Source: a virus
Reading direction: 5' to 3' (one strand)
IMG/VR virus record: IMGVR_UViG_3300045918_000348
Location: 1-57,271 of that record
DNA length: 57,271 nt
Position numbers and translations under genes: made by a program. Within the stretch, counting starts at the first letter, position 1, and every line of letters starts with the position of its first letter. A model generated the notes under the pieces. It did not search any database. It was not told the DNA's origin and saw nothing but the letters and a program-made list of their open reading frames with translations. Below, piece after piece: positions 1 to 57,271 of this stretch.

Positions 1-127
1 GGTTACCTGCAAGGTTCATGCCAATAGGTTACCTGCAAGGTTCATGCCAATAGGTTACCTGCAAGGTTCATGCCAATAGGTTACCTGCAAGGTTCATGCC
101 AATAGGTTACCTGCAAGGTTCATGCCA
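1..127. repeat. Left terminal repeat: 4.9 tandem copies of the 26-bp unit GGTTACCTGCAAGGTTCATGCCAATA; identical to 57145..57271
   Basis: Direct reading: units at 1, 27, 53, 79 and a truncated one at 105. The same 127 nt end the window. Confidence 0.95.
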
Positions 128-149
128 TCTTTATTTTTCTTTTCTCCCC

Positions 150-195
150 TGCAAGATTAATGTTTCCCATTAGTCAACCGATAAGATAGTATAAT
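150..195 (+). promoter_or_regulatory. Early promoter-like module E1 (AACCGATAAG box 176..185, TATAAT 190..195)
   Basis: Box plus -10-like hexamer 22 nt upstream of the ATG at 217. The same architecture recurs at four other sites. Confidence 0.5.
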
Positions 196-216
196 AATTA
201 ACAAAGGGGCTTTAAA

Positions 217-399
217 ATGAATAGCACAAGAGTTTTAAGATTAGTTGAACAGATTGAATATATGACTAATATGATGTTTCACGAGTTTTCACCAGAATTG
301 CACGCAAAAATGATTCTAGTACTGGACCGCAAAGCTAAGGCATCATTTCTTATTAATACGCTTACTAAAATTATAGACGATTTAGAGGCTACAAAATGA
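217..399 (+). CDS. hypothetical protein (60 aa)
   Basis: ORF with AAAGGGG SD-like sequence upstream; first gene after module E1. Confidence 0.6.
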   Translation: MNSTRVLRLVEQIEYMTNMMFHEFSPELHAKMILVLDRKAKASFLINTLTKIIDDLEATK

Positions 400-485
400 C
401 AAGACGTAACTTTACTATTGACAATGTGGCTCCCTTCATGATATTATTAGTTGTGGCCACTTTGTGGTTTACTTTATACGCTTAA
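396..485 (+). CDS. putative 29-aa membrane peptide
   Basis: ATGA overlap with the stop of 217..399. Hydrophobic core FMILLVVATLWFTLY. Below the length threshold of the ORF track. Confidence 0.3.
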   Translation: MTRRNFTIDNVAPFMILLVVATLWFTLYA

Positions 486-1132
486 CTTTGAGGCGGCATC
501 AAGTCTGCTTCAAAGTCTAAACCCTTCGGATTGGTCTTATTCCAACGTCTAATAACTTCAACCATATGGTGAATAATGTCGTGAATAATCTTTAGACTCC
601 TTCTATGGGGTTTAGGCAGTCGCTTTACAATGGCCCGCATTGGCACACCCTCAGCGTGCATCTTAATTGCCATCATATATATAGGTTTACTAGGCTTATA
701 TTGCTTAACGTGAGTCAACCAATTAGTCAATCGTCTATAATAAGTCTGTTTTTCAGTAGTAAAGCCTTTCGCAATGGCTGATAGGGACTTACAATTCATT
801 AGAGGCGAGAAGTCTTTGGCTTGCGAGTTCCATCGCTCAATATCTTCAAAGCCTTTAGACTTGAGTTTTGCGTACCATTGAGCCTGCAAGCTATACATTT
901 CAGCGCTTAATAACTTGATTGGAGCCTTTGAGGCTGCCTTTGGAGCCTTTGAGGCTGCCTTTGGAGCCTTTGAGGCTGCCTTTGGAGCCTTTGAGGCTGC
1001 CTTTGTGACTACTTTATGGTGTTTTCGTTTTAGTTTGATACGTTTGAGGGACTTTTTAGGTTTACTTTTAGGTTGATTGTGTGGAGGGATGTGGAACTGA
1101 ATTGGCCTTTTGGCCTGCATTACAAGTGTCAT
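482..1132 (-). CDS. Lys/Ala/Pro-rich repeat protein (histone H1-like AASKAPK x4) with a possible C-terminal HTH
   Basis: 216-aa ORF and the only minus-strand gene in the left arm. Basic N-terminus with 4 perfect heptad repeats. The C-terminal segment MAIKMHAEGVPMRAIVKRL looks like an HTH. Confidence 0.65.
   Translation of the reverse strand: MTLVMQAKRPIQFHIPPHNQPKSKPKKSLKRIKLKRKHHKVVTKAASKAPKAASKAPKAASKAPKAASKAPIKLLSAEMYSLQAQWYAKLKSKGFEDIERWNSQAKDFSPLMNCKSLSAIAKGFTTEKQTYYRRLTNWLTHVKQYKPSKPIYMMAIKMHAEGVPMRAIVKRLPKPHRRSLKIIHDIIHHMVEVIRRWNKTNPKGLDFEADLMPPQS
921..1004. repeat. 4 perfect tandem copies of the 21-bp unit GGAGCCTTTGAGGCTGCCTTT (encodes AASKAPK on the minus strand)
   Basis: Direct reading: units at 921, 942, 963 and 984. 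Confidence 0.95.
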
Positions 1133-1225
1133 AGCTGTTATACCTCATGATGGCTCGTTTACTTATGGTTAATCTATTATGGCCCATTTTAAGCCAATTG
1201 TCAAGCATAATTATTTTTAATTGAC

Positions 1226-1265
1226 CCTTAAGTTTCCTCCTAATCAACCGATAAGTCTATTGTAA
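1226..1265 (+). promoter_or_regulatory. Early promoter-like module E2 (CCTTAAGTTT ... AACCGATAAG 1246..1255 ... -10-like TATTGT/TTGTAA)
   Basis: Shares the conserved boxes of E1 and E3-E5. Lies about 26 nt upstream of an SD-ATG at 1291. Confidence 0.45.
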
Positions 1266-1290
1266 GTTAACATATCAAGGAGGTTCTCAA

Positions 1291-1383
1291 ATGACATACT
1301 ATATAGCATTTACAATAATCGTGGGCTCAATATGCTACATTTTGGCCGCATTTAGTTCCCTTTACGTATTGAGTCACTTATAA
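1291..1383 (+). CDS. putative 30-aa membrane peptide
   Basis: Strong SD (AAGGAGGT) 7 nt upstream. Hydrophobic sequence MTYYIAFTIIVGSICYILAAFSSLYVLSHL. Confidence 0.4.
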   Translation: MTYYIAFTIIVGSICYILAAFSSLYVLSHL

Positions 1384-1406
1384 GTGCTTTGAAGTTAGCA
1401 TTTTTG

Positions 1407-1430
1407 CCAGTTGGCCCCAAAAAATTTTAA
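1407..1430 (+). promoter_or_regulatory. CCAGTKGGCCC box plus A/T palindrome (copy a of 8)
   Basis: CCAGTTGGCCCCAAAAAATTTT. A 70-nt block containing it is duplicated at 2818..2890. Confidence 0.5.
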
Positions 1431-1447
1431 AAATAATTCGCTAGGGG

Positions 1448-1488
1448 CCTTAAGTTTTATTGAGCTGCAACCGATGAGATATTATAAG
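1448..1488 (+). promoter_or_regulatory. Early promoter-like module E3 (TTGAGC 1460..1465, 17-nt spacer containing AACCGATGAG, TATAAG 1483..1488)
   Basis: Sigma70-like spacing (17 nt). Near-identical to E5. Confidence 0.5.
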
Positions 1489-1520
1489 ATAAGTTGACAC
1501 TAACAACAAGGATTTATAAA

Positions 1521-1745
1521 ATGAAGGCAGTTTTTAAAATAAATAAATGCGGCCCTACAATGCGCATCAATGGCACAAAATTAATAAGTTACTCATGGCA
1601 TAATTTTAATACACCATTGGGCAAAGACCATGCGACTTATCAAAAGCAACGTTGGGAACGCTTCGTTAAATTATGCTGCAAACATATTACTAATTTTGCA
1701 ATAATAAAAAATGATAAATGTGTTTTTTTAAAAGGAAAGGTATAA
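1521..1745 (+). CDS. hypothetical protein (74 aa from the ATG; the track ORF starts at TTG 1494)
   Basis: The ATG at 1521 follows module E3. The start is uncertain. Confidence 0.55.
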   Translation: MKAVFKINKCGPTMRINGTKLISYSWHNFNTPLGKDHATYQKQRWERFVKLCCKHITNFAIIKNDKCVFLKGKV

Positions 1746-1746
1746 A

Positions 1747-2007
1747 ATGAGACATACTAAAGGTCCGTGGAAGGTAGATAAATCGTTTGGTATATTGGAA
1801 GTTTGCTCTGATTCATATGGCATTGCAAAAATAGATGATAATTGTGGAAAAGAATTAGCCAATGCTCAACTAATTGCATGTGCTCCAGAATTATTAGAGG
1901 CACTAGAAGAGTGTTTAAATCATTTTAATTATGCAGAGGAGAGAGCCTCACGAGAATATGCGGAAGAGGTTCAAAAACTTATAAATAAAGCAAAGGGAGG
2001 TTTATAA
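1747..2007 (+). CDS. hypothetical protein with Ead/Ea22-like motifs (TKGPW ... ANAQLIACAPELLEALEE)
   Basis: The GPW and NAxLIAxAPELLEAL motifs recur in small phage early proteins, recalled from memory. Tightly packed after the previous gene. Confidence 0.65.
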   Translation: MRHTKGPWKVDKSFGILEVCSDSYGIAKIDDNCGKELANAQLIACAPELLEALEECLNHFNYAEERASREYAEEVQKLINKAKGGL

Positions 2008-2208
2008 ATGACAAATTTATATCAATCAAGTTATACTATAAGTTATAAAACAGGTTATATTTATAGGACCACTATACAAGGCCACGAAATCATTAGAGTA
2101 CAAGTTGATGGTCATGCTTATTTATTACAAATAAAGTCGATTCACGCGGCCAAAATTATGATTAGTAGACACACTGCTAAGTTAACCAATAAGGAGTTTC
2201 TCAAGTGA
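2008..2208 (+). CDS. hypothetical protein (66 aa)
   Basis: The ATG follows GGAGG directly after the preceding stop. Confidence 0.55.
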   Translation: MTNLYQSSYTISYKTGYIYRTTIQGHEIIRVQVDGHAYLLQIKSIHAAKIMISRHTAKLTNKEFLK

Positions 2209-2384
2209 CTTACATATATTTAAATGCCATTACTAAGCTTCATTCAAGTGTCATCTATTATGAGGACATAATGAAATATTGCGGACCAATTGAGGTCAAA
2301 GCTTATCGTCTCAGAATGATGCGCCACTTGGCCCTTATTAATAAAATAAAAAAACGTATGGCCCTTAAGTTTTCAACAAAGTAA
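2205..2384 (+). CDS. putative 59-aa protein (GTG start)
   Basis: GTGA overlap with the previous stop, with an AAGGAG SD upstream. The ORF runs into module E4. Confidence 0.35.
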   Translation: MTYIYLNAITKLHSSVIYYEDIMKYCGPIEVKAYRLRMMRHLALINKIKKRMALKFSTK

Positions 2385-2402
2385 CCGATAAGTATATTAT
2401 AA
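2363..2402 (+). promoter_or_regulatory. Early promoter-like module E4 (CCTTAAGTTT, TAACCGATAAG 2382..2392, TTATAA 2397..2402)
   Basis: Same boxes as E1-E5; 26 nt upstream of the ATG at 2428. Confidence 0.45.
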
Positions 2403-2427
2403 GTTAACCCTAACAGGAGGTTCTCAA

Positions 2428-2808
2428 ATGCTAAACTACTATATAAATACAAGTCCAGAAATGGGGCGCGGGTTATATGCAGCTCAAGACTTACAGCAAA
2501 ATCGAATTCTATTCACTGCAGAATTATTAGTGTTATCTGAAAATGATACCATTAAAGTTAATGAGACGGACCTAAAATGGTACACTTTTAAGTATACTGA
2601 TAAGCAAGATTGCCTTGTGTTAGGCGATGGTGAGATTTTCAACCATTCAGATATGCCCAATGTCGGTTACCGTTTGATTGACTATGATGACAGACAAGTA
2701 ATGGCCTTTTATTTATTAAGGGACGTGTCTACGGGCTCCCAATTATTTATTGATTATGGGGCAGACATTGCAGTTGATACTTCAAAGTATACTGTAAATA
2801 TGTTTTAA
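2428..2808 (+). CDS. minimal SET-domain protein (putative protein lysine methyltransferase), 126 aa
   Basis: GRGLYA near the N-terminus, FNHSDMPNV (compare NHSCxPN) and QLFIDYG (compare ELxFDY). The size is typical of a stand-alone SET core. Confidence 0.75.
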   Translation: MLNYYINTSPEMGRGLYAAQDLQQNRILFTAELLVLSENDTIKVNETDLKWYTFKYTDKQDCLVLGDGEIFNHSDMPNVGYRLIDYDDRQVMAFYLLRDVSTGSQLFIDYGADIAVDTSKYTVNMF

Positions 2809-2821
2809 GGTTACATTATTG

Positions 2822-2845
2822 CCAGTTGGCCCCAAAAAATTTTAA
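2822..2845 (+). promoter_or_regulatory. CCAGTKGGCCC box (copy b)
   Basis: Identical to copy a; part of the duplicated block. Confidence 0.5.
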
Positions 2846-2862
2846 AAATAATTCGCTAGGGG

Positions 2863-2903
2863 CCTTAAGTTTTATTGAGCTGCAGCCGATAAGAAGTTAT
2901 AAG
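2863..2903 (+). promoter_or_regulatory. Early promoter-like module E5 (TTGAGC 2875..2880, 17-nt spacer with AGCCGATAAG, TATAAG 2898..2903)
   Basis: Near-identical to E3; 31 nt upstream of the ATG at 2935. Confidence 0.5.
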
Positions 2904-2934
2904 ATAATTTAACCAACTAACAGGAGGTCTTCAA

Positions 2935-3828
2935 ATGTCAAAACGTATCAAAAAAGTATTCTCAAGTTCAAGTCAAGTCATTCACTTATGGGCTAACCAA
3001 AGTCAAAGTGATGCGCGTTGTCGCAATGTATTTTTTGAAGGGCTGTCAATCTATAGTTATGGTCGACACTATGAATTGGGCCGCTTCATTGATTACAACG
3101 GCCATAAAGTTGCAATGATAAATTCAAGAGGTTATTCAGTTACAACGCGGGGCCATATTTCAGATGCTTATCATGCAGTTGAAGGGTTACGTCTAAGATG
3201 CCCAACTGGTAATTTAACCGACGTTGAGGGAGCATTACTTGCTAATCAAAGTCAATTGATTGACGATATTATGGCACCTTTAAGTAGAATGAAATTTTAC
3301 TCAGAATCATATGCTAACGAGCACCTAACTTCAACTATAATGGCACATAACAATATATGTAATAAGTTGGGTCATAGTGAGTTAGCCCTTGAATTGCCTC
3401 AAGACTTAACCGATTTGATTCAGGAGCACGTAACAGAACGTATTGCTAGACAACTTAAGTTGCAAAGTCCTGAAATGTTAGCCCTACGAGCTGCCAAATT
3501 AATAAAAAAACAAGCTGATGTGATTGCAAAATGGCGTTCAAGTGATTTGTCAAGTCTAAATTATAACATTAAATTTAAGTTGCCAATCATGTTACGTATT
3601 AGAGGCGAAATGGTTGAGACCTCACAAGGTGCACAAGTACCATTGAGAGAGGCCATCATATTACTTAAAATGGTAAACTCGGGCCGTGATGTTAAGGGCT
3701 TAACAGTTGGGAGCTTTACAGTTATTAATAAAACTGATGATATCATAAAAATTGGCTGTCACACGATACCAATTAGTGAAGCTAATCACATATTGGGCGC
3801 AATATTGGAGCAAGGGGCTGCAAAATGA
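2935..3828 (+). CDS. hypothetical protein (297 aa)
   Basis: Long ORF with an AGGAGG SD. I recognised no motif with confidence. Confidence 0.75.
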   Translation: MSKRIKKVFSSSSQVIHLWANQSQSDARCRNVFFEGLSIYSYGRHYELGRFIDYNGHKVAMINSRGYSVTTRGHISDAYHAVEGLRLRCPTGNLTDVEGALLANQSQLIDDIMAPLSRMKFYSESYANEHLTSTIMAHNNICNKLGHSELALELPQDLTDLIQEHVTERIARQLKLQSPEMLALRAAKLIKKQADVIAKWRSSDLSSLNYNIKFKLPIMLRIRGEMVETSQGAQVPLREAIILLKMVNSGRDVKGLTVGSFTVINKTDDIIKIGCHTIPISEANHILGAILEQGAAK

Positions 3829-4025
3829 CAAAATATAGTTATTATGCTGATGAGTTAACCAAACTACAAGATTCGGAGTTTTATAAAACTTTAGTAATAT
3901 CTGATGGCATCGGAAATGCAACCAAACATTTAGGAGTCAACCTCGAATCAATTAAAATTTTGCAAAAATGGTTGAAACATGAAGCAAAACGTCTTAAAGT
4001 TACTTGCAAAGGGGCTTCAAAATGA
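3825..4025 (+). CDS. hypothetical protein (66 aa)
   Basis: ATGA overlap with the upstream stop. Confidence 0.55.
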   Translation: MTKYSYYADELTKLQDSEFYKTLVISDGIGNATKHLGVNLESIKILQKWLKHEAKRLKVTCKGASK

Positions 4026-4432
4026 TTGCCATTTTAGGGGCCCTTCTAATAACAACGGCCCACGGCCAAAGTCAACCGATAAATAAAGTGACTAAAGCCC
4101 TTCTCAGTGCCATTAGTCAACTTGAATCAAACAAGCAATTAGATTCAGTGCGTATAAATAAAAATGGAACGGTTGATTTGGGCCCATTCCAAATAAATTC
4201 AGTCAACTGGTCAAAGTGTGTAGGCTTAAAATTGCAATCATACCAAGGTGGTGCCGCGTGCGCAACTCGCTTGCTCAACAAACACTTGAAACGGGCTTCG
4301 CATGACCCTTGCTGGTTCGCATCGTATCATTCTAAGACACCTCAAAAGAAAATATATTACTGCAAAAAAATAAATGAGATATTGAAAAATAATGTTGAAG
4401 TTTCTTTAAAAGGTGCCGATGAGATGATATAA
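4022..4432 (+). CDS. secreted lytic transglycosylase (SLT-like)
   Basis: Signal-like N-terminus MIAILGALLITTAHG. ISQLES contains the candidate catalytic Glu and is followed by GPFQINSVNW (compare GLMQI). The start was moved to the ATG at 4022, behind AAAGGGG. Confidence 0.72.
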   Translation: MIAILGALLITTAHGQSQPINKVTKALLSAISQLESNKQLDSVRINKNGTVDLGPFQINSVNWSKCVGLKLQSYQGGAACATRLLNKHLKRASHDPCWFASYHSKTPQKKIYYCKKINEILKNNVEVSLKGADEMI

Positions 4433-4465
4433 ATTAAGTTAACCAAATAATAAGGAGGTTACCAA

Positions 4466-4672
4466 ATGACAAAAACTAAAACAGAATTAGATTACTCAAA
4501 AATAACCGATGTTGAAATTAACGGCATTGATTCTAATGATTACCCCGAATTTGCTGATGCCTACATTGCATCGGCTGATTATGATGGTAGACCAATGACA
4601 GACGAAGAATTGGACGACCTAAACAATGATTCAGAATTTGTTTATGAACAAGTTAACAAGCATTTATATTAA
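4466..4672 (+). CDS. hypothetical acidic protein (68 aa)
   Basis: AAGGAGGT SD 7 nt upstream. Confidence 0.65.
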   Translation: MTKTKTELDYSKITDVEINGIDSNDYPEFADAYIASADYDGRPMTDEELDDLNNDSEFVYEQVNKHLY

Positions 4673-4700
4673 TTAAAAACTTTAATGAGGAGGTTACCAA

Positions 4701-4949
4701 ATGATAACTACTTATATAATTGAGGGTAAAAGTGATGGTAAATTATATGGCTATTTTGGAAAACTACACCATGCAACCTATGATTTGAAAAAGATATTTA
4801 AACCAAATCAAGCCCGCATATTGATGCTTAAGGGCATAATGTTTGGGGAAGGTTTCCATCAATATCAAGTGATATACAATGGTGAAAAACTTATAAAAAG
4901 TAAAGTCGATGAAAATTTTATTAAATTTAATGAGGAGGTTACCAAATGA
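4701..4949 (+). CDS. hypothetical protein (82 aa)
   Basis: GAGGAGGT SD upstream. Confidence 0.65.
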   Translation: MITTYIIEGKSDGKLYGYFGKLHHATYDLKKIFKPNQARILMLKGIMFGEGFHQYQVIYNGEKLIKSKVDENFIKFNEEVTK

Positions 4950-5284
4950 TACACCGATTAGATAACTTAAAAGTAGATACCGTTGAGTTTTCATTTACAA
5001 TTGCTAGTGAGGACTTATCTCAAGCCCTTCGAGACCGATTGCAATTGACAGATACTAATGAACAGGATGTTGAAGTTCAAGGAGACGTTGAGCACTTTAA
5101 TGGAGACGTGATAGTGGGTGACCGATTACATTTATACTCAAAAGGCATCAATGGCAACCAATTAGTTGCTCGTTGCCATGCTGATGACATAATTGACATT
5201 GGAACATTAGCCGATGAGTTAGACGCCGCATATCCACACTCGGAATATGAGGCCGATAGGGATGACTATTATGACGAACGCTAA
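4946..5284 (+). CDS. hypothetical acidic protein (112 aa)
   Basis: ATGA overlap with the upstream stop, plus a GAGGAGGT SD. Confidence 0.65.
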   Translation: MIHRLDNLKVDTVEFSFTIASEDLSQALRDRLQLTDTNEQDVEVQGDVEHFNGDVIVGDRLHLYSKGINGNQLVARCHADDIIDIGTLADELDAAYPHSEYEADRDDYYDER

Positions 5285-5471
5285 CATCAAAACTATATTG
5301 CTGCAATTAGAGGAGCCAAAAACACGTGATGCCATTCAGCAATTGGCAAACTTAAAATTAAAAGAAAAAACAAGTTGGGTAGCAGGAGACGTTGCCTCGG
5401 CTTGGATTGAATCTGTAACAATTGAGATTATGAAAACCTATAACTTAACTTTAAAGGGGGCTGCAAAATGA
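5247..5471 (+). CDS. hypothetical protein (start uncertain; ATG candidates at 5247, 5262 and 5271)
   Basis: ORF overlapping the end of the previous gene. Confidence 0.5.
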   Translation: MRPIGMTIMTNANIKTILLQLEEPKTRDAIQQLANLKLKEKTSWVAGDVASAWIESVTIEIMKTYNLTLKGAAK

Positions 5472-5737
5472 TTAACTATTTAATGGATATAATTGCAGAA
5501 AAAATTATTCCTAGTATAATTATTATTTTTGTGTTTATTGGTGTACCATTTATAATATATATTTGTTACTGTCATTTACAGAGTCCTGTATTTACTTTAC
5601 GAAAGGATGATTGGGCATGTTCTAAAACTATTAAAGTACAATATACCACATATATTAAAAGTGGTGCAGTATTATTGCCAATAACAAACTTTAATGATGA
5701 GTGCCAGCAATATAATTTGAAGGGGGCTGCAAAATGA
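5468..5737 (+). CDS. membrane protein (89 aa, one N-terminal TM segment)
   Basis: ATGA overlap with the upstream stop. Hydrophobic stretch IIPSIIIIFVFIGVPFIIYI. Confidence 0.6.
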   Translation: MINYLMDIIAEKIIPSIIIIFVFIGVPFIIYICYCHLQSPVFTLRKDDWACSKTIKVQYTTYIKSGAVLLPITNFNDECQQYNLKGAAK

Positions 5738-5922
5738 TTGGTATACTAGGTTGCTTCATTGGTTTACTTAACATTCCGATTTTACTTTATAATAAGCCAT
5801 CGTCAGTAATGATTTTGACGATACCAATTACCATTGTAAGCTTACTTTTAATAACTATAAATAATCAACAAGCAGACATGCAGACGGAAAATAAAACAGA
5901 AAAGGAAACTCCAAATGAATAA
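5734..5922 (+). CDS. membrane protein (62 aa, two hydrophobic segments)
   Basis: ATGA overlap. The upstream context GGGGGCTGCAAAATG is identical to that of 5468. Confidence 0.55.
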   Translation: MIGILGCFIGLLNIPILLYNKPSSVMILTIPITIVSLLLITINNQQADMQTENKTEKETPNE

Positions 5923-6121
5923 AACGAACTTAAAATTGCCCGCGAATTGGTTACCTATAATTGAGCTGCATAGAGATGGGGAAACTCATTTTGAGGAGCC
6001 TAAATGGATTAATCTCGACCGCTTATATGAAATTAAAATGAAACCTAACAGTGACCTTTATACTGCAGCCTTACAAGACCGAAGTTTTATAACTTTTAGA
6101 CTTATCAAGGAGGAAACCTAA
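5915..6121 (+). CDS. hypothetical protein (68 aa)
   Basis: ORF in a tightly packed operon. Confidence 0.55.
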   Translation: MNKTNLKLPANWLPIIELHRDGETHFEEPKWINLDRLYEIKMKPNSDLYTAALQDRSFITFRLIKEET

Positions 6122-6123
6122 AA

Positions 6124-6402
6124 ATGGGAAAAATTAAAGACTTAACAATTGATAATGATATAACTGAAAATTCAGAAAGTGATTTAATGAGTCATTTGTA
6201 TGGTTTGCCAACTGACGATGATTTTTGGAAAACATATCACGAAGCGAAGGAACAAATAAATAAACTTTATAGCGGTACTATGCCATTGATTGATAATTAT
6301 ACAGACCATTTATATGAAACTGACCCCGCCGAGTACGAACGTCAAAAGGAAGCCCTCATTAAAAGCTCACGCTTATATGACCCAAATAAAGATAAGTTAT
6401 AG
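6124..6402 (+). CDS. hypothetical acidic protein (92 aa)
   Basis: AAGGAGG SD upstream. Confidence 0.6.
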   Translation: MGKIKDLTIDNDITENSESDLMSHLYGLPTDDDFWKTYHEAKEQINKLYSGTMPLIDNYTDHLYETDPAEYERQKEALIKSSRLYDPNKDKL

Positions 6403-6465
6403 TATACATAAGAAAAACTTATATTGATTGAAATGAAACTTAACAAAAAACAAGGAGCATCTAAA

Positions 6466-6726
6466 ATGACAAAAGGTAACCTAATAATGGAACATTTGAA
6501 CGATGATTTAATTTTGCTTGTTGAGGCCCCAATGGCCCAATTGAGGGCTCAAGAAGTATACACACAAGCAGCCTTCAAATTGCTCGACGAGGAGTTAGAA
6601 TTGAAACGTCGTGGTTTTTTGGTTACTTATATTGCACCCGATGCGGCTGCCCTTCTCACAGAGCAAGTCATAGTTAAGGAAGACATTGAGGCGCTACTTA
6701 AGCCATACACACAGGCAATCCACTAA
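6466..6726 (+). CDS. hypothetical protein (86 aa from the ATG at 6466)
   Basis: CAAGGAGC SD 8 nt upstream of 6466. The track ORF begins earlier, at 6424. Confidence 0.55.
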   Translation: MTKGNLIMEHLNDDLILLVEAPMAQLRAQEVYTQAAFKLLDEELELKRRGFLVTYIAPDAAALLTEQVIVKEDIEALLKPYTQAIH

Positions 6727-6907
6727 TGAAACTCAAAATGCTCAAATCAATTATAATGGTATATGAACCTACAATCAATAAGTTAGCTACACCACTTTTG
6801 TCAAAACTTTCCCAAAAAACACAATGTGTGTGTCGTGAAGACACAGAGCATATTTTCAAATTTCCATTTTCCCTAATGATTTCAAGGAGCCTATTTTTGA
6901 CCCACTT

Positions 6908-6998
6908 CCTCTTTATTTACTTATTATATATTTTTAAAAAATACAGCAGACACAGAAGCAATGTTTTATGGGAAAGTTTTCAGCACCATAGACTTGCA
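6908..6998 (+). promoter_or_regulatory. 91-bp regulatory cassette, copy A (inverted partner at 55851..55941)
   Basis: The first 35 nt are identical to the reverse complement of the partner, a further 23 nt are identical (TGTTTTATGGGAAAGTTTTCAGC), and a GACACAG site lies between them. Sits upstream of the replication operon. Confidence 0.7.
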
Positions 6999-7052
6999 AA
7001 TTAAAATGATTCGTGATACATTAACAATGACTGCAATTTAAGGAGCCAAAAA

Positions 7053-8525
7053 ATGACCATAAAACCATCACTAACTCAATTTTGTCAATGGTATGTCTGG
7101 CTGCAAGATGAGGGCATATTTTACGATACCAGAATACACAGAGCTCGCTCTGAAACTCACATTATTAGTGAAATGCTCCAAATAGATTTTAACGGCAACG
7201 TTGCCGAAGTCATAAAGTCAATGAAAATGATGGGCACTAGTAGAGATAGTTTAAAAGATACCAAAAAACTAACAAAAAAACCAACAAAAGTGGACTTAAG
7301 TCGCCAACTTTACAATGAAGTTAAAAGTAGTTTGCCAGTGAGACTGCAAGTTATGCCCCCTGACTTACTTGTATATACTATCAATAAACAAAATGAAGTT
7401 TCCCTATTCTCAAAATTTGATAATCAGGTTTTAATTAAACTGCTATATGACCATCCAGAAGTGAACTCTATAATTAAAGTGGCACTAGAAAATTGTGACT
7501 TAGGGTCTAAGTTGGAGTACACCGATTACTTGCAACTATTAGCAAAACAAATTTCAGGTGACCATTCATTAAGTTTGCCTCGCAACATTCCATTAATAAG
7601 TTGGGACCCAAACATTGCAGCATATAAGTCTCTCGATGCTACGATTTTAAAAGATGGGCCCCATCCGACATGGGACCAATTTTTATCCCGCTTAGAGTAT
7701 CCAGAAACTTTTAAGGCTTATGTATGGTCTATATTTGACCCAAACAATTTTGGCCGTCAAGCTTTGTGGATACATGGTGAGGGTAATGATGGAAAAAGCA
7801 CAGTATTAAATACGTTAGCCGATTTTATGGGCCATGACCATGTTTTAGCCCTCTCAAAAGGTTCGTATGAAGGCGAATACTTTTTCGGGGCTGCTTTAGG
7901 GAAGCGTCTAGCCATCTACAATGACTGTAAAAACCCACACGTTATAAGGTCGGAGCGCATCAAAAGTTTACTAGGCGGCGACGTTGTTAGTGCAAACTCA
8001 AAATATATTCCAATTAAATCTGCAAAAGTTTACAGTAAGCTTTTATTTGGTGCAAACATGGTCCCGTCAATAAACTACAATGATAGAAGTGAACGCACAA
8101 GGCTACTACTCACTGCAGTAACGCCATATCCGAAAGCTACACAAGGAGATGCCAATTTTGGGCCCAATTTAAAAGCCGAGTTACCTCATTTTTTATTTTC
8201 CTGCAGGCAAACGTATGAAGTGGAATGCCCAACTGGTATGAACTTAAGAGTGCCACCAAAAATGGACGATACCATTAAGCAACTTTGTAATGCTTCTGAC
8301 AGTGACATAATTACAGACTTTATTAATAAGCACGTCGAAATGGGCTCAAAGTTTAAGGTTTCAAAAACAGACATGAGATATGCACTGAAAACATACTTAA
8401 GTGGGCAATTCATGACCAATAATCAAATGCAGTTTGCTGACCTAGACCTGCAGAAAACTCTACTTCAAATGGACATCATATTGGATGCTGGACACTATGT
8501 AGGATGCCAATTGAGACGTTTGTAG
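7053..8525 (+). CDS. SF3 helicase-like NTPase (P4/D5-type primase-helicase C-terminal domain)
   Basis: Walker A HGEGNDGKST, followed by KRLAIYNDC (Walker B-like). The layout is typical of D5/P4 family replicative NTPases. Confidence 0.65.
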   Translation: MTIKPSLTQFCQWYVWLQDEGIFYDTRIHRARSETHIISEMLQIDFNGNVAEVIKSMKMMGTSRDSLKDTKKLTKKPTKVDLSRQLYNEVKSSLPVRLQVMPPDLLVYTINKQNEVSLFSKFDNQVLIKLLYDHPEVNSIIKVALENCDLGSKLEYTDYLQLLAKQISGDHSLSLPRNIPLISWDPNIAAYKSLDATILKDGPHPTWDQFLSRLEYPETFKAYVWSIFDPNNFGRQALWIHGEGNDGKSTVLNTLADFMGHDHVLALSKGSYEGEYFFGAALGKRLAIYNDCKNPHVIRSERIKSLLGGDVVSANSKYIPIKSAKVYSKLLFGANMVPSINYNDRSERTRLLLTAVTPYPKATQGDANFGPNLKAELPHFLFSCRQTYEVECPTGMNLRVPPKMDDTIKQLCNASDSDIITDFINKHVEMGSKFKVSKTDMRYALKTYLSGQFMTNNQMQFADLDLQKTLLQMDIILDAGHYVGCQLRRL

Positions 8526-8537
8526 GTTGCCTTATTG

Positions 8538-8562
8538 CCAGTGGGCCCAAACTTTTTTTGGA
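8538..8562 (+). promoter_or_regulatory. CCAGTKGGCCC box (copy c)
   Basis: CCAGTGGGCCCAAACTTTTTTTGG, immediately after the helicase stop. Confidence 0.5.
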
Positions 8563-8570
8563 GGTTTACT

Positions 8571-8798
8571 TTGAAGTTTTTAATTTTCTTTATCTTAAAT
8601 AATATGGTATATGCTGATACATCATCAGCTACACTTCAACTTACATTTAATGTTCCTATTGTATGTATAATTAAAAACAGTAAGCCAAACTGCAACTTAA
8701 ATCTGCAACAATTGTCAACAACTAAGTGGATTGACTTAGATGGCCATTATGAAGTATACTTAATTAATAACCAATTAACTGTTATAACTTTGAACTAA
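8571..8798 (+). CDS. small secreted protein (TTG start, 75 aa)
   Basis: GGAGG SD 5 nt upstream of the TTG. Signal-like MKFLIFFILNNMVYA followed by DTSS. Confidence 0.5.
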   Translation: MKFLIFFILNNMVYADTSSATLQLTFNVPIVCIIKNSKPNCNLNLQQLSTTKWIDLDGHYEVYLINNQLTVITLN

Positions 8799-8813
8799 AC
8801 GGAAGGTTTATAA

Positions 8814-9011
8814 ATGAGAAGGCCGCAAAAACAAAAATGGTCGATGTCTGGGTCGTGGTCGGTGTCGGGGTCGGGGTCGTGGTCGGGGTCGAGGTCGGGG
8901 TCGTGGTCGAGGTCGTGGTCGGGGTCGAGGTCGAGGTCGGGGTCGTGGTCGTGGTCGGGGTCGGGGTCGTGGTCGGGGTCGTGGTCGGGGTCGAAGTCTA
9001 GGTCTACGTAA
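8814..9011 (+). CDS. (X-Ser)n dipeptide-repeat peptide 1 (65 aa; leader MRRPQKQKWS)
   Basis: Conserved GGAAGGTTTATAAATG SD-start and a 10-aa leader shared with two paralogs. Ser occupies every second residue from position 10 to 64; only the final residue (T or K) differs. Confidence 0.6.
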   Translation: MRRPQKQKWSMSGSWSVSGSGSWSGSRSGSWSRSWSGSRSRSGSWSWSGSGSWSGSWSGSKSRST

Positions 9012-9037
9012 CTTTGAACTAAACGGAAGGTTTACAA

Positions 9038-9244
9038 ATGATAATTCAACACGCAAACTTAACTGCAGACATTGCCACTGATATAAAAGGCCACTTTTAC
9101 ATGCGCCTTTTCAACGAACTTACAGGCGAAATAATTGAGTCTCAAGTAACATACGTATCAAAACAAGACATTTATAAATTATTATTGCCTTTTTTCAATT
9201 CCTATAGTAATATACTTATAAGTAATCAAACAATAAACAACTAA
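9038..9244 (+). CDS. hypothetical protein (68 aa)
   Basis: Uses the same junction and SD sequence (GGAAGGTTTACAAATG) as the repeat peptides. Confidence 0.55.
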   Translation: MIIQHANLTADIATDIKGHFYMRLFNELTGEIIESQVTYVSKQDIYKLLLPFFNSYSNILISNQTINN

Positions 9245-9260
9245 CAAAAGGAACATATAA

Positions 9261-9530
9261 ATGAAAAAATTAGTAAAAGTAGAAGAAGTTGCAGGAGAAG
9301 GTTTTATTGCTTTACTGGGTCAAACAGTAACTTTATTTTGTATGAATTATATTTATGCAGGAACTTTAGTTGGTGTTAATGATGAGTTTATTAAACTTGA
9401 AAATGGCCACATTGTATATGAGACTGGCTCGTTTACTGAAACTAAATTTAAAGATGCTCAGAAAGTATCAAGTGAACTTTATATTATTAAATCATCAGTT
9501 GAAAGTTTTGCAGTAACTAAACAATTATAG
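9261..9530 (+). CDS. hypothetical protein (89 aa)
   Basis: AAAGGAAC SD-like sequence upstream; ordinary composition. Confidence 0.6.
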   Translation: MKKLVKVEEVAGEGFIALLGQTVTLFCMNYIYAGTLVGVNDEFIKLENGHIVYETGSFTETKFKDAQKVSSELYIIKSSVESFAVTKQL

Positions 9531-9542
9531 GAAGGTTTATAA

Positions 9543-9740
9543 ATGAGAAGGCCGCAAAAACAAAAATGGTCGTGGTCGGGGTCGAGGTCGGGGTCGGGGT
9601 CGTGGTCGGGGTCGAGGTCGATGTCGAGGTCGGGGTCGATGTCGAGGTCGGGGTCGATATCGATGTCGGGGTCGATGTCGATGTCGATGTCGATGTCGGG
9701 GTCGGGGTCGATGTCGATGTCGAGGTCGTGGTCTAAGTAA
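9543..9740 (+). CDS. (X-Ser)n dipeptide-repeat peptide 2 (65 aa)
   Basis: Same SD and leader as peptide 1. X is drawn from W, G, R, M and I, and the C-terminal half is Met-rich. Confidence 0.6.
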   Translation: MRRPQKQKWSWSGSRSGSGSWSGSRSMSRSGSMSRSGSISMSGSMSMSMSMSGSGSMSMSRSWSK

Positions 9741-9766
9741 CTTTAAACTAAACGGAAGGTTTATAA

Positions 9767-10032
<266 letters not shown>

Positions 10033-10036
<4 letters not shown>

Positions 10037-10755
10037 AAACTTTAAAGTACATAATACTCATCCTAATATTAGTCCTAACAATGGTATACTGGCAAATTGC
10101 AGTCAATGCCGCGCCAATACCTGCAGCAAAGGGCCAACTTACAGTAGCCATACTAGATACAGGTCTAAATTTAAACTGGCATCAAGCAACTCATCTTTGC
10201 AAAACTGGACACCGAAACTTTACTAATGAAGGGTCACCACTCGACCCCACTGACAAAAATGAATATCGTCATGGTTCAAATATAACAGCCCTGATTGAGA
10301 GGGAGGCAAAAGATGCTAAATACTGTATCGTCATAGTTAAAGTTATAAGTTCAACCTCAACTGTCATTGACTATTTGCAAGGTTTACTATATACTTTAAA
10401 AATGAATCCAGATTTTATTAATATATCACTTAATGGTGAATATCCAAATCAAGTTGAGAAGTTGTTAATTAAAATGTTACTTAATAATGGTGTTAAAATA
10501 ATTGTAGCTGCAGGTAATGATTCGAGAGACCTTACGAAAAAATGTAAAGCGTTCCCTGCATGTTTAGATTCGCGTCTAGTTGTGGTCGGCAATAGAGATA
10601 ATTTAGATTCAAATCTAGGGGGACCCATAGACGTTCTTGAAAATGGTGTTAACCAATTAGGTGCTGGAGTAAGTTTGTCAGGGACGTCGCAGGCCACAGC
10701 AATACATACAGGAAAACTTATATTACAACAATGGTTGAAAGGTGGTAAAAAATGA
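10033..10755 (+). CDS. secreted subtilisin-like serine protease (peptidase S8)
   Basis: Signal peptide MKTLKYIILILILVLTMVYWQIAVNA. Catalytic motifs AILDTG (Asp), HGSNITA (His) and GTSQATA (Ser). The track ORF 9790..10755 extends upstream only because the hexamer array is open in every frame. Confidence 0.85.
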
Positions 10756-10806
10756 ATGACACAGACAAAGATAAAAAGCAGTTTGAATTTTTAGGGGAGT
10801 TGTAGG

Positions 10807-11187
10807 ATGAAGTATAAAACAAATGAAGATTTCAAATCATCTGAAACTTTTAATAATGATTTAAAAGAAATGAAAGTTAATGATTACGACAGGATGAAAT
10901 CAGAATACGACATTTTAAAAGCTGATATTGAGAAAATAAAACGTGGCTGTGCTGACGCTAATAAGCGAGTAGAAAGCGAGTTAGTATTAGCTTATGCTAA
11001 GATTGAGAAGTTAAAAGCCAAGCTAGCTATTGCGATTGAGGCGTTAGAAATGGCTATTGATTTACAAGACCATTATCATTCAGAAGATGAGCGCGGCTGG
11101 GAGTCAATGTGTATTGATTGTGAAAATAAACGCCAGCTAGAGAAGCATTTGGAGAAAATAAAAAGGGAGCCTAAAAGTGGCATCTAA
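10807..11187 (+). CDS. coiled-coil protein (126 aa)
   Basis: Heptad-rich, charged sequence. Confidence 0.6.
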   Translation: MKYKTNEDFKSSETFNNDLKEMKVNDYDRMKSEYDILKADIEKIKRGCADANKRVESELVLAYAKIEKLKAKLAIAIEALEMAIDLQDHYHSEDERGWESMCIDCENKRQLEKHLEKIKREPKSGI

Positions 11188-11274
11188 ATCAAACTGATTA
11201 CAAATATTTATAAAAGCATTTACTAAAAAGTATTCTAAATATATGTTGACTAATAATAAAAAGGGAGCTGAAAA

Positions 11275-11562
11275 ATGACAAATACTAAAACGAACATCAC
11301 AGTAGAAGTTGGTCAATTCTATATGCACAAAGCAGCAATGGACCTTTGCATTGAAGTAATAGCCCTTATCGGTGGAGAATTTGAAGATACGCAAGCAGTT
11401 CGTGCAGTATTTTGGAACTTAGGCTACAGTGGAAAACCTTGGCGGGTATCCACACAAGATGCTGTGCAATATTTTAAAATGTATTTGCCTGATTGGGTTC
11501 ACTTAGACTATGACTTGCTGGTGACTACTAGACACGTTTCTGGGCCACCAAAAGCGTTTTAA
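11275..11562 (+). CDS. hypothetical protein (95 aa)
   Basis: AAAGGGAG SD upstream. Confidence 0.6.
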   Translation: MTNTKTNITVEVGQFYMHKAAMDLCIEVIALIGGEFEDTQAVRAVFWNLGYSGKPWRVSTQDAVQYFKMYLPDWVHLDYDLLVTTRHVSGPPKAF

Positions 11563-11584
11563 GTTGCTTTTAAGTTACCTTTAT

Positions 11585-11608
11585 CCAGTGGGCCCTGAAA
11601 ATTTTTAG
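11585..11608 (+). promoter_or_regulatory. CCAGTKGGCCC box (copy d)
   Basis: CCAGTGGGCCCTGAAAATTTTTAG in an intergenic gap. Confidence 0.5.
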
Positions 11609-11620
11609 AAGGACTTTATC

Positions 11621-11809
11621 ATGTGGTATATAGAAAGACAAAGTGAAGTTAATCTAGTAGTGTATCGTGATTTTGGTGATGGTTCGGATGAACTTGGAGT
11701 ACTTACGTTTGAAAATGGCCGTTACTGGGTTAAAGTTGGTAATTGGGATTATCATTATACAATATTTGACACAGACTTTCCTTGGACTATTATAGGACCG
11801 TTGTGTTAG
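11621..11809 (+). CDS. hypothetical protein (62 aa)
   Basis: First ORF after box d. Confidence 0.5.
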   Translation: MWYIERQSEVNLVVYRDFGDGSDELGVLTFENGRYWVKVGNWDYHYTIFDTDFPWTIIGPLC

Positions 11810-12075
11810 AATTACTAGTTGCTTCAATATGCTTAAATGGTCCCTCATGCGATACTGCACTGCAGGCCTACTATGGGAGCCGTCCAGCGTTCCAAAAATT
11901 TGTTCAGTTGCAGCGAAATCAATTATCTCGTAAAGTGGGCGACCTAACATTGAACCTTGTACCTGCAGCTATAGCCTTACAAACTGGCAGGTCTTATCAA
12001 ATAAAAATAAATTCAAAATTTAGTTGCGGTCGTAGTATAGATGTGGTAAACTGCAAGTATACATGGAATTTTTAG
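11803..12075 (+). CDS. hypothetical protein (non-ATG start; GTG at 11803 or TTG at 11782)
   Basis: ORF without an internal Met. A minus-strand ORF of similar length overlaps it, so coding status is uncertain. Confidence 0.3.
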   Translation: MLELLVASICLNGPSCDTALQAYYGSRPAFQKFVQLQRNQLSRKVGDLTLNLVPAAIALQTGRSYQIKINSKFSCGRSIDVVNCKYTWNF

Positions 12076-12084
12076 GAGTTTAAA

Positions 12085-12240
12085 ATGTTTAGTGATGAGA
12101 ATCCAACAATAATTATATATTCTCTTATTAGTACGGCTATACTTTTAGGAGTATTATTCTTTGCTTTTATATTTATACCATATACTATATGGAGCGATTA
12201 CAAACAAACTAATACTTGCTTTACCTGCAATAAACAGTGA
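12085..12240 (+). CDS. putative 51-aa membrane peptide
   Basis: TAGGAG SD-like sequence upstream. Hydrophobic core IIIYSLISTAILLGVLFFAFIFI. Confidence 0.4.
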   Translation: MFSDENPTIIIYSLISTAILLGVLFFAFIFIPYTIWSDYKQTNTCFTCNKQ

Positions 12241-12267
12241 TTATAATAAATTAATAGGAGATTACAA

Positions 12268-12486
12268 ATGCCTAAAGCAACATTAACATTTAATCTACCA
12301 GATGAGAAACCTGAATTTGAGTATGCCCAAAAAGGTATTGATTACTCAATTGTACTTAGTGAAGTTCTTGAGTATATACGTAGACGTCTTAAATATGAGG
12401 AGCCAAATGAAGGTGAGACAAAAGAATTAGAAGCTATTAGAGAACTTATTTGTCAAGAAGCTACTGAACGTAAACTAGATATTTAA
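12268..12486 (+). CDS. hypothetical protein (72 aa)
   Basis: TAGGAG SD upstream. Confidence 0.6.
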   Translation: MPKATLTFNLPDEKPEFEYAQKGIDYSIVLSEVLEYIRRRLKYEEPNEGETKELEAIRELICQEATERKLDI

Positions 12487-12498
12487 AGGAGTCTCAAA

Positions 12499-12702
12499 AT
12501 GATACACCCATATGATAAGTTTTTACGCTTTGTAGATAAGTTGCGTATACGTGTAAAGTGGAATAAGCACCGAAAAAGTGATGCCGAAATGCTTATTAAA
12601 CTTTTAGATGAAATTGCAAAAGAAAATGCTTCCCCTCAGAAGGAAGTTAGTATACAATTAGAAGAGTCACTTAAACGAATAAAGGAGCAACAAAATGGGT
12701 AA
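12499..12702 (+). CDS. hypothetical protein (67 aa)
   Basis: AAGGAG SD upstream. Confidence 0.6.
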   Translation: MIHPYDKFLRFVDKLRIRVKWNKHRKSDAEMLIKLLDEIAKENASPQKEVSIQLEESLKRIKEQQNG

Positions 12703-13063
12703 TGGTAAAATTATTTTTCTAGCTGCAATAATTAGTTTATCTGCCTGTGCAAAAAGAGACGTTAGGTTTATTAATGGTGAAAAGGGTCGTCAGGGCCAGC
12801 AAGGTCAACAAGGTAATCAAGGCCAATCAGGTAATGATGGACAAAATGGGCAAGCTGGTTTAAATGGTCAAAGTTGTACCGTATCTGCTACTTCAAATGG
12901 AGCCCTTATAACTTGCCCAGACGGTTCAATGGTTGAAATTTTAAATGGCTCAAATGGCTCAAATGGCTCAAATGGCTCAAATGGCTCAAATGGCTCAAAT
13001 GGTCAAGATGGAACAAATGGACACTCTGAACAAGATGGACATTCAAATGAAGGTCACCAATGA
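12695..13063 (+). CDS. lipoprotein with a collagen-like G-X-Y tract and an (NGS)n repeat
   Basis: Lipobox-like IISLSAC. Tracts GEKGRQGQQGQQGNQGQSGNDGQNGQAGLNGQ and NGSNGSNGSNGSNGSNGSNG. Confidence 0.65.
   Translation: MGNGKIIFLAAIISLSACAKRDVRFINGEKGRQGQQGQQGNQGQSGNDGQNGQAGLNGQSCTVSATSNGALITCPDGSMVEILNGSNGSNGSNGSNGSNGSNGQDGTNGHSEQDGHSNEGHQ
12943..13005. repeat. 9-bp tandem repeat AAATGGCTC x6 plus one degenerate copy
   Basis: Direct reading; encodes the (NGS)n tract. Confidence 0.9.
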
Positions 13064-13263
13064 TTGTCTGGTGCACTATAATGGTTATGCTTAGTTATGA
13101 TGGCAAACTACACCAACATGAGACTGCAGCAAAAGGGGTCGTTATTTCCAGTGGGCCCGAAACTTTTTTGGTTAACTTTAAAAAGTATGCAGCCATACAT
13201 GAGTATGAAGGTGATTATAGCAAAGTTGAAGTTTTAAAAGATAAATGCACTACAGGAGAATAA
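13060..13263 (+). CDS. hypothetical ORF (67 aa), doubtful
   Basis: Contains regulatory box e in its interior, so part of it may be non-coding. Confidence 0.3.
   Translation: MIVWCTIMVMLSYDGKLHQHETAAKGVVISSGPETFLVNFKKYAAIHEYEGDYSKVEVLKDKCTTGE
13148..13171 (+). promoter_or_regulatory. CCAGTKGGCCC box (copy e)
   Basis: CCAGTGGGCCCGAAACTTTTTTGG. Confidence 0.45.
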
Positions 13264-13264
13264 T

Positions 13265-13537
13265 GTGGGAGATGTATTACCATTCATTTTAATTGCAATT
13301 GCAGGCTACATGGCCCTATTGTGGGTAGCCAAACAAGAAATCAATTTATCTGCAAACTTACTTAAATCAAGTCCACCATGTAAGATGCACCAATGGATGC
13401 TTTCAGATAGTGGTGGATGGTTACCTGAAGAAGCTACCGCAGAACGTCAACGTGCAGCTCGCCTTCGATGCTATCGCTGCAGATTATATCCTGACCAAAT
13501 TTCAACTGATACTGTTGACTATGACCAAGTAAAGTAA
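13265..13537 (+). CDS. membrane protein (GTG start, 90 aa)
   Basis: N-terminal TM segment LPFILIAIAGYMALLWV, with a GGAGAA SD-like sequence upstream. Confidence 0.5.
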   Translation: MGDVLPFILIAIAGYMALLWVAKQEINLSANLLKSSPPCKMHQWMLSDSGGWLPEEATAERQRAARLRCYRCRLYPDQISTDTVDYDQVK

Positions 13538-13549
13538 AGGAACCTAAAA

Positions 13550-13768
13550 ATGCTATGGAAATATGAAACCACAACTCAAAAACTAGAACGATTATCTATT
13601 TGGCATCCTTGGTTTGCTTGGTATCCAGTATGGTTTGATGGTAATGCTGCATGGTTAACTACAATAGAAAGGCACATAAAATATACATCTTATCCATATG
13701 AAGAAAAATTTTCTTGGTGGAACTATAGAATTATATCAAAGGAACTTAAAAGTGAACCCTCTCGATAA
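13550..13768 (+). CDS. hypothetical Trp-rich protein (72 aa)
   Basis: AAGGAAC SD-like sequence upstream. Confidence 0.55.
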   Translation: MLWKYETTTQKLERLSIWHPWFAWYPVWFDGNAAWLTTIERHIKYTSYPYEEKFSWWNYRIISKELKSEPSR

Positions 13769-13886
13769 ACTTGCATCACTATCACTTAAAATAATGTTAT
13801 TTATAATTGGTTACTTACTGTTCAGCCTAATATTCACACTTATATACATGATGGCATCAGAAATTTATACTGCATTTATAGGTTGA
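13752..13886 (+). CDS. putative small membrane protein (GTG start; the track ORF starts at 13698)
   Basis: Hydrophobic IMLFIIGYLLFSLIFTLIYMM. The start is uncertain. Confidence 0.3.
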   Translation: MNPLDKLASLSLKIMLFIIGYLLFSLIFTLIYMMASEIYTAFIG

Positions 13887-13930
13887 CAGTTGGCATACTT
13901 ATTGGTATACTAATTGATAGGAGCATAAAA

Positions 13931-14782
13931 ATGGTTCAAACAGAGACAGAGACAGAGCGATTTCTAGCAACAATATTTGATGAAGGCCAAACAACATGCT
14001 TTACAGCAACTCCATATGGCCACGCTGTATCAAACTTTCCGAAATCAAAAGACCTTTTCTACTGCATAAATGCGCTTCATCCTTATCAAGATTTAAACCC
14101 AAGTGCTGAATGGCATAGTCCAACTACACCGAGAAGGGCTGATATTAATGTTATCTGTTTTAGAAACTTTCTCATTGAACTTGACCATATGCCTTTAAAT
14201 CAGCAAGTGGAGTACGTAACATCCAAATTACCAGTAACCTCAATTATATACTCAGGTGGCTCCTCTTACCACTTCATTATATCACTTGTAACTCCACTTT
14301 TAAACTATACTGAGTATATGAATTGGTCAAAACGTATCCACTTAATGGTTCCTGAAGCTGATAAAGCAACTAAAAATCCTTCTCGACTTAGTCGCTTACC
14401 AGATGTTATACGTCCTGATACAGATAAGATGCAAACTTTACATTACTTAGGAAGTAGAATAGATAATTTAGAATTGGCTACGAAACTACCTACCCTTGAT
14501 ACTATTAGTTTTTCAGGACCAATGAAAGCGGCCCATGCTACGCCACTAATACTAGCTGCAGCTCATGAACCTCAACAGATAATGGTTGAGCGAGGCTTAA
14601 AAGGGCGTAATCAGTTTTTTTACTGGCTAGGCTGCAGGATGGCTGATAGTCAATTGGACCCTGAGAAAAGACTTTATTTTGCAAGTGAAGCTTATAAAAA
14701 TTTACCCGATGTATCAGGATTCTCATTTGAGGAGGCACTAATGGCTGCTCGTATTCCTGCAGGAAAGATGGTATCAAGATGA
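13931..14782 (+). CDS. putative AEP-like primase / prim-pol
   Basis: Motifs resemble those of archaeo-eukaryotic primases: FLIELDH (motif I-like), YSGGSSYHFII (motif II-like, SxxGxxxH) and PSRLSRLPD (motif III-like). The ATG at 13931 follows TAGGAG. Confidence 0.4.
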   Translation: MVQTETETERFLATIFDEGQTTCFTATPYGHAVSNFPKSKDLFYCINALHPYQDLNPSAEWHSPTTPRRADINVICFRNFLIELDHMPLNQQVEYVTSKLPVTSIIYSGGSSYHFIISLVTPLLNYTEYMNWSKRIHLMVPEADKATKNPSRLSRLPDVIRPDTDKMQTLHYLGSRIDNLELATKLPTLDTISFSGPMKAAHATPLILAAAHEPQQIMVERGLKGRNQFFYWLGCRMADSQLDPEKRLYFASEAYKNLPDVSGFSFEEALMAARIPAGKMVSR

Positions 14783-14934
14783 TTATATATACAGTGATAT
14801 GGCTACTTTTACTAATTGCAACATTAATATTTTCATGTCGCCGATTCGGTATTGTGGCAAATGAAACGATGTATATATGGTTAAATTTGCTTATACACCT
14901 ACCTATTTTTGGTCGCATATTTGGATGGTGGTAA
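14779..14934 (+). CDS. putative 51-aa membrane peptide
   Basis: ATGA overlap with the primase stop. Hydrophobic IIYTVIWLLLLIATLIF. Confidence 0.4.
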   Translation: MIIYTVIWLLLLIATLIFSCRRFGIVANETMYIWLNLLIHLPIFGRIFGWW

Positions 14935-14935
14935 T

Positions 14936-15154
14936 TTGAAAAAACCTAAAAATAAAAAGAAACCAAAAGTAGACCTTCCTCATTGGAATATTTGTGAAAA
15001 CTGTGCAAATGAACGTGGTGGGCAGATACCACCTAGAAGTTGCTGCACAGTTTCCGAAGGAACTTGCCTTTACTGCAATAAAGAAAATCAAACTTTAACC
15101 CCATTAACAGATTTTGTGTGGGCCAATGGAGAGGTAGAATACATATGGGACTAA
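14936..15154 (+). CDS. zinc-ribbon protein (about 72 aa; start uncertain)
   Basis: CxxC ... CxxC pairs (CENC ... CLYC). The track ORF begins at 14909. Confidence 0.5.
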   Translation: MKKPKNKKKPKVDLPHWNICENCANERGGQIPPRSCCTVSEGTCLYCNKENQTLTPLTDFVWANGEVEYIWD

Positions 15155-15939
15155 TTGAAGGTTTAAACAAGTGCTCAAATTCCGAATATCATGGTGATAA
15201 AATTTGGCTCTCCTCATCATCTTTTAAACTATTACTTAAAAATCCTACAGAATTTTATCAACAGAAAATATTAGGTATACGCCCAGAAGATGGCCCAAAT
15301 GCAGCCTTTGAAGAAGGTGGCCTAACTCATAGTTTAATACTTGAGCCCCACTTAGTGGATACCGAATATGCCTTTTGGGATGGTATGAGAAAAGTCGGCC
15401 CTGAATGGCAAGCTTTCTGCCTGCAGAACAAAGGTAAAGTTTGTCTAAGTAGTCCACAAAAGTCTCGCTGCCTTTCTTTTCTTAGAGCCTACCAAGGACG
15501 TAAGGAAGCTATAGAATTAATTAAAGGTGGAGAGTCTGAGTTTTCAGTGTGCCAAACTGTAAAAGATATTCAAATGAAAGTTCGTGCCGACTATATTAAT
15601 ATTGATAAAGGTTACATTGTGGACGTAAAAACAAGTGGTATGCCTGTCGATTTGGACTCTTTTAAAATGACCATAGACCAGTATAAATATGAACTCAGTG
15701 CGGCTATGTACTTAACTGTGGTTGAGCAGTTTTATGGAAAACCATTTGACTTTTACTTTATTGTGATAGGTAAAAAAGACCTTCTCTGTGAAGTATATAA
15801 AGTATCAAAATTTACTAGACTTGCAGGACAAAAACTTCTTGACAAAGCTATAGAAACATATAAAATGTGCTTAAGTACTGGTAAGTGGGTCAACTTAGAA
15901 GTTCCTGAAAAACTAAACTATAACATTTTGGAGGTCTAA
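15145..15939 (+). CDS. PD-(D/E)XK exonuclease, RecE/exonuclease VIII-like
   Basis: N-terminal SEYHGDKIWLSSSSFKLLLKNP, typical of that family. Core RADYINIDKGYIVDVKTS fits the D ... (D/E)xK signature. Confidence 0.6.
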   Translation: MGLIEGLNKCSNSEYHGDKIWLSSSSFKLLLKNPTEFYQQKILGIRPEDGPNAAFEEGGLTHSLILEPHLVDTEYAFWDGMRKVGPEWQAFCLQNKGKVCLSSPQKSRCLSFLRAYQGRKEAIELIKGGESEFSVCQTVKDIQMKVRADYINIDKGYIVDVKTSGMPVDLDSFKMTIDQYKYELSAAMYLTVVEQFYGKPFDFYFIVIGKKDLLCEVYKVSKFTRLAGQKLLDKAIETYKMCLSTGKWVNLEVPEKLNYNILEV

Positions 15940-15941
15940 TT

Positions 15942-16190
15942 GTGAAAGTATTAAGTGATATAAAAAGACTTACAGATATAAATACAGCTATAAAAAATTT
16001 ACAACATAAAAAAGAATTATTATTAGATGAATTAGCCTCTACTTATGTGAGTTCGGAGTTTAATAAACTGTCTACAATTGATAAAAAAGCAGTTCTTTCC
16101 GACCCAGATATTGATAACGGAATAATAAATTTTATGAAAGACCAATTAATAAAAACTCTTATAGATACTAAAACGGAGAATTTAAAATGA
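15942..16190 (+). CDS. hypothetical protein (GTG start, 82 aa)
   Basis: GGAGG SD upstream. Confidence 0.55.
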   Translation: MKVLSDIKRLTDINTAIKNLQHKKELLLDELASTYVSSEFNKLSTIDKKAVLSDPDIDNGIINFMKDQLIKTLIDTKTENLK

Positions 16191-16771
16191 GTAAATATGT
16201 CTGCAGTGATTGCAACAAAAAATTAAAACAGCGTAAAACTAAAGATGGTTGTTCAACTGTTAGGGGCTGTAAGTGTGGAGGTTTACCTAAATTAGATAAG
16301 CCTGCAGTAGTTAGGGCCTTGGAAGATACATGGGAAGGTGTTATATTTGAACCAAACGCGGCAACTTTTGCTAAATGTGATAAAGATGATAAAATAAATA
16401 CAACATCATTTGTTAAATATGGAGATATACTAGGGGCCAAAGGTGGTAGTGGTGGGCCTACTGTACCTAAAGGCGCAACTAAAAATGATAATGGTAAACC
16501 TGATTTGTCCTTAGTGCCTAGAGCTGCAATTGAAGCTATCGGAAGGGCAATGACTTTCGGTGCATTCAAATATTCAAGAAATAACTGGAAAAAAGGAATG
16601 GAGTGGAGTCGCCTAGTCGCATCCTGTATGCGCCACTTAACAGCTTGGAACGATGGTGAAAATCAAGACCCTGAATCAACATTAAATCACCTTGACCACG
16701 CACTAGCCTGCCTTGCAATGTTAGCAGACTACCAAAAAACCAAAAATGGTATTGACAATAGGTTCTCTTAA
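16187..16771 (+). CDS. Zn-ribbon plus DUF5664-like (dATP/dGTP diphosphohydrolase-like) domain protein
   Basis: N-terminal CSDC ... CKC. The C-terminal segment KPDLSLVPRAAIEAIGRAMTFGAFKYSRNNWKKG ... LNHLDHALACLAML matches my memory of the DUF5664 signature. Confidence 0.55.
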   Translation: MSKYVCSDCNKKLKQRKTKDGCSTVRGCKCGGLPKLDKPAVVRALEDTWEGVIFEPNAATFAKCDKDDKINTTSFVKYGDILGAKGGSGGPTVPKGATKNDNGKPDLSLVPRAAIEAIGRAMTFGAFKYSRNNWKKGMEWSRLVASCMRHLTAWNDGENQDPESTLNHLDHALACLAMLADYQKTKNGIDNRFS

Positions 16772-16780
16772 TAGTATACT
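16752..16780 (+). promoter_or_regulatory. sigma70-like promoter (TTGACA, 17 nt, TATACT)
   Basis: -35 at 16752..16757, -10 at 16775..16780, spacer exactly 17 nt. Lies 53 nt upstream of the ATG at 16833. Confidence 0.6.
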
Positions 16781-16832
16781 TTAAAAGTAACTTAAAAATA
16801 AACCGCCGAAAGGCACAACAAGGAGCAAAAGA

Positions 16833-17213
16833 ATGAGCGAACAAGCAACAGCAACTACAACACGCACTTTCAAAAGTGTAAATGGCAAAGAATTGGCAGA
16901 TATGAGCCAAGAACGTCCAGCCATTAAATTTATCCGAGCATCTGAACTTGCAAAAAATGGTACTACAGGTATCGTTGCAGAAGGTGTTTTGGAGTCAGTA
17001 ACTCAAGACCAGTATGATAAACCATCATATAACTTGGTTGCAGATGATGGGTCTCGCATTGTAGTTAACAGTGCAGGTTCCCTTGATGCTCAAATGGCAA
17101 AAGTTGCTATTGGGTCTTTCTTGCAAATCACTTACCTTGGACAAGAGCCAATGGAGTCTGGTAAGTATGCTGGAAAATTATCTCACAAATTTATTGTGGG
17201 CGTAGCTGAGTAA
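16833..17213 (+). CDS. abundantly expressed small protein, possibly an OB-fold / ssDNA-binding protein
   Basis: Has its own consensus promoter and terminator. The SSB function is a guess from context in the replication module. Confidence 0.6.
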   Translation: MSEQATATTTRTFKSVNGKELADMSQERPAIKFIRASELAKNGTTGIVAEGVLESVTQDQYDKPSYNLVADDGSRIVVNSAGSLDAQMAKVAIGSFLQITYLGQEPMESGKYAGKLSHKFIVGVAE

Positions 17214-17228
17214 TAGTTAAGTTCTTAA

Positions 17229-17285
17229 GCCACTTGTAGGTTGATATGGAGGGGTCCAAATTAGCTTGCAAGTGGTTTTTTTTTA
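17229..17285 (+). terminator. putative intrinsic terminator
   Basis: Stem CCACTTG (17230..17236) pairs with CAAGTGG (17269..17275), followed by 9 T. The 32-nt loop is unusually long. Confidence 0.45.
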
Positions 17286-17302
17286 CTATTTTGGAGGCTT
17301 TT

Positions 17303-17782
17303 ATGACCAAAATCTGCAAAAGATGTCTAGAAGAAAAGTTAAAAACTGCGTTCAGTAGGAAGATAAGCTCAAAAGACTTACTAAGAAATATTTGCCGTAG
17401 TTGCGATGCTGATGCACATGCCAAATACCATAAACTTAACAAAAAAAATGAAAATAAGCGCATGGCACATTATCAAAAATCACGTAGTAAAGTTGATGAA
17501 AATTATAATTGGCGCTTAAAGATTCGTACATACACTAAGAAAGCTTATAATCATGGGAAAAATTGTAAATATTTAGGTTGTAATGCGGCTCAATTTAAGT
17601 TATACTTAGATATGAGTATCAATTTAGAACACTTTAACTTTGATGAGAAACTAGTTGTAGACCACATCATACCACTTTCTAAATTTGACTTAACAGTAGA
17701 GGAAGATAGATATACTGCAGCACATTTCTCTAATTGCAGATTAATACCTTGGTCAGTTAACAGTAAAAAAGGAAGTAAATAA
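17303..17782 (+). CDS. HNH endonuclease
   Basis: VVDHIIPLSKF ... NCRLIPWSVNSKKG (H-N-N) plus N-terminal CxxC pairs. The ATG at 17303 follows GGAGG. Confidence 0.75.
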   Translation: MTKICKRCLEEKLKTAFSRKISSKDLLRNICRSCDADAHAKYHKLNKKNENKRMAHYQKSRSKVDENYNWRLKIRTYTKKAYNHGKNCKYLGCNAAQFKLYLDMSINLEHFNFDEKLVVDHIIPLSKFDLTVEEDRYTAAHFSNCRLIPWSVNSKKGSK

Positions 17783-17783
17783 A

Positions 17784-19997
17784 GTGATTATTAAAAATCA
17801 AGAAGATTGTGAAAAACTTATTAAGTTTATTGAAGCCAATAAGCAGTTGGCCTTTGATACAGAGACCACCGGCATTAATCACCATACCGATAAAGTAATT
17901 GGTTTTGGTTTGGCCAATGATAGTGAGGGCCACTATGTTGTTCACTTGGCGTGGGACGGCTCTGAACTGCAGGAAGTTATTCCGCTTGAAACCTGCAAAT
18001 ATCTTTTATCCTTACTAAATAAGCATGAACTCATCACGCATAATGGCAGTTTTGACATGCGTATGACATTAAACTACTTTGGAGTTGACCTAATTAGTAA
18101 CATCTTCAGTGATAGCCAACTAGCTTACCATACTATAAATGAAACTGGAGTCCCTTTCAGCCATGCACCATTTAGTTTGAAAACCATCGGTGCCCATTTT
18201 TATGGTGACAGCGCAACTGATGAACAAGTTAAAATGAAAGCTTCTATTAAGGCCAATGGCGGCACCGCGCATGAATTTTTTAAAGCAGATTCGCAAGTCT
18301 TAGGCACCTATTGCGTGCAAGATTGTCTATTGACTTATAGACTAAATCACAAGTTTATGAATCAAATAGTTGATGAAGGTTTATGGAATTTCTACCAGTA
18401 TGATGAGGTAATGCCACTTTACCGGACCGTTACAATTCCAATGGAGCAAAGAGGTATACCTCTAGACGTCCCATTACTTGAAAAGGCCCAACTTGAAATT
18501 ACTGAAGATTTGGCAAAATTGGAATCCACTATCCTGCAGGAAATTGAACCTCAATTAGATTTGTTTAATGAGTGGTACCTTAATAAGGAGCATCCAGTTA
18601 GGACGACAGGCCCTTTTGTCCAACAACTTGCCAAGATGCTTAAAGTAAACTTACCACTTACACCTGCAGGACAATTCTCAATGGCTGCCCCGCATATCGC
18701 TAAGTTGCCACCAAACAATATGCTTAGAAAGTTTCTCGAAGGCAAATACAAGTTAGACCCACAAATGGTTAAACAAATTCAATTGAGCTTACAGGGTGGC
18801 CTTCAAATGTTTAACTTATCATCTAAAGACCACTTGAAACGGTTATTTTTCACTAAACTTAATGAGGAACCGAAAAATAGAACGGATAAAGGTGCTCCTC
18901 AAGTTGATGAAGAGTTTCTTGACACTATGGTTTCTAAACATCCTTGGGTTTCTAAACTAATTGAGTTTAATAAATTGACAAAATTGAAAGGGACATACAT
19001 TGACCGTTTCTTAGAAAAACAGTTAAATGGACGGTACTACCCTCAATTTTTCCAGCACCGAACTGTGAGTGGACGTTATGGTTCTGACCTGCAGCAATTA
19101 CCTAGACCTATCAAGGATAACGGCAATATCGTATCAAAATATAATAACTTAGTGAGACGATTTTTCAGTCAAGTTGATGGAAGGGTTTTTGTTGATGCTG
19201 ATTATGAGTCGCTTGAGCCAAAGATATTTAGTCATGTTTGTGGAGATGAAAAGTTGCAGCAAATATTCCTTAATGGTGACGATTTTTACTCGACTATTGC
19301 AATCATGACTGAAGGGATACCAAATGTTAGTGCAAACAAGAAAGCACCGAATTATTTGGGGCTAGTTAATCCTGCAGCTAGACAAACAGCAAAAGCTTAT
19401 AGCCTTGGGGTGCCGTATGGATTAACGGGATATAAAATGCAGTTTGAGTTGGGTTGCAGTCAAGAGGAAGGTGACCGCTTAGTGGCAAACTATTTGGCAG
19501 CCTTCCCAGCACTTGCCCAGTGGATGGAAAATTCTGAACTTGCTGCAGTTGAACAAGGTCAAGTATCATCCCTAGCGGGTCGTATTCGCCATATGCCTAG
19601 AGCTGCAAAATTAGTTGAACAATATGGAATGGAACTTTTAGATAGTTTACTGCTATGGAAAAAGTACCACGAAAATCCACCGTTATATGAGCAAATGAAG
19701 AAGCATCGTCGGGAGCTTAAAAACTACCTAAACAATGCTAAGAACTTCCAAATCCAAAGCTTTGCAGCCTCAATAGTTAATCAGGCCTCAGTGCAAATTA
19801 ATAAGCAGCTTATAGACGCGGGTCTAGATGCCCATATCTGCTGCAATATACATGACCAACTTATTTTGGACTCAAGTGAAAAAGATGCTGGACAATCGGC
19901 TCAAATAATGCAACAATGTATGGAGCACATCAAGAAGTTAACTATACCTCTAGTTGCAGTACCTAAAATTGGCAAAAACTTTTACGAAACTCACTAA
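17784..19997 (+). CDS. family A DNA polymerase with a 3'-5' exonuclease domain
   Basis: Exo I FDTETTG, Exo II HNGSFD, Exo III YCVQDC. Pol motif A DADYESLEP, motif B RQTAKAYSLGVPYG, motif C IHDQLIL. GTG start. Confidence 0.95.
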   Translation: MIIKNQEDCEKLIKFIEANKQLAFDTETTGINHHTDKVIGFGLANDSEGHYVVHLAWDGSELQEVIPLETCKYLLSLLNKHELITHNGSFDMRMTLNYFGVDLISNIFSDSQLAYHTINETGVPFSHAPFSLKTIGAHFYGDSATDEQVKMKASIKANGGTAHEFFKADSQVLGTYCVQDCLLTYRLNHKFMNQIVDEGLWNFYQYDEVMPLYRTVTIPMEQRGIPLDVPLLEKAQLEITEDLAKLESTILQEIEPQLDLFNEWYLNKEHPVRTTGPFVQQLAKMLKVNLPLTPAGQFSMAAPHIAKLPPNNMLRKFLEGKYKLDPQMVKQIQLSLQGGLQMFNLSSKDHLKRLFFTKLNEEPKNRTDKGAPQVDEEFLDTMVSKHPWVSKLIEFNKLTKLKGTYIDRFLEKQLNGRYYPQFFQHRTVSGRYGSDLQQLPRPIKDNGNIVSKYNNLVRRFFSQVDGRVFVDADYESLEPKIFSHVCGDEKLQQIFLNGDDFYSTIAIMTEGIPNVSANKKAPNYLGLVNPAARQTAKAYSLGVPYGLTGYKMQFELGCSQEEGDRLVANYLAAFPALAQWMENSELAAVEQGQVSSLAGRIRHMPRAAKLVEQYGMELLDSLLLWKKYHENPPLYEQMKKHRRELKNYLNNAKNFQIQSFAASIVNQASVQINKQLIDAGLDAHICCNIHDQLILDSSEKDAGQSAQIMQQCMEHIKKLTIPLVAVPKIGKNFYETH

Positions 19998-20008
19998 GGA
20001 GCTTTTAA

Positions 20009-20194
20009 ATGAAATCTGATAGTAAATTTATACATGACTTAATTTTAAAGAAGATTAAGGAACATGGCCTTGATGCAAATGTCAATATAAATGAAGATGG
20101 TAATTTGGAAGTTGATTGTGACCCTAAAGATAGTAAAGCTCTACAAAAACTTATCAATGAAGCTATCAATGAAGATGATGAAAGTTTACAATGA
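20009..20194 (+). CDS. hypothetical protein (61 aa)
   Basis: AAGGAGC SD upstream. Confidence 0.6.
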   Translation: MKSDSKFIHDLILKKIKEHGLDANVNINEDGNLEVDCDPKDSKALQKLINEAINEDDESLQ

Positions 20195-20514
20195 CCACCA
20201 AGTATCATACTTTTAAAGTTGGTGAAATTGCTTCTTATGGGCAAAATACAACTATTAGAGTAAAAATACTAAAGATACTTCCATATCGTCATGAATGTGA
20301 TATGTATCCAATGTATGAAGTATTTTTTATTAAATCGCAATTAAAGTCTTTTTCAGCCGAAGACATGCTATATAGACTTCCGAAATCTGATTTACTGCAG
20401 GAAATAGATATTTTAAATGAGGATTGTGAGTGTGGTGCAAAGTTTACGTCTAATACTATAGAACACAGTGAATGGTGTCCCGTGGCTAAAGTACTTAATG
20501 GGGCCAAAAAATGA
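20191..20514 (+). CDS. hypothetical protein (107 aa)
   Basis: ATGA overlap with the upstream stop. Confidence 0.6.
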   Translation: MTTKYHTFKVGEIASYGQNTTIRVKILKILPYRHECDMYPMYEVFFIKSQLKSFSAEDMLYRLPKSDLLQEIDILNEDCECGAKFTSNTIEHSEWCPVAKVLNGAKK

Positions 20515-20795
20515 ACGAACCTTTAATTGACCACTATCACTATAAAACCAGAGACCTTTACGATAACGAAAAAGCCTATTTATTGGCCTTCGACATTGAG
20601 TTTTTCCCTGGAAACTTGCAGTTTGAACTTAATCGTCAAACATGGCGTACTAGAATGAAATTTACACCATTATATGGAAAAGTTTATAATATACTTCACA
20701 TTTCGATGCAAATATGTTATTATACAGTTGTAGTTAATATACGTTTAAATAAAGTTGGTGAAGTTAAGGAGCCTAAAGATGCAAAAGATAATTGA
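20511..20795 (+). CDS. hypothetical protein (94 aa)
   Basis: ATGA overlap with the upstream stop. Confidence 0.45.
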   Translation: MNEPLIDHYHYKTRDLYDNEKAYLLAFDIEFFPGNLQFELNRQTWRTRMKFTPLYGKVYNILHISMQICYYTVVVNIRLNKVGEVKEPKDAKDN

Positions 20796-21138
20796 ACTTA
20801 TACTATCCATTATTAGGGATATAATCGAAAAGTGGAAACTTTCTAAACTTGAAACCAAATTTAAGGAGACTAAAGATGCAGCCGATAAACTTAAAAAGAA
20901 AGAACAAGACGAATATACGCAATTTCTTGCTGACCTTAATAATAAGCTTCTTAATGATAAGTCCCAAGCTGTGGGCCTTGCCAAACCCTCAAACGTGCGA
21001 CCAATTATTAGCAAAGTGCTCACACTTGGTAGTAACACAGCACGAAACAATACAGGCAATGGACCTAGAACGGGAAGCACAGACCCAATTAATATCAGCA
21101 CAAAAAGAAAACCTAAAACGGATGGAAGCGGAAAGTAA
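20779..21138 (+). CDS. hypothetical Lys-rich protein (frame a of an overlapping pair)
   Basis: AAGGAGCCTAAAGATG start context. Confidence 0.4.
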   Translation: MQKIIELILSIIRDIIEKWKLSKLETKFKETKDAADKLKKKEQDEYTQFLADLNNKLLNDKSQAVGLAKPSNVRPIISKVLTLGSNTARNNTGNGPRTGSTDPINISTKRKPKTDGSGK

Positions 21139-21196
21139 GAAGTATAAGGGATGGACTCTATTTGAGTTTATTTTGCTTTTGGTTTTACATTTATAA
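20876..21196 (+). CDS. hypothetical protein with N-terminal signal-like and C-terminal TM segments (frame b of the overlapping pair)
   Basis: AAGGAGACTAAAGATG start context, nearly identical to that of frame a. FLLTLIISFLMISPKLWA at the N-terminus and WTLFEFILLLVLHL at the C-terminus. Confidence 0.4.
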   Translation: MQPINLKRKNKTNIRNFLLTLIISFLMISPKLWALPNPQTCDQLLAKCSHLVVTQHETIQAMDLEREAQTQLISAQKENLKRMEAESKKYKGWTLFEFILLLVLHL

Positions 21197-21206
21197 GGAG
21201 GTTTCG

Positions 21207-21461
21207 ATGAAGCATGTTCTTAAAATATTACCACAATATTATTGTCGTGTTGCTGACGGCTCTAAAACATTTGAGTATAGATATAATGATAGGGGCTATC
21301 AACCAGGTGATATAGTAATTTTATGCGAAACTACTGATGTAGGAGTTCGTATGCAGTCAAAAGAATTAGAGTTTAAAGTTGGATATGTGTTGCAGTTACC
21401 AGATTCCTATTGTGCATTTAGTTTATTGCCGCTTAACGATTCTTTGGAGAAAATAAAATAA
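21207..21461 (+). CDS. ASCH-superfamily protein (DUF3850-like)
   Basis: HVLKILPQYYCRVADGSKTFEYRYNDRGYQPGDIVILCE matches my memory of the DUF3850 N-terminal signature. AGGAGG SD upstream. Confidence 0.6.
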   Translation: MKHVLKILPQYYCRVADGSKTFEYRYNDRGYQPGDIVILCETTDVGVRMQSKELEFKVGYVLQLPDSYCAFSLLPLNDSLEKIK

Positions 21462-21922
21462 TGTCTACTCCGAATTGGAATAAAGACCTTGAACGTGGCC
21501 AAAGTGGTGAACTTCTATTTATGGAAAAATGGTGTCCATATCTGGAACATCTAGATGGTAAAGATGCAGATTTTAAGGCTACTAAGACGGGCTACCTAAT
21601 TGAACTTAAAACGGACTACTATGATTATAATAAGACGGGCAACTTTGCAATGGAGATTATAAGGAACCTTAACACCAATGCCCCTGGAGGTCCCTTTCAA
21701 AGTTTATCAAAAGGTATCCACTTCTACGTATACCAGTTTCCTAAAAATAACCTAACATTTGCTTTTGATGTGGCCAAACTGTGCACTATTTTAAACTCCC
21801 TGTCCTGCAAGAAAGAAAGAAAAATTAATAATGGAACATATGAAACCTTGATTTGTTTAGTAAAACTTGATATAATAAAAGAATCTGCAGTTGATTTAGC
21901 TGCAATAATTAAAGGAGTTTGA
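21461..21922 (+). CDS. putative PD-(D/E)XK-fold nuclease
   Basis: GELLFMEKW ... DADFKA ... YLIELKTD resembles an E ... D ... ExK arrangement. A weak call. Confidence 0.35.
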   Translation: MSTPNWNKDLERGQSGELLFMEKWCPYLEHLDGKDADFKATKTGYLIELKTDYYDYNKTGNFAMEIIRNLNTNAPGGPFQSLSKGIHFYVYQFPKNNLTFAFDVAKLCTILNSLSCKKERKINNGTYETLICLVKLDIIKESAVDLAAIIKGV

Positions 21923-21923
21923 A

Positions 21924-22295
21924 ATGTCACCATCAAAACAAGAACTGCAAGTAGTTAGAGCTTCTGGATTACCAATTGACTTAGTGGACATCGTAAAGTA
22001 TGAAGAGGAATTTAAACAAATATATGATAAGGTTCTACTAAAACTTAAAGTTGATGAAAAAATCATGCTATCTCGCAATACTGCAGAACGTATGAACCGA
22101 TTACTTGATAGATGCCAAAAAATCCTACTTAAAAAGTATCCAAAAGAAGCTTACTGGCCTTTACCTAAAAGTCCTCGAGCTTGGCTCAAGATAACTGCCA
22201 CCCTTGGTCCTATCGCTATCGCAAAACATGCCCACAACGGTAACCTTGTCCTTATTATAATGGACGCTGACTTCTCAACAAGTCCACAACAGTGA
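21924..22295 (+). CDS. hypothetical protein (123 aa); last plus-strand gene
   Basis: AAAGGAG SD upstream. Its 3' end overlaps the convergent rusA-like gene by 41 nt. Confidence 0.6.
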   Translation: MSPSKQELQVVRASGLPIDLVDIVKYEEEFKQIYDKVLLKLKVDEKIMLSRNTAERMNRLLDRCQKILLKKYPKEAYWPLPKSPRAWLKITATLGPIAIAKHAHNGNLVLIIMDADFSTSPQQ

Positions 22296-22737
22296 TTGTA
22301 ACAACAAGTGAATGGCCCTCGTCTGAGGGCCGTTTACAGCTACTCAAGTCGGTAATGAAACGGTCATCCATATTCAAGTTATCACAGCCTGCAGGAGATT
22401 GGGCTCCAAAAAACTTCGGTAAAAAAAAGCAATCAATTATAGATTTTTCCCAGTTTGATTGGTCAATTGTTTTTGAACTTACTAGGCCCTGCTTATTAAA
22501 ATAAAGTTGTGCAGGATAGTTAGCCACTAAATCTACTTTATAAGCATGTTTTGTGGGGTCAAAATGTTCTCGAAGCTGCTTAAATTGAGCTTTATATTCC
22601 TCGGTGTCTAATAGGTGAAATACACTGCAGGTCCAGTCTTGGGCCTTATTTGTTTTGAAGCGGCCCCCTTGTCGGGTTCCATATGTACTGTTTATTGATA
22701 GTGGGCCAATGCCCATTAATTTGAAAGTAAACTGCAC
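22255..22737 (-). CDS. rusA: RusA-like Holliday junction resolvase
   Basis: GPLSINSTY (compare PPSNNRYY), IDQSNWEKSIIDCF (compare DLDNLQKAAFDAL) and DDRFITDL ... LVVTITV (compare DDAQVV ... LELTIT). Confidence 0.62.
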   Translation of the reverse strand: MQFTFKLMGIGPLSINSTYGTRQGGRFKTNKAQDWTCSVFHLLDTEEYKAQFKQLREHFDPTKHAYKVDLVANYPAQLYFNKQGLVSSKTIDQSNWEKSIIDCFFLPKFFGAQSPAGCDNLNMDDRFITDLSSCKRPSDEGHSLVVTITVVDLLRSQRPL

Positions 22738-22767
22738 ATTGCTCTCCAGTTTTAAATTCGTTAGAAA

Positions 22768-22968
22768 TTACTGTTGCGGTTCTTGAGGTTCTTTTGGTTG
22801 ACTTTGTTCTGCAGGCAATAGAGCTTTTGAAACAAGGGCCACTAATTCATCATCAACTTTGTTGTCTGACTTTTTAGCAAGTTTCTCTAATGCGTGTACA
22901 ATAAGTTCTCGTACAAACTTGTCTGATAAAATTGAAATCATTATAGTTTTTAAAATTGATATTACCAT
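22768..22968 (-). CDS. small protein with a hydrophobic N-terminus (possible holin-associated protein)
   Basis: MVISILKTIMISIL N-terminus. Position is next to the lysis candidates. Confidence 0.5.
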   Translation of the reverse strand: MVISILKTIMISILSDKFVRELIVHALEKLAKKSDNKVDDELVALVSKALLPAEQSQPKEPQEPQQ

Positions 22969-22994
22969 GAGATACCTCTACTAGGGTAAAATGT

Positions 22995-23228
22995 TTACTT
23001 AAAAATCAACACTACCGTCATGATAGTTGCTATGAGGGCTAATAAGGCTATCAACTTACCTGCACCACGCATCTGTTCAACATGCTTAACAACTGGCTTC
23101 AACTCATCTTCAATTATTCCTGTGCGCCGTATATGGTCTGCCAAGTGTTCAGTGTTAATTGCAAGTGTTTTGTCAATTGCATGTAGTGAAGTCTCAATGT
23201 TCCGTAAACGTCCATTAATATCGTCCAT
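22995..23228 (-). CDS. XhlA-like protein (N-terminal coiled coil, C-terminal TM)
   Basis: The architecture matches the XhlA family: coiled-coil N-terminus and C-terminal TM LIALLALIATIMTVVLIF. Confidence 0.45.
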   Translation of the reverse strand: MDDINGRLRNIETSLHAIDKTLAINTEHLADHIRRTGIIEDELKPVVKHVEQMRGAGKLIALLALIATIMTVVLIFK

Positions 23229-23232
23229 AATG

Positions 23233-23718
23233 TTAACCTTTCAATTCCTTTTGTAATTTTGCCATACATTGTACAGGTGCAGACATTCCATAATAGTGCC
23301 CCGTTAAGAAACCCAATGCTTCACAGCAAAAGTACTTAGACGGCGACTCATATTTATTTATAAGTGGTAGTTTAATTCCTAAAAAAGTTAAACCAATTCG
23401 ATATGCTAGGTAAAATACTCCAGGATAATCGTAAGGCTTACCATTAATTTCTCTATATTTATCTGCAATTTTCTGATATTCGATTTCCTGCAGGAAAACA
23501 CGACCTACTTCGGTATGCTCTTGTTGCCATTTATCATAACTTAATACTTGAACTCCAGTTTTACCCGTAGACTCATGTACCCAGCGTTCATTTACAAGTA
23601 AAGCTGTGTGACTTGGTGTTGGTTTAATTTGTGGCTCTAAGTGTGTAGACCCTAGGGAAATTACTTGTGCACCTATTTTTGAGCTTAAACTGAAAAGAGC
23701 ATGCACCGTGACATTCAC
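23233..23718 (-). CDS. putative permuted papain-like (YiiX/C92-type) cell-wall amidase
   Basis: An early His (PSHTALLV) and a late KYFCCEALGFL (compare YCSELV). Lies in the lysis neighbourhood. Confidence 0.4.
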   Translation of the reverse strand: MNVTVHALFSLSSKIGAQVISLGSTHLEPQIKPTPSHTALLVNERWVHESTGKTGVQVLSYDKWQQEHTEVGRVFLQEIEYQKIADKYREINGKPYDYPGVFYLAYRIGLTFLGIKLPLINKYESPSKYFCCEALGFLTGHYYGMSAPVQCMAKLQKELKG

Positions 23719-23719
23719 T

Positions 23720-24217
23720 TTACATTCCTAATTCTTGCATAAGTTCAGGTATCGAGTGAGGCATATCTCCAATGCTTGAGAAATCATAAAGTGCTGTATT
23801 TTCAACTTCAGTAATAGAATATTTTCTAGTGTAGTATAAAGTCCAGATTGATTTAATCCAGTTTTGAACGGCTATACATTTCGGCTTTCCAGTTAAAATT
23901 CCAATTGTAATAAGTCCGACAGCACTTCCATTAACTTTCGATATTTCACAAGCATGGGCAGCATTCCACATTTTATCAATATGTTCAGATTTTTTATTGT
24001 CAAGCTCAAGCTGGGTTTTTACTGTTATATTTAAACTTCCATCACTATTTTCTATATAATTATATATGTTTAAATCTGGAAGAGTAGGGTCTGCAAGTTT
24101 AGTTACACCCATTTCAGAAAGTTCAATATCAGTTTTACCATCAAAATAATTTATAGGGTAGTTAACATCACCAATTAAAACTATTTCCTTTATTTTTACT
24201 CCATTGAATATATACAT
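23720..24217 (-). CDS. hypothetical protein (165 aa), downstream of the fibre cassette
   Basis: ORF with a GGAG SD-like sequence upstream. I recognised no motif. Confidence 0.6.
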   Translation of the reverse strand: MYIFNGVKIKEIVLIGDVNYPINYFDGKTDIELSEMGVTKLADPTLPDLNIYNYIENSDGSLNITVKTQLELDNKKSEHIDKMWNAAHACEISKVNGSAVGLITIGILTGKPKCIAVQNWIKSIWTLYYTRKYSITEVENTALYDFSSIGDMPHSIPELMQELGM

Positions 24218-24226
24218 ATAAACTCC

Positions 24227-24769
24227 TTATTTATAAAGTCCTGGGCTAAATCCTGCTGGTACAGGATATACAAATTTACTTGCTCCAAAATTAGCGGTGC
24301 AAACTGCGTTAGGCGTACCACCCTTACCGACCATGGCAAAAATAGCTCCGGTAGTTAAGTTTGTTGGGAGTGATTTTACTCCTTGTGATACCCCATCTTT
24401 ATACCAGGTAATTGTACGCGCATCGACGTCCAGAGCGTGACCTATCACTGATGTTGTAAATGATGCTCCATAAGCAGTACCTATATTAGAAGTGTATGTT
24501 TGCCCGTTTTTGTCGTATTCAATAGCATTTGCATCGAAACCAGGATAATTAGCTAAACTAGCCGATGCGTTTCCTACACCCCTAGACCCACCAGCCGCTG
24601 AAGTTGATGTTACTTCCCAATACCATTTTCCAGAAGATTTACTTATTGTGCTTCGCACACTAGCCGCTCCGTAAGTTACGGTTAAATTCCCATTAGATAA
24701 AGTGCAAGCAGCTCCTTTGTCTGTAGGACTCCATGTTGCATAAGTAACTTTAGATAATACGCCAATCAT
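24227..24769 (-). CDS. SPRY (B30.2-like) domain protein, probable distal fibre / receptor-binding component
   Basis: LSNGNLTV ... SGKWYWEVT ... VIGHALDVDARTITWYKDGVSQG match the SPRY signature. The ATG overlaps the fibre stop (ATGA at 24766..24769). Confidence 0.7.
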   Translation of the reverse strand: MIGVLSKVTYATWSPTDKGAACTLSNGNLTVTYGAASVRSTISKSSGKWYWEVTSTSAAGGSRGVGNASASLANYPGFDANAIEYDKNGQTYTSNIGTAYGASFTTSVIGHALDVDARTITWYKDGVSQGVKSLPTNLTTGAIFAMVGKGGTPNAVCTANFGASKFVYPVPAGFSPGLYK

Positions 24770-26211
24770 GCTGTCAAGTTTCCTACTAAATACCAAGTAT
24801 CGGTCGCTTCTTTAATTAAGGTTACACCAACAAATTGTCCGTTAATTGCCAATACTGACCCTACTGAATTTATAGTTACGCCGCTAGCTCCGGCAAATGT
24901 AACCTTCCCTGCACCGTCTTGAATACAGTCAATTTTAGTCCCAATTGGAAATGCGACTGATGAATTAGCTGGCACTGTAATTGCCGTTGCAGATGCACTT
25001 CCAAAAGTAACTAGAGAATTTGCATCTGTTAAAACAAAAGTATATGTCGTTCCAGTTTGCGCATTGATAGGTGCAGTTACTGGCAGATATAAGGTATCTA
25101 AATAAGTTTTTAAAGTGGCTTTTAAATTTGCCCAAGTTAATTTTTTAAGAACAAAGCTTGCAGCACTGTCACTTATAGGTATTTCATCGGCATCTACTGG
25201 AGTAGTTTTAGATGTAGCAGCATGGGTTCCTGGAGCGATTACTGTAATGTCTGCACTTCCGTTAAATGATTGGCCATCAATATTTCTTGCAGTTACTAAT
25301 ATGGTCGCTGAACCAGCGTTACCACTGACTGACGTTTGGTCCCCTGTATTTGTTCCACTAGATGTTCCTGAAAATGTTCCACTTTGAGTAGCTAGTGTTC
25401 CTAAACCTAAATTTGTTCTAGCTGTAACTATATTATTCAAATCAGATAAATTCGATGCAATTTTAAGGGCTAGGGCTGATTCATTTGCAACAGCTTGGGT
25501 TGTAGGATATTTTACATTATCGGGGGATGTCAAATTCGTAGCTTTATTTGCTAGCAATTCATTTAATGAAGCAGTACCAGTTAAATTTGCAGTTATAGTT
25601 CCTGCTGCAAAGTTACCACTTGAATCACGTTTAACTATCGTACTTACTGTATTAGTAGATACAGCAGCATTAGCTAAAAGTTCTGCAGCATGAACATTAG
25701 CAGCAGATGAACCACCTACCATAGAAACTACTGATGCACCTTGAGTACCAGTAACATCTCCCACTAAGTTTCCAGTAAACAATGCAGCACTTCCAGAAGC
25801 ATTTCCTGTTAAATTTGCAGTTATAATTCCTGCTGCAAAGTTACCACTTGAATCACGTTTTACTATAGTACTTACTGTATTAGTAGACACAGCAGCGTTG
25901 GTAGCCAATTCTGCTGCATGAACATTAGCAGCAGATGAACCACCAATTGAGTTTACAGTTGCACCAACAACACCAGGCCCAACTGCACTTACATCACCAT
26001 TTAAAGCATCTATAGCAATTGCAGCACCAGGGGTAGCTACAACAATCCAACTTGAAGTTGCATCATTCCATAGGTAGAGGGCCAATGTAGACATATCTTC
26101 AGCTTGGTCCCCTGGAGAATTACCTACCATCGGGAATTGAGCTGCAGTTGGATAGCTATTTGAAATAACATTCCCAACATCACGTGGCAGTTTTTTATAG
26201 TCCGAAGCCAC
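24766..26211 (-). CDS. tail fibre protein with an internal duplication
   Basis: GGSSAANVHAAEL.xNAAVSTNTVSTIVKRDSSGNFAAGxITANLTG occurs twice, about 76 aa apart. Ala/Ser/Thr/Gly-rich composition. Confidence 0.75.
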   Translation of the reverse strand: MASDYKKLPRDVGNVISNSYPTAAQFPMVGNSPGDQAEDMSTLALYLWNDATSSWIVVATPGAAIAIDALNGDVSAVGPGVVGATVNSIGGSSAANVHAAELATNAAVSTNTVSTIVKRDSSGNFAAGIITANLTGNASGSAALFTGNLVGDVTGTQGASVVSMVGGSSAANVHAAELLANAAVSTNTVSTIVKRDSSGNFAAGTITANLTGTASLNELLANKATNLTSPDNVKYPTTQAVANESALALKIASNLSDLNNIVTARTNLGLGTLATQSGTFSGTSSGTNTGDQTSVSGNAGSATILVTARNIDGQSFNGSADITVIAPGTHAATSKTTPVDADEIPISDSAASFVLKKLTWANLKATLKTYLDTLYLPVTAPINAQTGTTYTFVLTDANSLVTFGSASATAITVPANSSVAFPIGTKIDCIQDGAGKVTFAGASGVTINSVGSVLAINGQFVGVTLIKEATDTWYLVGNLTA

Positions 26212-26213
26212 GG

Positions 26214-26600
26214 CTAAATCCCTTTCACATATGAACGAGCACTTGTAAGTGTACCTGTACCACTAGTTGCAGTATATTTTACCCGAACCCAATTGAATCC
26301 AGTATTAGCTAAAGTATATAGCATATCACCTGCAGCACTAATGCCGTTTGCACTTGCAGCTATAGTTGTCCAGTTTGAAAGTCCAACAACTTTTTGAGCA
26401 TCACCACTTGATTGAGGTTGTCCTAAATCATTAGAAGCCTCTACGGTAAAAGTACCTACAGGGGAACCAGTAAAAACCATCTGAATAGAAGCATTAACAA
26501 TGTGGCCAAGCCATATGGGCTGCAAGGTAAATGTTGAGGCCATATTTTTAGTAGCCCTAACACCATCAATTTCTAGTAAATCGTCATTTTTAACGCGCAT
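26214..26600 (-). CDS. small fibre-associated structural protein (paralog of 31459..31809)
   Basis: Shared C-terminal pattern F.WV(K/R)(L/V)KYT.T(A/S)GSG(S/T) ... and the same position immediately upstream of a fibre gene. Confidence 0.6.
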   Translation of the reverse strand: MRVKNDDLLEIDGVRATKNMASTFTLQPIWLGHIVNASIQMVFTGSPVGTFTVEASNDLGQPQSSGDAQKVVGLSNWTTIAASANGISAAGDMLYTLANTGFNWVRVKYTATSGTGTLTSARSYVKGI

Positions 26601-26714
26601 TTTTAGGTCTCCTTCTATCCATCCATCATACTAAGATGCAGCCATTTATAGGTGCATTTTAAGCCACCTACGCGAGGTTAGCTTGCTTATAGGATGTCTG
26701 TTTATGGGGTAAAA

Positions 26715-27143
26715 TTAAACTGCAGGTTTTGGTCGTTTTTTAAGAGAGTTCATATATAAACCACTTCGCATATCTGCCTCAGTTACCAATTCGATATGAG
26801 GATAATCACGGAAAGAAAAGTCGCGGCCCAACATAATTTTTATATCTAATTTAGCTGCAATTTCTTCGACTTTTTTTAGCATGTCTATGAAGCCTACGAT
26901 TTTATTAAAGTCCACTGGATATGGGGCCACGTCAACGGCCAAAGAAGGTTTCTTATTATGCTTACTGTTTGGAAACCTCAGCTTACTGTTTCCTGCAATA
27001 AAAGCTTGTTCTTGTTCTTCTTTAGAACGATAGCCGCAAAGTATAGTTACATCCATTTGGGTTACAAGCTCATTCATTATTTTCTGCAGGTCAGGGTGAC
27101 ATTCATCAAGACGTTCGAGGCTTTTTTTACCGAATTTAGGCAC
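26715..27143 (-). CDS. peptidase M15 (VanY / L-alanyl-D-glutamate peptidase-like) endolysin
   Basis: LERLDECHPDL, CGYRSKEEQEQAF, SKHNKKPSLAVDVAP (SxH ... AxD) and the terminal DYPHIEL. Confidence 0.85.
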   Translation of the reverse strand: MPKFGKKSLERLDECHPDLQKIMNELVTQMDVTILCGYRSKEEQEQAFIAGNSKLRFPNSKHNKKPSLAVDVAPYPVDFNKIVGFIDMLKKVEEIAAKLDIKIMLGRDFSFRDYPHIELVTEADMRSGLYMNSLKKRPKPAV

Positions 27144-27212
27144 TTTTAGGTCTCCTTTTAATTTTTTGCAAATATAGTTAAGTTACTTAAGGTTACTTAA
27201 AGTTACTGTAAA

Positions 27213-28661
27213 TTACCAAGAAAGCTTAACATATCCAGAACCACCGCAACCACCTGAACCACCACGATAAACTAATGATGTATTATTAGAACCTTTACCA
27301 CCTTTACCACCAACCCCTACGGTAATAGTATATGTTGTTCCAGGTATTACATTGACAGTTGTTACAAATAAACTTGCCGCATCCCCACCAAATCCACCAT
27401 TACCATATGCACCAGTTGCAAATGATGCACCACCGCCACCGCCACCACCTGCGCCACTACCTGCTACCGCATTAGCACCTTGTGCACCTACTTGAGCGAA
27501 AAGGGGCCCATTACCACCACGTCCACCAATAGCTCGTCCACTTGCACCACCACCACCACCACGACCGTAAGCAACTGTAGTACCTTTAGATGCAGCAGTT
27601 GAAGATAATATAGAAACTTCTGGAACACTTGCAGTTGAATCTCCAAGGCCGCCTAAACGTATAGCTTGACCATCAGTGTTCAACCTATTAGTATGAGCAG
27701 TTTGCACTGAAGCAGATACCCCTAAATCTCCCCCTGGAGCACCTTTAAGTGTAAATAAAGTATCAAATATTGTATCTCCACCACTAGACCCATCAGTTTG
27801 TAAAGTTGGTGTAGAATTAAATACTCCTGCACCACCACCACCTCCACCACCAGCTATTGCTTCTACAGTAACATTATGAACCCCTTGAGGTGCTGTCCAA
27901 CTAAAGGTGAGTGGAGTTGTATTAACCCATGTTTGGGAATCAGAAAGAGAAGTTAAAACTGCAGTTTGAAACCATACAGACCCATTGTTGGCAGTTCCAA
28001 AACATACATGAACTTGAGCCCTATTTAAAGAATCAAATGTGTTGGCAGCTAAATAGCTTACAGGTGTTGATGATGGAGCAGTTGGAGATGCTGGAGATGT
28101 GGACACAGGTGTGCCTGCATATCTAACAGTTGTTCCTGAAGTAGCTCCAATTAAGTAAACTCCATTTTCAGATGCAGTAGTTTGATTTTTAAGCAAAATA
28201 AGTTCACCAGTTTTAGGAACCATACCATCAATTGCAGCTACACCATTATAAATGGCCGTCAATGGATTAACAATATTTGCAGTAGAGGCCATGTAAACAT
28301 TTATAAAGTCTTTATGAACAAATTCTTGGTACCGTTTGCCCGATAATTGAACGTACCCAACACCATCATACTGATATAGTCCATCATTTCTAGTTGCGTG
28401 GCCTACAAAATAAACAAGCATACCAGCAGCAGGTGCTGCGGGGTCCGTTGTCTGTGGAGTCAAAGTTAAGTTAGCTAACGTGGATAAAGTACTACCAGTT
28501 GAAACTTGTTCCCAAGCTCCTGCAGTATAAGTCCATAGTCCAGCATCCCTAGGGGTACCATCTGAATTAAATATATCCCCATCAACTGGATTTATAGGGT
28601 CTGCACTTTGCGCAGCCAAATTTAAAACTTTTACTTTAGGTCCATTTCCAATAAAACTCAT
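27213..28661 (-). CDS. tail fibre / adhesin with a C-terminal poly-glycine-rich domain
   Basis: Multiple Gly runs (GGGGGGGAG, GRGGGGGASG, GSGAGGGGGGGAS, GGSGGCGGSG) separated by short variable segments. Confidence 0.7.
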   Translation of the reverse strand: MSFIGNGPKVKVLNLAAQSADPINPVDGDIFNSDGTPRDAGLWTYTAGAWEQVSTGSTLSTLANLTLTPQTTDPAAPAAGMLVYFVGHATRNDGLYQYDGVGYVQLSGKRYQEFVHKDFINVYMASTANIVNPLTAIYNGVAAIDGMVPKTGELILLKNQTTASENGVYLIGATSGTTVRYAGTPVSTSPASPTAPSSTPVSYLAANTFDSLNRAQVHVCFGTANNGSVWFQTAVLTSLSDSQTWVNTTPLTFSWTAPQGVHNVTVEAIAGGGGGGGAGVFNSTPTLQTDGSSGGDTIFDTLFTLKGAPGGDLGVSASVQTAHTNRLNTDGQAIRLGGLGDSTASVPEVSILSSTAASKGTTVAYGRGGGGGASGRAIGGRGGNGPLFAQVGAQGANAVAGSGAGGGGGGGASFATGAYGNGGFGGDAASLFVTTVNVIPGTTYTITVGVGGKGGKGSNNTSLVYRGGSGGCGGSGYVKLSW

Positions 28662-28685
28662 TTTTAAGCTCCCATATAACTTTAA

Positions 28686-31457
28686 TTAATTTATAACAAA
28701 AAACCCAACAGATGTTTCTGCTGTTGCTGCAGCCGCTAAGTTAATTGTAAATGACCCAGCAGCAGGTACTACATTTTTTATTTGTGCAGTTGTATCATTC
28801 GTTCTAACTTCGCAAAAAACTAAACTAGCTCCAGTTACAATTGAATTTGTCACCACTAGAGATGTTGCGGCTGCGGCAAAATTGACAGTTCCAGAAACTT
28901 TATTAATTGTTTGTGCACCTGTAGTGCCACCTGCAGTCACAGTTGTAGGAACTGTAACTTTATTAACATCAATTATTAGGTTACCTCTAGTTGTGCTAGC
29001 AGTACCACTTGTCAAATTAATATGTCCTGATGTACCACCTGCAGCATTACCAGATGCAATTGTAATATTGCCCGTTGTAGTTCCACCTGTTCCTGTAGCT
29101 ATAGAAAGTGCACCTGAATCTGCATTTGTAGATGCGCCAGTTATAACTTGAACAAGTCCTGAAGCATTTGATGTACCAGTAGCCGTTCCTGAATTTACTG
29201 TTACGGTTCCTGATGCGGCACTTGCTGCTGAACTATTTCCAGATTTTATAATTGTTGCACCTGAAGCTGCAGTACTTGTTGAGACATTTCCTCCTGAGCC
29301 AACTGTGACTGTTCCAGTTCCACCTAAACCTGCAGCAAAAGTGCCTCCAGACTCAAATCGTAAATTTCCTGAAGCAACGTCAGAAGTTTGTCCACTAAAT
29401 ATATTTATAGTTCCAGATGCCCTAGACGCACCACCTGACCCTGATAAAATTAAAACTGCTCCAGATGTAGCAGAAGATGAAGTACCACTAGTAATATTTA
29501 CTGCTCCACCAGCACCTGTTCCACTTGCTCCACCCGTAAGTACAACGGCTCCAGCAGTTGCAGATGCTGACCCTGGAATAATACTTACTGCACCTGAATT
29601 TCCTGCAGAAGCATTTCCTGAACTAACTATAATTGTTCCAGTACCTTGACCAGCGCCAGTTTTTACTGTAATGTTACCAGAAGCATTTGATGCTGCAGTT
29701 CCAGTAGCAATGTCCAAAGTACCAGATGAATTTGCCCCACTTGCAATACCAGATTTAAGTATAACTGCACCACTTTGACTTGCAGTTGCAGATGTGTGGT
29801 CTCCCGACTGTATAGTTAATGTACCAGTTGCATTTGTAGGAGCGGTAGTTGATGAGTTATTACCACTTGTAATTAAAACTGCTCCAGAAGTACCTGCACC
29901 ACTTCCACTTTTTGCTCCAGTAGAAAGTGTTGTTGCACCTGTAGCTAAGTTTGCACTTGAAGATGATGAACCTGTAGAGAGGGTTAACGCTCCAGTATTT
30001 GCTGTCTGAGTTCCTGTTTTTGCGCCCGTTGAAATGGATACGTTTCCAGTTGCTCCACCTGTAGCTGTACCTGTTAATAATAAAAAACTTCCAGTAGTTG
30101 CAGTGGATGTAGCTGCGGTAGCTGAACCCGTAACAATGTTTACTCCACCTGAAGAACCAGTTGAAGATGCTGCAGTGCGGGCCCCTGAAGTAATCGTAAT
30201 TGTCCCAGTAGCCGTTGCACTTGCTGCATCTGATGCTCCTGATTGAACTGTAATGGCACCAGAAGTATTAGTAACTGTAGAAACATCTCCAGTTTTAAGT
30301 GCCAAATCATTTGTTGCAGCAGCAGCACTATCTTGAGTTTTTACATGTGCAGTCGCTTTATTAAAAATAAGGTCACTGTTGATAGCCGTTGTTGATAAGT
30401 TGGCTAAATCGTATGTAGCATATGAACCACTTGCCTGTTTACCATTTAACTGAGTTTGAATAGCACTTGTAACTCCACTAACAAAATCAAGTTCTGCAGC
30501 AGTTGTAGTTGCGGCTACTGGAATGCCATTTGCGTCAGAAGCAATGGCTTTTGAGACCGCGATTGCTGCAGCTTCTACGATTGCCCCACCACTTGATTTT
30601 AGTACACGATTATTGCTAAGGGCCGTTCCACTGTTGGTTCCACCTTTACTTATAGGTAAAGTTGTGATTGAAGGTTCTTTGCCATTAAGTTGAGTTTGAA
30701 TTGCACTCGTAACACCATTAACGTATCCAATCTCAGTATCAGTTGTCGTAGAAACATCAATTTTACCACTAGCATTTGAAATAACTGCTCGAGATACATT
30801 TAAATTTGCAGATAAAATTGTAGACGCAGCACCACCAACAGCATCCTGCTTTGTGGCAAGTGCATCATACACAGCATTTTGACTTGGAGCAACATCAACT
30901 ATACCATTTACAAGTGAGTCTGCAACTGCTGCAGTTTTAGCGCGACTATCAGTAAAGTACTTATTGGTTGTACCTTCAGCTATATCATCAGTTGACAGTG
31001 AGATGACTCCACTTTGTCCATTTACACTTACAACTTCATTAGAGTTTATTGAACGTTCCCAAGTAGTACCATTATAAACGGCCCAATCGGCAAGTGAGAA
31101 TGAAATAGAACCTGAACCTAAGTTTTGAGTTCCAGCAGTGGCAACATTATAAACATCACCTGCTGAAAATGAACCACCATCGGCCAAAGTTGGAGTATTA
31201 GTAGATGCGTTCCAGTTTCCGAGGAAGCTCATAATTGAGTTTGGAAGTTGGGTTGCTGGAACTTTTCCACCAGCGTCTAATGTAGCCACACCACTATTGG
31301 CACCTTTTTCAGTGAGAGCAATTTTATTAGTATCTAATTCATTTAATGCGGTTTGAACATCTGTTGCAGCTATATTTCCTGCAGGCACATTTGATACTTG
31401 ACTTGCCGTTGATGCACCACTACCACCAGATGCTTGAGGAAAAGTAAAAGTACTCAT
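28686..31457 (-). CDS. large tail fibre / spike protein (923 aa, Ser/Thr/Ala/Gly-rich repeats)
   Basis: Repeated TSAIQTQLNGK segments and a long low-complexity (S/T/A/G)n region. The antisense frames are also open. Confidence 0.75.
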   Translation of the reverse strand: MSTFTFPQASGGSGASTASQVSNVPAGNIAATDVQTALNELDTNKIALTEKGANSGVATLDAGGKVPATQLPNSIMSFLGNWNASTNTPTLADGGSFSAGDVYNVATAGTQNLGSGSISFSLADWAVYNGTTWERSINSNEVVSVNGQSGVISLSTDDIAEGTTNKYFTDSRAKTAAVADSLVNGIVDVAPSQNAVYDALATKQDAVGGAASTILSANLNVSRAVISNASGKIDVSTTTDTEIGYVNGVTSAIQTQLNGKEPSITTLPISKGGTNSGTALSNNRVLKSSGGAIVEAAAIAVSKAIASDANGIPVAATTTAAELDFVSGVTSAIQTQLNGKQASGSYATYDLANLSTTAINSDLIFNKATAHVKTQDSAAAATNDLALKTGDVSTVTNTSGAITVQSGASDAASATATGTITITSGARTAASSTGSSGGVNIVTGSATAATSTATTGSFLLLTGTATGGATGNVSISTGAKTGTQTANTGALTLSTGSSSSSANLATGATTLSTGAKSGSGAGTSGAVLITSGNNSSTTAPTNATGTLTIQSGDHTSATASQSGAVILKSGIASGANSSGTLDIATGTAASNASGNITVKTGAGQGTGTIIVSSGNASAGNSGAVSIIPGSASATAGAVVLTGGASGTGAGGAVNITSGTSSSATSGAVLILSGSGGASRASGTINIFSGQTSDVASGNLRFESGGTFAAGLGGTGTVTVGSGGNVSTSTAASGATIIKSGNSSAASAASGTVTVNSGTATGTSNASGLVQVITGASTNADSGALSIATGTGGTTTGNITIASGNAAGGTSGHINLTSGTASTTRGNLIIDVNKVTVPTTVTAGGTTGAQTINKVSGTVNFAAAATSLVVTNSIVTGASLVFCEVRTNDTTAQIKNVVPAAGSFTINLAAAATAETSVGFFVIN

Positions 31458-31458
31458 A

Positions 31459-31809
31459 TTACGAACCTACGGTTTTTGCAGCAATTGATGCAGTCATAGA
31501 CCCGCTACCTGCAGTTCTTGTATATTTAAGTTTTACATCTGTAAAAGGTAGTTCATTTAAATAAATGAAGTGGTTGCCTGATGACCCAGTAATGTTGATG
31601 GCACTTCCAAAATCAAGTGAAAACCATGTACCTTTATCACCGATACGAACCTGAACTTCGATAACGCCGTTTATGGCTGTTCCTGTCCATTCAACAAATA
31701 TGGCAGCTTTATCTAAATTTTTTACGCTGACGATGGTAGAGTCTACTGAGGCCGCAAGACTTTGGGCATCAAAAAGTTTAAAGCCATTTACTATTAGTTT
31801 TCGTGACAT
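31459..31809 (-). CDS. small fibre-associated structural protein (paralog of 26214..26600)
   Basis: See 26214..26600. Lies immediately upstream of the 923-aa fibre. Confidence 0.6.
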   Translation of the reverse strand: MSRKLIVNGFKLFDAQSLAASVDSTIVSVKNLDKAAIFVEWTGTAINGVIEVQVRIGDKGTWFSLDFGSAINITGSSGNHFIYLNELPFTDVKLKYTRTAGSGSMTASIAAKTVGS

Positions 31810-31887
31810 TTGTAAGTCCCTTCTAGGTTACGAGGCTACTAACCTCTACGTACTTAGAAGGTCTGTTGTTTATGGTGTACAGTGGCC

Positions 31888-34341
31888 TTATTTACGGTGC
31901 CTTCTAGTTTCAAAGTTAGTCACGTCTGAGCCTTCTCTGGTCGACATATCAAGTTTACCTGCACCTGTCACAGTTGCCTTAACGTGACTTGCCTGGGACT
32001 GTGCAGCGCCCTGAGCGGCCTGTTCTTGTTGGTCTCGTTTTTCTTGAAACTGTGCCTGCAAGCCAACTACGTTAGAGCTGATGAGGGACGTATCGGTGGG
32101 GATATTGAAAAGCATACCAAGTTGGATACGTTTTGAGTAGGGAACGGACCCCTCCTCTTCACTTCTCATCTTAAGCATGAACTGTTGCTGCAGGTTAGAG
32201 TATATTTTCGGATATACAACTTGAAGGGCCTCAACGTGTTCACGTGTCAAGGTACCATTTGATAACTCATCGACAACTGATAGAGGTTGCTCAACTACTT
32301 GTAAATAGCGTTCAAACTTTGAAAGTTCCATTGATGATGGTTGATAAGGGCGCTCTTTTCCATAGAGAGATGCCACATCATGGGCCCGCTTAGGAATTTT
32401 TGACTGCAAGAATTGAACTGCAGTTGTCAATTTAACGCCTAAGTGATATGCGGTTTCTGGAGCAGCGCTGCTTAAAAGTGAACCTGCTTTTACTGTAGAC
32501 TCAACTAATTTATCAGGTTGTGCAGTAAATTCAGATAGTTTTTTTGCAGTATTTTCATAGGCTTCTTGACGAGTTTTAGGCTCACTTCTAATTCCTTTAT
32601 CACTTTCAGTTTTTGCCAATGAACTATTATTGAGCATAGTTATTGCAGCTTTCTGGATACCTATACCAGCAGTTTTATTAAATTTAAAAAACTTATCTGC
32701 AGCTACTTTTACTTTTTCACCAAACTGCACATTAGCTTTTTCAATACCATTTAAGACGATAACTCTGTTTTTAAAATAGCGAGCCATTGAGGCCGCATCA
32801 GTACTGATGAGGCCCATATGAGCCATGATAGCATCTTTGGCACTTGGAAGGGCCTTTTCAGGGGCTTTCCCAAGTGTTTTATAAATATAATTTTCAGCTT
32901 TACGAGCAACTGAATAATCATGCATCTTAGCATCAAGTTTTATTTGTATCTCAGGTCCAAATACTTTTGCATAATCAGACATTTCCTGTCTCAATAAGCG
33001 TCTACCACCTTCTCTGGCCGCATCAACTTCTTTACCAGTGATATGTACACCACCTGCAGTATAAAGACGACTATCCATAGCTTTTTTATGATTCCAAATA
33101 TCTTGAAAGGACATTCCTTCTTCATTTGTTTCTGCAAGCTTACGCCAATCACGCGCACCATTTGTAAGGGCTCGTCGTTCCGTCATATTCTCTGCAAGTT
33201 TAGGTATATCTCGAAGTCTATTTTCATATTCATCTGCAATATTGTTAAAAAGCTTTTGTTGACGATTCCATACTCCAGGTTGTTCTCGTAATGTCATCTG
33301 GCCATCAATATCTTTTGCAACTGCGTCTAAGTCGGAGCCAGTGGATTTTAAAAACTTATTTGTTTTCGCATATAAATTTGCTTGAGTATCTAAGTTTTCC
33401 ATTCCTACTTTATTTTGTAAGAAATCGAGGGCATCCTTTTTAAATGCTTGGCCCTCAATTGATGTAGCCAAATCAATTTGTTCTGTTTTGGAAACTCCAA
33501 AAATATCCATTGCAGCTTTTTCAGGGTCCATTAAATCTTTAGTACCTTTAGCAAATAGGCGTCCACCTTTTTTTACACCACTACCAACTGCTTTTAAACC
33601 AGAACCAAAGAGGGATGTTGATGCACCTAGTAGGCTACCGAAAAGGGCCCCTGTACCTGCATGAGCCATAATATTTTCTGCATTAAAATCAGTCTCACCT
33701 AGAGCATCTTCTCGCAGTAAACTATTAACTGCAAACGCACTTCCTTCAATAGCACCTTCAGCACTTTTTGCAAGACTCTTCTTAACTACTTCACGAGCTA
33801 AAACTTTAGAGCCTGATGTTGCGATAGCTGATTCAAAAGCAGACCCAATTGCAGTGGCCGTTTTAGCCATTGCTCTGGTAGGTATAAGGTCAGCCTTAGT
33901 AGCGCCCTTCAAAATGCGAGCACCAATAGTCATAGCCTCTATACCAGCTTCAGCTTGGCCTCCTGGAATTAATGCAGGTATAACTACACCAGCAACTTCT
34001 CCAGCTAAAGATGCACCAGGATTTCTAATTTTAATTTCCTTCAGTTCATCTTTTGTATATACGCCACTTTTAATAAGGGCTCGGTCAGATAAAGATAGAG
34101 TTGCAGTAGATAGAGCTGCAAGGGACGCAGCCTTTATGGGTTTTCCACCATATTGTTGTTCATCTTCATAGTCTTTTAAAACTGCTTCAGGATTAAATTC
34201 AGGCTCAGGAATAGGTTCACCACTATCCTGCATATCAACTGGAACTTCAGGAGTTGCCGCAGCATGTTCTGCTAACACCTTATTAGCATCAAATTCATTT
34301 GGGTCTGGTGTAAATACACTCATATCTTGTACATCACTCAT
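31888..34341 (-). CDS. large virion protein (817 aa; internal/ejection or tail protein)
   Basis: Long ORF in the structural operon, with an Ala/Gly-rich N-terminal third. Confidence 0.7.
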   Translation of the reverse strand: MSDVQDMSVFTPDPNEFDANKVLAEHAAATPEVPVDMQDSGEPIPEPEFNPEAVLKDYEDEQQYGGKPIKAASLAALSTATLSLSDRALIKSGVYTKDELKEIKIRNPGASLAGEVAGVVIPALIPGGQAEAGIEAMTIGARILKGATKADLIPTRAMAKTATAIGSAFESAIATSGSKVLAREVVKKSLAKSAEGAIEGSAFAVNSLLREDALGETDFNAENIMAHAGTGALFGSLLGASTSLFGSGLKAVGSGVKKGGRLFAKGTKDLMDPEKAAMDIFGVSKTEQIDLATSIEGQAFKKDALDFLQNKVGMENLDTQANLYAKTNKFLKSTGSDLDAVAKDIDGQMTLREQPGVWNRQQKLFNNIADEYENRLRDIPKLAENMTERRALTNGARDWRKLAETNEEGMSFQDIWNHKKAMDSRLYTAGGVHITGKEVDAAREGGRRLLRQEMSDYAKVFGPEIQIKLDAKMHDYSVARKAENYIYKTLGKAPEKALPSAKDAIMAHMGLISTDAASMARYFKNRVIVLNGIEKANVQFGEKVKVAADKFFKFNKTAGIGIQKAAITMLNNSSLAKTESDKGIRSEPKTRQEAYENTAKKLSEFTAQPDKLVESTVKAGSLLSSAAPETAYHLGVKLTTAVQFLQSKIPKRAHDVASLYGKERPYQPSSMELSKFERYLQVVEQPLSVVDELSNGTLTREHVEALQVVYPKIYSNLQQQFMLKMRSEEEGSVPYSKRIQLGMLFNIPTDTSLISSNVVGLQAQFQEKRDQQEQAAQGAAQSQASHVKATVTGAGKLDMSTREGSDVTNFETRRHRK

Positions 34342-34358
34342 TTTTAGATTCCTTAAAA

Positions 34359-35834
34359 TTAATCTTCGTTATAAAGCCATTTTTTACGGTCAACTAAAAT
34401 ATTGATGGCATCTTCTTTTTTCAATTTTGGTGAAGCCTTAATGAGAGCAGCAATTCTTTCATCATTTTTTCCAGGAGGTAGATTAATACCAGCTCGGTGC
34501 AACATTACGCGGCGACCATAACGATATTTAGTCATCATGCGATGTAAAACTGCTTTATTAGAGTCTTCCAAACTCCATATTTTTGATGGGTCTCCAATAA
34601 TAGACTTAGCAATATTTTGTTCGTGGTCAGTTAAAACACCTGGACCAAAGTATTCAAGTCGCATGTTGCCTACGATACCTTGCACAATGTTTTTTGTTTC
34701 GGCACTACTTGCAAAACTAAATATCTTAGTAACTGGATTATCTCCAAAATAATCTATTTTCTGTTGAAGTGCGTCCAAATCACCAAGAACTTTATCACCA
34801 AGTGCCAAGCCCTCTTTTGGGTCATTTAACTTTGATGCAATATGCTTAGAGTGGGCTACGCCAGTTAAACCATTTCCAAGTGGAACAAAATTTTCATGAA
34901 TTTCAGAACCCTTACCTGTACGAGGTATACTCATAGCTTCATCATCTCTCATTATACCATTACTTGTCAATTGATTTATTTGTTTTCTACTAGTTACTTC
35001 GAGTGACATCTTTTCAATATCAGCTCCCATTTTAGCGAGACGGCCCTTAGCTAATGCACTGTTTGTATTAGCGTTCATGACGCGAACCTGATAGTCGGCC
35101 TGCTTTAACATCATTTCATAGGCCTTCATTTGCTGTTGTTGGTCCCATTTATTCTGTTTTGCTTTTTGCTGTAGTTGTCGTTCCATCATATCTAAAACGG
35201 GATTTGTCTTTGCCCCACTTAGACCTTGACTATAAGCTCCCATCATTGCAGCTATTCCTTGCGCAATCATTTGGCCCCAATTTGAATCTTGCTTATCAAG
35301 TCCTAAATCTGATTTGACTTTTGTTTCATCGGCCTGGTCTTTATTATCTGCAGCTTTTTGTCTATTGGCAAGTTCTTGTTGGCGTATTTTTACGTCGGCA
35401 TCTAACGCTAAATCATTAGCACGCTGCTTAGTTGCTTGGTCATTTGCTTGAACTAATTCACCATCTTCTTTAGCTTTTTGTTCCGCATAAGGTGTACCTT
35501 CAAGTAAACTATTGGCAAATGTGTTTAAAACATTATCATGTTCAGCGTTTGAGTTCGCTAAAAACTGCTGTGTATTTTGACTATTAGCTTGACCTTGAGC
35601 TGCAACTTGTTGAGCAGCAGAATCCCAAGGCACTTGATTATAAGGCTGCTCTGTATTCCATTTATTAGCAGCATCTTGTGCAGCCATTGACGCTGCTTGT
35701 TGACTTGTAGCATCAGGACCTATTTGAGAAATATCAGCAGTTGCTTGTCCAGGACGTTGCAAGTACTGTGGTACTTCAGTTGTTTGTTGTCCATCATTTT
35801 GCACAGTTGTATCTGTACCTTCAAGTAATCCCAT
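34359..35834 (-). CDS. virion protein (491 aa, Gln-rich coiled coil)
   Basis: Long ORF in the structural operon. Confidence 0.7.
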   Translation of the reverse strand: MGLLEGTDTTVQNDGQQTTEVPQYLQRPGQATADISQIGPDATSQQAASMAAQDAANKWNTEQPYNQVPWDSAAQQVAAQGQANSQNTQQFLANSNAEHDNVLNTFANSLLEGTPYAEQKAKEDGELVQANDQATKQRANDLALDADVKIRQQELANRQKAADNKDQADETKVKSDLGLDKQDSNWGQMIAQGIAAMMGAYSQGLSGAKTNPVLDMMERQLQQKAKQNKWDQQQQMKAYEMMLKQADYQVRVMNANTNSALAKGRLAKMGADIEKMSLEVTSRKQINQLTSNGIMRDDEAMSIPRTGKGSEIHENFVPLGNGLTGVAHSKHIASKLNDPKEGLALGDKVLGDLDALQQKIDYFGDNPVTKIFSFASSAETKNIVQGIVGNMRLEYFGPGVLTDHEQNIAKSIIGDPSKIWSLEDSNKAVLHRMMTKYRYGRRVMLHRAGINLPPGKNDERIAALIKASPKLKKEDAINILVDRKKWLYNED

Positions 35835-35835
35835 T

Positions 35836-37356
35836 TTATGGTCTCCTTATCGGCATAACAGTTTTAAGTTCCTGTATCATTTGTGCCTTAACTTGTGCGT
35901 GACGTTCTGGGTCATTTGCAAATTGTAGTAGTAGAGGCTTATACCTAGCAACTACTTGAGCACCACGTGCCTCATCATCAGGATGAAATGGTGACGATTG
36001 GGCCTGTTGCTCGGCGGCCACACGTTGGGCTTCTTTTTGTTGATATTGAGCAGCAATTTCACGGCGTTTCATTTCAAGTTGCTTCTCATTTTCCATGTTA
36101 TAAGGAGCACTAGAATCCCGTTGACTAACTGGGGCTGGTGCACGACCTTCTTGTTGGGTGGGTTTATCAGCACCTAACTGTTGTTTCCACTCACGACCTT
36201 TTTCATTTAGAGTCTTTTCTAATTCAACTAAACCGCCATCAGCATAAGTAGCACCATCTTTATTAATTCTATTTGTTTCAGTTTGTAGTTGGTCCATTGC
36301 GGCTTTACCATGCTGTTTTAAAAGCATCCCTAATTTCTGCAGCTCTAAGTTCGATGGTTGTTTTTTAGTTTTTTCTTTTTTATCATCTTCACTAGCCATA
36401 TTATTTTCCTTTATAATTGGAGTTTTTCCATACATATCTTTTGCCCATTCTGGAAGAATACCAGTCTTTTGGTCAGCATATTGTGTATTTGCTGGATTAG
36501 AACGATTAAGTTCTCCTTTAGGACCATAGTTAACCCATGAATTTTGTCCTCTAGTTTCAGTTGTAAGTGCATTTTGGGCTTCTTGTGTATACATAGGCAT
36601 ATGTTGTCTCCATGCATTTTCTTCACCTTTAGGACCAAAAGACGTACCTTCTTTTACATGACCAAAATAATCATGAACAATTCTAAAAACATCATTAGCA
36701 AGAAGTGGTTTTCCATTAACTTTTGCAGATGTTTCTTGTAATAAAGGATTATCAGTTACTTTATTTGATGTACCAAAACCTTGTTCTGTTGGATAATAAT
36801 ATAAATGGCCATTTTCTTTTACATCTTGTATCATTGCTTTGGAATCTTTATATGGATTTTGTACTCCTTCTTTTATTGGGGTAATTTTTAATCCTGTTTT
36901 CATGATAGAATTAAACTGGTCCATAGTTTCTTTAATTAAGGAACTATATGCAGATTTTACTTTTAGGTCTTCAGGATTGTGTGGCATTTTATCAAATGCT
37001 TCTGCAATGGCTTTTGCCCTTTTAGGATTTACTTCTACTTGTGGTACAACTTCAGATTTTAAACCTGCATTTTTAGCATAATCTTTAGCAACATTTCTTA
37101 TCAATTCTTGGGATTGAGCACCTTTAGTGTCTTTCGTGCCACTTTTCATAGATGCAATTGGAAGGGCAGCTTCAATAGCAGTTGCAATTGCAGTTTGACC
37201 ATAAGGGTTAGATGTTAATTTAGTGGCAATTTCTTCACCACCTGGACCCTTTAAATAAGGACTATTATCAAACCCTAATGCAGGACCCTTTTGTTGCTCG
37301 GCCATATCGGCAACAATTTTTGCATATATATCTTTTGCAGATGAATTAGTAGGCAT
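35836..37356 (-). CDS. virion protein (506 aa)
   Basis: Long ORF. The conserved-looking VHDYFGH segment has no function I can assign. Confidence 0.7.
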   Translation of the reverse strand: MPTNSSAKDIYAKIVADMAEQQKGPALGFDNSPYLKGPGGEEIATKLTSNPYGQTAIATAIEAALPIASMKSGTKDTKGAQSQELIRNVAKDYAKNAGLKSEVVPQVEVNPKRAKAIAEAFDKMPHNPEDLKVKSAYSSLIKETMDQFNSIMKTGLKITPIKEGVQNPYKDSKAMIQDVKENGHLYYYPTEQGFGTSNKVTDNPLLQETSAKVNGKPLLANDVFRIVHDYFGHVKEGTSFGPKGEENAWRQHMPMYTQEAQNALTTETRGQNSWVNYGPKGELNRSNPANTQYADQKTGILPEWAKDMYGKTPIIKENNMASEDDKKEKTKKQPSNLELQKLGMLLKQHGKAAMDQLQTETNRINKDGATYADGGLVELEKTLNEKGREWKQQLGADKPTQQEGRAPAPVSQRDSSAPYNMENEKQLEMKRREIAAQYQQKEAQRVAAEQQAQSSPFHPDDEARGAQVVARYKPLLLQFANDPERHAQVKAQMIQELKTVMPIRRP

Positions 37357-37358
37357 TA

Positions 37359-38711
37359 TTATTTGCCCTTCTTCTTGGCCATCAAAGCTTTTACCAATTG
37401 AGAAACATCTCTACTGCTTATCTTTTTTCCTGCATTTAATTTTTGCAAGTGCTCAAGTACTCCAGGGCGCTTTACAACTGAGGCCTTAACAACAAATTCG
37501 CCATCAGACAAACGAGCAGGTATAGAGTCAGACGTTCCTGTACCTGGGCCATTTAATTTGCCGCCTTTTGTAGCGTTAACTGGACCACCTTGATTTTTCA
37601 TTATAGTAATTTTACCCCAGCCTTTGTCAGGAATTATTTCATCTACTTCTTTTGTATCTTTTGCGTCTTTAAGGGCTTTAGCAAGTCCACCGTTTTTGTA
37701 TCCATTGTCTGATTCATCATTATTGTTATCATTTTCATCATCGTCATCTTCATCATCAATTGATGTATCATCTTCAGTATCATATTCTTGATATTTAGAT
37801 ACGAGGCCACCTTTTTTATATTTTAAGGTAGGTTTAGATTTACCAGCTTCAATTAATCCACCATTCTTTTTAAATACTGGAAGTGATGATAAATCATAAT
37901 TGGCTCCAGTTATACTTTGCCCTGATGACCCACCATAATTTGTTCCACCTACTGAGTATCCTCCAGAACTGGGTGTTGAACTTCCACCACCACCACCACC
38001 ACCAGCAAAGCCTGCAATTAACTGTCCTGCAGTGCCCATCATCGCACCAAGCATATTATTTCCAGATGACGCATTAGCTGCAGCTTGTTGATTTGCAGCT
38101 TGAACTCTAGCTAATTCTTGTTGTTGTAAACTTTGTTTTGGCATCAAGGCTAAGTTTAAGTTTCCAGTAATATCTTGACGTAAGCCCTGTTGAGCAAGGC
38201 CTGCTTGGTTCATAAAATTTTGACGCTCTTGTAAACGTGCTTCTGCAGCACCTTGCGCAATATCTCTGCCTGACGAACCCATTTGCTGCATTAATTGGCG
38301 TTGTCCTAAAGCAGTTGAACCACCACGACCTGCTTTTGTTGCAGCTAGTTGTTGGGCCAGTGTTCTATCTTGTGCAGACTTCATTTGAGCTTCAGCTAGT
38401 GATGGGCCTTGTCCTGATGCAGCCATACCCATAGCTTTCATTACATCAGTTTGGTAAGGAGATGCTGCGCCCGCTACATTTTTACTATTTTGTAATACAG
38501 ATGCATAATCTTGTTGAGCAGGCTTAACTTCTTTAGATATATCCCAAAGTGCACGATTTGGAGCTTGTACATTAGCTGATTCAGCACCACCAGAAAGGGC
38601 TCCTCCAAGGGCTCCACCAAGTGCAGAACCAACAGCAGTTCCAACTCCAGGTATAAATGACCCTGCAACTGCGCCAATAACAGGCAACATTTTTTTAAAA
38701 CTTTTACCCAC
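37359..38711 (-). CDS. virion protein with an N-terminal glycine-zipper TM and an acidic D/E/N-rich tract (450 aa)
   Basis: VIGAVAGSFIPGVGTAVGSALGGALGGALSGG at the N-terminus and DDEDDDDENDNNNDESDN in the acidic tract. GTG start. Confidence 0.7.
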   Translation of the reverse strand: MGKSFKKMLPVIGAVAGSFIPGVGTAVGSALGGALGGALSGGAESANVQAPNRALWDISKEVKPAQQDYASVLQNSKNVAGAASPYQTDVMKAMGMAASGQGPSLAEAQMKSAQDRTLAQQLAATKAGRGGSTALGQRQLMQQMGSSGRDIAQGAAEARLQERQNFMNQAGLAQQGLRQDITGNLNLALMPKQSLQQQELARVQAANQQAAANASSGNNMLGAMMGTAGQLIAGFAGGGGGGGSSTPSSGGYSVGGTNYGGSSGQSITGANYDLSSLPVFKKNGGLIEAGKSKPTLKYKKGGLVSKYQEYDTEDDTSIDDEDDDDENDNNNDESDNGYKNGGLAKALKDAKDTKEVDEIIPDKGWGKITIMKNQGGPVNATKGGKLNGPGTGTSDSIPARLSDGEFVVKASVVKRPGVLEHLQKLNAGKKISSRDVSQLVKALMAKKKGK

Positions 38712-38712
38712 G

Positions 38713-39081
38713 TTAAATCTCCTTCATTAAATAAACAATATCTTGCTGTGCCGCGTGCAACTTAAATCCCAATGATAACATTATAGTTAGCATAGTGTGT
38801 CCAAACGGTGTATTTGGAACAACTGAGCCTGCAAGCTTATGTAAACCTTTTTGTTTAGCAATTTCTACGACCTCATTTAGTAACTGAACACCACGTCCAT
38901 TTTTTCGTTCTTCTTCTACAACAAATATATCCTGTAGATAACAAGAATCAGGGTACAGTTTATAAATTGCAAATCCCCAACTATACTCAATGAGATGCCC
39001 ACCTTCACGCTCCATTACATATTGACTGTGAAGTGATTTAACCATCGGTAAGGACACTTGTTTATCAACTTGTGAGTCCAT
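38713..39081 (-). CDS. GNAT-family N-acetyltransferase
   Basis: Motif A-like VVEEERKNGRGVQLLNEVVEIAKQKG (R/QxxGxG). Confidence 0.6.
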   Translation of the reverse strand: MDSQVDKQVSLPMVKSLHSQYVMEREGGHLIEYSWGFAIYKLYPDSCYLQDIFVVEEERKNGRGVQLLNEVVEIAKQKGLHKLAGSVVPNTPFGHTMLTIMLSLGFKLHAAQQDIVYLMKEI

Positions 39082-42020
39082 TAAGTAGTCCCAAATGACT
39101 GGCCACTTGGAAGTTTGCCAGTACCCTGTTTAGCTCCAGCCATTACGGTGATTGCCGAAATTGACAGGCCCTCACCTATTGTGTCCTGAACATCTTCAAT
39201 TAGCAGTTTAATAGATTGACACTTTTGAATCCCAAAATCAATACGGGCCTGATATGGTGTACCACTACCACCATAAATACCTTCACCATATGGACTTACA
39301 TCACCATACCTAGAAGTATCTACAAATTGGGCAGGGTCTATTATCACTTCATCTACCCAAGCATCTTTAAAATCATAAGCCACCCTTACACGCAACTTGT
39401 GGGCCGACTTATAAGTTCCAATGATGAGGGCCCTATAAACGCGCTGTAAACCCTGCATCTCTGTTAATGAAAGCCAAGCAGTTTCTACGCGCATTTTAAT
39501 TGGGCTTGCTGCATCTGCAAATGATGAACGGTTTTCTTTATAAAGCGCACCATCTTCTCGCAAATAATAGTAATCATTTAAAATGACTATGGATGATAAA
39601 GCTCCATGATTTTCAAAAGTTGCCCACTTCCCAAGTGCATAATTAAATACTAAAGTTGTATCTATGTCCAATGTAAAACGAACTTGATTGAGGGCTCCAA
39701 CAATTTGAGCCGACGTTATTGTGCGGTCATTATAAGCTTCAACCCTAACACCAATATATTCAAGAGCTAACCCATGAGTAATTTGATAAATCCCTTTACG
39801 ACTTTTAAACATTAGACCATTTGGTGTAAGGACAATTGAATCTGGTTGTATGCAGCCAATATCCATCCCAATTATTTCAGGTAGGTTTAGCGTATCTTGT
39901 TGGCCTAAATTGTTAGGGCCCTCACCAGATAAGAAAAAGCAGGCATCTTTCGACCATGCAATCATTTTATCGTCGATGGACCTTATTGCAGTTAGTGCAC
40001 CACCAGCAGGGTCAACATCTCGATATATAAGGTCGGTAAACTCTACGGGCCTACCTTCATCAACCATCTTACTAAAATAAATGCGATTTGAGTCTTCACC
40101 AATTACACATAAACGGTTAGAGTAATATACAGCCACTTGACTGCAGGCTGGTGCACTTATATTTTCGATTACTCCACCTGTAGTATATAAAGTTTCTCTA
40201 CTAATTAAAGTTGCATCAGCTATGGTGTCTGTAAAGCTCACAGTATCCACGGTCTTATCATTTGCAAGTGGTGATAAATCATCGGTAACTTTATAATAAG
40301 TAGTACCAGCAGCTTCAGTTCGGTATAAATCAATTTTAACATTAGACTTATCAGTTATGCGTAAAGTTGGTATTGCAACGGTTACTATTTGTGTTGATGT
40401 TCCACCACTTAATGTTGATGTGAGGGGTAGCGGTGTAGGTGTACTTAAGTGGTCACGTCCATTGTTGTCTACCCATCGGTAAACTGCAACATAACCGTAT
40501 GAACCATTAGACATTGAACCACCAGTTGTAGCAGTTGCACTTTGGCTAAGTGATTCTGGATAAATGTGAAATCCATGTTCACTTAAGGTGCTACCATCAT
40601 AGATACGTAGTAAACCTGCACAAATATGTAAACTATCCGCTAGTAGCGCATTTGAATACTTATTGGCTGGATTAAAGTCTATCGTAACTGCTTGAACGCC
40701 TTTAGTAGAGTAGAAAGTTCCGCTATCGCCGACAAGTCTACTTTTAAATAGGAGAGGCAGCATAATGCGGCCATCATCAAGTACTGATGGAGCTGGGACT
40801 ACTCCCCACGTAAGGACACCACTAGCAGTTTGGTCTGCATACTTGGTAACTATAAAGCCCGTTGAATCAACTACAAAATAAGTTGCTTGCAGGGCACTCT
40901 CATGCACAACAGAAACCATTTGAGTGGTTCCATAGTAGAAAGGTTCACTTGCAAGACCGACCGAGCGCATAAATACTGTGGGTGTACTAACAGTTCCACT
41001 TAAATTTAGTGTTGCAGATTTAACATAGTTATTTGATGTACCTGCTTGGGCCACTTCATAATAAAGTTTATAAGTATGGTCCAATTGTTGAATTGTGCTG
41101 CAGTTGGTGACATTTGACACCGACTCAATTAAAGTTACACCGAGGAGGGCAGACGTTAAAGCAAATGAATATATGGTTGCCTTAATAGTAGTAGTTGAAG
41201 CAAAAGTAAGAAGGACACGTGCATCTGGGTCCAACGTAATTTCAAGTGCATTAGTTGCAGTTTGTCCACTTATCCCGATAGTTGAGCTTTGTGTTCCAGC
41301 AGAGTTAATATAAAACATAGATGGAACTGCCCCATTATATGCAACAAATATTCGGTCACTTGCTTGGGTCACATCTATTAGACCTAGTGTCGCATGTCTG
41401 TCTGAAGCTGCTGTAGTGGCACTTGAAAGTACATCTGGATTGAAAATTGAAAATGTTTTATATTTAAGGTTTGTTGAATCCCCGTAAAAAATAAAAACTT
41501 GTCCCTGTACAACACCAACTTGTGGTCTCTCCCCAGTTGCACTTACAGTACCATTTGATACAAGGAAACTTTTCGTTGTAATGTCTTGTACGCTATATCG
41601 TATACCAGTAGAGCCTTCACGCCATGCAAAAATTTGTAAACCATTTGATATAACACTTGAAACTTGGTCTTGGTCATTTGCACTTTTGTATACACTTGAT
41701 ACGCGAGGCACAGCAGTTGATAGTTGGCCACGTTCGACCCACTTTAATGCGGCTTCTGAGTAACTGTAAAGTTTAGTTGGGCTGAGAACTAGAAGTTCTT
41801 CTTTATATTTTGCAAGTTTAACTGCATCTGTTATAGATGAACCATTAAGGTCTTTAAGTTCTTGCAAATCATACCCATTACGTTTACGAAACTGCTTTAA
41901 AGTTTCATACACAATATTCTCTGCTTTACGCAAAAAACCAACTTCACCCTGTTTTGGGTCAACCTTAGTATCAAGGCCCTGGTCTATTTGTAAGGGCACT
42001 AACTGCTTTTGTAAAGCCAC
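39081..42020 (-). CDS. large tail structural protein (979 aa)
   Basis: Largest ORF of the structural operon, downstream of the head genes. The function is inferred from size and position only. Confidence 0.7.
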   Translation of the reverse strand: MALQKQLVPLQIDQGLDTKVDPKQGEVGFLRKAENIVYETLKQFRKRNGYDLQELKDLNGSSITDAVKLAKYKEELLVLSPTKLYSYSEAALKWVERGQLSTAVPRVSSVYKSANDQDQVSSVISNGLQIFAWREGSTGIRYSVQDITTKSFLVSNGTVSATGERPQVGVVQGQVFIFYGDSTNLKYKTFSIFNPDVLSSATTAASDRHATLGLIDVTQASDRIFVAYNGAVPSMFYINSAGTQSSTIGISGQTATNALEITLDPDARVLLTFASTTTIKATIYSFALTSALLGVTLIESVSNVTNCSTIQQLDHTYKLYYEVAQAGTSNNYVKSATLNLSGTVSTPTVFMRSVGLASEPFYYGTTQMVSVVHESALQATYFVVDSTGFIVTKYADQTASGVLTWGVVPAPSVLDDGRIMLPLLFKSRLVGDSGTFYSTKGVQAVTIDFNPANKYSNALLADSLHICAGLLRIYDGSTLSEHGFHIYPESLSQSATATTGGSMSNGSYGYVAVYRWVDNNGRDHLSTPTPLPLTSTLSGGTSTQIVTVAIPTLRITDKSNVKIDLYRTEAAGTTYYKVTDDLSPLANDKTVDTVSFTDTIADATLISRETLYTTGGVIENISAPACSQVAVYYSNRLCVIGEDSNRIYFSKMVDEGRPVEFTDLIYRDVDPAGGALTAIRSIDDKMIAWSKDACFFLSGEGPNNLGQQDTLNLPEIIGMDIGCIQPDSIVLTPNGLMFKSRKGIYQITHGLALEYIGVRVEAYNDRTITSAQIVGALNQVRFTLDIDTTLVFNYALGKWATFENHGALSSIVILNDYYYLREDGALYKENRSSFADAASPIKMRVETAWLSLTEMQGLQRVYRALIIGTYKSAHKLRVRVAYDFKDAWVDEVIIDPAQFVDTSRYGDVSPYGEGIYGGSGTPYQARIDFGIQKCQSIKLLIEDVQDTIGEGLSISAITVMAGAKQGTGKLPSGQSFGTT

Positions 42021-42038
42021 TGAGAAGTTCCCTTCAAA

Positions 42039-42701
42039 TTATGTTATTGACCACTTAGATGAACCATCGGAAACGAGCCAAATAAGGCCATAATCAGATG
42101 ATTGAATTAGTGAAGATGCTCCATCAATTGTATCTCCACCAGTAACATTAACAGTAATATTGTTTGTACGCGCTAGTCCTGATATGTCTTTGATGCAGTA
42201 CATACGTCCAGGAGTAACCGATGATGCAAGTGGTAGTGTAATAGAACGTGCTACTGTAGTATCAGTAAATATATATACAAATGAATCAGTGTTTGCGATA
42301 ATAAGGTCACCTGTAATAGATATTGTAGTAAAACTTTCAATTGCAGCAGGAACAGATATAACTGCTCCACCACTTGTAAGTTGGATAGCAGCACCACTTG
42401 AGTTTGTATAGTAGAGGTCACCACTATATACTGAAATACCGCTTGAATTTGCAGCTCCACTTAGAGGGGCTCCTGTAACTGGAGTTAGACGAACATTTTT
42501 TAAATCGTAAAGTGAGTAGTTATTAAATGGTAGATGAGAATTTATATTAAGACCTGTTGCTGGTATTTTAACACCTTTACCGGAGCTGTGGTCATGTTGG
42601 TCTACTATTTCAAGGGCTGCATTTAATTCGGTTGCCCACTCAGGCCCAAGTGTAACACTTACAGTTGGTAGAGTTAGATTCATATAATTTGTAATCGACA
42701 T
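42039..42701 (-). CDS. tail structural protein (220 aa)
   Basis: ORF in the structural operon. The N-terminal LPTVSVTLGPEWATELNAALEIVDQHDHSSGKG looks like phage fibre/tail N-termini. Confidence 0.6.
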   Translation of the reverse strand: MSITNYMNLTLPTVSVTLGPEWATELNAALEIVDQHDHSSGKGVKIPATGLNINSHLPFNNYSLYDLKNVRLTPVTGAPLSGAANSSGISVYSGDLYYTNSSGAAIQLTSGGAVISVPAAIESFTTISITGDLIIANTDSFVYIFTDTTVARSITLPLASSVTPGRMYCIKDISGLARTNNITVNVTGGDTIDGASSLIQSSDYGLIWLVSDGSSKWSIT

Positions 42702-42716
42702 TTAAAGCTCCTTAAA

Positions 42717-43034
42717 TTAAAATACCCATAAATCAACTGTTACTTGGTTACTAGCCTGCAGGATAAGTAGCTTTTTTTCAAGTGGGTTAGTTTCCTGCAA
42801 GTCCCAAATATCTGCAGCTCCACGCTTCCTAATTATAATCCACCCTACAGGGGCGTCTTCTAGTCCGTGAGATATCGTTGTAGGACTGGTGTTTATTGTT
42901 ATATTTTTAACCAAGTTGCCCTGCACAATATGGGAACCAGTTAGAGGGTCAATAGCCAAATGTATATTTTCCTGCAACTTCATCAAGTTGGCATCCTGAA
43001 ATGCCATTTTTTTAAGATTTCTCGGTGCAGCCAT
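42717..43034 (-). CDS. structural protein (105 aa)
   Basis: ORF in the structural operon. Confidence 0.6.
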   Translation of the reverse strand: MAAPRNLKKMAFQDANLMKLQENIHLAIDPLTGSHIVQGNLVKNITINTSPTTISHGLEDAPVGWIIIRKRGAADIWDLQETNPLEKKLLILQASNQVTVDLWVF

Positions 43035-43043
43035 AGTCCCCTC

Positions 43044-43727
43044 TTAATTGCTTCCGCGTCTATAAGGGTCCATTATCTCTTGATATACATCAGTAACCGT
43101 TGGGGCAATATTGGCATCTCTATGTTGGCTTTTCTCACGTATGCGTTTTTCAAGCATCTGTTTTTGGCCAACTAGTAAGGTTACGTCTGACTCTTCTTTT
43201 TGCATCATCTTGATGGCTGCATCAACTATCACAAATTCTGAGTAGGCATTGAAGTCCTCTAAAGTATCGGTATCATCTACCAATTTAGTTGCTAGTGGAA
43301 CATACCAAATACGACATTCAGCAGTTCGGTCTGGCATAGGACTAAATCTAAGGGTCTGACCAACGAGGCGATACCTAATGTTAGCTATACCCATGTAGTC
43401 CCAGTAACGAAAGTTAGATGTTCTATTGCGCTCGTTAAAATTGTATCGTGAAATCGTCATATAATTAACACTATCAACTTTGACATCTACACCTTTAAGG
43501 TCATAGAAATCTGCAGGTAGGTTATAAGCTTCAGTCCCACTTACGATTGGAATTATATCTGATTTTAAAAAGTACTCAGAACCATAGCTCTCACTTAAAA
43601 TGTCATGTAATTCTGCAATAGAATTATTGAGGTAGCCCGTCAATTCAGCATCACTGACAAATTGGCTATTAACCATATCAGCACGTTGTCGGCTTTGAGT
43701 TTTGAGTTCACCTAATGTTATAGTCAC
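43044..43727 (-). CDS. putative head-tail adaptor / connector protein (227 aa)
   Basis: Position between the head and tail genes. No firm motif. Confidence 0.55.
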   Translation of the reverse strand: MTITLGELKTQSRQRADMVNSQFVSDAELTGYLNNSIAELHDILSESYGSEYFLKSDIIPIVSGTEAYNLPADFYDLKGVDVKVDSVNYMTISRYNFNERNRTSNFRYWDYMGIANIRYRLVGQTLRFSPMPDRTAECRIWYVPLATKLVDDTDTLEDFNAYSEFVIVDAAIKMMQKEESDVTLLVGQKQMLEKRIREKSQHRDANIAPTVTDVYQEIMDPYRRGSN

Positions 43728-43733
43728 TTGAAC

Positions 43734-43979
43734 TTACTCCATTTCTGAAGCTTCTTCAGGTCCTTCATCCATACACATAGATTGAAATGCTCGAAGAGAT
43801 TCTGCCAAAGCTTTTGGGTCTTTTTGTTCGATTGCAGCTAGTATATCATCTGCAGCGGCTTGGTATTCATCAACTTCTTCTTGTGTATCTCGGTTTTCTC
43901 TATCATCCATAGGATTGTTAGGCTGCATCTTCGACAAAATCAAAGTAGCCTTACTATTTTTATCATCTTTCATCAACAT
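43734..43979 (-). CDS. acidic protein (81 aa from the ATG behind AAGGAGC)
   Basis: The track ORF starts at GTG 44003. The internal ATG at 43979 has a much better SD. Confidence 0.55.
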   Translation of the reverse strand: MLMKDDKNSKATLILSKMQPNNPMDDRENRDTQEEVDEYQAAADDILAAIEQKDPKALAESLRAFQSMCMDEGPEEASEME

Positions 43980-43989
43980 TTTAAGCTCC

Positions 43990-44023
43990 TTGAAAAGAAA
44001 CACTCAAAGTTATCCTCTGAGTG
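43990..44023 (-). terminator. putative intrinsic terminator after the decoration genes
   Basis: Stem CACTCA / TGAGTG (44001..44006 and 44018..44023) followed on the minus strand by TTTCTTTTC. Confidence 0.4.
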
Positions 44024-44030
44024 TTTTTAT

Positions 44031-45446
44031 TTAACTTAATAAACCTGAATTTTTTAATTCAAATTTAACTAATACTTTTGTTCCATTTGACGGGTCTACT
44101 GCAGTTGCACCAGTTAGTAATAAAATTCTAACACTTTTTGTATGAATAGAATCTGCTTTTATTTGCATACGTATATCTTGTGCACTAGAACTTTGAATAA
44201 TACCTCTCAAGTACTTTACAACCATATAAGCATCATCAAAAGTAATAGTATAATCACCTACATCATTACGTACTACTGAAGTAACTCCAAATCCACTATT
44301 AATTGATGGTTGTGATGCAACACCACCAGAGAATATAGCTACTACGCCATCACCTTCTCCACCATCAACCATATTTTGAGCACCACCACCAGTTGCCGTT
44401 TGAAGGATTCGTAATGAACTCGCATCTGTAATAGTTACTGATTTGCCTGATACTGCACCAGTAGAGATAAGTTCTCTTAGTTCTGCTGTAGTTAAATATA
44501 CTGGAGTAATTGATACTGGAATAGATGAAGTAGTCGCAGCACTAAATGTTACGGCTCCTGTGAGGGCTATAAAACGTGCATCACTAGTTCCTGAACCACC
44601 ATCGACAGTAACACTTGCAGTTGCAATTACTGTACCTTTAAATGCACCAGTTCCAGATACATTTATTGTTGCTGATGAACCACATACCCAATAGACATTT
44701 GAAGCCAAAGCCCCACCAGTTAGTGCTATTGTTGGAGTGCCACCTGCACCAGTAATTAGTGTTGACGAACATCTAAATACAAATATATCAGTTGCAGACC
44801 CATTTAGAGTTAGAGTAGCATTTCCTGATGTAGCCAAATTGAATGTCCCAGATGTTTCGGTATATACTCCTGCACTTAAAGTTTGACCATCTAAATTAGC
44901 TGTAATTGATGTAGCACTTCTAGTTGATAGGTCTGTATAAGCAGCACCAGCATCAATCATGGCTTGGTTAGCTGCAGCATCAGTAATATGCTGAACTCCA
45001 CTAACTGTTCCTGGTGGAAACCCAGTTACAGATGTACCTGGATATAAACCAAGATTTCCTGTCAAAACTGTTGCACCAGTGTTAGTAATTGTAGAAGATG
45101 CTAATACAGCATAACTTGCTGAAGTTAATAAAGCAGGACTTCCAGACGGTGGAGTTGGAGCAGTGTTAGTACCATCATTAGGTGTAATAGTACATACAAT
45201 TGCTGCAGATGTGCCTGAAAAGTTTGCTAATACAGTATTTGTTGGATTAGGTTGAGCAGTCACAACTTGTGTCGTAAATGTATTAGTATTTCGTGAAGGT
45301 CCAGATGCAACTGATGTCAGCGTAATGTCATTTGTAAGGTCTAATATAGCTGTTGCTGCTGAATTGTTTCCTGCAGTAAATTTAAGATAAAGGTCTTTTA
45401 CTTCACGCTCTAAGGCTTGCTTAGAGTTGAATAATCTCGATGCCAT
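44031..45446 (-). CDS. decoration-like protein carrying an ice-binding-like (DUF3494) domain
   Basis: SYAVLASSTITNTGATVLTGNLGLYPGTSVTGFPPG ... AYTDL ... LSAGVYT ... DIFVFRCSSTL ... SNVYWVCGSSATI fits DUF3494. The N- and C-termini are homologous to the 124-aa protein at 45457..45831. Confidence 0.8.
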   Translation of the reverse strand: MASRLFNSKQALEREVKDLYLKFTAGNNSAATAILDLTNDITLTSVASGPSRNTNTFTTQVVTAQPNPTNTVLANFSGTSAAIVCTITPNDGTNTAPTPPSGSPALLTSASYAVLASSTITNTGATVLTGNLGLYPGTSVTGFPPGTVSGVQHITDAAANQAMIDAGAAYTDLSTRSATSITANLDGQTLSAGVYTETSGTFNLATSGNATLTLNGSATDIFVFRCSSTLITGAGGTPTIALTGGALASNVYWVCGSSATINVSGTGAFKGTVIATASVTVDGGSGTSDARFIALTGAVTFSAATTSSIPVSITPVYLTTAELRELISTGAVSGKSVTITDASSLRILQTATGGGAQNMVDGGEGDGVVAIFSGGVASQPSINSGFGVTSVVRNDVGDYTITFDDAYMVVKYLRGIIQSSSAQDIRMQIKADSIHTKSVRILLLTGATAVDPSNGTKVLVKFELKNSGLLS

Positions 45447-45456
45447 TTAATACTCC

Positions 45457-45831
45457 TTAAACTACGGTTGTATTTTTAACTTCAATTTTGAGTACCAAGA
45501 TTGAGCCGGATGAAGGGTCGGCTGGGCTTGCACCTGTAAGGGTGAAAAAGTTAATTGCCTTAGTAACATTTACATCTTCAGATTTTATTTGGATGCGAAT
45601 ATCTTCTGCGCTTGATTTTAGTAATGCACCTTCAAAAAATTTTAAAGAGCTATATTTATCTTCTAGGATAAGTGAATAATCACCAGTACTGTTACGAGCA
45701 ATTGATAAAATACCATAGTTATTGGCAGCTACCAGAGTTGGTGCTCCAGATGAACCAATTGAAACTTTACAATATAAGTCTTTTACTTCTTTTTCTAAAC
45801 TTTGTCTTCTATTAAACGAACGATTTGCCAT
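45457..45831 (-). CDS. putative head decoration protein (124 aa)
   Basis: First gene after the capsid gene. Paralogous to the two ends of 44031..45446. Confidence 0.6.
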   Translation of the reverse strand: MANRSFNRRQSLEKEVKDLYCKVSIGSSGAPTLVAANNYGILSIARNSTGDYSLILEDKYSSLKFFEGALLKSSAEDIRIQIKSEDVNVTKAINFFTLTGASPADPSSGSILVLKIEVKNTTVV

Positions 45832-45913
45832 TTGCAGGCTCCTTTTCTTTTAGTCTGGACTATGCATGATTGCCTAGCGCAGCATCTATATACCTAGGCT
45901 ACTTGTTTAGGGA

Positions 45914-45946
45914 ATAAAAAAACCCCATCCGAAGATGAGGTTTTAA
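45914..45946 (-). terminator. intrinsic terminator downstream of the major capsid gene
   Basis: Minus strand reads AAAACCTCATC-TTCG-GATGGGGTTTTTTTATT: a 7-bp stem with one G-U pair, a tetraloop and a T-run. Confidence 0.7.
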
Positions 45947-45970
45947 GTAGCTTATAATGAAAACTATCAA

Positions 45971-47188
45971 TTATGATAATTTTAGGTTGGCATTGAAACC
46001 AGGACCACGACAGCCTACTTGTGCATAGTACACTACTCGTACTTCAACTGCATCAGCAGAAGCTTCTCTTAGCATTTTAAGACCGTCAGAATCTTGGATT
46101 CGTGGGCATTTGCCAAGTGAGTAAAGTTTCCATACATCAAGTTGAAGCAAGAAGCCTCTGTCTGATGGACAGTTTTGGTCAGGTATAACTTTCACTGGGC
46201 CTTTTGGTCCGTGAACTTCTACTCCTCTAAAGCTTACAGTAGCATCACCAGTTTTAACGGCTTCGCCAATATATTGAACTTTAGAACCTAAAGATTTAAC
46301 TAACTCATCCCATTTTGTGTAGTTCACAAATAAGTGAGATGGAGTTCCACCTTCACGGCTAACTCTATGGATACCGCTCATGATAGCTTCTTCAATTGGT
46401 AAAGCTGAACCATCTATACGAATACCACCAAGACGTGTCTTGTCAACTGAACGGTCAACAGAGAAGAATGGTGTTGCAGATGGAGCACTGTTTGGAAGCC
46501 AAGCTTGAAGACCTTTGATTTTGCTGTCATAATCACCTTCGATGAAGATGTAGTCATTTGCAGCAACACCAGAACCAGAAGCAATTCCTGATAAAGCATC
46601 AACTGTTAATTCACCACTGTCTCGGTCGATATTAGTGATTGAAACTGAACCAGCTTTAAGTGAACCACCACCATCAGCAGTAGAAAACTTCAATTTTTGT
46701 CCAACTTCAAAGTTAGTTACGTCATCTGCATTTTTAAGTTGCAAAGAAGTACTTGTTACTGAAGCATTACACTGACCGATTGAACCAGAACCACTGCGAT
46801 ACATTGCGATTGCAAGTGAGCGAGTAAGTTGGTTGATTGCGCCGTCGATTTCAGTAGTTGCAGCTTCCATAAAAGCATTTGCATCACCTTTAGAAGCCTC
46901 AAGGACCTCGTTATCAATTGATGCCAAAGCAAAGTCATGGTCTCTTATCAATACGAAATCAGAGATTTTTGAAGCTGTTTTGTTAGCTTGTGCAGTTGCA
47001 AAGGCTGCGCTACGTCCTTGTGGGTTACCAAATATGATTGGAATTGGTAAATTTTTACCACCGAAATTTTCCATTTTTGGCATAAGAGCTAAAAGTGGGT
47101 TATTTTTATAAACCATATTCATAATACGGTCTGAAGTATAGTGCTGTTTAAGGGCACTGTTAAAACTTGTCATGTCTAGAGAAGCCAT
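45971..47188 (-). CDS. major capsid protein
   Basis: 405 aa, directly after the scaffold-like gene and followed by a strong terminator. Called from position and size. Confidence 0.7.
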   Translation of the reverse strand: MASLDMTSFNSALKQHYTSDRIMNMVYKNNPLLALMPKMENFGGKNLPIPIIFGNPQGRSAAFATAQANKTASKISDFVLIRDHDFALASIDNEVLEASKGDANAFMEAATTEIDGAINQLTRSLAIAMYRSGSGSIGQCNASVTSTSLQLKNADDVTNFEVGQKLKFSTADGGGSLKAGSVSITNIDRDSGELTVDALSGIASGSGVAANDYIFIEGDYDSKIKGLQAWLPNSAPSATPFFSVDRSVDKTRLGGIRIDGSALPIEEAIMSGIHRVSREGGTPSHLFVNYTKWDELVKSLGSKVQYIGEAVKTGDATVSFRGVEVHGPKGPVKVIPDQNCPSDRGFLLQLDVWKLYSLGKCPRIQDSDGLKMLREASADAVEVRVVYYAQVGCRGPGFNANLKLS

Positions 47189-47321
47189 TTGTTTGTCCTT
47201 TTAATTAGTTAGTTAAATAAAGTTAATTATGTTTTCATTTTACTCTATCCCCTAGAAAACTTTTTTATGGGGCTTCGAGATAATTGCTTTATTTAGAGAC
47301 TAACCATTGGTAAACGGCTAC

Positions 47322-48311
47322 TTACTCTTGAGTCCACCTGATAAGCTTTGCAGCTTCGGCTTTTGACTCATCATCACTTAGGAATCGTCCTGTGCTTGGT
47401 CGTACTTGCGCGTTTGAATTCGACAACGTGACACTTGACTTACTATCTGGCTTCGTTTTTGGAGGTTCAACTGGCTCCATCAGCTTTTTAATCTTACTTA
47501 GCTTAATTCGGTCCTTCGCTTGGTCCAGCAGATAGTTCTCAACTAATTCTGCAGCTTTAGTTACATCCATCACTTCTCCTTGCGGATTTTCCTCACCAGC
47601 CTCTTCCTTAGCTGCGCGAGTCGCTCTGAAGTGTTCATCAATAACTTCGAATACTAGGTCACTGCCGTTTGTACCTTCGGCTGCTAGTAACTCTAATGAT
47701 TCTTTGTTTACCTCGATATGTTTTCCGATTGAACCTCTAAATTCTTCTAGTGCTACTTGCTGAGACTCTTCTTCTCTAGTTTTTACAGCATCTTCACGTG
47801 CTTTTCTTTCTGCAGCTAGTTCGGCTTTTAATTGCTCTAACTCGGACTTATATGAGCCCTGCAATTCTTCTTTCATGAGTTGCATTTGAAGTTCTGGTGT
47901 CAATTTACCATCATTAAGGGCTACCGATGATAAAGTTTCTGGGTCTAATCCAAGTTCTTTTAAAGTTTCAAAGGGATTCATGCGAAGGCGCTTTTCAAGT
48001 GGGATAGTTGCAGGCTTAGGTGGCTCAATAACTTGTGACCGCTTATCAAATTCAGCTTGTTGTGCTTTAAATTTTCGTTCTTGGTCTTTAAGTTGTTTTT
48101 CTTTTCTAGAAAGGGCTGCAAATTTTTGTGCAAAGCGACGGTCTTCTAAAGTTTCGGCAGGTTTTGCTGCAGGTTCACTTGTAGGGGCAGCTTCAACTTG
48201 AGCTGGAGCGGCGTTTCCTGCTAATATTGAATTGACATTTGATTCTGGGTTTGCGAGTGATGCTACTACGTCTGATGCAGTTGGGGCTGCGGGTGCGGCT
48301 TGGTCGGCCAT
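47322..48311 (-). CDS. scaffolding protein
   Basis: Acidic, Ala/Glu/Lys-rich coiled coil lying between the portal and capsid genes. Confidence 0.65.
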   Translation of the reverse strand: MADQAAPAAPTASDVVASLANPESNVNSILAGNAAPAQVEAAPTSEPAAKPAETLEDRRFAQKFAALSRKEKQLKDQERKFKAQQAEFDKRSQVIEPPKPATIPLEKRLRMNPFETLKELGLDPETLSSVALNDGKLTPELQMQLMKEELQGSYKSELEQLKAELAAERKAREDAVKTREEESQQVALEEFRGSIGKHIEVNKESLELLAAEGTNGSDLVFEVIDEHFRATRAAKEEAGEENPQGEVMDVTKAAELVENYLLDQAKDRIKLSKIKKLMEPVEPPKTKPDSKSSVTLSNSNAQVRPSTGRFLSDDESKAEAAKLIRWTQE

Positions 48312-48397
48312 TAGAAATCTCCTTGTAAATTGCTGAATTAGGTTAACCCATTATGGGTAAACCAGCACTTATCTGTGCGTACCTTAAGGCTACCTGT

Positions 48398-50269
48398 TTA
48401 CTGAACAGGAGCCTGTTGTGGAGCGGCTTGTTGTGGTTGCTGTTCATCTTCTTCTGGTGCAGGAGTCTGTTGTGCTAATTGTTCAGAAGCCATTTGTTGC
48501 ATTTGTAGTGCTTGTTCTTGTTGTTGACGGCCTTGGTCAATAACTGAACGCTGCATCAAAGCATTTGCATCTTCAACCCAACGACGAATTAATTCTAAAC
48601 GCGATTCTGGAGCATTTTCCGACCTAAATAGAAGGTATGCTTGTTGCATCTTCTTGATACCGCCACCCAAATCTTGATAAGGTTCTGGTGTAGTATACTC
48701 TCCATGCTCAATTATCTTTTCAATTACCATATTAATATCTTCACCTGCAGCAGTTTCAAATTGGTAGAAGCCTTGTAAGTCAGGAAAATCAAGAAGCTTC
48801 AAAGCATCTTCGCGACTTACGAAACCTGCTTGAATAAGTTCTTGTATATCTTGTAATTTTCCTGCGGGACTAGCAGAGAGTGCCGAAGATGGAAATAGAG
48901 ACATTATATATTGGTCTTTATCAAGAGAAACATCTTTCCACTTGATAGTTTCCATAAATTTCTTGCCCTTAACTTTAATAGAATATTTTCCATCCATATC
49001 ACTATCAATTTCTTTTGCAAGTTCGATAAAGTGTTCAGCAGCATCTAAAAAAGTGCGTTCATATCGTTGAGCATTAGACATAAAGCGTTCAGTTTCAAGG
49101 TCATTATATTCGCGAATGGCTTTACCACTATCAAGGCCTGCAGGCTTAGCAGCATTTGCAGTTAATTGACTGATGCCAATAATTTCATATGCACGTTGAT
49201 AGAGACGGTCTAAGTGGCTGAAAAGTTCCGTAGGAATGGTTCCAAGTTGACCTGGAGTTGGCACTTGACCACTATATTTTATAATTCCACCGATACGGTT
49301 ATCTAGGTGAGAATCAACAATTTTACTCGATGCCTCAACAAATATTTTAGGTACACTTATCAAGTGCATAGACACTTGTATAGTTTTTAGAATTTTATTA
49401 ATTTCTAATTGCAGGCCAGTGAGCTGCTCACTAATACCTTGACCAAAAAATCCAAGGGGTCGTGTATTCCATCTGAAAAATATAAATGGGAATTTATCTG
49501 CATTATATTCTTCTCTAAATAAAGTTGTATTATTGATGGTAATGGCATGTACTCCATCTTTAGCTTCTGAGGCCGACGGTAAGTGCCAACTCTCAATAAC
49601 TAAAATCATATCAGATGATTGTCCACCTGCAGAACTATAGTAGGTAGTAGTGTCATGAGCCGCCATATCAATTGCAAGCGCATCTTTCGGAAACATTTCC
49701 TTCAATACATCTTTATGAATAAATTTCTTTTGGTGCATTTGGCGAGGCTCACCATAAAAGCTCTCTCTATCATCAACAATAACTTCATCAATAAAAACGC
49801 GCTCAACTTTAATATTAACGCCATCTTTAAATATTTTTAGGCACCCTGTTCCGAATATGCAGGCATCTTGGAACGCCACAGTTGCTTTATCATAAAATTT
49901 AGTAGCTTGAAACTGACCTTCAACAAACTGGCTTAACTTTTTAGCAACTCTTTGTTGCATGAAGTTTCCACCCTCAGTTAAAAAGGTAGGCTTTGGTCTA
50001 TTTTTACCTATCTTAGAAACTGCGGTGTCAACCATACTTTGAATTATATTCATTGTTACTCGGTTTTGAATAGAGTTTAGGGGCTCCGAACGCTGATACT
50101 GGTATGACCGCAAGTTAGCCAAATCATAGTTTCCATACAACTTCATGTGCTTAAAATTATCATTTTGTCTATAGGCTTGGTCTTGGTCTAGATATTTAAG
50201 ATAAGAAAAAACGGATTGATGAACTTCTTTCTCATCATCTTTCCACCAGTAATACTGCTTATTGTCCAC
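48398..50269 (-). CDS. portal protein
   Basis: 623 aa, upstream of the scaffold and capsid genes, with a Gln/Pro-rich C-terminal tail. GTG start. Confidence 0.7.
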   Translation of the reverse strand: MDNKQYYWWKDDEKEVHQSVFSYLKYLDQDQAYRQNDNFKHMKLYGNYDLANLRSYQYQRSEPLNSIQNRVTMNIIQSMVDTAVSKIGKNRPKPTFLTEGGNFMQQRVAKKLSQFVEGQFQATKFYDKATVAFQDACIFGTGCLKIFKDGVNIKVERVFIDEVIVDDRESFYGEPRQMHQKKFIHKDVLKEMFPKDALAIDMAAHDTTTYYSSAGGQSSDMILVIESWHLPSASEAKDGVHAITINNTTLFREEYNADKFPFIFFRWNTRPLGFFGQGISEQLTGLQLEINKILKTIQVSMHLISVPKIFVEASSKIVDSHLDNRIGGIIKYSGQVPTPGQLGTIPTELFSHLDRLYQRAYEIIGISQLTANAAKPAGLDSGKAIREYNDLETERFMSNAQRYERTFLDAAEHFIELAKEIDSDMDGKYSIKVKGKKFMETIKWKDVSLDKDQYIMSLFPSSALSASPAGKLQDIQELIQAGFVSREDALKLLDFPDLQGFYQFETAAGEDINMVIEKIIEHGEYTTPEPYQDLGGGIKKMQQAYLLFRSENAPESRLELIRRWVEDANALMQRSVIDQGRQQQEQALQMQQMASEQLAQQTPAPEEDEQQPQQAAPQQAPVQ

Positions 50270-50285
50270 TTGTAGATTCCTTTAA

Positions 50286-50537
50286 TTAAGGGTTAGAACT
50301 CCAAAAAAGTAACTCTGTATCTTCTTTGGACATTTCTGGTTGCTGTGTTTCGTCAGTAGTATTACTTTGAGGGGCCTCATAATTGGCCGTTTTCAGTACT
50401 TCTGCGGTAACTGCTTGATTAATATTTGCAGCAATCGCGTAGTCGCTTAGTTCAAAAGAAGTATCTCCAACTTGTATTCGCTTTATATTTCGTTTGATGG
50501 CCCATTCAATTAAATCTTTAAGTTCGTCAATGTCCAT
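50286..50537 (-). CDS. hypothetical protein (83 aa)
   Basis: AAGGAGCG SD upstream. First gene after the 289-bp gap. Confidence 0.6.
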   Translation of the reverse strand: MDIDELKDLIEWAIKRNIKRIQVGDTSFELSDYAIAANINQAVTAEVLKTANYEAPQSNTTDETQQPEMSKEDTELLFWSSNP

Positions 50538-50764
50538 AGATATCGCTCCTTAACTTAGAGGATGGTTGTTTAGCTACTTGAAAGTTGGCATATATGACAC
50601 TTATTGGTACTGGAAGTGTGCCTTATATGGCATTTTTAAATTTGTATACAGATATACCACTAAGTCGTACAGTGTTAGAATTGTATACTATAGTTTACTT
50701 TAAACCAGATAATGATACTCATAGTATACATTTTCATCAAAATGTAACATATAAGTTACTTTAA

Positions 50765-50825
50765 ATTATATCCTATCGGGTATAAAATCAATTAAAATGT
50801 GCCTAATTATACCATATCGGGTATA
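50765..50825 (-). promoter_or_regulatory. two tandem promoter-like modules TATACCCGATAKGRTATAAT (minus strand)
   Basis: Copies at 50765..50784 and 50806..50825, each ending in TATAAT. They lie in the gap upstream of the head-gene operon. Confidence 0.4.
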
Positions 50826-50826
50826 G

Positions 50827-52656
50827 TTAATCAAAATCCTCTTTAAGTAGAAACTCAGTTTCTTCTTTAGAGGCTTCAAGTCCTTTGGGGCGCTGCGCTT
50901 CAGCAAGCTCCTTTGCAAACTCATCTTCTAGTTGTAGCATATATTCTAAAGTATCGCGGTGGTTAGGTGCTTGGGAAGCTTCCGATTGATAGTGGCGACA
51001 CTCACGCCAAGCGTACAAAATCGCATCACAGTTATGTACTAATATGCCATTTGCAAAATATTCATGAGGACCATTAATTTTGATATTATAAACGTCTTCT
51101 TTTTTGGTTAGTATTTCTCGTGTTACAAGAACGAGAGCAGAATTTTTGTTTATTGAATCCCATTCGCATATATTAGCACATCTATCCAAATCTGTCAAGT
51201 CTTCTGCAGCAATAAATCCACGATTATATGTATATATTGGGTGATTTCCTGTACATACTATACTCACCCCACTACTGAAAGTAAGCCTCATCACTTCTTT
51301 ATTACTACCTGTTTTAGCAGTCCATTCTAATGGAAAGTATCCGCTTCTAGTTAATATTAAATCATTAGTATTTAGGTGTTCTATTGGTTTTGGACCATTG
51401 GCTGTGGTTATTAATGTTCCAGCAATAAAGCAGCTATCTGAGTGGTAGCTATCAGAAATTTTTAATTGACTAGAGTTGCGGTCCCACTCCACAAGGTTAC
51501 AGTCTTCTTCAAAACGGCTACCTTCATAGGCCATTAATTTTCCGGTTCTAAGGTCATCGTTTAAAAGTGTGATAAATTCAAATTTACGTTTCTTATCTGC
51601 AGCTTCAATGTTTAAACTATGACGTTGTTGGATTTCCGATTGGATTTTTTTACCCAATGCGCCAGCATCCATGACCATCTTGACTGGCTGGTATTTTTCT
51701 TGTAGGTTCTTGATAGCATCTACGAGGGACGTAATGTCTTGCTTATTTTTTATCCACTCTTCAACTAAATAAACTTTCTTTTCGGTATAATTATAACCAA
51801 GTACGGCAATGGCATCACTATCATTGAAACCTATGTCGATACCAAAGATATAAACCATTTTTCCTGCAGGCAGAGAAGAGAATAGATTTTTTACAGGGTC
51901 AAACTTGAAAACAAGTGCTTCAATATCTTTTGCCCATTGTCCATAAAATTCTCGCTGTATTGAAGGGTCTTGTTTAGACACTCCCCGTCTTTGACACGTT
52001 TCTTGTATAATTAATTCTGGGTCCTTGTTACTTTTAAGTATGATGTGAGGATTATTGTGCATTGTCCAGTGATGGTGACTCCAACCTTTACTGTGACTTG
52101 CAGTATAAAATAATCCTGCAGGAATAGGGCCAGGAGTACCGATAAGGGCAAGTGACCCATCATAATCTATTAAAGTTGGTTCAATAACGTCTTGAATAAA
52201 ATCTTTTAAATACTCGCGAAAACTTTGTGCTTCATCTATATAGACTTTTCTTAAGGCAACACCCCGCCACTTATCTGCATCGGACTCATCTTTGGCTCCT
52301 GATACATATATAACATTTTTATTGGGTAGTGTAATGGTTAAATCAGTATTGTCTAGGTGAACATCAATGTTAAACTTTTCACAAGTCTCTAAAAGCTGTC
52401 GCCAAATAATACGCTTAGCTGTACGACGGTTCAAAGTAATATAGGCTACATCTCCAGGCAGCGTTAGGGCTGTATAAAGTAAGTCAAAAGCGCAGCCTGT
52501 AGATTTTCCACTTCGACGAGATGTAACTGCGGTTTTGAATTTGGCCGTATCCTGAATGAACTTTAACTGTTCTGGAAAACATACATCTTCAAGCGCAAAT
52601 AGTTGTTTCTGCGCCCTCTTCTGTAATTGTGCGGCAATCTTTTTACTGATAGTCAC
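50827..52656 (-). CDS. terL: terminase large subunit, interrupted by a mini-intein
   Basis: Walker A SRRSGKST, Walker B-like KVYIDEAQ, and nuclease motifs GIDIGF and HSDS//CDAILYAW, the latter split by the intein. GTG start. Confidence 0.85.
   Translation of the reverse strand: MTISKKIAAQLQKRAQKQLFALEDVCFPEQLKFIQDTAKFKTAVTSRRSGKSTGCAFDLLYTALTLPGDVAYITLNRRTAKRIIWRQLLETCEKFNIDVHLDNTDLTITLPNKNVIYVSGAKDESDADKWRGVALRKVYIDEAQSFREYLKDFIQDVIEPTLIDYDGSLALIGTPGPIPAGLFYTASHSKGWSHHHWTMHNNPHIILKSNKDPELIIQETCQRRGVSKQDPSIQREFYGQWAKDIEALVFKFDPVKNLFSSLPAGKMVYIFGIDIGFNDSDAIAVLGYNYTEKKVYLVEEWIKNKQDITSLVDAIKNLQEKYQPVKMVMDAGALGKKIQSEIQQRHSLNIEAADKKRKFEFITLLNDDLRTGKLMAYEGSRFEEDCNLVEWDRNSSQLKISDSYHSDSCFIAGTLITTANGPKPIEHLNTNDLILTRSGYFPLEWTAKTGSNKEVMRLTFSSGVSIVCTGNHPIYTYNRGFIAAEDLTDLDRCANICEWDSINKNSALVLVTREILTKKEDVYNIKINGPHEYFANGILVHNCDAILYAWRECRHYQSEASQAPNHRDTLEYMLQLEDEFAKELAEAQRPKGLEASKEETEFLLKEDFD
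51031..51432 (-). mobile_element. mini-intein (134 aa, residues 409-542 of TerL), no homing endonuclease domain
   Basis: Starts with Cys in CFIAGTLITT (block A-like) and ends in GILVHN followed by a +1 Cys. Removing it joins YHSDS to CDAILYAW. Confidence 0.8.
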
Positions 52657-52668
52657 TTGTAAGTTACC

Positions 52669-52938
52669 TTACTTTGCTTTTGGAGATTTCACTTCTTTTT
52701 GAGCAGATTCTCCATCCTCTTTATGAGACCCTGGTTCAATTTGAATTGATGCAAGGTTGTTGAAAGAGATTACTACTGCGTCCTTCTCAACTTCTATTAA
52801 AACTCCCATGCCTTCGAGTAAAGTTAATTTTATGTCACCACGTAAGCCAGATGCCAGTGGGTTTTCAAGTGATATGAAGCTTACTAGTTTATTAGTAACA
52901 TATACTGGTTGGTAGAGTTTAATTCCTTTGATTTTCAT
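52669..52938 (-). CDS. hypothetical protein (89 aa)
   Basis: AAGGAGC SD upstream. Confidence 0.6.
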   Translation of the reverse strand: MKIKGIKLYQPVYVTNKLVSFISLENPLASGLRGDIKLTLLEGMGVLIEVEKDAVVISFNNLASIQIEPGSHKEDGESAQKEVKSPKAK

Positions 52939-52963
52939 TTAAATGCTCCTTGGTTGTTTAAAA

Positions 52964-53728
52964 TTAAATTGATTCATCTGATTCTGGGATACGGCCTACT
53001 GGACCTCTAATTAGAGGGCAACCACTGAAAGGTACTTTAATTAAGAATGGACCAACTTGCATTGATTGTGTTACGGTAGACTTAAATAGTTCTTCAGTAC
53101 ATACAAATGAGGCTATCTTATCAGCAGCATGTTGGTCGATTGCGGCTTGACCAAACATCCATAATTCGTTTGCAACTTTTGCTTTATATTCAGGCAAACT
53201 TAGTTGGAGCCTCTTAGCATTTGTTTGCTCCATTGAAGTGACAATTGATTTTATCCAGGCCAAACGACTTTCAAGTTCGCCATCATTAAGTTGCCCATCA
53301 ATTTGTGCAGCAGCGCGATGGAACATTAAAGTTGCGGTGTCAATCATTAAGCGTTCACCTTCAAGGGATTCAACAATTGCACTTCCCATGGATGCAGCAA
53401 AGATGGTGATTGTTTTAACATTTGGTACAGTTTTTGCCGTACTTATAAATGAGAGACCAGCGTCGATGGACCCACCTGGAGTGTCTAGGACTATGTAAAT
53501 TGGATAATTTTTTTGGCCCCTCTTATTGTTCAGTGTTATAAGGTCAATTGAGGCTTGAGACATTGACTCTTCCGACACTACTCCACGGATAACTACTGTA
53601 TTGTCTACACTAAGTTGTATAGAGTCGCTAGTTGCTTGAGCTACTTCACTGTCTCCAGAGAAGCCAATAAAAAATACTACAACTAGAAGTACTGCATATA
53701 ATGCTACGCTTAATCGTTTGATTGTCAT
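52964..53728 (-). CDS. membrane-anchored ClpP/S49-like serine peptidase
   Basis: N-terminal TM LSVALYAVLLVVVFFIGF. VLDTPGGSIDAG, FAASMGSAIV (candidate Ser) and LMFHRAA (candidate His), as in the ClpP/SppA superfamily. Confidence 0.6.
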   Translation of the reverse strand: MTIKRLSVALYAVLLVVVFFIGFSGDSEVAQATSDSIQLSVDNTVVIRGVVSEESMSQASIDLITLNNKRGQKNYPIYIVLDTPGGSIDAGLSFISTAKTVPNVKTITIFAASMGSAIVESLEGERLMIDTATLMFHRAAAQIDGQLNDGELESRLAWIKSIVTSMEQTNAKRLQLSLPEYKAKVANELWMFGQAAIDQHAADKIASFVCTEELFKSTVTQSMQVGPFLIKVPFSGCPLIRGPVGRIPESDESI

Positions 53729-53982
53729 TTTGAAATTTCCTTTTCTTTGTTTTGTATTTTTAATTCTTCTAATTTTTCTGCAGGAATAAGGGAGCTTAAT
53801 TTATTTGCTAGTTGCACAAGCGCAATGTTTGCTGATTGTTGTTCTGCAGAATAGTAAAGCTGGTCTTTAATTATGCGTAAAAGTTCTGACTTAGACATCG
53901 ACCTTAAAGTACGTTTCATCTCAGCCCATTTAACTTCTACTTGACTAATTGCACTTTCAGTTAAATTTTCATTTTCTTTCAT
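53725..53982 (-). CDS. coiled-coil protein (85 aa)
   Basis: ATGA-type overlap with the neighbouring genes. Confidence 0.55.
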   Translation of the reverse strand: MKENENLTESAISQVEVKWAEMKRTLRSMSKSELLRIIKDQLYYSAEQQSANIALVQLANKLSSLIPAEKLEELKIQNKEKEISK

Positions 53983-54487
53983 TGGGCACAGCCTTTCCTA
54001 GGTTGAGCATACTTTCAAGTTCTTTTCTATATGCAGGGATAAGTGCTATGTATGGTGAATATACCAAACGGTATTTATTAATTAACTTTACTGACATCTT
54101 AGTTGCGTGTGTGTATAAAGTAGCCACGTCTGCTGAATGATTAAATACATTTAACAAAGATGAGCCAACTCCTAAGTTGCGGTAAATTTGTTTCACGTAA
54201 GTAAAGTGTATTACGAGGATGCCTTCAACTTCTTCGGCGCAAATGAAGCCATACAGTTCATCTACTTGCAGGTCATTGCAGGCCACATAAACTTGACACG
54301 ACTTTAGTAGTCGCTCAATTACTTTGTGGTGCTCATTGTAGTATATGGTTGTGGTAATGTTAGATGCAAATACTGAGTCACGGTAACTTTTTAACCAGCT
54401 TGAAAAGATAAATGGAATATCATTCTCAGTTGCTTTGCGGATACGTACTTGCGGGGGTGTTCGCTTTTTTGGCTCAATTGGGTCCAC
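53969..54487 (-). CDS. GNAT-like acetyltransferase
   Basis: IRKATENDIPFIFSSW ... VKQIYRNLGVGSSLLN (R/QxxGxG/A-like). GTG start behind AAGGAGCC. Confidence 0.5.
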   Translation of the reverse strand: MDPIEPKKRTPPQVRIRKATENDIPFIFSSWLKSYRDSVFASNITTTIYYNEHHKVIERLLKSCQVYVACNDLQVDELYGFICAEEVEGILVIHFTYVKQIYRNLGVGSSLLNVFNHSADVATLYTHATKMSVKLINKYRLVYSPYIALIPAYRKELESMLNLGKAVPNERK

Positions 54488-54595
54488 TTTTAGGCTCCTT
54501 TTCTTGTTTTTAGGTATGTTTTAGTTGGGGCCACTTTTAGGCTCCTTTTCTTGTTTTTAGGTATGTTTTAGTTGGGGCCACTTTTAGGCTCCTTC
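54484..54595. repeat. 47-bp tandem repeat, 2.4 copies
   Basis: The unit CCACTTTTAGGCTCCTTTTCTTGTTTTTAGGTATGTTTTAGTTGGGG begins at 54484, 54531 and 54578. On the minus strand each copy carries AAGGAGCCTAAAAGTGG. Confidence 0.9.
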
Positions 54596-54912
54596 TTTTT
54601 TTTCTTTGTGGTTGTGCTTTTAATTTCGTTTTGGTCTAAGGTATCTGGGGTCTCAGGTTCACTAACAGCATCGTCAGGATTTTGAGTATTGTCTATAAGT
54701 TCTTCAGTATAACCTTCTACCCAGCTAGTTGAGATTTTAACTTCAAGAACAAGGTTCATTGCATCTTCATCGAACTGGACACCATCATATGGGTCGTATA
54801 GGTCCATTAAAGGGATACGTACAATCATGTCGCCTACCTTGCCCTCCAAGATGGCCTTAGTAACTGCTAGGTCAAAAACTGCGTGGGCGGTGGATGTTGC
54901 TTGTCCAGTCAC
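54568..54912 (-). CDS. acidic protein with a Lys-rich tail (114 aa)
   Basis: ORF whose 3' end lies in the third copy of the 47-bp repeat. Confidence 0.55.
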   Translation of the reverse strand: MTGQATSTAHAVFDLAVTKAILEGKVGDMIVRIPLMDLYDPYDGVQFDEDAMNLVLEVKISTSWVEGYTEELIDNTQNPDDAVSEPETPDTLDQNEIKSTTTKKKKKEPKSGPN

Positions 54913-55007
54913 TTGTAGGCTCCTTTAATTGCTTGGCGTCCAGTTGTCTGGGATTTCAGGATAACTGGAAGGGTAGATATTTCTTGCAGGATAGATTGGC
55001 CTTGGTT

Positions 55008-55034
55008 CCAGTTGGCCGCGAAATTTTTTGCGGG
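55008..55034 (+). promoter_or_regulatory. CCAGTKGGCCC box (copy g), plus orientation inside the minus-strand block
   Basis: GGCCTTGGTTCCAGTTGGCCGCGAAATTTTTTGCGGGG. It shares the extended left flank of copy f. Confidence 0.45.
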
Positions 55035-55035
55035 G

Positions 55036-55236
55036 TTACTTAATGCCATCGGGACCTTTAGCTTTCCATGCAGCTTGGGACTCAGCCACTTTAACGTGGG
55101 CAGCATATTCATTTATGACTTTGATGGCCTGGTGGATTTCTGCCAAGCGTTCGTCTATCTTGATACGGTTAACTGTTAGGTGCCCCAACTCTTGACACAA
55201 AATGGCATACTGTTTGTTAAGTTCTTGGCTAGTCAA
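55036..55236 (-). CDS. hypothetical coiled-coil protein (66 aa)
   Basis: GGGAGGTAGCC SD-like sequence upstream. Confidence 0.55.
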   Translation of the reverse strand: MTSQELNKQYAILCQELGHLTVNRIKIDERLAEIHQAIKVINEYAAHVKVAESQAAWKAKGPDGIK

Positions 55237-55260
55237 AGGCTACCTCCCATTGGTAAAGCT

Positions 55261-55281
55261 AAAATTTTCTGGGCCCACTGG
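55261..55281 (-). promoter_or_regulatory. CCAGTKGGCCC box (copy h, minus orientation)
   Basis: The reverse complement reads CCAGTGGGCCCAGAAAATTTT, just upstream of 55036..55236. Confidence 0.45.
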
Positions 55282-55333
55282 AATCGACGCAAATTAAAAT
55301 GAAGCTTAAACTGCAGCTTAAAACGAAGCTTAA

Positions 55334-55687
55334 TCATTTGGAAGCTCCTTTAGCCAACTTCTTCTTTTGCTGCAGGTTAGTTGTAAGGGCTAATAAGTCT
55401 TCATCTGAAAGTTCATCTAAATTCATTGCCGCGTCTTCTGCACGCTGCTCACGGGCTAATTCGGTAAGGCTTCTTACGTAGCCTTGTAGTGTTTTAGCGT
55501 CATGCTGGTTGAGTGGTTTATTATCCTGGCCAGATTTAAATTTAAGTTTGATTATCTCGGCACTTATAACGGACATAGCATCTTGCAGCAAAGCATGAGG
55601 AGTAGGGGCAATGGTGATGGTGCCTGTAGAATAGGTATGGAGCTGGGGGACGATTATACGTCGTTTGGGTAACTGTTCGTCTGACAT
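55334..55687 (-). CDS. hypothetical protein (117 aa), first gene of the late block
   Basis: ORF with a GAGGC SD-like sequence upstream. It could be a small terminase subunit, but nothing supports that. Confidence 0.6.
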   Translation of the reverse strand: MSDEQLPKRRIIVPQLHTYSTGTITIAPTPHALLQDAMSVISAEIIKLKFKSGQDNKPLNQHDAKTLQGYVRSLTELAREQRAEDAAMNLDELSDEDLLALTTNLQQKKKLAKGASK

Positions 55688-55760
55688 GGAGCCTCTTAGT
55701 GTCGTTTTCGTTGCTTACGTTGCTGATAAGGGACTTTTGTTTAGGGTCCTTTTAGGTTCC

Positions 55761-55800
55761 TGTTAAGGACTGTTAGGTAATTGTTAAGTAACTGTTAGGT
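55761..55800. promoter_or_regulatory. four phased direct repeats TGTTARGK (spacing 10, 11, 11 bp)
   Basis: TGTTAAGG at 55761, TGTTAGGT at 55771, TGTTAAGT at 55782 and TGTTAGGT at 55793. They lie 74-113 bp upstream of the late-operon start codon. Confidence 0.6.
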
Positions 55801-55850
55801 GGCCTAAAATTGCAACAGTTGTTGATGTCGCCGTTGCCGATAATCTGAAC

Positions 55851-55941
55851 TGCAGGACTACGGGGCTGAAAACTTTCCCATAAAACACTGTGCCTGTGTC
55901 GGACACATTTTTTAAAAATATATAATAAGTAAATAAAGAGG
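55851..55941 (-). promoter_or_regulatory. 91-bp regulatory cassette, copy B (inverted partner of 6908..6998), with palindrome TGTGTC-G-GACACA at 55895..55907
   Basis: The reverse complement aligns with 6908..6998 at roughly 80% identity, including two perfect blocks of 35 and 23 nt. Confidence 0.7.
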
Positions 55942-56260
55942 ATAGAAGAGGAGCGCCTTGTGTCTCAAGTGTAGCCTCAACAGTGTGTCTCAAACGCAAA
56001 AATACTATAGGAATTGACTACTTTTTGGTGAAATGACTAAGGAAAAACGCCTCGGGAAGACACACACAGTGTTTGTGGGGAAGTTTTGGCGTCTATGAAA
56101 CCGCCAACCTATTAATTTTGTTGATGAAAATTTTCAGTCACTTTTTCAGTTTTTCAATTTCCTCTAGTTTTGAGGCGTTTTTTAGGGAAATGAGACACCA
56201 AACTAAATTTTATGGTCTAAATTCAATAGGGAATTTTATAGGTTTTATTTATTAATATTG

Positions 56261-56289
56261 TTGACATGTCTTGTGTCTTATGGTAGACT
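56261..56289 (+). promoter_or_regulatory. sigma70-like promoter (TTGACA, 17 nt, TAGACT) with a TGTGTCT site in the spacer
   Basis: -35 at 56261..56266, -10 at 56284..56289, 17-nt spacer containing CTTGTGTCTTA. Confidence 0.55.
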
Positions 56290-56345
56290 TATAGTGTACC
56301 CTAACTATGGGGTAACTTAACGATAACCTTTAGGAGGGGTAAAGT

Positions 56346-56471
56346 ATGTTTCTGATTGTTCTACTTACAACTATCATACCAGCTATTACGGTAATGGTTG
56401 GTATGTACCTTATGTCTGCAGAAAAGGCTAATAGTAAGGATACCGCTTTAAACGAACAGGAAGGAGTCTAG
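56346..56471 (+). CDS. putative 41-aa membrane peptide
   Basis: AGGAGGGG SD upstream. Hydrophobic FLIVLLTTIIPAITVMVGMYLM. The stop lies next to the following ATG. Confidence 0.45.
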   Translation: MFLIVLLTTIIPAITVMVGMYLMSAEKANSKDTALNEQEGV

Positions 56472-56472
56472 A

Positions 56473-56829
56473 ATGGGCGCTAATAGAAAACCCAAGGACC
56501 CAACAGCCCGATGGCTCAAACGACCGTCTAGGGCTAAGCCAAAGCCTGTAGATAAGTTTAAATACCTTCCAGAGATTCTTACGGACATAGAAAAGGAAGC
56601 ATTAGCCCACTTCATACAAAACAATAGTTATACTTATGTGGCTGAGATGATAGGTAGGTCTATCCACACAGTTACAACTTATATCATGCCAAGTATACGA
56701 AAGAAGGTAAAGAAGCCCACAAAGAAAGCATTATATTTATGGGCACTGGAGTTGGCATATATCCAGAAGTTGACGATTGATAAGAATATACTTATAAAAG
56801 GATTAGGTCCAACTTTTGGAGAATCATGA
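56473..56829 (+). CDS. putative LuxR/GerE-type (sigma70 region 4-like) HTH regulator
   Basis: TDIEKEALAHFIQNNSYTYVAEMIGRSIHTVTTYIMPSIRKKV resembles the GerE HTH pattern. GAAGGAG SD upstream. Confidence 0.5.
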   Translation: MGANRKPKDPTARWLKRPSRAKPKPVDKFKYLPEILTDIEKEALAHFIQNNSYTYVAEMIGRSIHTVTTYIMPSIRKKVKKPTKKALYLWALELAYIQKLTIDKNILIKGLGPTFGES

Positions 56830-56841
56830 GGGGCCTTGGTT

Positions 56842-56871
56842 CCAGTTGGCCCTGAAAAAATTTTTTGTGGG
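56842..56871 (+). promoter_or_regulatory. CCAGTKGGCCC box (copy f)
   Basis: CCAGTTGGCCCTGAAAAAATTTTTTGTGGGG, directly after the regulator gene. Confidence 0.5.
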
Positions 56872-56980
56872 GTCCGTTTTTAGGCCACCCCCTAAAATTT
56901 GGAACAGCTATTATAATGTATAAAGTGGATATGAAAACCCCTTACACCCACCACCCCGTCTCAATATGAGGCATCCTCCT

Positions 56981-57112
56981 TGGCACGCTTCTTGCACTCT
57001 CTGCAATTAACGTACCAATTAGGTTGGCATGCTTCTTGCTTACGTTCCTAGTACGAGCCTGAGTGGCACGCTTCTTGCACTCTCTGCAATTAACGTACCA
57101 ATTAGGTTGGCA
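56981..57112. repeat. two 49-bp direct repeats (56981..57029 and 57064..57112), degenerate relatives of the terminal 26-mer
   Basis: TGGCACGCTTCTTGCACTCTCTGCAATTAACGTACCAATTAGGTTGGCA occurs twice. GGCAYGCTTCTTGC occurs four times. Confidence 0.9.
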
Positions 57113-57144
57113 CGCTTCTTGCATTTGCAATTATGATGCCAATA

Positions 57145-57271
57145 GGTTACCTGCAAGGTTCATGCCAATAGGTTACCTGCAAGGTTCATGCCAATAGGTT
57201 ACCTGCAAGGTTCATGCCAATAGGTTACCTGCAAGGTTCATGCCAATAGGTTACCTGCAAGGTTCATGCCA
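57145..57271. repeat. Right terminal repeat, identical to 1..127
   Basis: Direct reading. Confidence 0.95.

Follow-up and report, generated by a model that had tools for sequence, protein, structure and literature searches.

In the genome of an uncultured phage that has lost most restriction-type palindromes, CTGCAG is two to three times as frequent as protein sequence and codon usage demand. The bias is real and operates at the DNA level. The enriched unit is not the palindrome itself but the pentamer CTGCA/TGCAG, read on either strand. The window, that is, the whole stretch of phage DNA that was analysed, comprises 57,271 nt with a G+C content of 38.3%.

CTGCAG Excess under Successive Null Models

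An exact count gives 88 copies of CTGCAG in the window, about one per 651 bp, and CTGCAG is the top hexamer of the genome. The count is identical to the estimate of about 88 obtained by eye in a preceding sequence-only reading. The octamer CCTGCAGG, for which at least 11 copies had been claimed, occurs 11 times, and the positions proposed were all correct except one (31378, not 31377). The single-mismatch words CTGCAA and TTGCAG, also thought to be frequent, have 67 and 71 copies, respectively. The octamers are located as follows.

8200..8207, no strand assigned, CCTGCAGG octamer
14756..14763, no strand assigned, CCTGCAGG octamer
18533..18540, no strand assigned, CCTGCAGG octamer inside the PolA gene
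18663..18670, no strand assigned, CCTGCAGG octamer inside the PolA gene
22388..22395, no strand assigned, CCTGCAGG octamer
23487..23494, no strand assigned, CCTGCAGG octamer
31378..31385, no strand assigned, CCTGCAGG octamer
42755..42762, no strand assigned, CCTGCAGG octamer
49137..49144, no strand assigned, CCTGCAGG octamer inside the portal gene
51863..51870, no strand assigned, CCTGCAGG octamer inside the terminase gene
52115..52122, no strand assigned, CCTGCAGG octamer inside the terminase gene

Base composition alone predicts 7.3 copies of CTGCAG (a 12-fold excess) and 0.27 copies of CCTGCAGG, in agreement with the earlier figures of 7-8 and about 0.3. Dinucleotide shuffles give 12.5 +/- 3.5 (maximum 21 in 100 shuffles; 7-fold excess) and 0.68, respectively. 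Markov models predict 18.5 copies of CTGCAG at order 2, 44.8 at order 3 and 82.8 at order 4, the last leaving only a 1.06-fold excess. The third-order expectation had been chosen beforehand as the one that could overturn the observation; with z 6.4 the excess stands.

Nulls that respect the coding sequence reduce the effect considerably. Shuffling of codon order yields 30.4 +/- 4.9 copies of CTGCAG and synonymous shuffling 33.2 +/- 4.7, and none of 500 synonymous shuffles reached 88 (2.7-fold, z about 11.7); TGCA and CCTGCAGG are enriched 1.4-fold and 6-fold by the same measure. When junction dinucleotides were kept as well, so that protein sequence, codon positions 1 and 2 and every dinucleotide were fixed, 39.2 +/- 5.0 copies were expected against the 83 observed in coding sequence (2.1-fold, z 8.7). 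Thus the "10- to 30-fold" enrichment initially reported holds relative to base composition only, whereas under coding-aware nulls it is 2.1- to 2.7-fold for the hexamer, 3- to 6-fold for the octamer and 1.3- to 1.8-fold for the pentamer. A raw palindrome excess of this size can therefore drop to 2- to 3-fold, and to a different word, once coding is modelled.

The Enriched Unit Is a Pentamer

Counted on both strands, the pentamer occurs 409 times against 225 expected (z 15.6).

1..57271, no strand assigned, CTGCA/TGCAG excess: 204 copies on the + strand and 205 on the - strand, 88 of them overlapping as CTGCAG

Since the order-4 expectation is 82.8, the two pentamers within CTGCAG fully account for its copy number; the octamer behaves similarly at order 6 (9.2 expected, 11 observed). 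Both words are frequent because each carries CTGCA on both strands at once. TGCA lacking a C or G flank is not enriched (184 copies, 175 expected), TGCA with one flank is enriched 1.4- to 1.6-fold (106 vs 75 and 117 vs 74), and with both flanks, as CTGCAG, 2.66-fold (88 vs 33). The two flanks are independent (odds ratio 1.31, p 0.16), and neither this test nor the order-4 model reveals any dyad synergy between the half-sites. Bases outside the hexamer are near the null, with C at position -1 in 34% of copies (26% expected) and G at +1 in 31% (19% expected). The proposal that the palindrome is the selected unit is thereby contradicted.

Coding Context and Palindrome Avoidance

The excess is independent of strand and, as had been suggested, of reading frame. 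CTGCAG is in excess in each codon phase (13 vs 1.25, 63 vs 26 and 7 vs 1.25 expected), the sense strand is enriched for the pentamer in either orientation, and non-coding DNA contains 23 pentamers where 5.2 are expected. The main phase, NCT-GCA-GNN, is built from preferred codons and holds 63 of the 83 coding copies (76%), and the fold excess of the minor phases (3- to 10-fold) exceeds that of the main one. The NCT-GCA-G spelling is used in 63 of 129 [Ala/Thr/Pro/Ser]-Ala-G contexts, and 23 of the 65 CTG codons, CTG being the rarest leucine codon, precede a glutamine codon CAR. Synonymous codon choice, together with base choice in non-coding DNA, generates nearly all of the excess; adaptation at the amino-acid level is absent (30.4 copies under the codon-order shuffle, 33.2 under the synonymous one).

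The sites are found in 39 of 89 genes, and even the gene with the highest density contributes only 12 of them.

28686..31457, - strand, tail-protein gene, 12 CTGCAG (4.3 per kb)

A few Ala/Ser-rich genes, considered at the outset as a potential trivial source, therefore cannot account for the excess. A broader coding artefact, produced by amino-acid composition, codon usage, avoidance of CpG at codon junctions or codon-pair bias, is very improbable and largely refuted. Codon usage does lift the expectation for CTGCAG from 7.3 to 30-39, most coding sites do consist of preferred codons, and CpG is depleted (rho 0.62), with TG/CA and GC in excess. Against it, the 2.1-fold excess persists with protein, codon positions and dinucleotides fixed, and the enrichment extends to the minor phases, non-coding DNA and both sense-strand orientations. 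Of the original claim of a DNA-level cause, this part survives; the part that placed selection on the palindrome does not.

The enrichment is exceptional against the background of palindrome depletion in the same genome: GATC is absent (147-200 copies expected), CAGCTG is absent (21 expected), and about 25 other palindromes are depleted. GGGCCC is a second G+C-rich palindrome that behaves like CTGCAG in all phases. The purging of GATC, CAGCTG, CCGG and other palindromes might in principle have steered synonymous choice toward CTGCAG, since GCA-GCT-G, which creates CAGCTG, is missing (NCA-GCT-G occurs 0 times) and its mirror GCT-GCA-G is common. We consider this scarcely credible. Synonymous randomisation that excluded 20 depleted palindromes gave 31.8 +/- 6.0 copies of CTGCAG, equal to the unconstrained shuffle, which refutes such a by-product for the palindromes tested; moreover, sites spanning Leu-Gln and Cys-Ser/Arg could not arise in this way.

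Distribution along the Genome and the Terminal Repeat

CTGCAG sites are spread genome-wide, as first described, with Poisson-like gaps (CV 1.02, KS p 0.41) and no clustering in regulatory regions. Nearly all 4-kb bins show the excess, and all 6-kb bins show it for both pentamer orientations; no orientation bias was detected in any of the latter, the non-palindromic copies numbering 116 and 117. Only three of 136 site pairs aligned with relatives are conserved.

The motif CCTGCAAGG, pointed out earlier as the core of a terminal 26-bp repeat, is indeed present there.

1..127, + strand, 26-bp tandem array (GGTTACCTGCAAGGTTCATGCCAATA, core CCTGCAAGG), 4.9 copies
57136..57271, + strand, the 26-bp array again, at the far end, 5.2 copies

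The first and last 127 nt of the window are identical, which indicates an overlap of a circular assembly. With the ends forming one 127-nt overlap, the two arrays are really a single array of about five copies. Elsewhere in the genome only the CCTGCA/CTGCAA part of the array is over-represented. Dispersed protein-binding sites related to these iterons were not found: longer sub-words of the iteron are not dispersed, and the sites are neither clustered nor conserved.

These data bear on the possibility that CTGCAG or CCTGCAGG is a palindromic recognition site of a dimeric protein, either a host methyltransferase of the PstI/SbfI type, whose methylation would benefit the phage, or a phage protein akin to the CCTGCAAGG iteron binder, acting in condensation, replication or partition. 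Such a site could explain why enrichment climbs with word length from TGCA to CCTGCAGG, why CCTGCA is shared with the array, and why CTGCAG is tolerated although some 25 other palindromes are purged; in addition, C5-methyltransferase genes occur in the same module of some relatives. We nevertheless regard it as improbable, given half-sites without synergy, an iteron whose remainder is not dispersed, and positions that are randomly spaced and unconserved. No DNA methyltransferase, helix-turn-helix protein or other recognisable DNA-binding gene was detected with Pfam, PHROGs and NCBIfam among about 50 of the 89 ORFs, a set that includes all ORFs of at least 200 aa in the early block. The idea that CTGCAG is a modification target thus lacks an enzyme among the scanned ORFs, and methylation alone supplies no known motive to add sites.

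Relatives and a Proposed Host-Linked Pressure

The trait is restricted to a sub-lineage. Of some 50 related phages from metagenomes, L081 alone, the closest (55% identity in PolA), shows a CTGCAG excess, and a weaker one; several contain no CTGCAG at all, including relatives with 0 copies where 4-8 are expected. L081 shares the trio of the window at lower strength (CTGCAG 17 vs 7.0 expected, GGCC 85 vs 53, TGCA 121 vs 90) and likewise has no GATC. In five relatives that lack GATC, CTGCA is a top-five pentamer (rank 1-5); in others it is not. The median z for CTGCAG is 0.2 across 41 relatives. A 22-kb segment of the window reaches 7.5, against a median of 0.2 and a maximum of 3.8 in the approximately 50 relatives, a difference for which a shared host-clade bias alone is insufficient. 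No isolate relatives of the phage were found, the single match in genome collections being a MAG bin. From one lineage to the next CTGCAG has been gained, tolerated or purged, the pattern that a host-dependent pressure should produce.

The explanation that we favor, though at somewhat less than even confidence, is a strand-symmetric DNA-level pressure linked to the host lineage and acting at synonymous and non-coding sites. A weak directional pressure of this kind would raise CTGCA on both strands, and it could stem from mutation or repair biased by sequence context, or from weak selection on how densely the word occurs. CTGCAG would be tolerated because the current hosts presumably have no PstI-type restriction enzyme. 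We read the CTGCA copies neither as discrete functional sites nor as a palindromic binding site; the functionless character of individual sites and the origin of the pressure in the host environment are what we infer from the above observations. Inheritance of the word from the host, one of the sources first proposed, may be involved. Should the host chromosome carry the same bias, the word would be an inexpensive and specific means of predicting hosts across a large uncultured family of phages of about 55 kb.

Two further observations weigh against this reading. The one-step neighbours of the pentamer lack only about 63 copies, too few to feed 184 extra pentamers, and none of the simple mutational routes known would fit. 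The excess also overrides strong codon preferences, which could mean real selection for the word. An account that we find unlikely is that positive selection favors CTGCA/TGCAG, with its self-overlap CTGCAG, as a word that has a function. A host nuclease, a defence system or a DNA-binding protein of the phage would recognise it on either strand, and a high density of copies would shield the phage chromosome or help to organise it. The pentamer would then be Chi-like without being oriented, or "self-marking", and might be connected with the CCTGCAAGG iterons. If so, this rare accumulation of a restriction-type palindrome by a phage would point to a nuclease-modulating or DNA-organising system of a new sort.

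Comparison with Known Systems

From each of the Chi, HIP1 and uptake-signal types the word departs in one or more defining properties. No octamer is more frequent than Chi in the genomes of phages LLS and P1 (PMC12315714), and the observed-to-expected ratio of Chi is 2.3-2.4 in E. coli and Salmonella (PMC3784561). In RecBCD-reliant phages (LLS, P1 and Rec-minus lambdoid phages) a host-specific word is likewise the most over-represented k-mer, with a 2- to 2.5-fold excess that lies within genes and is independent of codon usage, and with frequent near-variants. CTGCA/TGCAG could thus be a Chi-like motif for a host RecBCD/AddAB-type or other nuclease, accumulating in both orientations to blunt the degradation of phage DNA from its ends or to draw in the recombination machinery of the host. 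It is a short asymmetric word within the 5-8 nt range, it is enriched independently on each strand by 1.6- to 2.7-fold over composition-aware nulls, similar to Chi itself, and it is confined to a lineage, as a host-specific motif should be. We judge this role unlikely all the same. Chi sites are strongly oriented and terminally clustered, 20 of 23 in LLS sharing an orientation and the sites clustering at one end (PMC12315714), whereas CTGCA is symmetric in use and evenly spread, and in its commonest form, a palindrome, the defining polarity of Chi would be lost. In addition, Chi is mostly missing from phages that carry a Rec module of their own (PMC12315714, PMC3784561), and this phage has a gene for a RecE-type exonuclease (15118-15939).

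HIP1 (GCGATCGC) of cyanobacteria and their phages and the uptake signals USS/DUS are also genome-wide, frame-independent words, present about once per kb and shared by host and phage. They are words of 8-12 nt that far exceed their sub-words and one-mismatch variants, in contrast to the hexamer and octamer described here, which are predicted by the pentamer and exceed coding-aware expectations only 2- to 3-fold. Moreover, the HIP1 octamer has a GATC core, and the phage has no GATC. The analogy with HIP1 drawn initially is thus abandoned, there being no all-or-none octamer and little contribution from flanks past the hexamer; the latter also rejects an asymmetric 9- to 12-nt motif of the USS/DUS type.

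Very-short-patch repair over-represents Dcm/Vsr target words in E. coli, and biased repair can enrich a short target of methylation in every frame, acting on the DNA itself. Such repair was rejected here: the predicted depletion of the deamination neighbours CTGTAG/CTACAG is not seen (25 vs 34, ratio 0.73, z -1.8), and TTGCAG/CTGCAA are enriched 1.77-fold (138 vs 78). PstI-type methylation is on adenine.

Finally, restriction-site avoidance is known in phages (PMC6286503), and so are host-like oligonucleotide genome signatures. In keeping with both, the palindrome profile varies by lineage within the one phage family analysed here: it includes GATC-free and GGCC-free groups, with CTGCAG ranging from absent to enriched, which implies a host-dependent pressure. 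Studies of signatures and avoidance mostly report depletion. Here the genome is heavily purged, yet its most over-represented hexamer is a restriction-type palindrome, a combination that is unusual.

Size of the CTGCAG Excess

The sequence-only reading had proposed that CTGCAG is over-represented throughout this genome, and its counts and positions, for the hexamer as for the octamer CCTGCAGG, were confirmed by an exact recount (88 and 11 copies, respectively). CTGCAG is the most over-represented hexamer of the window at order 0, and it stands clearly above the third-order Markov expectation that had been put forward as the decisive comparison. Dinucleotide biases (CG 0.62, TG/CA 1.16, GC 1.26) explain only a 1.75-fold rise. 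In the strict null, third bases were permuted only among codons with the same first two bases and the same following base, which preserves the protein and every dinucleotide, codon junctions included.

Expected copies of CTGCAG in the window (88 observed)
Base composition: 7.3
Dinucleotide shuffles: 12.5 +/- 3.5
Markov order 2: 18.5
Markov order 3: 44.8 (z 6.4)
Markov order 4: 82.8
Codon-order shuffle within genes: 30.4 +/- 4.9
Synonymous-codon shuffle within genes: 33.2 +/- 4.7 (88 reached in 0 of 500 shuffles)
Strict null: 39.2 +/- 5.0, against 83 coding sites (2.1x, z 8.7)

The coding-aware expectations lie at 30-39, and therefore codon usage (Ala is most often encoded by GCA, and NCT codons and codons starting with G are frequent) accounts for most of the raw 12-fold figure. 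The fold-values initially claimed, of about 10-fold and higher, were overstated; the two- to three-fold excess left after the coding-aware nulls is robust. The sites are spread over 39 genes, with a maximum of 12 in one gene, which rules out a few Ala-rich genes as their source. A coding artefact is rejected by four nulls together with the phase, orientation, and non-coding analyses. Our search of the literature turned up nothing relevant on an excess of CTGCAG or TGCA.

The Enriched Unit

At order 4 the expectation comes close to the observed count, so that the two pentamers of the hexamer suffice to predict its frequency. The TGCA sites were split by their flanks and compared with the synonymous-codon shuffle.

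TGCA sites by flanking base
Neither C nor G: 184 observed, 175 expected, 1.05x
Left-hand C alone: 106 observed, 75 expected, 1.4x
Right-hand G alone: 117 observed, 74 expected, 1.6x
Both flanks (CTGCAG): 88 observed, 33 expected, 2.66x

The two flanks act independently (odds ratio 1.31, Fisher p 0.16), and no pentamer of the genome ranks above CTGCA/TGCAG (409 versus 224.9 expected, z 15.6). The palindrome is therefore enriched because the pentamer is enriched on both strands, and not because of dyad symmetry; the initial emphasis on the palindrome was too strong. The same lack of synergy between half-sites weakens the explanation of CTGCAG as a palindromic methylation or binding site, as does the lack of a cognate gene in the approximately 50 ORFs scanned, which yielded neither a DNA methyltransferase nor a restriction enzyme nor a protein recognisable as binding DNA site-specifically. 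Flanks beyond CTGCAG contribute little, and an origin of the sites as pieces of a longer dispersed repeat is rejected on this ground. The 26-bp array at the window ends and the dispersed word have only the CCTGCA/CTGCAA core in common.

Reading Phase, Strand, and Distribution

Frame independence, as claimed in the sequence-only reading, holds insofar as the excess is seen in each phase, but the sites are unevenly spread, since 63 of the 83 coding sites fall in the NCT-GCA-GNN phase.

Coding CTGCAG sites by phase
CTG-CAG: 13 observed; 1.25 expected under the synonymous null, 4.6 under the strict null
NCT-GCA-G: 63 observed; 26 and 32.1 expected, respectively
NNC-TGC-AGN: 7 observed; 1.25 and 2.5 expected, respectively

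Leu-Gln pairs are written CTGCAG in 13 of 90 cases; CTG is the rarest Leu codon (65/1554), yet a Gln codon follows 23 of these 65. On the sense strand there is an excess of both 7-mer halves (CCTGCAG 28 versus 5.6, CTGCAGG 27 versus 7.6), and an mRNA-level signal is therefore unlikely. Non-coding DNA amounts to 4.7 kb and holds 23 copies of the pentamer (5.2 expected) and 5 of the hexamer (0.6 expected), although two of these five hexamers fall in the 0.5-kb stretch 11563-12084, which may hold an unannotated gene. No ORF could be called with confidence in this stretch, where the candidates overlap and reach at most about 97 aa, and Rfam gave no match to it.

Gaps between the sites are exponential (CV 1.02, KS p 0.41), the excess is present in nearly every 4-kb bin, and neither regular spacing nor clustering was found in the window. 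The non-palindromic pentamer occurs 116 and 117 times in its two orientations, both of which are enriched in every 6-kb bin. This absence of orientation bias speaks against the most attractive functional alternative, that CTGCA/TGCAG is a Chi-like word, and so does the RecE-type exonuclease encoded by the phage itself, even though the excess is of the size known for Chi (observed/expected 2.3-2.4; PMC3784561) and the rank of the word parallels that of Chi in phages LLS and P1, where it is the top octamer (PMC12315714).

Other Words in the Genome

Under the synonymous null the window is heavily purged of palindromes; besides GATC, CAGCTG, and CCGG, about 25 other palindromic hexamers are depleted, among them ACCGGT and the last four listed here.

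Depleted palindromes
GATC: 0 observed, 147 expected under the synonymous null, 147-200 overall
CAGCTG: 0 observed, 21 expected
CCGG: 7 observed, 45 expected
TTCGAA: 1 observed, 9.5 expected
ATCGAT: 2 observed, 11.8 expected
GAATTC: 2 observed, 11.7 expected
ATGCAT: 4 observed, 13 expected

Taken together, these depletions form a strong signature of restriction avoidance, one that could be of use in finding the host. Among non-palindromic words, GGCAG/CTGCC and CTGCCG are examples of depletion. The CTGCAG excess is not a by-product of the purge of palindromes: a synonymous randomisation forbidding 20 depleted palindromes gives 31.8 +/- 6.0 copies.

Among the 64 palindromic hexamers the only strong excesses are those of CTGCAG (z 11.4) and GGGCCC (z 7.8), the latter, G+C-rich as well, showing the same behaviour as CTGCAG. 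GGGCCC totals 14 copies versus about 4 expected (4, 5, and 3 copies by phase versus 0.6-0.7), with GGGCC/GGCCC at 2.2x and GGCC at 171 versus 110.

GGGCCC sites
First seven: 4038, 4180, 7656, 8160, 8543, 11590, 13153
Last seven: 27504, 30179, 32382, 33645, 39428, 39916, 55271

The sites at 8543, 11590, and 13153 have in common the motif CCAGTGGGCCCNAAANTTTTT, located at or near three gene boundaries of the early block, which may be a promoter- or terminator-like element. In coding regions Ala-Leu is written GCC-CTT 27 times versus 6.5 expected, usually after an A-ending codon (AGCCCT 23 versus 3.7); unlike CTGCAG, this codon-pair preference is limited to a single reading phase.

Genome Organization

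The window is a complete tailed-phage genome with a G+C content of 38.3%, in which 89 ORFs were called, covering approximately 93% of its length. Small early genes and replication genes form a block on the + strand, and structural genes a block on the - strand.

Principal genes
7053-8525, +, P4-type primase/helicase
15118-15939, +, RecE-like exonuclease
17784-19997, +, family-A DNA polymerase
45971-47188, -, major capsid protein
48398-50269, -, SU10/P22-type portal
50827-52656, -, large terminase, where matches to Hint/intein-splicing domains suggest an intein

Domains unusual for a phage
2428-2808, +, SET-domain (protein lysine methyltransferase-like) protein
12695-13063, +, collagen-repeat protein
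24227-24796, -, SPRY-domain protein
44031-45446, -, Ice_binding-domain protein among the head genes

The window begins and ends with the same 127 nt, a circular-assembly overlap inside the 26-bp tandem array. This array (about five copies) crosses the circular junction within the divergent intergenic region 56981-57271 plus 1-216, which is rich in repeats, including an 83-bp direct repeat (56981-57039 and 57064-57122), and may serve as a replication origin or in regulation; a 62-aa ORF at 56942-57130 is probably spurious. A 47-bp tandem repeat (54478-54594; 2.5 copies, 98% identical) lies between late-block genes. The window as a whole gave no Rfam matches.

Three paralogous short ORFs (8814-9011, 9543-9740, and 9767-10036, all +) have in common the leader MRRPQKQKWS, after which come (Ser-X)n dipeptide repeats whose coding sequence consists of (GGTCGN)n hexamer arrays. 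In another frame the same arrays give (Val-X)n, and an S8 subtilase-like peptidase (9790-10755, +), also present in relatives, has one of these stretches as its N-terminus. The arrangement looks like repeated precursor peptides adjoining a protease.

Relatives and Host

The phage belongs to a large metagenomic family with genomes of 54-60 kb, from which approximately 140 loci were collected via the capsid protein and polymerase; its only other copy, L036, is 100% identical. The family divides into a GATC-free group, with GGCC present and TGCA slightly raised, and a GGCC-free group with GATC present, which points to two groups of hosts that differ in their restriction systems. CTGCAG ranges from wholly absent (4-8 expected; L026-L031, L041/42, L069/70, L085, and L086 among others) to mild excess. 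In the 41 loci of at least 12 kb its median z is 0.2 and its maximum 3.7, and the largest excess of any palindrome is z 6.3, versus z 7.5 (39 versus 12.4) in a window segment of matching size. L081, the relative whose polymerase is most similar (55% identity), carries the trio in weaker form, with CTGCAG 17 versus 7.0, GGCC 85 versus 53, and TGCA 121 versus 90, and has no GATC. In five GATC-free relatives CTGCA ranks 1-5 among pentamers, at 1.3-1.6x. Only 3 of 136 aligned pairs of sites match in position, synonymous sites being saturated at such divergence. Two relatives encode a C5 DNA methyltransferase (L084, 5605-6399; L086, 14031-14849).

No close cultured relative was found: the 50,697 isolate phages gave no nucleotide or MCP match, and terminase, portal, and primase queries returned distant matches only. 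The PolA shares 38% identity with the enzyme of a Flavobacterium phage that has no CTGCAG bias; 58 of the 89 genes are preceded by a strong AAGGAG ribosome-binding site, which argues against a Bacteroidota host. The sole taxonomic label found for the family comes from a 36.9-kb contig (CAZZDD010000022.1, L037; MCP identity 59%) binned into a MAG labelled Candidatus Peribacteria, where it is probably a mis-binned phage contig. Cluster look-ups had no taxonomy attached.

Possible Explanations

The CTGCAG excess is real and statistically robust. We tentatively lean, at somewhat less than even confidence, toward a weak, strand-symmetric DNA-level pressure set by the host environment of the phage, which might take the form of a context-dependent bias in mutation or repair or of weak selection on the density of the word, and which would be allowed because the hosts do not restrict CTGCAG. 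Such a pressure is preferred over discrete sites because the unit is a pentamer without dyad synergy, the enrichment is graded and not all-or-none, the change is limited to synonymous and non-coding positions, the spread is even (Poisson) and unbiased in orientation, and the pattern is lineage-restricted and recurs more weakly in the nearest relative. The excess is a moderately interesting compositional anomaly, whose value depends on whether the host is found or methylation data are obtained. As to the known systems with which it had been compared, HIP1 and uptake signals, the CTGCAG word fails defining tests of each.

Follow-up and report, generated by a model that had tools for sequence, protein, structure and literature searches.

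The algal virus protein vSET, a minimal SET core of 119 aa, works as a dimer. This enzyme (A612L of PBCV-1; PDB 1n3j and 3kma) acts on nucleosomal histone H3 (H3K27) in the context of a eukaryotic infection. Set7 from Schizosaccharomyces pombe (PDB 5h6z) is likewise a small SET histone methyltransferase, but it is a eukaryotic nuclear protein of 169 aa with extra C-terminal residues, and its substrate context, histone H3, is absent from bacteria. In prokaryotes, single-domain SET proteins modify basic DNA-associated proteins: cpnSET from Chlamydia acts on Hc1 and Hc2 and Go1-SET from Methanosarcina acts on MC1-alpha (PMC3980110). Both of the latter enzymes are encoded by cellular chromosomes.

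SET genes have also been annotated in phages, and a literature search found no paper assigning a function to any of their products. The published description of Stenotrophomonas phage Ps15 (PMC9025141) lists ORF62 among its genes as a SET domain protein but does not discuss it. Protein A0A6J5L8Y2 (128 aa) is the best match to the protein described here among several BFVD models named SET domain containing protein of uncultured Caudovirales phages (best TM score, 0.78), and GR11A_00061 is a hypothetical protein encoded in the replication region of Vibrio phage GR11A. These three small proteins belong to other phage lineages and gene contexts than the one reported below. What is new here is not the occurrence of a phage SET gene but a member of an unstudied and widespread phage family.

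The DNA analyzed, hereafter the window, spans 57,271 bp, is bounded by direct terminal repeats, and represents a complete viral record. Among its genes are those for a family A DNA polymerase, a primase, an exonuclease, a large terminase, a portal protein, and tail proteins, indicating that it is the genome of a tailed phage, lytic-looking in its overall appearance. No tRNA gene was found in the window. Comparison of the first 8 kb with 50,697 GenBank phage records revealed no near DNA relative, the best match of the polymerase was a Flavobacterium phage polymerase with at most 38% identity, and the terminase displayed ca. 23% identity with those of cultured phages. The plus strand carries many small ORFs followed by the replication genes (ca. 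1.3 to 22 kb), and the structural genes occupy the minus strand between 22 and 56 kb. The SET gene lies in the plus-strand block of small ORFs, and no structural gene shares its strand. This block is of the type expected for early, host takeover functions, early being read here from gene order and from a repeated promoter-like sequence. The features of the locus are as follows.

482..1132, minus strand: gene for a Lys-rich basic protein of 216 aa, proposed as a candidate substrate in the preliminary description.
2353..2427, plus strand: predicted promoter-like module (CCTTAAGTTT ... AACCGATAAG ... TATATT) preceding the SET gene, together with its AGGAGG ribosome-binding site.
2428..2808, plus strand: SET coding sequence of 126 codons starting with ATG, stand-alone, stop codon included in the coordinates.

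The preliminary description of this DNA had reported that the 126-aa ORF contains the three hallmark segments of SET domains, and all of them were found at the positions claimed. The segments and the residues that they contribute to the putative active site are as follows (plus strand).

2464..2481, residues 13 to 18: SET segment GRGLYA.
2464..2472, residues G13-R14-G15: GxG motif for AdoMet binding, with which the SET domain begins, invariant in alignment A1.
2581..2583, residue Y52: conserved Tyr of the SET-I and lysine-channel region (YTF), aligned with Y50 of vSET.
2638..2664, residues 71 to 79: SET segment FNHSDMPNV.
2641..2664, N72-H73-S-D-M-P-N78-V: NHSxxPN motif, likewise for AdoMet binding, in which N72 and H73 are invariant in alignment A1.
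2743..2760, residues 106 to 111: SET segment LFIDYG (L106-F-I108-D-Y110-G), the motif of the ELxF/YDY type, in which Y110 is the catalytic Tyr.

The Pfam SET profile (PF00856) matched residues 13 to 111 of the protein over its entire length (positions 1 to 105 of 105) with an E value of 1.1e-12 and a score of 48.7 bits, well above the curated cutoff of 22.4 bits. A search of the genome gave the same match. Among proteins of known structure, S. pombe Set7 and PBCV-1 vSET were retrieved with the single sequence (E values of 3e-9 and 3.6e-6, respectively), and both matches improved in a search with the family profile (2.8e-15 and 3.1e-9). The likeness in size to vSET, noted previously, is therefore accurate (126 versus 119 aa). 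The phage protein contains a single Cys, indicating that it lacks the pre-SET and post-SET zinc clusters, and it consists of the bare SET core with no other domain and no targeting domain. No match to a defense or counterdefense family was found with PADLOC.

An AlphaFold2 model based on 100 relatives had a mean pLDDT of 91.7 and a pTM of 0.83; confidence was low for the last ca. 12 C-terminal residues, a segment expected to help close the lysine channel. Foldseek searches with this model returned SET domains at a probability of 1.00 in the 40 best matches listed, in agreement with the fold anticipated in the preliminary description. Superposition of the model on SET structures gave an rmsd of 2.2 Å, and the two segments that make up the pseudoknot of SET enzymes, NHS and ELxF/YDY, are both present in the sequence.

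The cofactor and catalytic residues are conserved over long evolutionary distances. HMMER alignments place G13-R14-G15 on GRGLF of MLL1 and GRGVF of Set7, the NHS segment on the NHS of vSET, Set7, and MLL1, and IDY110G on ISY105G of vSET, ISYG of Set7, and YDY of MLL1. In alignment A1, which comprises 33 relatives with 50 to 71% identity, G13, R14, G15, Y52, N72, H73, Y110, and Y121 are invariant. Y52 is also invariant in alignment A3 and conserved in at least 90% of the sequences of alignment A2. Extending the comparison to 100 relatives, down to ca. 27% identity, left H73 and Y110 invariant and G13, R14, G15, Y52, N72, and N78 conserved at 90% or more. The catalytic Tyr sought in the protein is thus Y110, which falls on Y105 of vSET and is found in all 100 relatives. 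Judged from these residues, the protein is apparently catalytically intact, and we assign it with high confidence to the minimal SET-type protein-lysine methyltransferases. Residue I108, two positions before the catalytic Tyr, occupies what we take to be the Phe/Tyr-switch position of enzymes of the SET8 and MLL types. An Ile is found at this position in the phage protein, as in vSET and Set7, and would permit multiple methylation rather than mono-methylation only. The SET-I segment helps to bind the substrate in SET enzymes. In the phage family this segment, DTxKVNETDLKYYTF, shows almost no variation among phages that differ in lineage and GC content.

The family is large and confined to phage-like DNA in the contexts retrieved, which represent at least four types of gene context. 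With a word-indexed search, at least 312 clusters (90% identity) were obtained, and almost all of the proteins were 125 to 132 aa long. Some of these are borne by contigs of 52 to 61 kb, comparable in size to the window (P0004, P0015, P0022, P0037, P0044, P0045, P0077, and P0109 on contigs of ca. 55 to 61 kb) and others by contigs of 70 to 157 kb. An exhaustive search gave 1,362 clusters (50% identity) at E values of 1e-3 or less, including 124 at 1e-10 or less, mostly of 105 to 170 aa. Pattern scans located members of the family at 8 IMG/VR loci and 33 metagenome loci, in samples from freshwater, sediment, soil, the rhizosphere, and the Baltic, and the GC content of the carrier contigs ranged from 28 to 47%. 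Scanning prokaryote genomes (185,579 species, one genome each) with two motif patterns derived from A1 gave 43 pattern matches and no confirmed relative. The proteins are acidic throughout the family (pI of 4.1 to 5.4; 4.3 for the protein of the window). Acidity and the family-specific SET-I segment distinguish the phage protein from vSET, the host of which is a eukaryote, whereas the host here is presumably bacterial and a histone is not an expected target.

SET genes had been described as uncommon in bacteriophages. This holds for GenBank phage records, in which zero to three of the 50,697 entries matched per query, and for PHROGs, which contain no real family for this protein (best E value of 0.019), but not for uncultured phages. 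The SET protein of the window matched a single GenBank record, that of Vibrio phage GR11A, through GR11A_00061 (31% identity). A query from the group of large phages described below had no match among GenBank phage records. A query consisting of a double-SET protein matched three records, including 735-kb uncultured phages. In one unannotated record of such a phage (LR756501.1), a SET-like stretch is present at 692225-692557 and matches the double-SET protein P0176 with 31% identity (E value of 4e-8).

The double-SET proteins are distant relatives of 259 to 320 aa (P0162, P0176, P0178, P0183, and P0213) that contain two full PF00856 matches in tandem. Other distant longer matches include P0274, a ubiquitin-SET fusion, and P0204, a protein of 799 aa with eight SET stretches. 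Cupin fusions were absent from the distant longer matches, which were of the double-SET or ubiquitin-SET type. No close fused form of the SET protein was found, although this is weak evidence according to the caveat of the search tool itself. The double-SET proteins could be covalently linked counterparts of a SET dimer, and they fit the view that the minimal core works as a dimer, as in vSET.

The SET gene had also been credited with an early promoter module of its own. Five aligned copies of the module start at positions 140, 1216, 1438, 2353, and 2853, and the fourth, with its promoter-like sequence, directly precedes the SET gene. The order of the elements is CCTTAAGTTT, AACCGATAAG, and a TATAAT-like hexamer, followed 20 to 30 nt later by the Shine-Dalgarno sequence and the ATG. 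The repeats of the module form families D11 and D6, and a sigma-70-like pair of hexamers is located at 2370-2400. The AGGAGG Shine-Dalgarno sequence is strong and lies 7 nt 5' of the SET ATG. On the 3' side of the gene, before the next copy of the module, a GGCCCC...GGGGCC stem was considered as a terminator and rejected, since it folds no better than shuffled sequences (z score of -0.6). Several early genes have a CCAGTKGGCCC box with an adjoining 3' A/T run behind them (at 1407, 2822, 8538, 11585, and 13148), one copy being immediately 3' of the SET gene. As terminators, these boxes likewise fold no better than shuffled sequence (z scores of -0.6 to +0.8). An antisense ORF at 2484-2660, apparently conserved in loci L021 and L027, was rejected as a conserved gene because its conservation reflects that of the overlapping SET gene.

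We propose that the SET protein is a functional SAM-dependent protein-lysine N-methyltransferase reduced to the bare catalytic core, and that this core is probably a homodimer by analogy with the 119-aa vSET. The gene would be transcribed from its own promoter-like module within an early host takeover block, and the enzyme would use SAM to methylate one or a few lysines of a basic and widely conserved protein. A target of this type is inferred from the uniformly acidic pI of the family, the near invariance of SET-I, and the observation that no phage partner is constant. The target would most likely be a host protein (nucleoid associated, ribosomal, or a transcription or translation factor), a phage protein specific to one lineage being less likely. 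A host protein would be the simplest candidate, and cellular cpnSET and Go1-SET provide the closest functional analogy. Taken as a whole, with the host protein counted only as the most likely target, we consider this explanation to be probable.

In the preliminary description, the substrate was sought, as a speculation, in the phage itself, in the product of the gene at 482..1132, which was described as a Lys-rich histone H1-like repeat protein located ca. 1.3 kb from the SET gene; host nucleoid or ribosomal proteins were named as alternatives. The distance was correct (1,296 nt measured). The composition also stood: of the 216 residues, 35 are Lys and 12 are Arg (pI of 10.6), and the first 75, which include four KAASKAP repeats encoded by a 21-nt tandem repeat, are rich in Lys (19), Ala (13), and Pro (9). 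The histone H1 label did not, since neither a linker-histone winged helix (H1/H5) nor an Hc1-type or any other family was matched in Pfam (E values of 0.01 or less) or PHROGs, and the likeness to H1 is confined to composition (Lys/Ala/Pro repeats). PADLOC and the ESM Atlas gave no match to this protein either. An AlphaFold2 model built from two sequences was too poor (pLDDT of 46) to be used beyond a predicted disordered tail and a helical body.

The SET enzyme could form a writer-substrate pair with this neighbor by methylating lysines in the disordered tail that bears the KAASKAP repeats, which would parallel the action of Chlamydia cpnSET on the H1-like protein Hc1, a published precedent (PMC3980110). 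The two genes flank the early control region, and the enzyme and the Lys-laden tail belong to proteins of opposite pI (4.3 versus 10.6). In addition, both genes are present ca. 1.4 kb apart in L011, the one related phage for which both flanks are visible. The homologue in L011, the only one detected, resembles the window protein in its helical C-terminal part (35% identity in the alignment) and has a Lys-rich N terminus, but the KAASKAP repeats are not conserved. A large homologue search with the 482-1132 product returned only the query itself, low-complexity words having filled the candidates. No homologue was detected at E values of 0.01 or less in three SET phages of other lineages with 96 to 100% completeness, nor did one occur in the 6 to 10 kb around SET at 38 further loci. 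These absences indicate that the SET family as a whole has not conserved the pairing. Co-occurrence in the clade of the window can be explained by shared ancestry, and a pairing in the phage of the window itself would be a matter of speculation. With neither a histone domain nor an informative fold for the neighbor, we regard such a pair, and its parallel with cpnSET and Hc1, as unlikely. A further elaboration is a phage chromatin mark, in which the early SET enzyme would mark the Lys/Ala/Pro-repeat tail of a divergently transcribed, basic, helical, and possibly DNA-binding protein, and thereby tune the binding of phage or host DNA. This would be an analogue, in a virus of bacteria, of histone-tail methylation, and we consider it quite improbable.

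Gene order was compared across loci. L002 (GC content of 47%) and L011 (43%) come from phages of the same type as that of the window. In L002, the SET gene is followed by an SLT-like homologue of 4004-4432, the primase gene, and a protease-like gene. The order in L011 is terminase-side genes, the homologue of the Lys-rich gene, the SET gene, and homologues of 4466-4672 and 4004-4432. SET proteins are 56 to 66% identical within this clade, and the shared order indicates that the gene kept its place despite considerable divergence. Other carriers comprise phages with DUF7178 and WYL_2/Sm-like neighbors, phages of 82 to 204 kb with metallophosphatase and YopX neighbors, and a group with VWA-like DUF2201 and MoxR AAA ATPase neighbors. 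No neighbor is constant across loci, and the SET enzyme therefore appears to act alone.

The gene map also bears on whether the SET protein might modify virion or replication proteins, that is, the proteome of the phage itself. The SET gene of L026 does lie between homologues of structural-module genes rather than in an early block. In the window, L002, and L011, however, it is part of the early block, with the structural genes on the other strand, and none of the structural genes is a constant neighbor, which makes self-modification of the phage proteome very unlikely. That the ORF arose by chance, or encodes a catalytically dead SET fold serving as a mere binding module, is barely credible, since the poorly modeled C-terminal tail is outweighed by the strong ribosome-binding site, the hundreds of homologues of equal length, and the invariance of cofactor and catalytic motifs under long divergence.

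A small, apparently active family present in several lineages with a near-invariant SET-I segment suggests a single conserved bacterial target. To our knowledge, protein-lysine methylation is not established in phage host takeover, unlike ADP-ribosylation, phosphorylation, and acetylation. Identification of the target would define a new type of phage-host modification and provide a very compact lysine methyltransferase scaffold. The proteins are small and should be easy to express, and they occur in several phage lineages from freshwater, soil, and sediment. At present, the finding stands as a secure annotation more than as a surprise.

In a maximum-likelihood tree, SET sequences clustered by phage group. 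Those of the phages of 82 to 204 kb (L006, L007, L008, L033, L034, and L035) were nested inside another group (L003, L004, and others) with support values of 100/95, an arrangement indicating that the SET gene has moved from one phage lineage to another at least once.

Several additional features were observed in these genomes. The gene at 4004-4432 (plus strand) encodes a small secreted-looking protein that is conserved just downstream of the SET gene in L002, L011, L005, and L020. Its homologue in L011 matches the SLT lytic transglycosylase domain (E value of 3.9e-6), and the copy in the window has no Pfam match at 0.01. Between its late block and its Lys-rich gene, L011 also carries a gene for a tyrosine recombinase (6792-7451, minus strand; Phage_integrase, E value of 2.9e-23) and a gene for a LuxR/GerE-type regulator (6076-6366, plus strand). 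Neither has a homologue in the window according to ORF comparison, and members of the clade may therefore differ in lifestyle. The left end of the window (positions 1 to 130) is made up of a 26-bp unit (repeat family D3) repeated ca. five times in tandem. A run of a 9-nt repeat (AAATGGCTC) extends from 12934 to 13023 inside the ORF at 12695-13063, a repeat-peptide gene of the early/middle region with homologues in L002 and L037.

What the first reader, a model, noticed from the sequence alone, without database searches (positions are those of the whole stretch)
44031..45831. Paralogous decoration-like proteins, one with an inserted ice-binding-like (DUF3494) beta-solenoid domain
Two genes lie directly downstream of the capsid gene. 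The 124-aa product (45457..45831) aligns with both ends of the 471-aa product (44031..45446). At the N-terminus, MANRSFNRRQSLEKEVKDLYCK aligns with MASRLFNSKQALEREVKDLYLK. At the C-terminus, GDYSLILEDKY ... IRIQIKSEDV ... LTGASPADPSSGSILVLKIEVKN aligns with GDYTITFDDAY ... IRMQIKADSI ... LTGATAVDPSNGTKVLVKFELKN. The extra ~340 residues (about 35-375) in the longer protein include the ice-binding protein family signature (AVLASSTITNTGATVLTGNLGLYPGTSVTGFPPG ... NVYWVCGSSATI). The arrangement suggests a capsid-surface protein that displays an adhesin or ice-binding-type domain. That is unusual for a decoration protein and may relate to attachment to surfaces, polysaccharide or ice.
Basis: partly seen in the sequence, partly recalled or inferred. 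Interest (0 to 1): 0.62.

Follow-up and report, generated by a model that had tools for sequence, protein, structure and literature searches.

The report
Phage surface protein displaying ice-binding-like domain
An uncultivated phage encodes two copies of a small accessory protein next to its capsid gene, and one copy carries an undescribed "stalk" module with a complete ice-binding-type domain nested inside it, probably as a particle-surface adhesin; nothing here shows it binds ice.

Summary
The 124-aa (45457..45831) and 471-aa (44031..45446) products are paralogs: N-termini 53% identical (E=6e-10), C-termini 41% identical (E=8e-23). The longer one holds a genuine DUF3494/PF11999 domain (E=1e-37; model TM 0.81 to EfcIBP, PDB 6EIO).

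New findings:
- The insert is nested in three levels: scaffold, then a split ~125-aa "XY" module, then the IBP at the X|Y junction. In relatives, further XY copies nest at that same junction (XY, XXYY, XXXYYY, X5Y5, always balanced).
- The scaffold ("S") family is large (1,889 cluster representatives) and has no Pfam, PHROG or PDB match. It sits between the MCP and the adaptor in 66 of 69 related loci and is absent from three, so it is accessory.
- The IBP is a shuffled cassette: 70-79% identical to copies in unrelated phage scaffolds, but only 41-56% to IBPs in other S proteins.

A "decoration protein" role is plausible from position and dispensability, but it is unproven. S shows no homology to any known decoration protein.

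Ice binding is compatible with a conserved Thr/Ser/Ala face but was not tested. This scan noted the same cassette class on two other genomes, and viral PF11999 genes have been published as "AMGs".

Verdict: a new variant of the Hoc-like display principle, moderately interesting.

The parts
45971..47188 (-). Major capsid protein (405 aa), HK97-type, SU10-like
   Evidence: PF17236 E=5.9e-5 and phrog_14242 E=1.4e-13. Syntenic in 86+80 related loci.
45919..45944 (-). Intrinsic terminator-like hairpin plus T-run between the MCP stop and the S1 start
   Evidence: 11-bp stem followed by a T-run. A hairpin plus T-run of differing sequence occurs in 61 of 102 distinct MCP-S intergenic regions of relatives.
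45457..45831 (-). S1: 124-aa scaffold protein, with an N-terminal helix (residues 5-13) and an 8-strand beta-sandwich
   Evidence: AF2 pLDDT 87.9. Family of 69 close proteins and 1,889 cluster representatives. AAGGAG ribosome-binding site.
44031..45446 (-). S2: 471-aa paralog with architecture S(N) - X - IBP - Y - S(C)
45363..45446 (-). S2 residues 1-28: conserved N-terminal helix and first strand of the scaffold (putative anchor)
   Evidence: 53% identical to S1. The family's nearly invariant residues R4, Q10, L12, E13, E15, K17 and Y20 are retained.
45168..45350 (-). X half of the XY module (residues 33-93)
   Evidence: X HMM E=1.9e-37. Aligns with X of the 251-aa relatives.
44517..45149 (-). 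DUF3494 / ice-binding-like beta-solenoid (residues ~100-310) with a PPSGSP entry linker
   Evidence: PF11999 E=1.1e-37. pLDDT 94-98. Foldseek 6EIO TM 0.81, rmsd 1.8 A; all 31 significant hits are IBPs.
44322..44501 (-). Y half of the XY module (residues 316-375)
   Evidence: Y HMM E=3.9e-39. 70-80% identical to Y in unrelated phage proteins.
44043..44321 (-). S2 C-terminal beta-sandwich (residues 376-468)
   Evidence: 41% identical to S1 residues 39-120. pLDDT 72-91.
43734..44003 (-). Small acidic protein (89 aa) conserved between S and the adaptor; context only
   Evidence: A 72-125-aa acidic ORF sits at the same place in relatives, including those that lack S.
43044..43727 (-). SU10-type head-to-tail adaptor (227 aa); marks the end of the head module
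   Evidence: PF24175 E=6.7e-16.

Best explanation
S1 and S2 are paralogs of a widespread but undescribed small beta-sandwich protein family of uncultivated SU10-like podophages. The family is encoded between the MCP and the adaptor and is dispensable for particle assembly. It is most likely an accessory virion-surface protein, probably head-bound. S2 keeps the scaffold's conserved N-terminal helix and first strand and its C-terminal sandwich, which are the inferred anchor. Its first inter-strand loop holds a nested display device. An XY module has N-half and C-half that come together (inferred from the strictly balanced X/Y bracket architectures), so it acts as a stalk. A DUF3494 beta-solenoid is inserted at the X|Y junction, at the tip. 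DUF3494 suits loop insertion because its first and last coils are adjacent. The solenoid presents a conserved, flat Thr/Ser/Ala-rich face that would bind an extended repetitive surface, either polysaccharide/EPS/cell-surface glycan or ice. The particle would thus gain weak multivalent adhesion, as T4 Hoc does with Ig-like domains. A terminator after the MCP gene suggests S1 and S2 are made in lower amounts than the MCP. Shown here: the paralogy, the domain identities, the nesting pattern, the synteny, the dispensability and the cassette shuffling. Inferred: location on the virion, X-Y pairing, the ligand and the stoichiometry.
For: - Paralogy.
- PF11999 match and fold.
- The 251-aa relatives equal S2 minus the IBP.
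- X/Y census: 64 of the 67 X/Y-positive proteins are balanced bracket words (XY 47, XXYY 11, XXXYYY 4, X5Y5 1, X[XY][XY]Y 1); the other 3 are Y-only hits.
- The IBP and the nested XY copies both enter right after the 'TPNDGTN' motif and exit before 'PVxLTTAEL': direct reading.
- XY also occurs in tail-tube (PF18906) and nozzle-like virion proteins.
- Synteny portal..MCP-S-[S2]-adaptor in 86 S-selected loci. In 66 of 69 complete MCP-selected loci.
- S is absent or replaced by homing-endonuclease-like genes in 3 close relatives.
- No copies in 185,579 species-representative cellular genomes.
- IBP cassette 70-79% identical in other scaffolds against 41-56% within the S family. P0168 and P0172 lie in a different S clade.
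- The putative B-face is 13/16 small residues, has an invariant Thr ladder, and is more conserved than the rest of the domain (0.88 vs 0.71): mapped via and PMC7277481.
- Adjacent termini in the DUF3494 fold: PMC11645318, PMC7277481.
- Terminator.
Against: - There is no direct evidence that S proteins are in the virion or on the capsid.
- S has no homology to any known decoration protein or to SU10 gp10.
- Its fold matches in BFVD are mainly tail-fibre or tailspike distal domains.
- The XY segments were modelled with low confidence (pLDDT below 50), so X-Y pairing rests on architecture statistics only.
- The B-face mapping is by sequence alignment, without coordinates.
Confidence: 0.6

Rival explanations
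1. The displayed domain really binds ice. Virions carrying S2 would attach to ice surfaces or veins, or inhibit local recrystallisation. That would keep particles near ice-associated hosts or protect them through freeze-thaw cycles.
For: The domain is 43% identical to EfcIBP (6EIO), an experimentally active IBP, with rmsd 1.8 A. It has a Thr/Ser/Ala-rich, highly conserved putative B-face with T-x-D/N/S strands like EfcIBP's T-x-T/T-x-D (PMC7277481). Viral PF11999 homologs are more abundant in polar oceans (PMC11515562).
Against: DUF3494 also occurs in substrate-binding proteins of temperate organisms (PMC12337378). The 'column 2' residues here are Ser/Thr/Ala rather than all Ala, a pattern linked to weaker ice activity (PMC12337378). 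An earlier scan follow-up on a soil-type phage reached no evidence for ice binding either.
Confidence: 0.2
2. S proteins are not capsid decoration. They are tail- or neck-associated fibre tips or receptor-binding accessories, and the XY-IBP of S2 is a host-recognition module.
For: BFVD fold hits at E~1e-5 and TM 0.5-0.66 to C-terminal domains of tail fibres and tailspikes. Weak PDB resemblance to the AP22 gp53 fibre tip and to trimeric TNF-like or lectin sandwiches. XY modules also occur in tail-tube and nozzle-like proteins.
Against: The gene lies upstream of the adaptor, immediately after the MCP, in every locus. The protein has 124 aa with only a 9-residue helix and no shaft or known tail-attachment domain. 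It is absent in 3 close relatives that keep the whole tail module. The beta-sandwich similarity is generic.
Confidence: 0.2
3. S2 is a non-structural auxiliary metabolic gene: a soluble IBP made during infection to cryoprotect the host, as proposed for viral PF11999 genes.
For: This is the published interpretation of viral ice-binding-like genes in Arctic viromes (PMC11515562).
Against: The IBP is embedded inside a paralog of a head-module protein. There is no signal peptide: the N-terminus is the conserved scaffold helix. It lies in the late structural operon between the MCP and the adaptor. The same cassette is inserted in other capsid-adjacent proteins (earlier notes e1-3507198, e1-3539175).
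Confidence: 0.05

Closest known systems
T4 Hoc (and T5 pb10): auxiliary capsid decoration proteins with a capsid-binding domain plus exposed Ig-like domains
   Same: Encoded in the head module, dispensable, and modular. A conserved anchor is combined with variable exposed adhesin-type domains, and the length varies by domain number (Hoc: PMC10385173).
   Different: No sequence or fold homology. The display domains here are inserted inside a loop of the anchor domain and nested recursively, not strung end to end. The cargo is a DUF3494 beta-solenoid and an undescribed XY module, not Ig-like domains. Capsid binding is not shown.
SU10 gp10 (Ig-like domain protein between MCP gp9 and adaptor gp11)
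   Same: Same genomic slot in a phage with a related portal, MCP and adaptor. It was also only presumed to be a minor capsid protein and was not seen in the cryo-EM map (PMC9509320).
   Different: No detectable relationship (hhalign probability 0.2%). A different fold is predicted.
DUF3494 / IBP-1 ice-binding proteins, especially EfcIBP (6EIO) and AnpIBP (7BWX/7BWY)
   Same: Pfam match, 35-43% identity, and the same discontinuous beta-solenoid with a flanking helix. The putative binding face is rich in small residues and Thr.
   Different: Cellular IBPs are secreted free proteins, or tandem or anchored proteins with signal peptides (for example P0275 and P0277). Here the domain is an internal insert in a phage structural-module protein. 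Ice activity is untested.
Viral 'ice-binding-like' AMGs reported from polar viromes (PMC11515562)
   Same: A PF11999 domain encoded by phage genomes.
   Different: Those were read as host-cryoprotection genes without structural context. Here the domain is part of a virion-module paralog and behaves as a shuffled display cassette.

Membership tests
DUF3494 / PF11999 ice-binding-like | Pfam HMM match above the gathering threshold | tested here: met
   130.2 bits against a cut-off of 28.7, E=1.1e-37, covering 206 of 208 profile positions.
DUF3494 / PF11999 ice-binding-like | Discontinuous beta-solenoid braced by a long alpha-helix | tested here: met
   AF2 pLDDT 94-98 with helix 157-174. Foldseek gives 31 significant hits, all IBPs, with 6EIO at TM 0.81 and rmsd 1.8 A.
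DUF3494 / PF11999 ice-binding-like | Flat B-face dominated by small residues or Thr (the ice-binding site) | tested here: inconclusive
   13 of 16 mapped outward positions are A/G/S/T. T260, T280 and T300 are invariant in 34 cassettes. The mapping is by alignment to AnpIBP (PMC7277481), not by coordinates.
DUF3494 / PF11999 ice-binding-like | Measured ice binding (thermal hysteresis, IRI, ice shaping) | not testable with these tools
   Needs recombinant protein.
Capsid decoration / auxiliary head proteins (Hoc, pb10, gpD, Soc, Dec, epsilon15 gp10) | Encoded in the head module next to the MCP | tested here: met
   MCP-S-[S2]-small acidic-adaptor order in the window and in 66 of 69 MCP-selected loci.
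Capsid decoration / auxiliary head proteins (Hoc, pb10, gpD, Soc, Dec, epsilon15 gp10) | Dispensable for capsid assembly | tested here: met
   This is indirect: 3 close relatives (MCP 58-75% identical) lack S entirely.
Capsid decoration / auxiliary head proteins (Hoc, pb10, gpD, Soc, Dec, epsilon15 gp10) | Sequence or fold homology to a known decoration protein | tested here: not met
   No Pfam or PHROG hit. No PDB sequence hit. No significant PDB fold hit, best E=0.14. No relation to SU10 gp10.
Capsid decoration / auxiliary head proteins (Hoc, pb10, gpD, Soc, Dec, epsilon15 gp10) | Bound to the outer capsid surface | not testable with these tools
   Needs virion proteomics or cryo-EM. No cultured relative was found in 50,697 phage records.
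Tail-fibre / tailspike distal receptor-binding domains | Beta-sandwich fold similar to fibre tips | tested here: inconclusive
   BFVD E~1e-5, TM 0.5-0.66. PDB matches are not significant.
Tail-fibre / tailspike distal receptor-binding domains | N-terminal shaft or tail-attachment region and a location in the tail module | tested here: not met
   The protein has 124 aa with only helix 5-13 ahead of the sandwich. The gene lies upstream of the adaptor.
Viral auxiliary metabolic gene (free IBP for host cryoprotection) | Stand-alone, secretable protein outside the structural module | tested here: not met
   The IBP is internal to a structural-module paralog and there is no signal peptide.

The most novel reading that the evidence does not exclude
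Phage particles themselves carry functional ice-binding domains on extendable, self-nesting XY stalks. This would make them ice-adhering virions, and the 'IBP AMGs' reported from polar viromes would in fact be virion-surface modules.
Probability: 0.2. Interest if true: 0.85.

Novelty: new variant of a known kind. Interest (0 to 1): 0.6.

Why it matters
- It would extend the Hoc-type principle, in which accessory virion proteins display adhesin domains, to a new scaffold, a new cargo (DUF3494) and a new way of building length. Here one split domain nests recursively at a single junction, up to five deep.
- It offers a structural reinterpretation of the viral "ice-binding-like AMGs" reported from polar viromes.
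- It defines two sizeable undescribed protein families: the S scaffold (1,889 cluster representatives) and the XY module. Both tolerate large loop insertions and could serve as natural display platforms.
- If ice binding were shown, it would be, as far as the searched literature shows, the first ice-binding virion.

Tried and rejected
- **tblastn against 50,697 phage records.** S1, S2, the MCP, the XY module and a distant S member (P0067) gave no match. No cultured relative is available to link to proteomics or cryo-EM.
- **Homology of S to SU10 gp10.** Rejected (hhalign 0.2%).
- **Homology of S to the other IBP-bearing scaffolds (P0276, P0279).** Not significant (5% and 0.2%).
- **PHROG/Pfam on neighbours of the other IBP-bearing proteins (L013, L014).** Uninformative.
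- **XY profile against the PDB.** No hit even at E=10.
- **AF2 of the 471-aa protein.** It did not resolve X and Y (pLDDT below 50). MAFFT could not align the nested architectures well; alignments A3, A5 and A6 were discarded after checking.
- **Genome-contig scan for S.** None found, so no prophage copies and no host hint.
- **Recent foreign origin of the insert.** Not supported: GC3 of the IBP segment (0.115) matches its flanks.
- **C-domain tree.** Too few columns to date the S1/S2 duplication precisely.

Full report
**Context.** The window is a complete 57,271-bp virus record with direct terminal repeats. Its minus-strand late arm reads as follows:
- portal (48398..50269; SU10/P22-type)
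- a 329-aa ORF
- MCP (45971..47188; SU10_MCP, phrog_14242)
- the 124-aa ORF
- the 471-aa ORF
- an 89-aa acidic ORF
- SU10-type adaptor (43044..43727)
- tail genes

None of the MCP, the 124-aa protein or the 471-aa protein has a tblastn match in 50,697 deposited phage genomes. This lineage is known only from metagenomes.

**Observation.** Both parts hold.
- BLASTP aligns residues 39-120 of the small protein with 386-466 of the large one (41% identity, E=8e-23). It also aligns the first 34 residues of each (53% identity, E=6e-10).
- PF11999 matches residues 114-305 of the large protein at 130 bits, against a cut-off of 28.7.
- The best solved relative is the Antarctic consortium IBP 6EIO (E=7e-39).
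- An AlphaFold model gives pLDDT 94-98 over residues ~100-310.
- All 31 significant Foldseek PDB matches are DUF3494 IBPs. 6EIO is the best at TM 0.81, rmsd 1.8 A and 43% identity.

**The scaffold family (S).**
- The 124-aa protein has 69 close metagenomic relatives.
- A profile of them finds 1,889 cluster representatives at E<=1e-3 among 1.84 billion proteins. Most are 120-135 aa.
- It has no Pfam, PHROG or PDB sequence match.
- Its model (pLDDT 87.9) is a short N-terminal helix followed by an eight-strand beta-sandwich.
- No PDB fold match is significant: the best is E=0.14, with only faint resemblance to trimeric TNF-like, lectin and fibre-tip sandwiches.
- In BFVD it matches C-terminal domains of tail fibres and tailspikes, and small uncharacterised phage proteins, at E~1e-5 and TM 0.5-0.66.
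- SU10 has a gene in the same slot, gp10. It was predicted to be Ig-like, presumed to be a minor capsid protein, and not seen in the cryo-EM map (PMC9509320). S is unrelated to it (hhalign 0.2%).

**Synteny and dispensability.**
- In 86 S-selected loci the order is always portal..MCP-S-[second S]-adaptor. The tally is 69 with one S, 8 with S + S-X-Y-S, 4 with S + S, and single cases of S + S-XX-YY-S, S + S-XXX-YYY-S, S-IBP-S + S, a truncated S + S-X, and the window's S + S-X-IBP-Y-S.
- In an MCP-selected set, 66 of 69 complete MCP-to-adaptor intervals carry S: 60 single and 6 double. Three carry none.
- In those three, the slot holds a GIY-YIG-like gene, an HNH-like gene, or nothing. The small acidic protein and the adaptor remain.
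- S is therefore nearly universal in this group but not needed to build a particle, which is the signature of an accessory protein.
- No copy exists in 185,579 species-representative bacterial and archaeal genomes.
- A strong hairpin plus T-run follows the MCP stop in the window (45944-45919). An equivalent terminator of varying sequence occurs in 61 of 102 distinct MCP-S spacers. S genes are therefore probably expressed by read-through, at lower levels than the MCP. Both S genes have AGGAG ribosome-binding sites.

**Nested architecture.**
- Relatives with a 251/252-aa second paralog (P0070, P0071) align with the 471-aa protein over everything except the IBP.
- The non-IBP insert is thus a ~125-aa module made of an N-half X (window residues 33-93) and a C-half Y (316-375).
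- I built HMMs of X and Y and ran them over all retrieved proteins. The results were XY in 47, XXYY in 11, XXXYYY in 4, X5Y5 in 1 and X[XY][XY]Y in 1. The other 3 of the 67 hits were Y-only: two short proteins (126 and 149 aa) and one match at the very N-terminus of a 421-aa protein.
- A tandem XYXY occurs in one nozzle-like protein.
- Apart from the three Y-only hits, every architecture is a balanced bracket word. That is what is expected if X and Y are two halves of one fold and new copies insert at the X|Y junction. It is very unlikely if X and Y were independent repeats.
- The IBP enters right after the 'TPNDGTN' motif and leaves just before 'PVxLTTAEL'. The nested XY copies in the 390/522-aa relatives do the same (read directly).
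- So S2 is three levels deep: scaffold loop, then XY, then IBP.
- Geometrically this is a hairpin-like stalk whose length is set by the number of XY levels, with the cargo at the tip.
- The AF2 run did not resolve X and Y (pLDDT below 50), because MAFFT could not align the nested relatives well. X-Y pairing therefore remains an inference.
- XY has no Pfam, PHROG, PDB or cultured-phage match.
- XY is 70-80% identical across unrelated host proteins. These include PF18906/phrog_290 tail proteins and nozzle-like proteins. That fits a promiscuous virion-surface module.

**The IBP is a shuffled cassette.**
- Other S-family members carry an IBP directly in the same scaffold loop without XY: P0168, P0172, P0182 and L072.
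- P0168 and P0172 fall in a different, well-supported S clade from the window's pair.
- The window's IBP is 70-79% identical to cassettes inside at least two other small phage scaffolds, the P0276/78/86/88 type and the P0279/87/P0306 type. It is only 56%, 42% and 41% identical to the IBPs in L072/P0182, P0168 and P0172.
- It is 49-56% identical to secreted tandem bacterial IBPs (P0275, P0277).
- Those other scaffolds show no significant relation to S.
- One of them, in L014, lies downstream of a portal gene and a terminase-like gene. Whether the flanking 330-aa ORF is the MCP could not be confirmed, since it has no family hit.
- The domain has therefore entered phage structural-module proteins repeatedly.
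- The canonical DUF3494 topology puts the final coil beside the first (PMC11645318, PMC7277481). That explains why it tolerates loop insertion.
- GC3 of the insert matches its flanks, so it is not a recent foreign arrival.

**Does it bind ice?** This cannot be decided here.
- I mapped AnpIBP's published ice-binding strands (PMC7277481) through the alignment. The equivalent outward positions in the phage domain are 13/16 Ala/Gly/Ser/Thr.
- T260, T280 and T300 are invariant across 34 phage cassettes.
- This face is more conserved than the domain as a whole (0.88 vs 0.71).
- That marks a conserved binding surface of the ice-binding type.
- However, DUF3494 also occurs in substrate-binding proteins of temperate organisms. 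Ser/Thr-rich 'column 2' patterns are associated with weaker ice activity (PMC12337378).

**Prior knowledge.**
- Viral PF11999 genes have been reported from Arctic viromes and read as host-cryoprotection AMGs (PMC11515562). No paper in the searched library links DUF3494 to phage structural proteins.
- Within this scan, two earlier notes on other genomes (e1-3507198, e1-3539175) describe a DUF3494 domain inside a capsid-adjacent phage protein. The follow-up on the second reached the same 'surface adhesin, ice unproven' reading. The cassette class is therefore not new to the scan.
- What is new here is the S family, the paralog pair, the XY self-nesting module and the three-level nesting.

**Verdict.**
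- The most likely mechanism is Hoc-like multivalent adhesion by an accessory virion-surface protein. Its anchor is shared with a plain paralog, and its cargo sits on a nested stalk (confidence about 0.6).
- Capsid versus tail location, and ice versus glycan ligand, remain open.

Noticed in passing
window 43734-44003 (-): An 89-aa strongly acidic protein lies between S2 and the adaptor. An equivalent 72-125-aa acidic ORF is retained at this place in all relatives inspected, including those that lack S. It may be a conserved small head-completion or ejection-related protein.
   Followed up: partly
L063:7343-10363; L025:6240-9023; L044:8806-10449: The large nozzle-like proteins of some relatives carry XY modules (tandem XYXY in L063). 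The window's 979-aa homolog (39081..42020) carries none.
   Followed up: partly
proteins P0152, P0153, P0232 (S-family members): There is a second insertion site in the S scaffold, in the loop near residue ~100-107. It carries other, unidentified Ala/Asp-rich domains of 130-250 aa. The scaffold therefore has at least two permissive loops.
   Followed up: no
L096:4844-5548; L121:4852-5259: GIY-YIG-like and HNH-like homing-endonuclease genes occupy the S slot in two relatives. Several other relatives have 0.5-2 kb MCP-S spacers (for example L017, L022, L106) that may hold similar mobile genes.
   Followed up: partly
L008:3491-5639; L070, L071, L073, L075 (MCP region): In several relatives the MCP is called in two pieces (for example 83 aa + 285 aa, or 47 aa + 208 aa with an Endonuclease_7 gene between them). 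This suggests an intron, an intein or a homing-endonuclease gene interrupting the capsid gene.
   Followed up: no
window 38713-39081 (-): A 122-aa ORF inside the tail module contains a GNAT-like 'RKNGRGVQLL...' motif by eye. It was not tested.
   Followed up: no
protein P0081 (522 aa): This protein has the architecture X[XY][XY]Y: two tandem XY units nested inside an outer XY. It is the only mixed tandem and nested case seen.
   Followed up: partly
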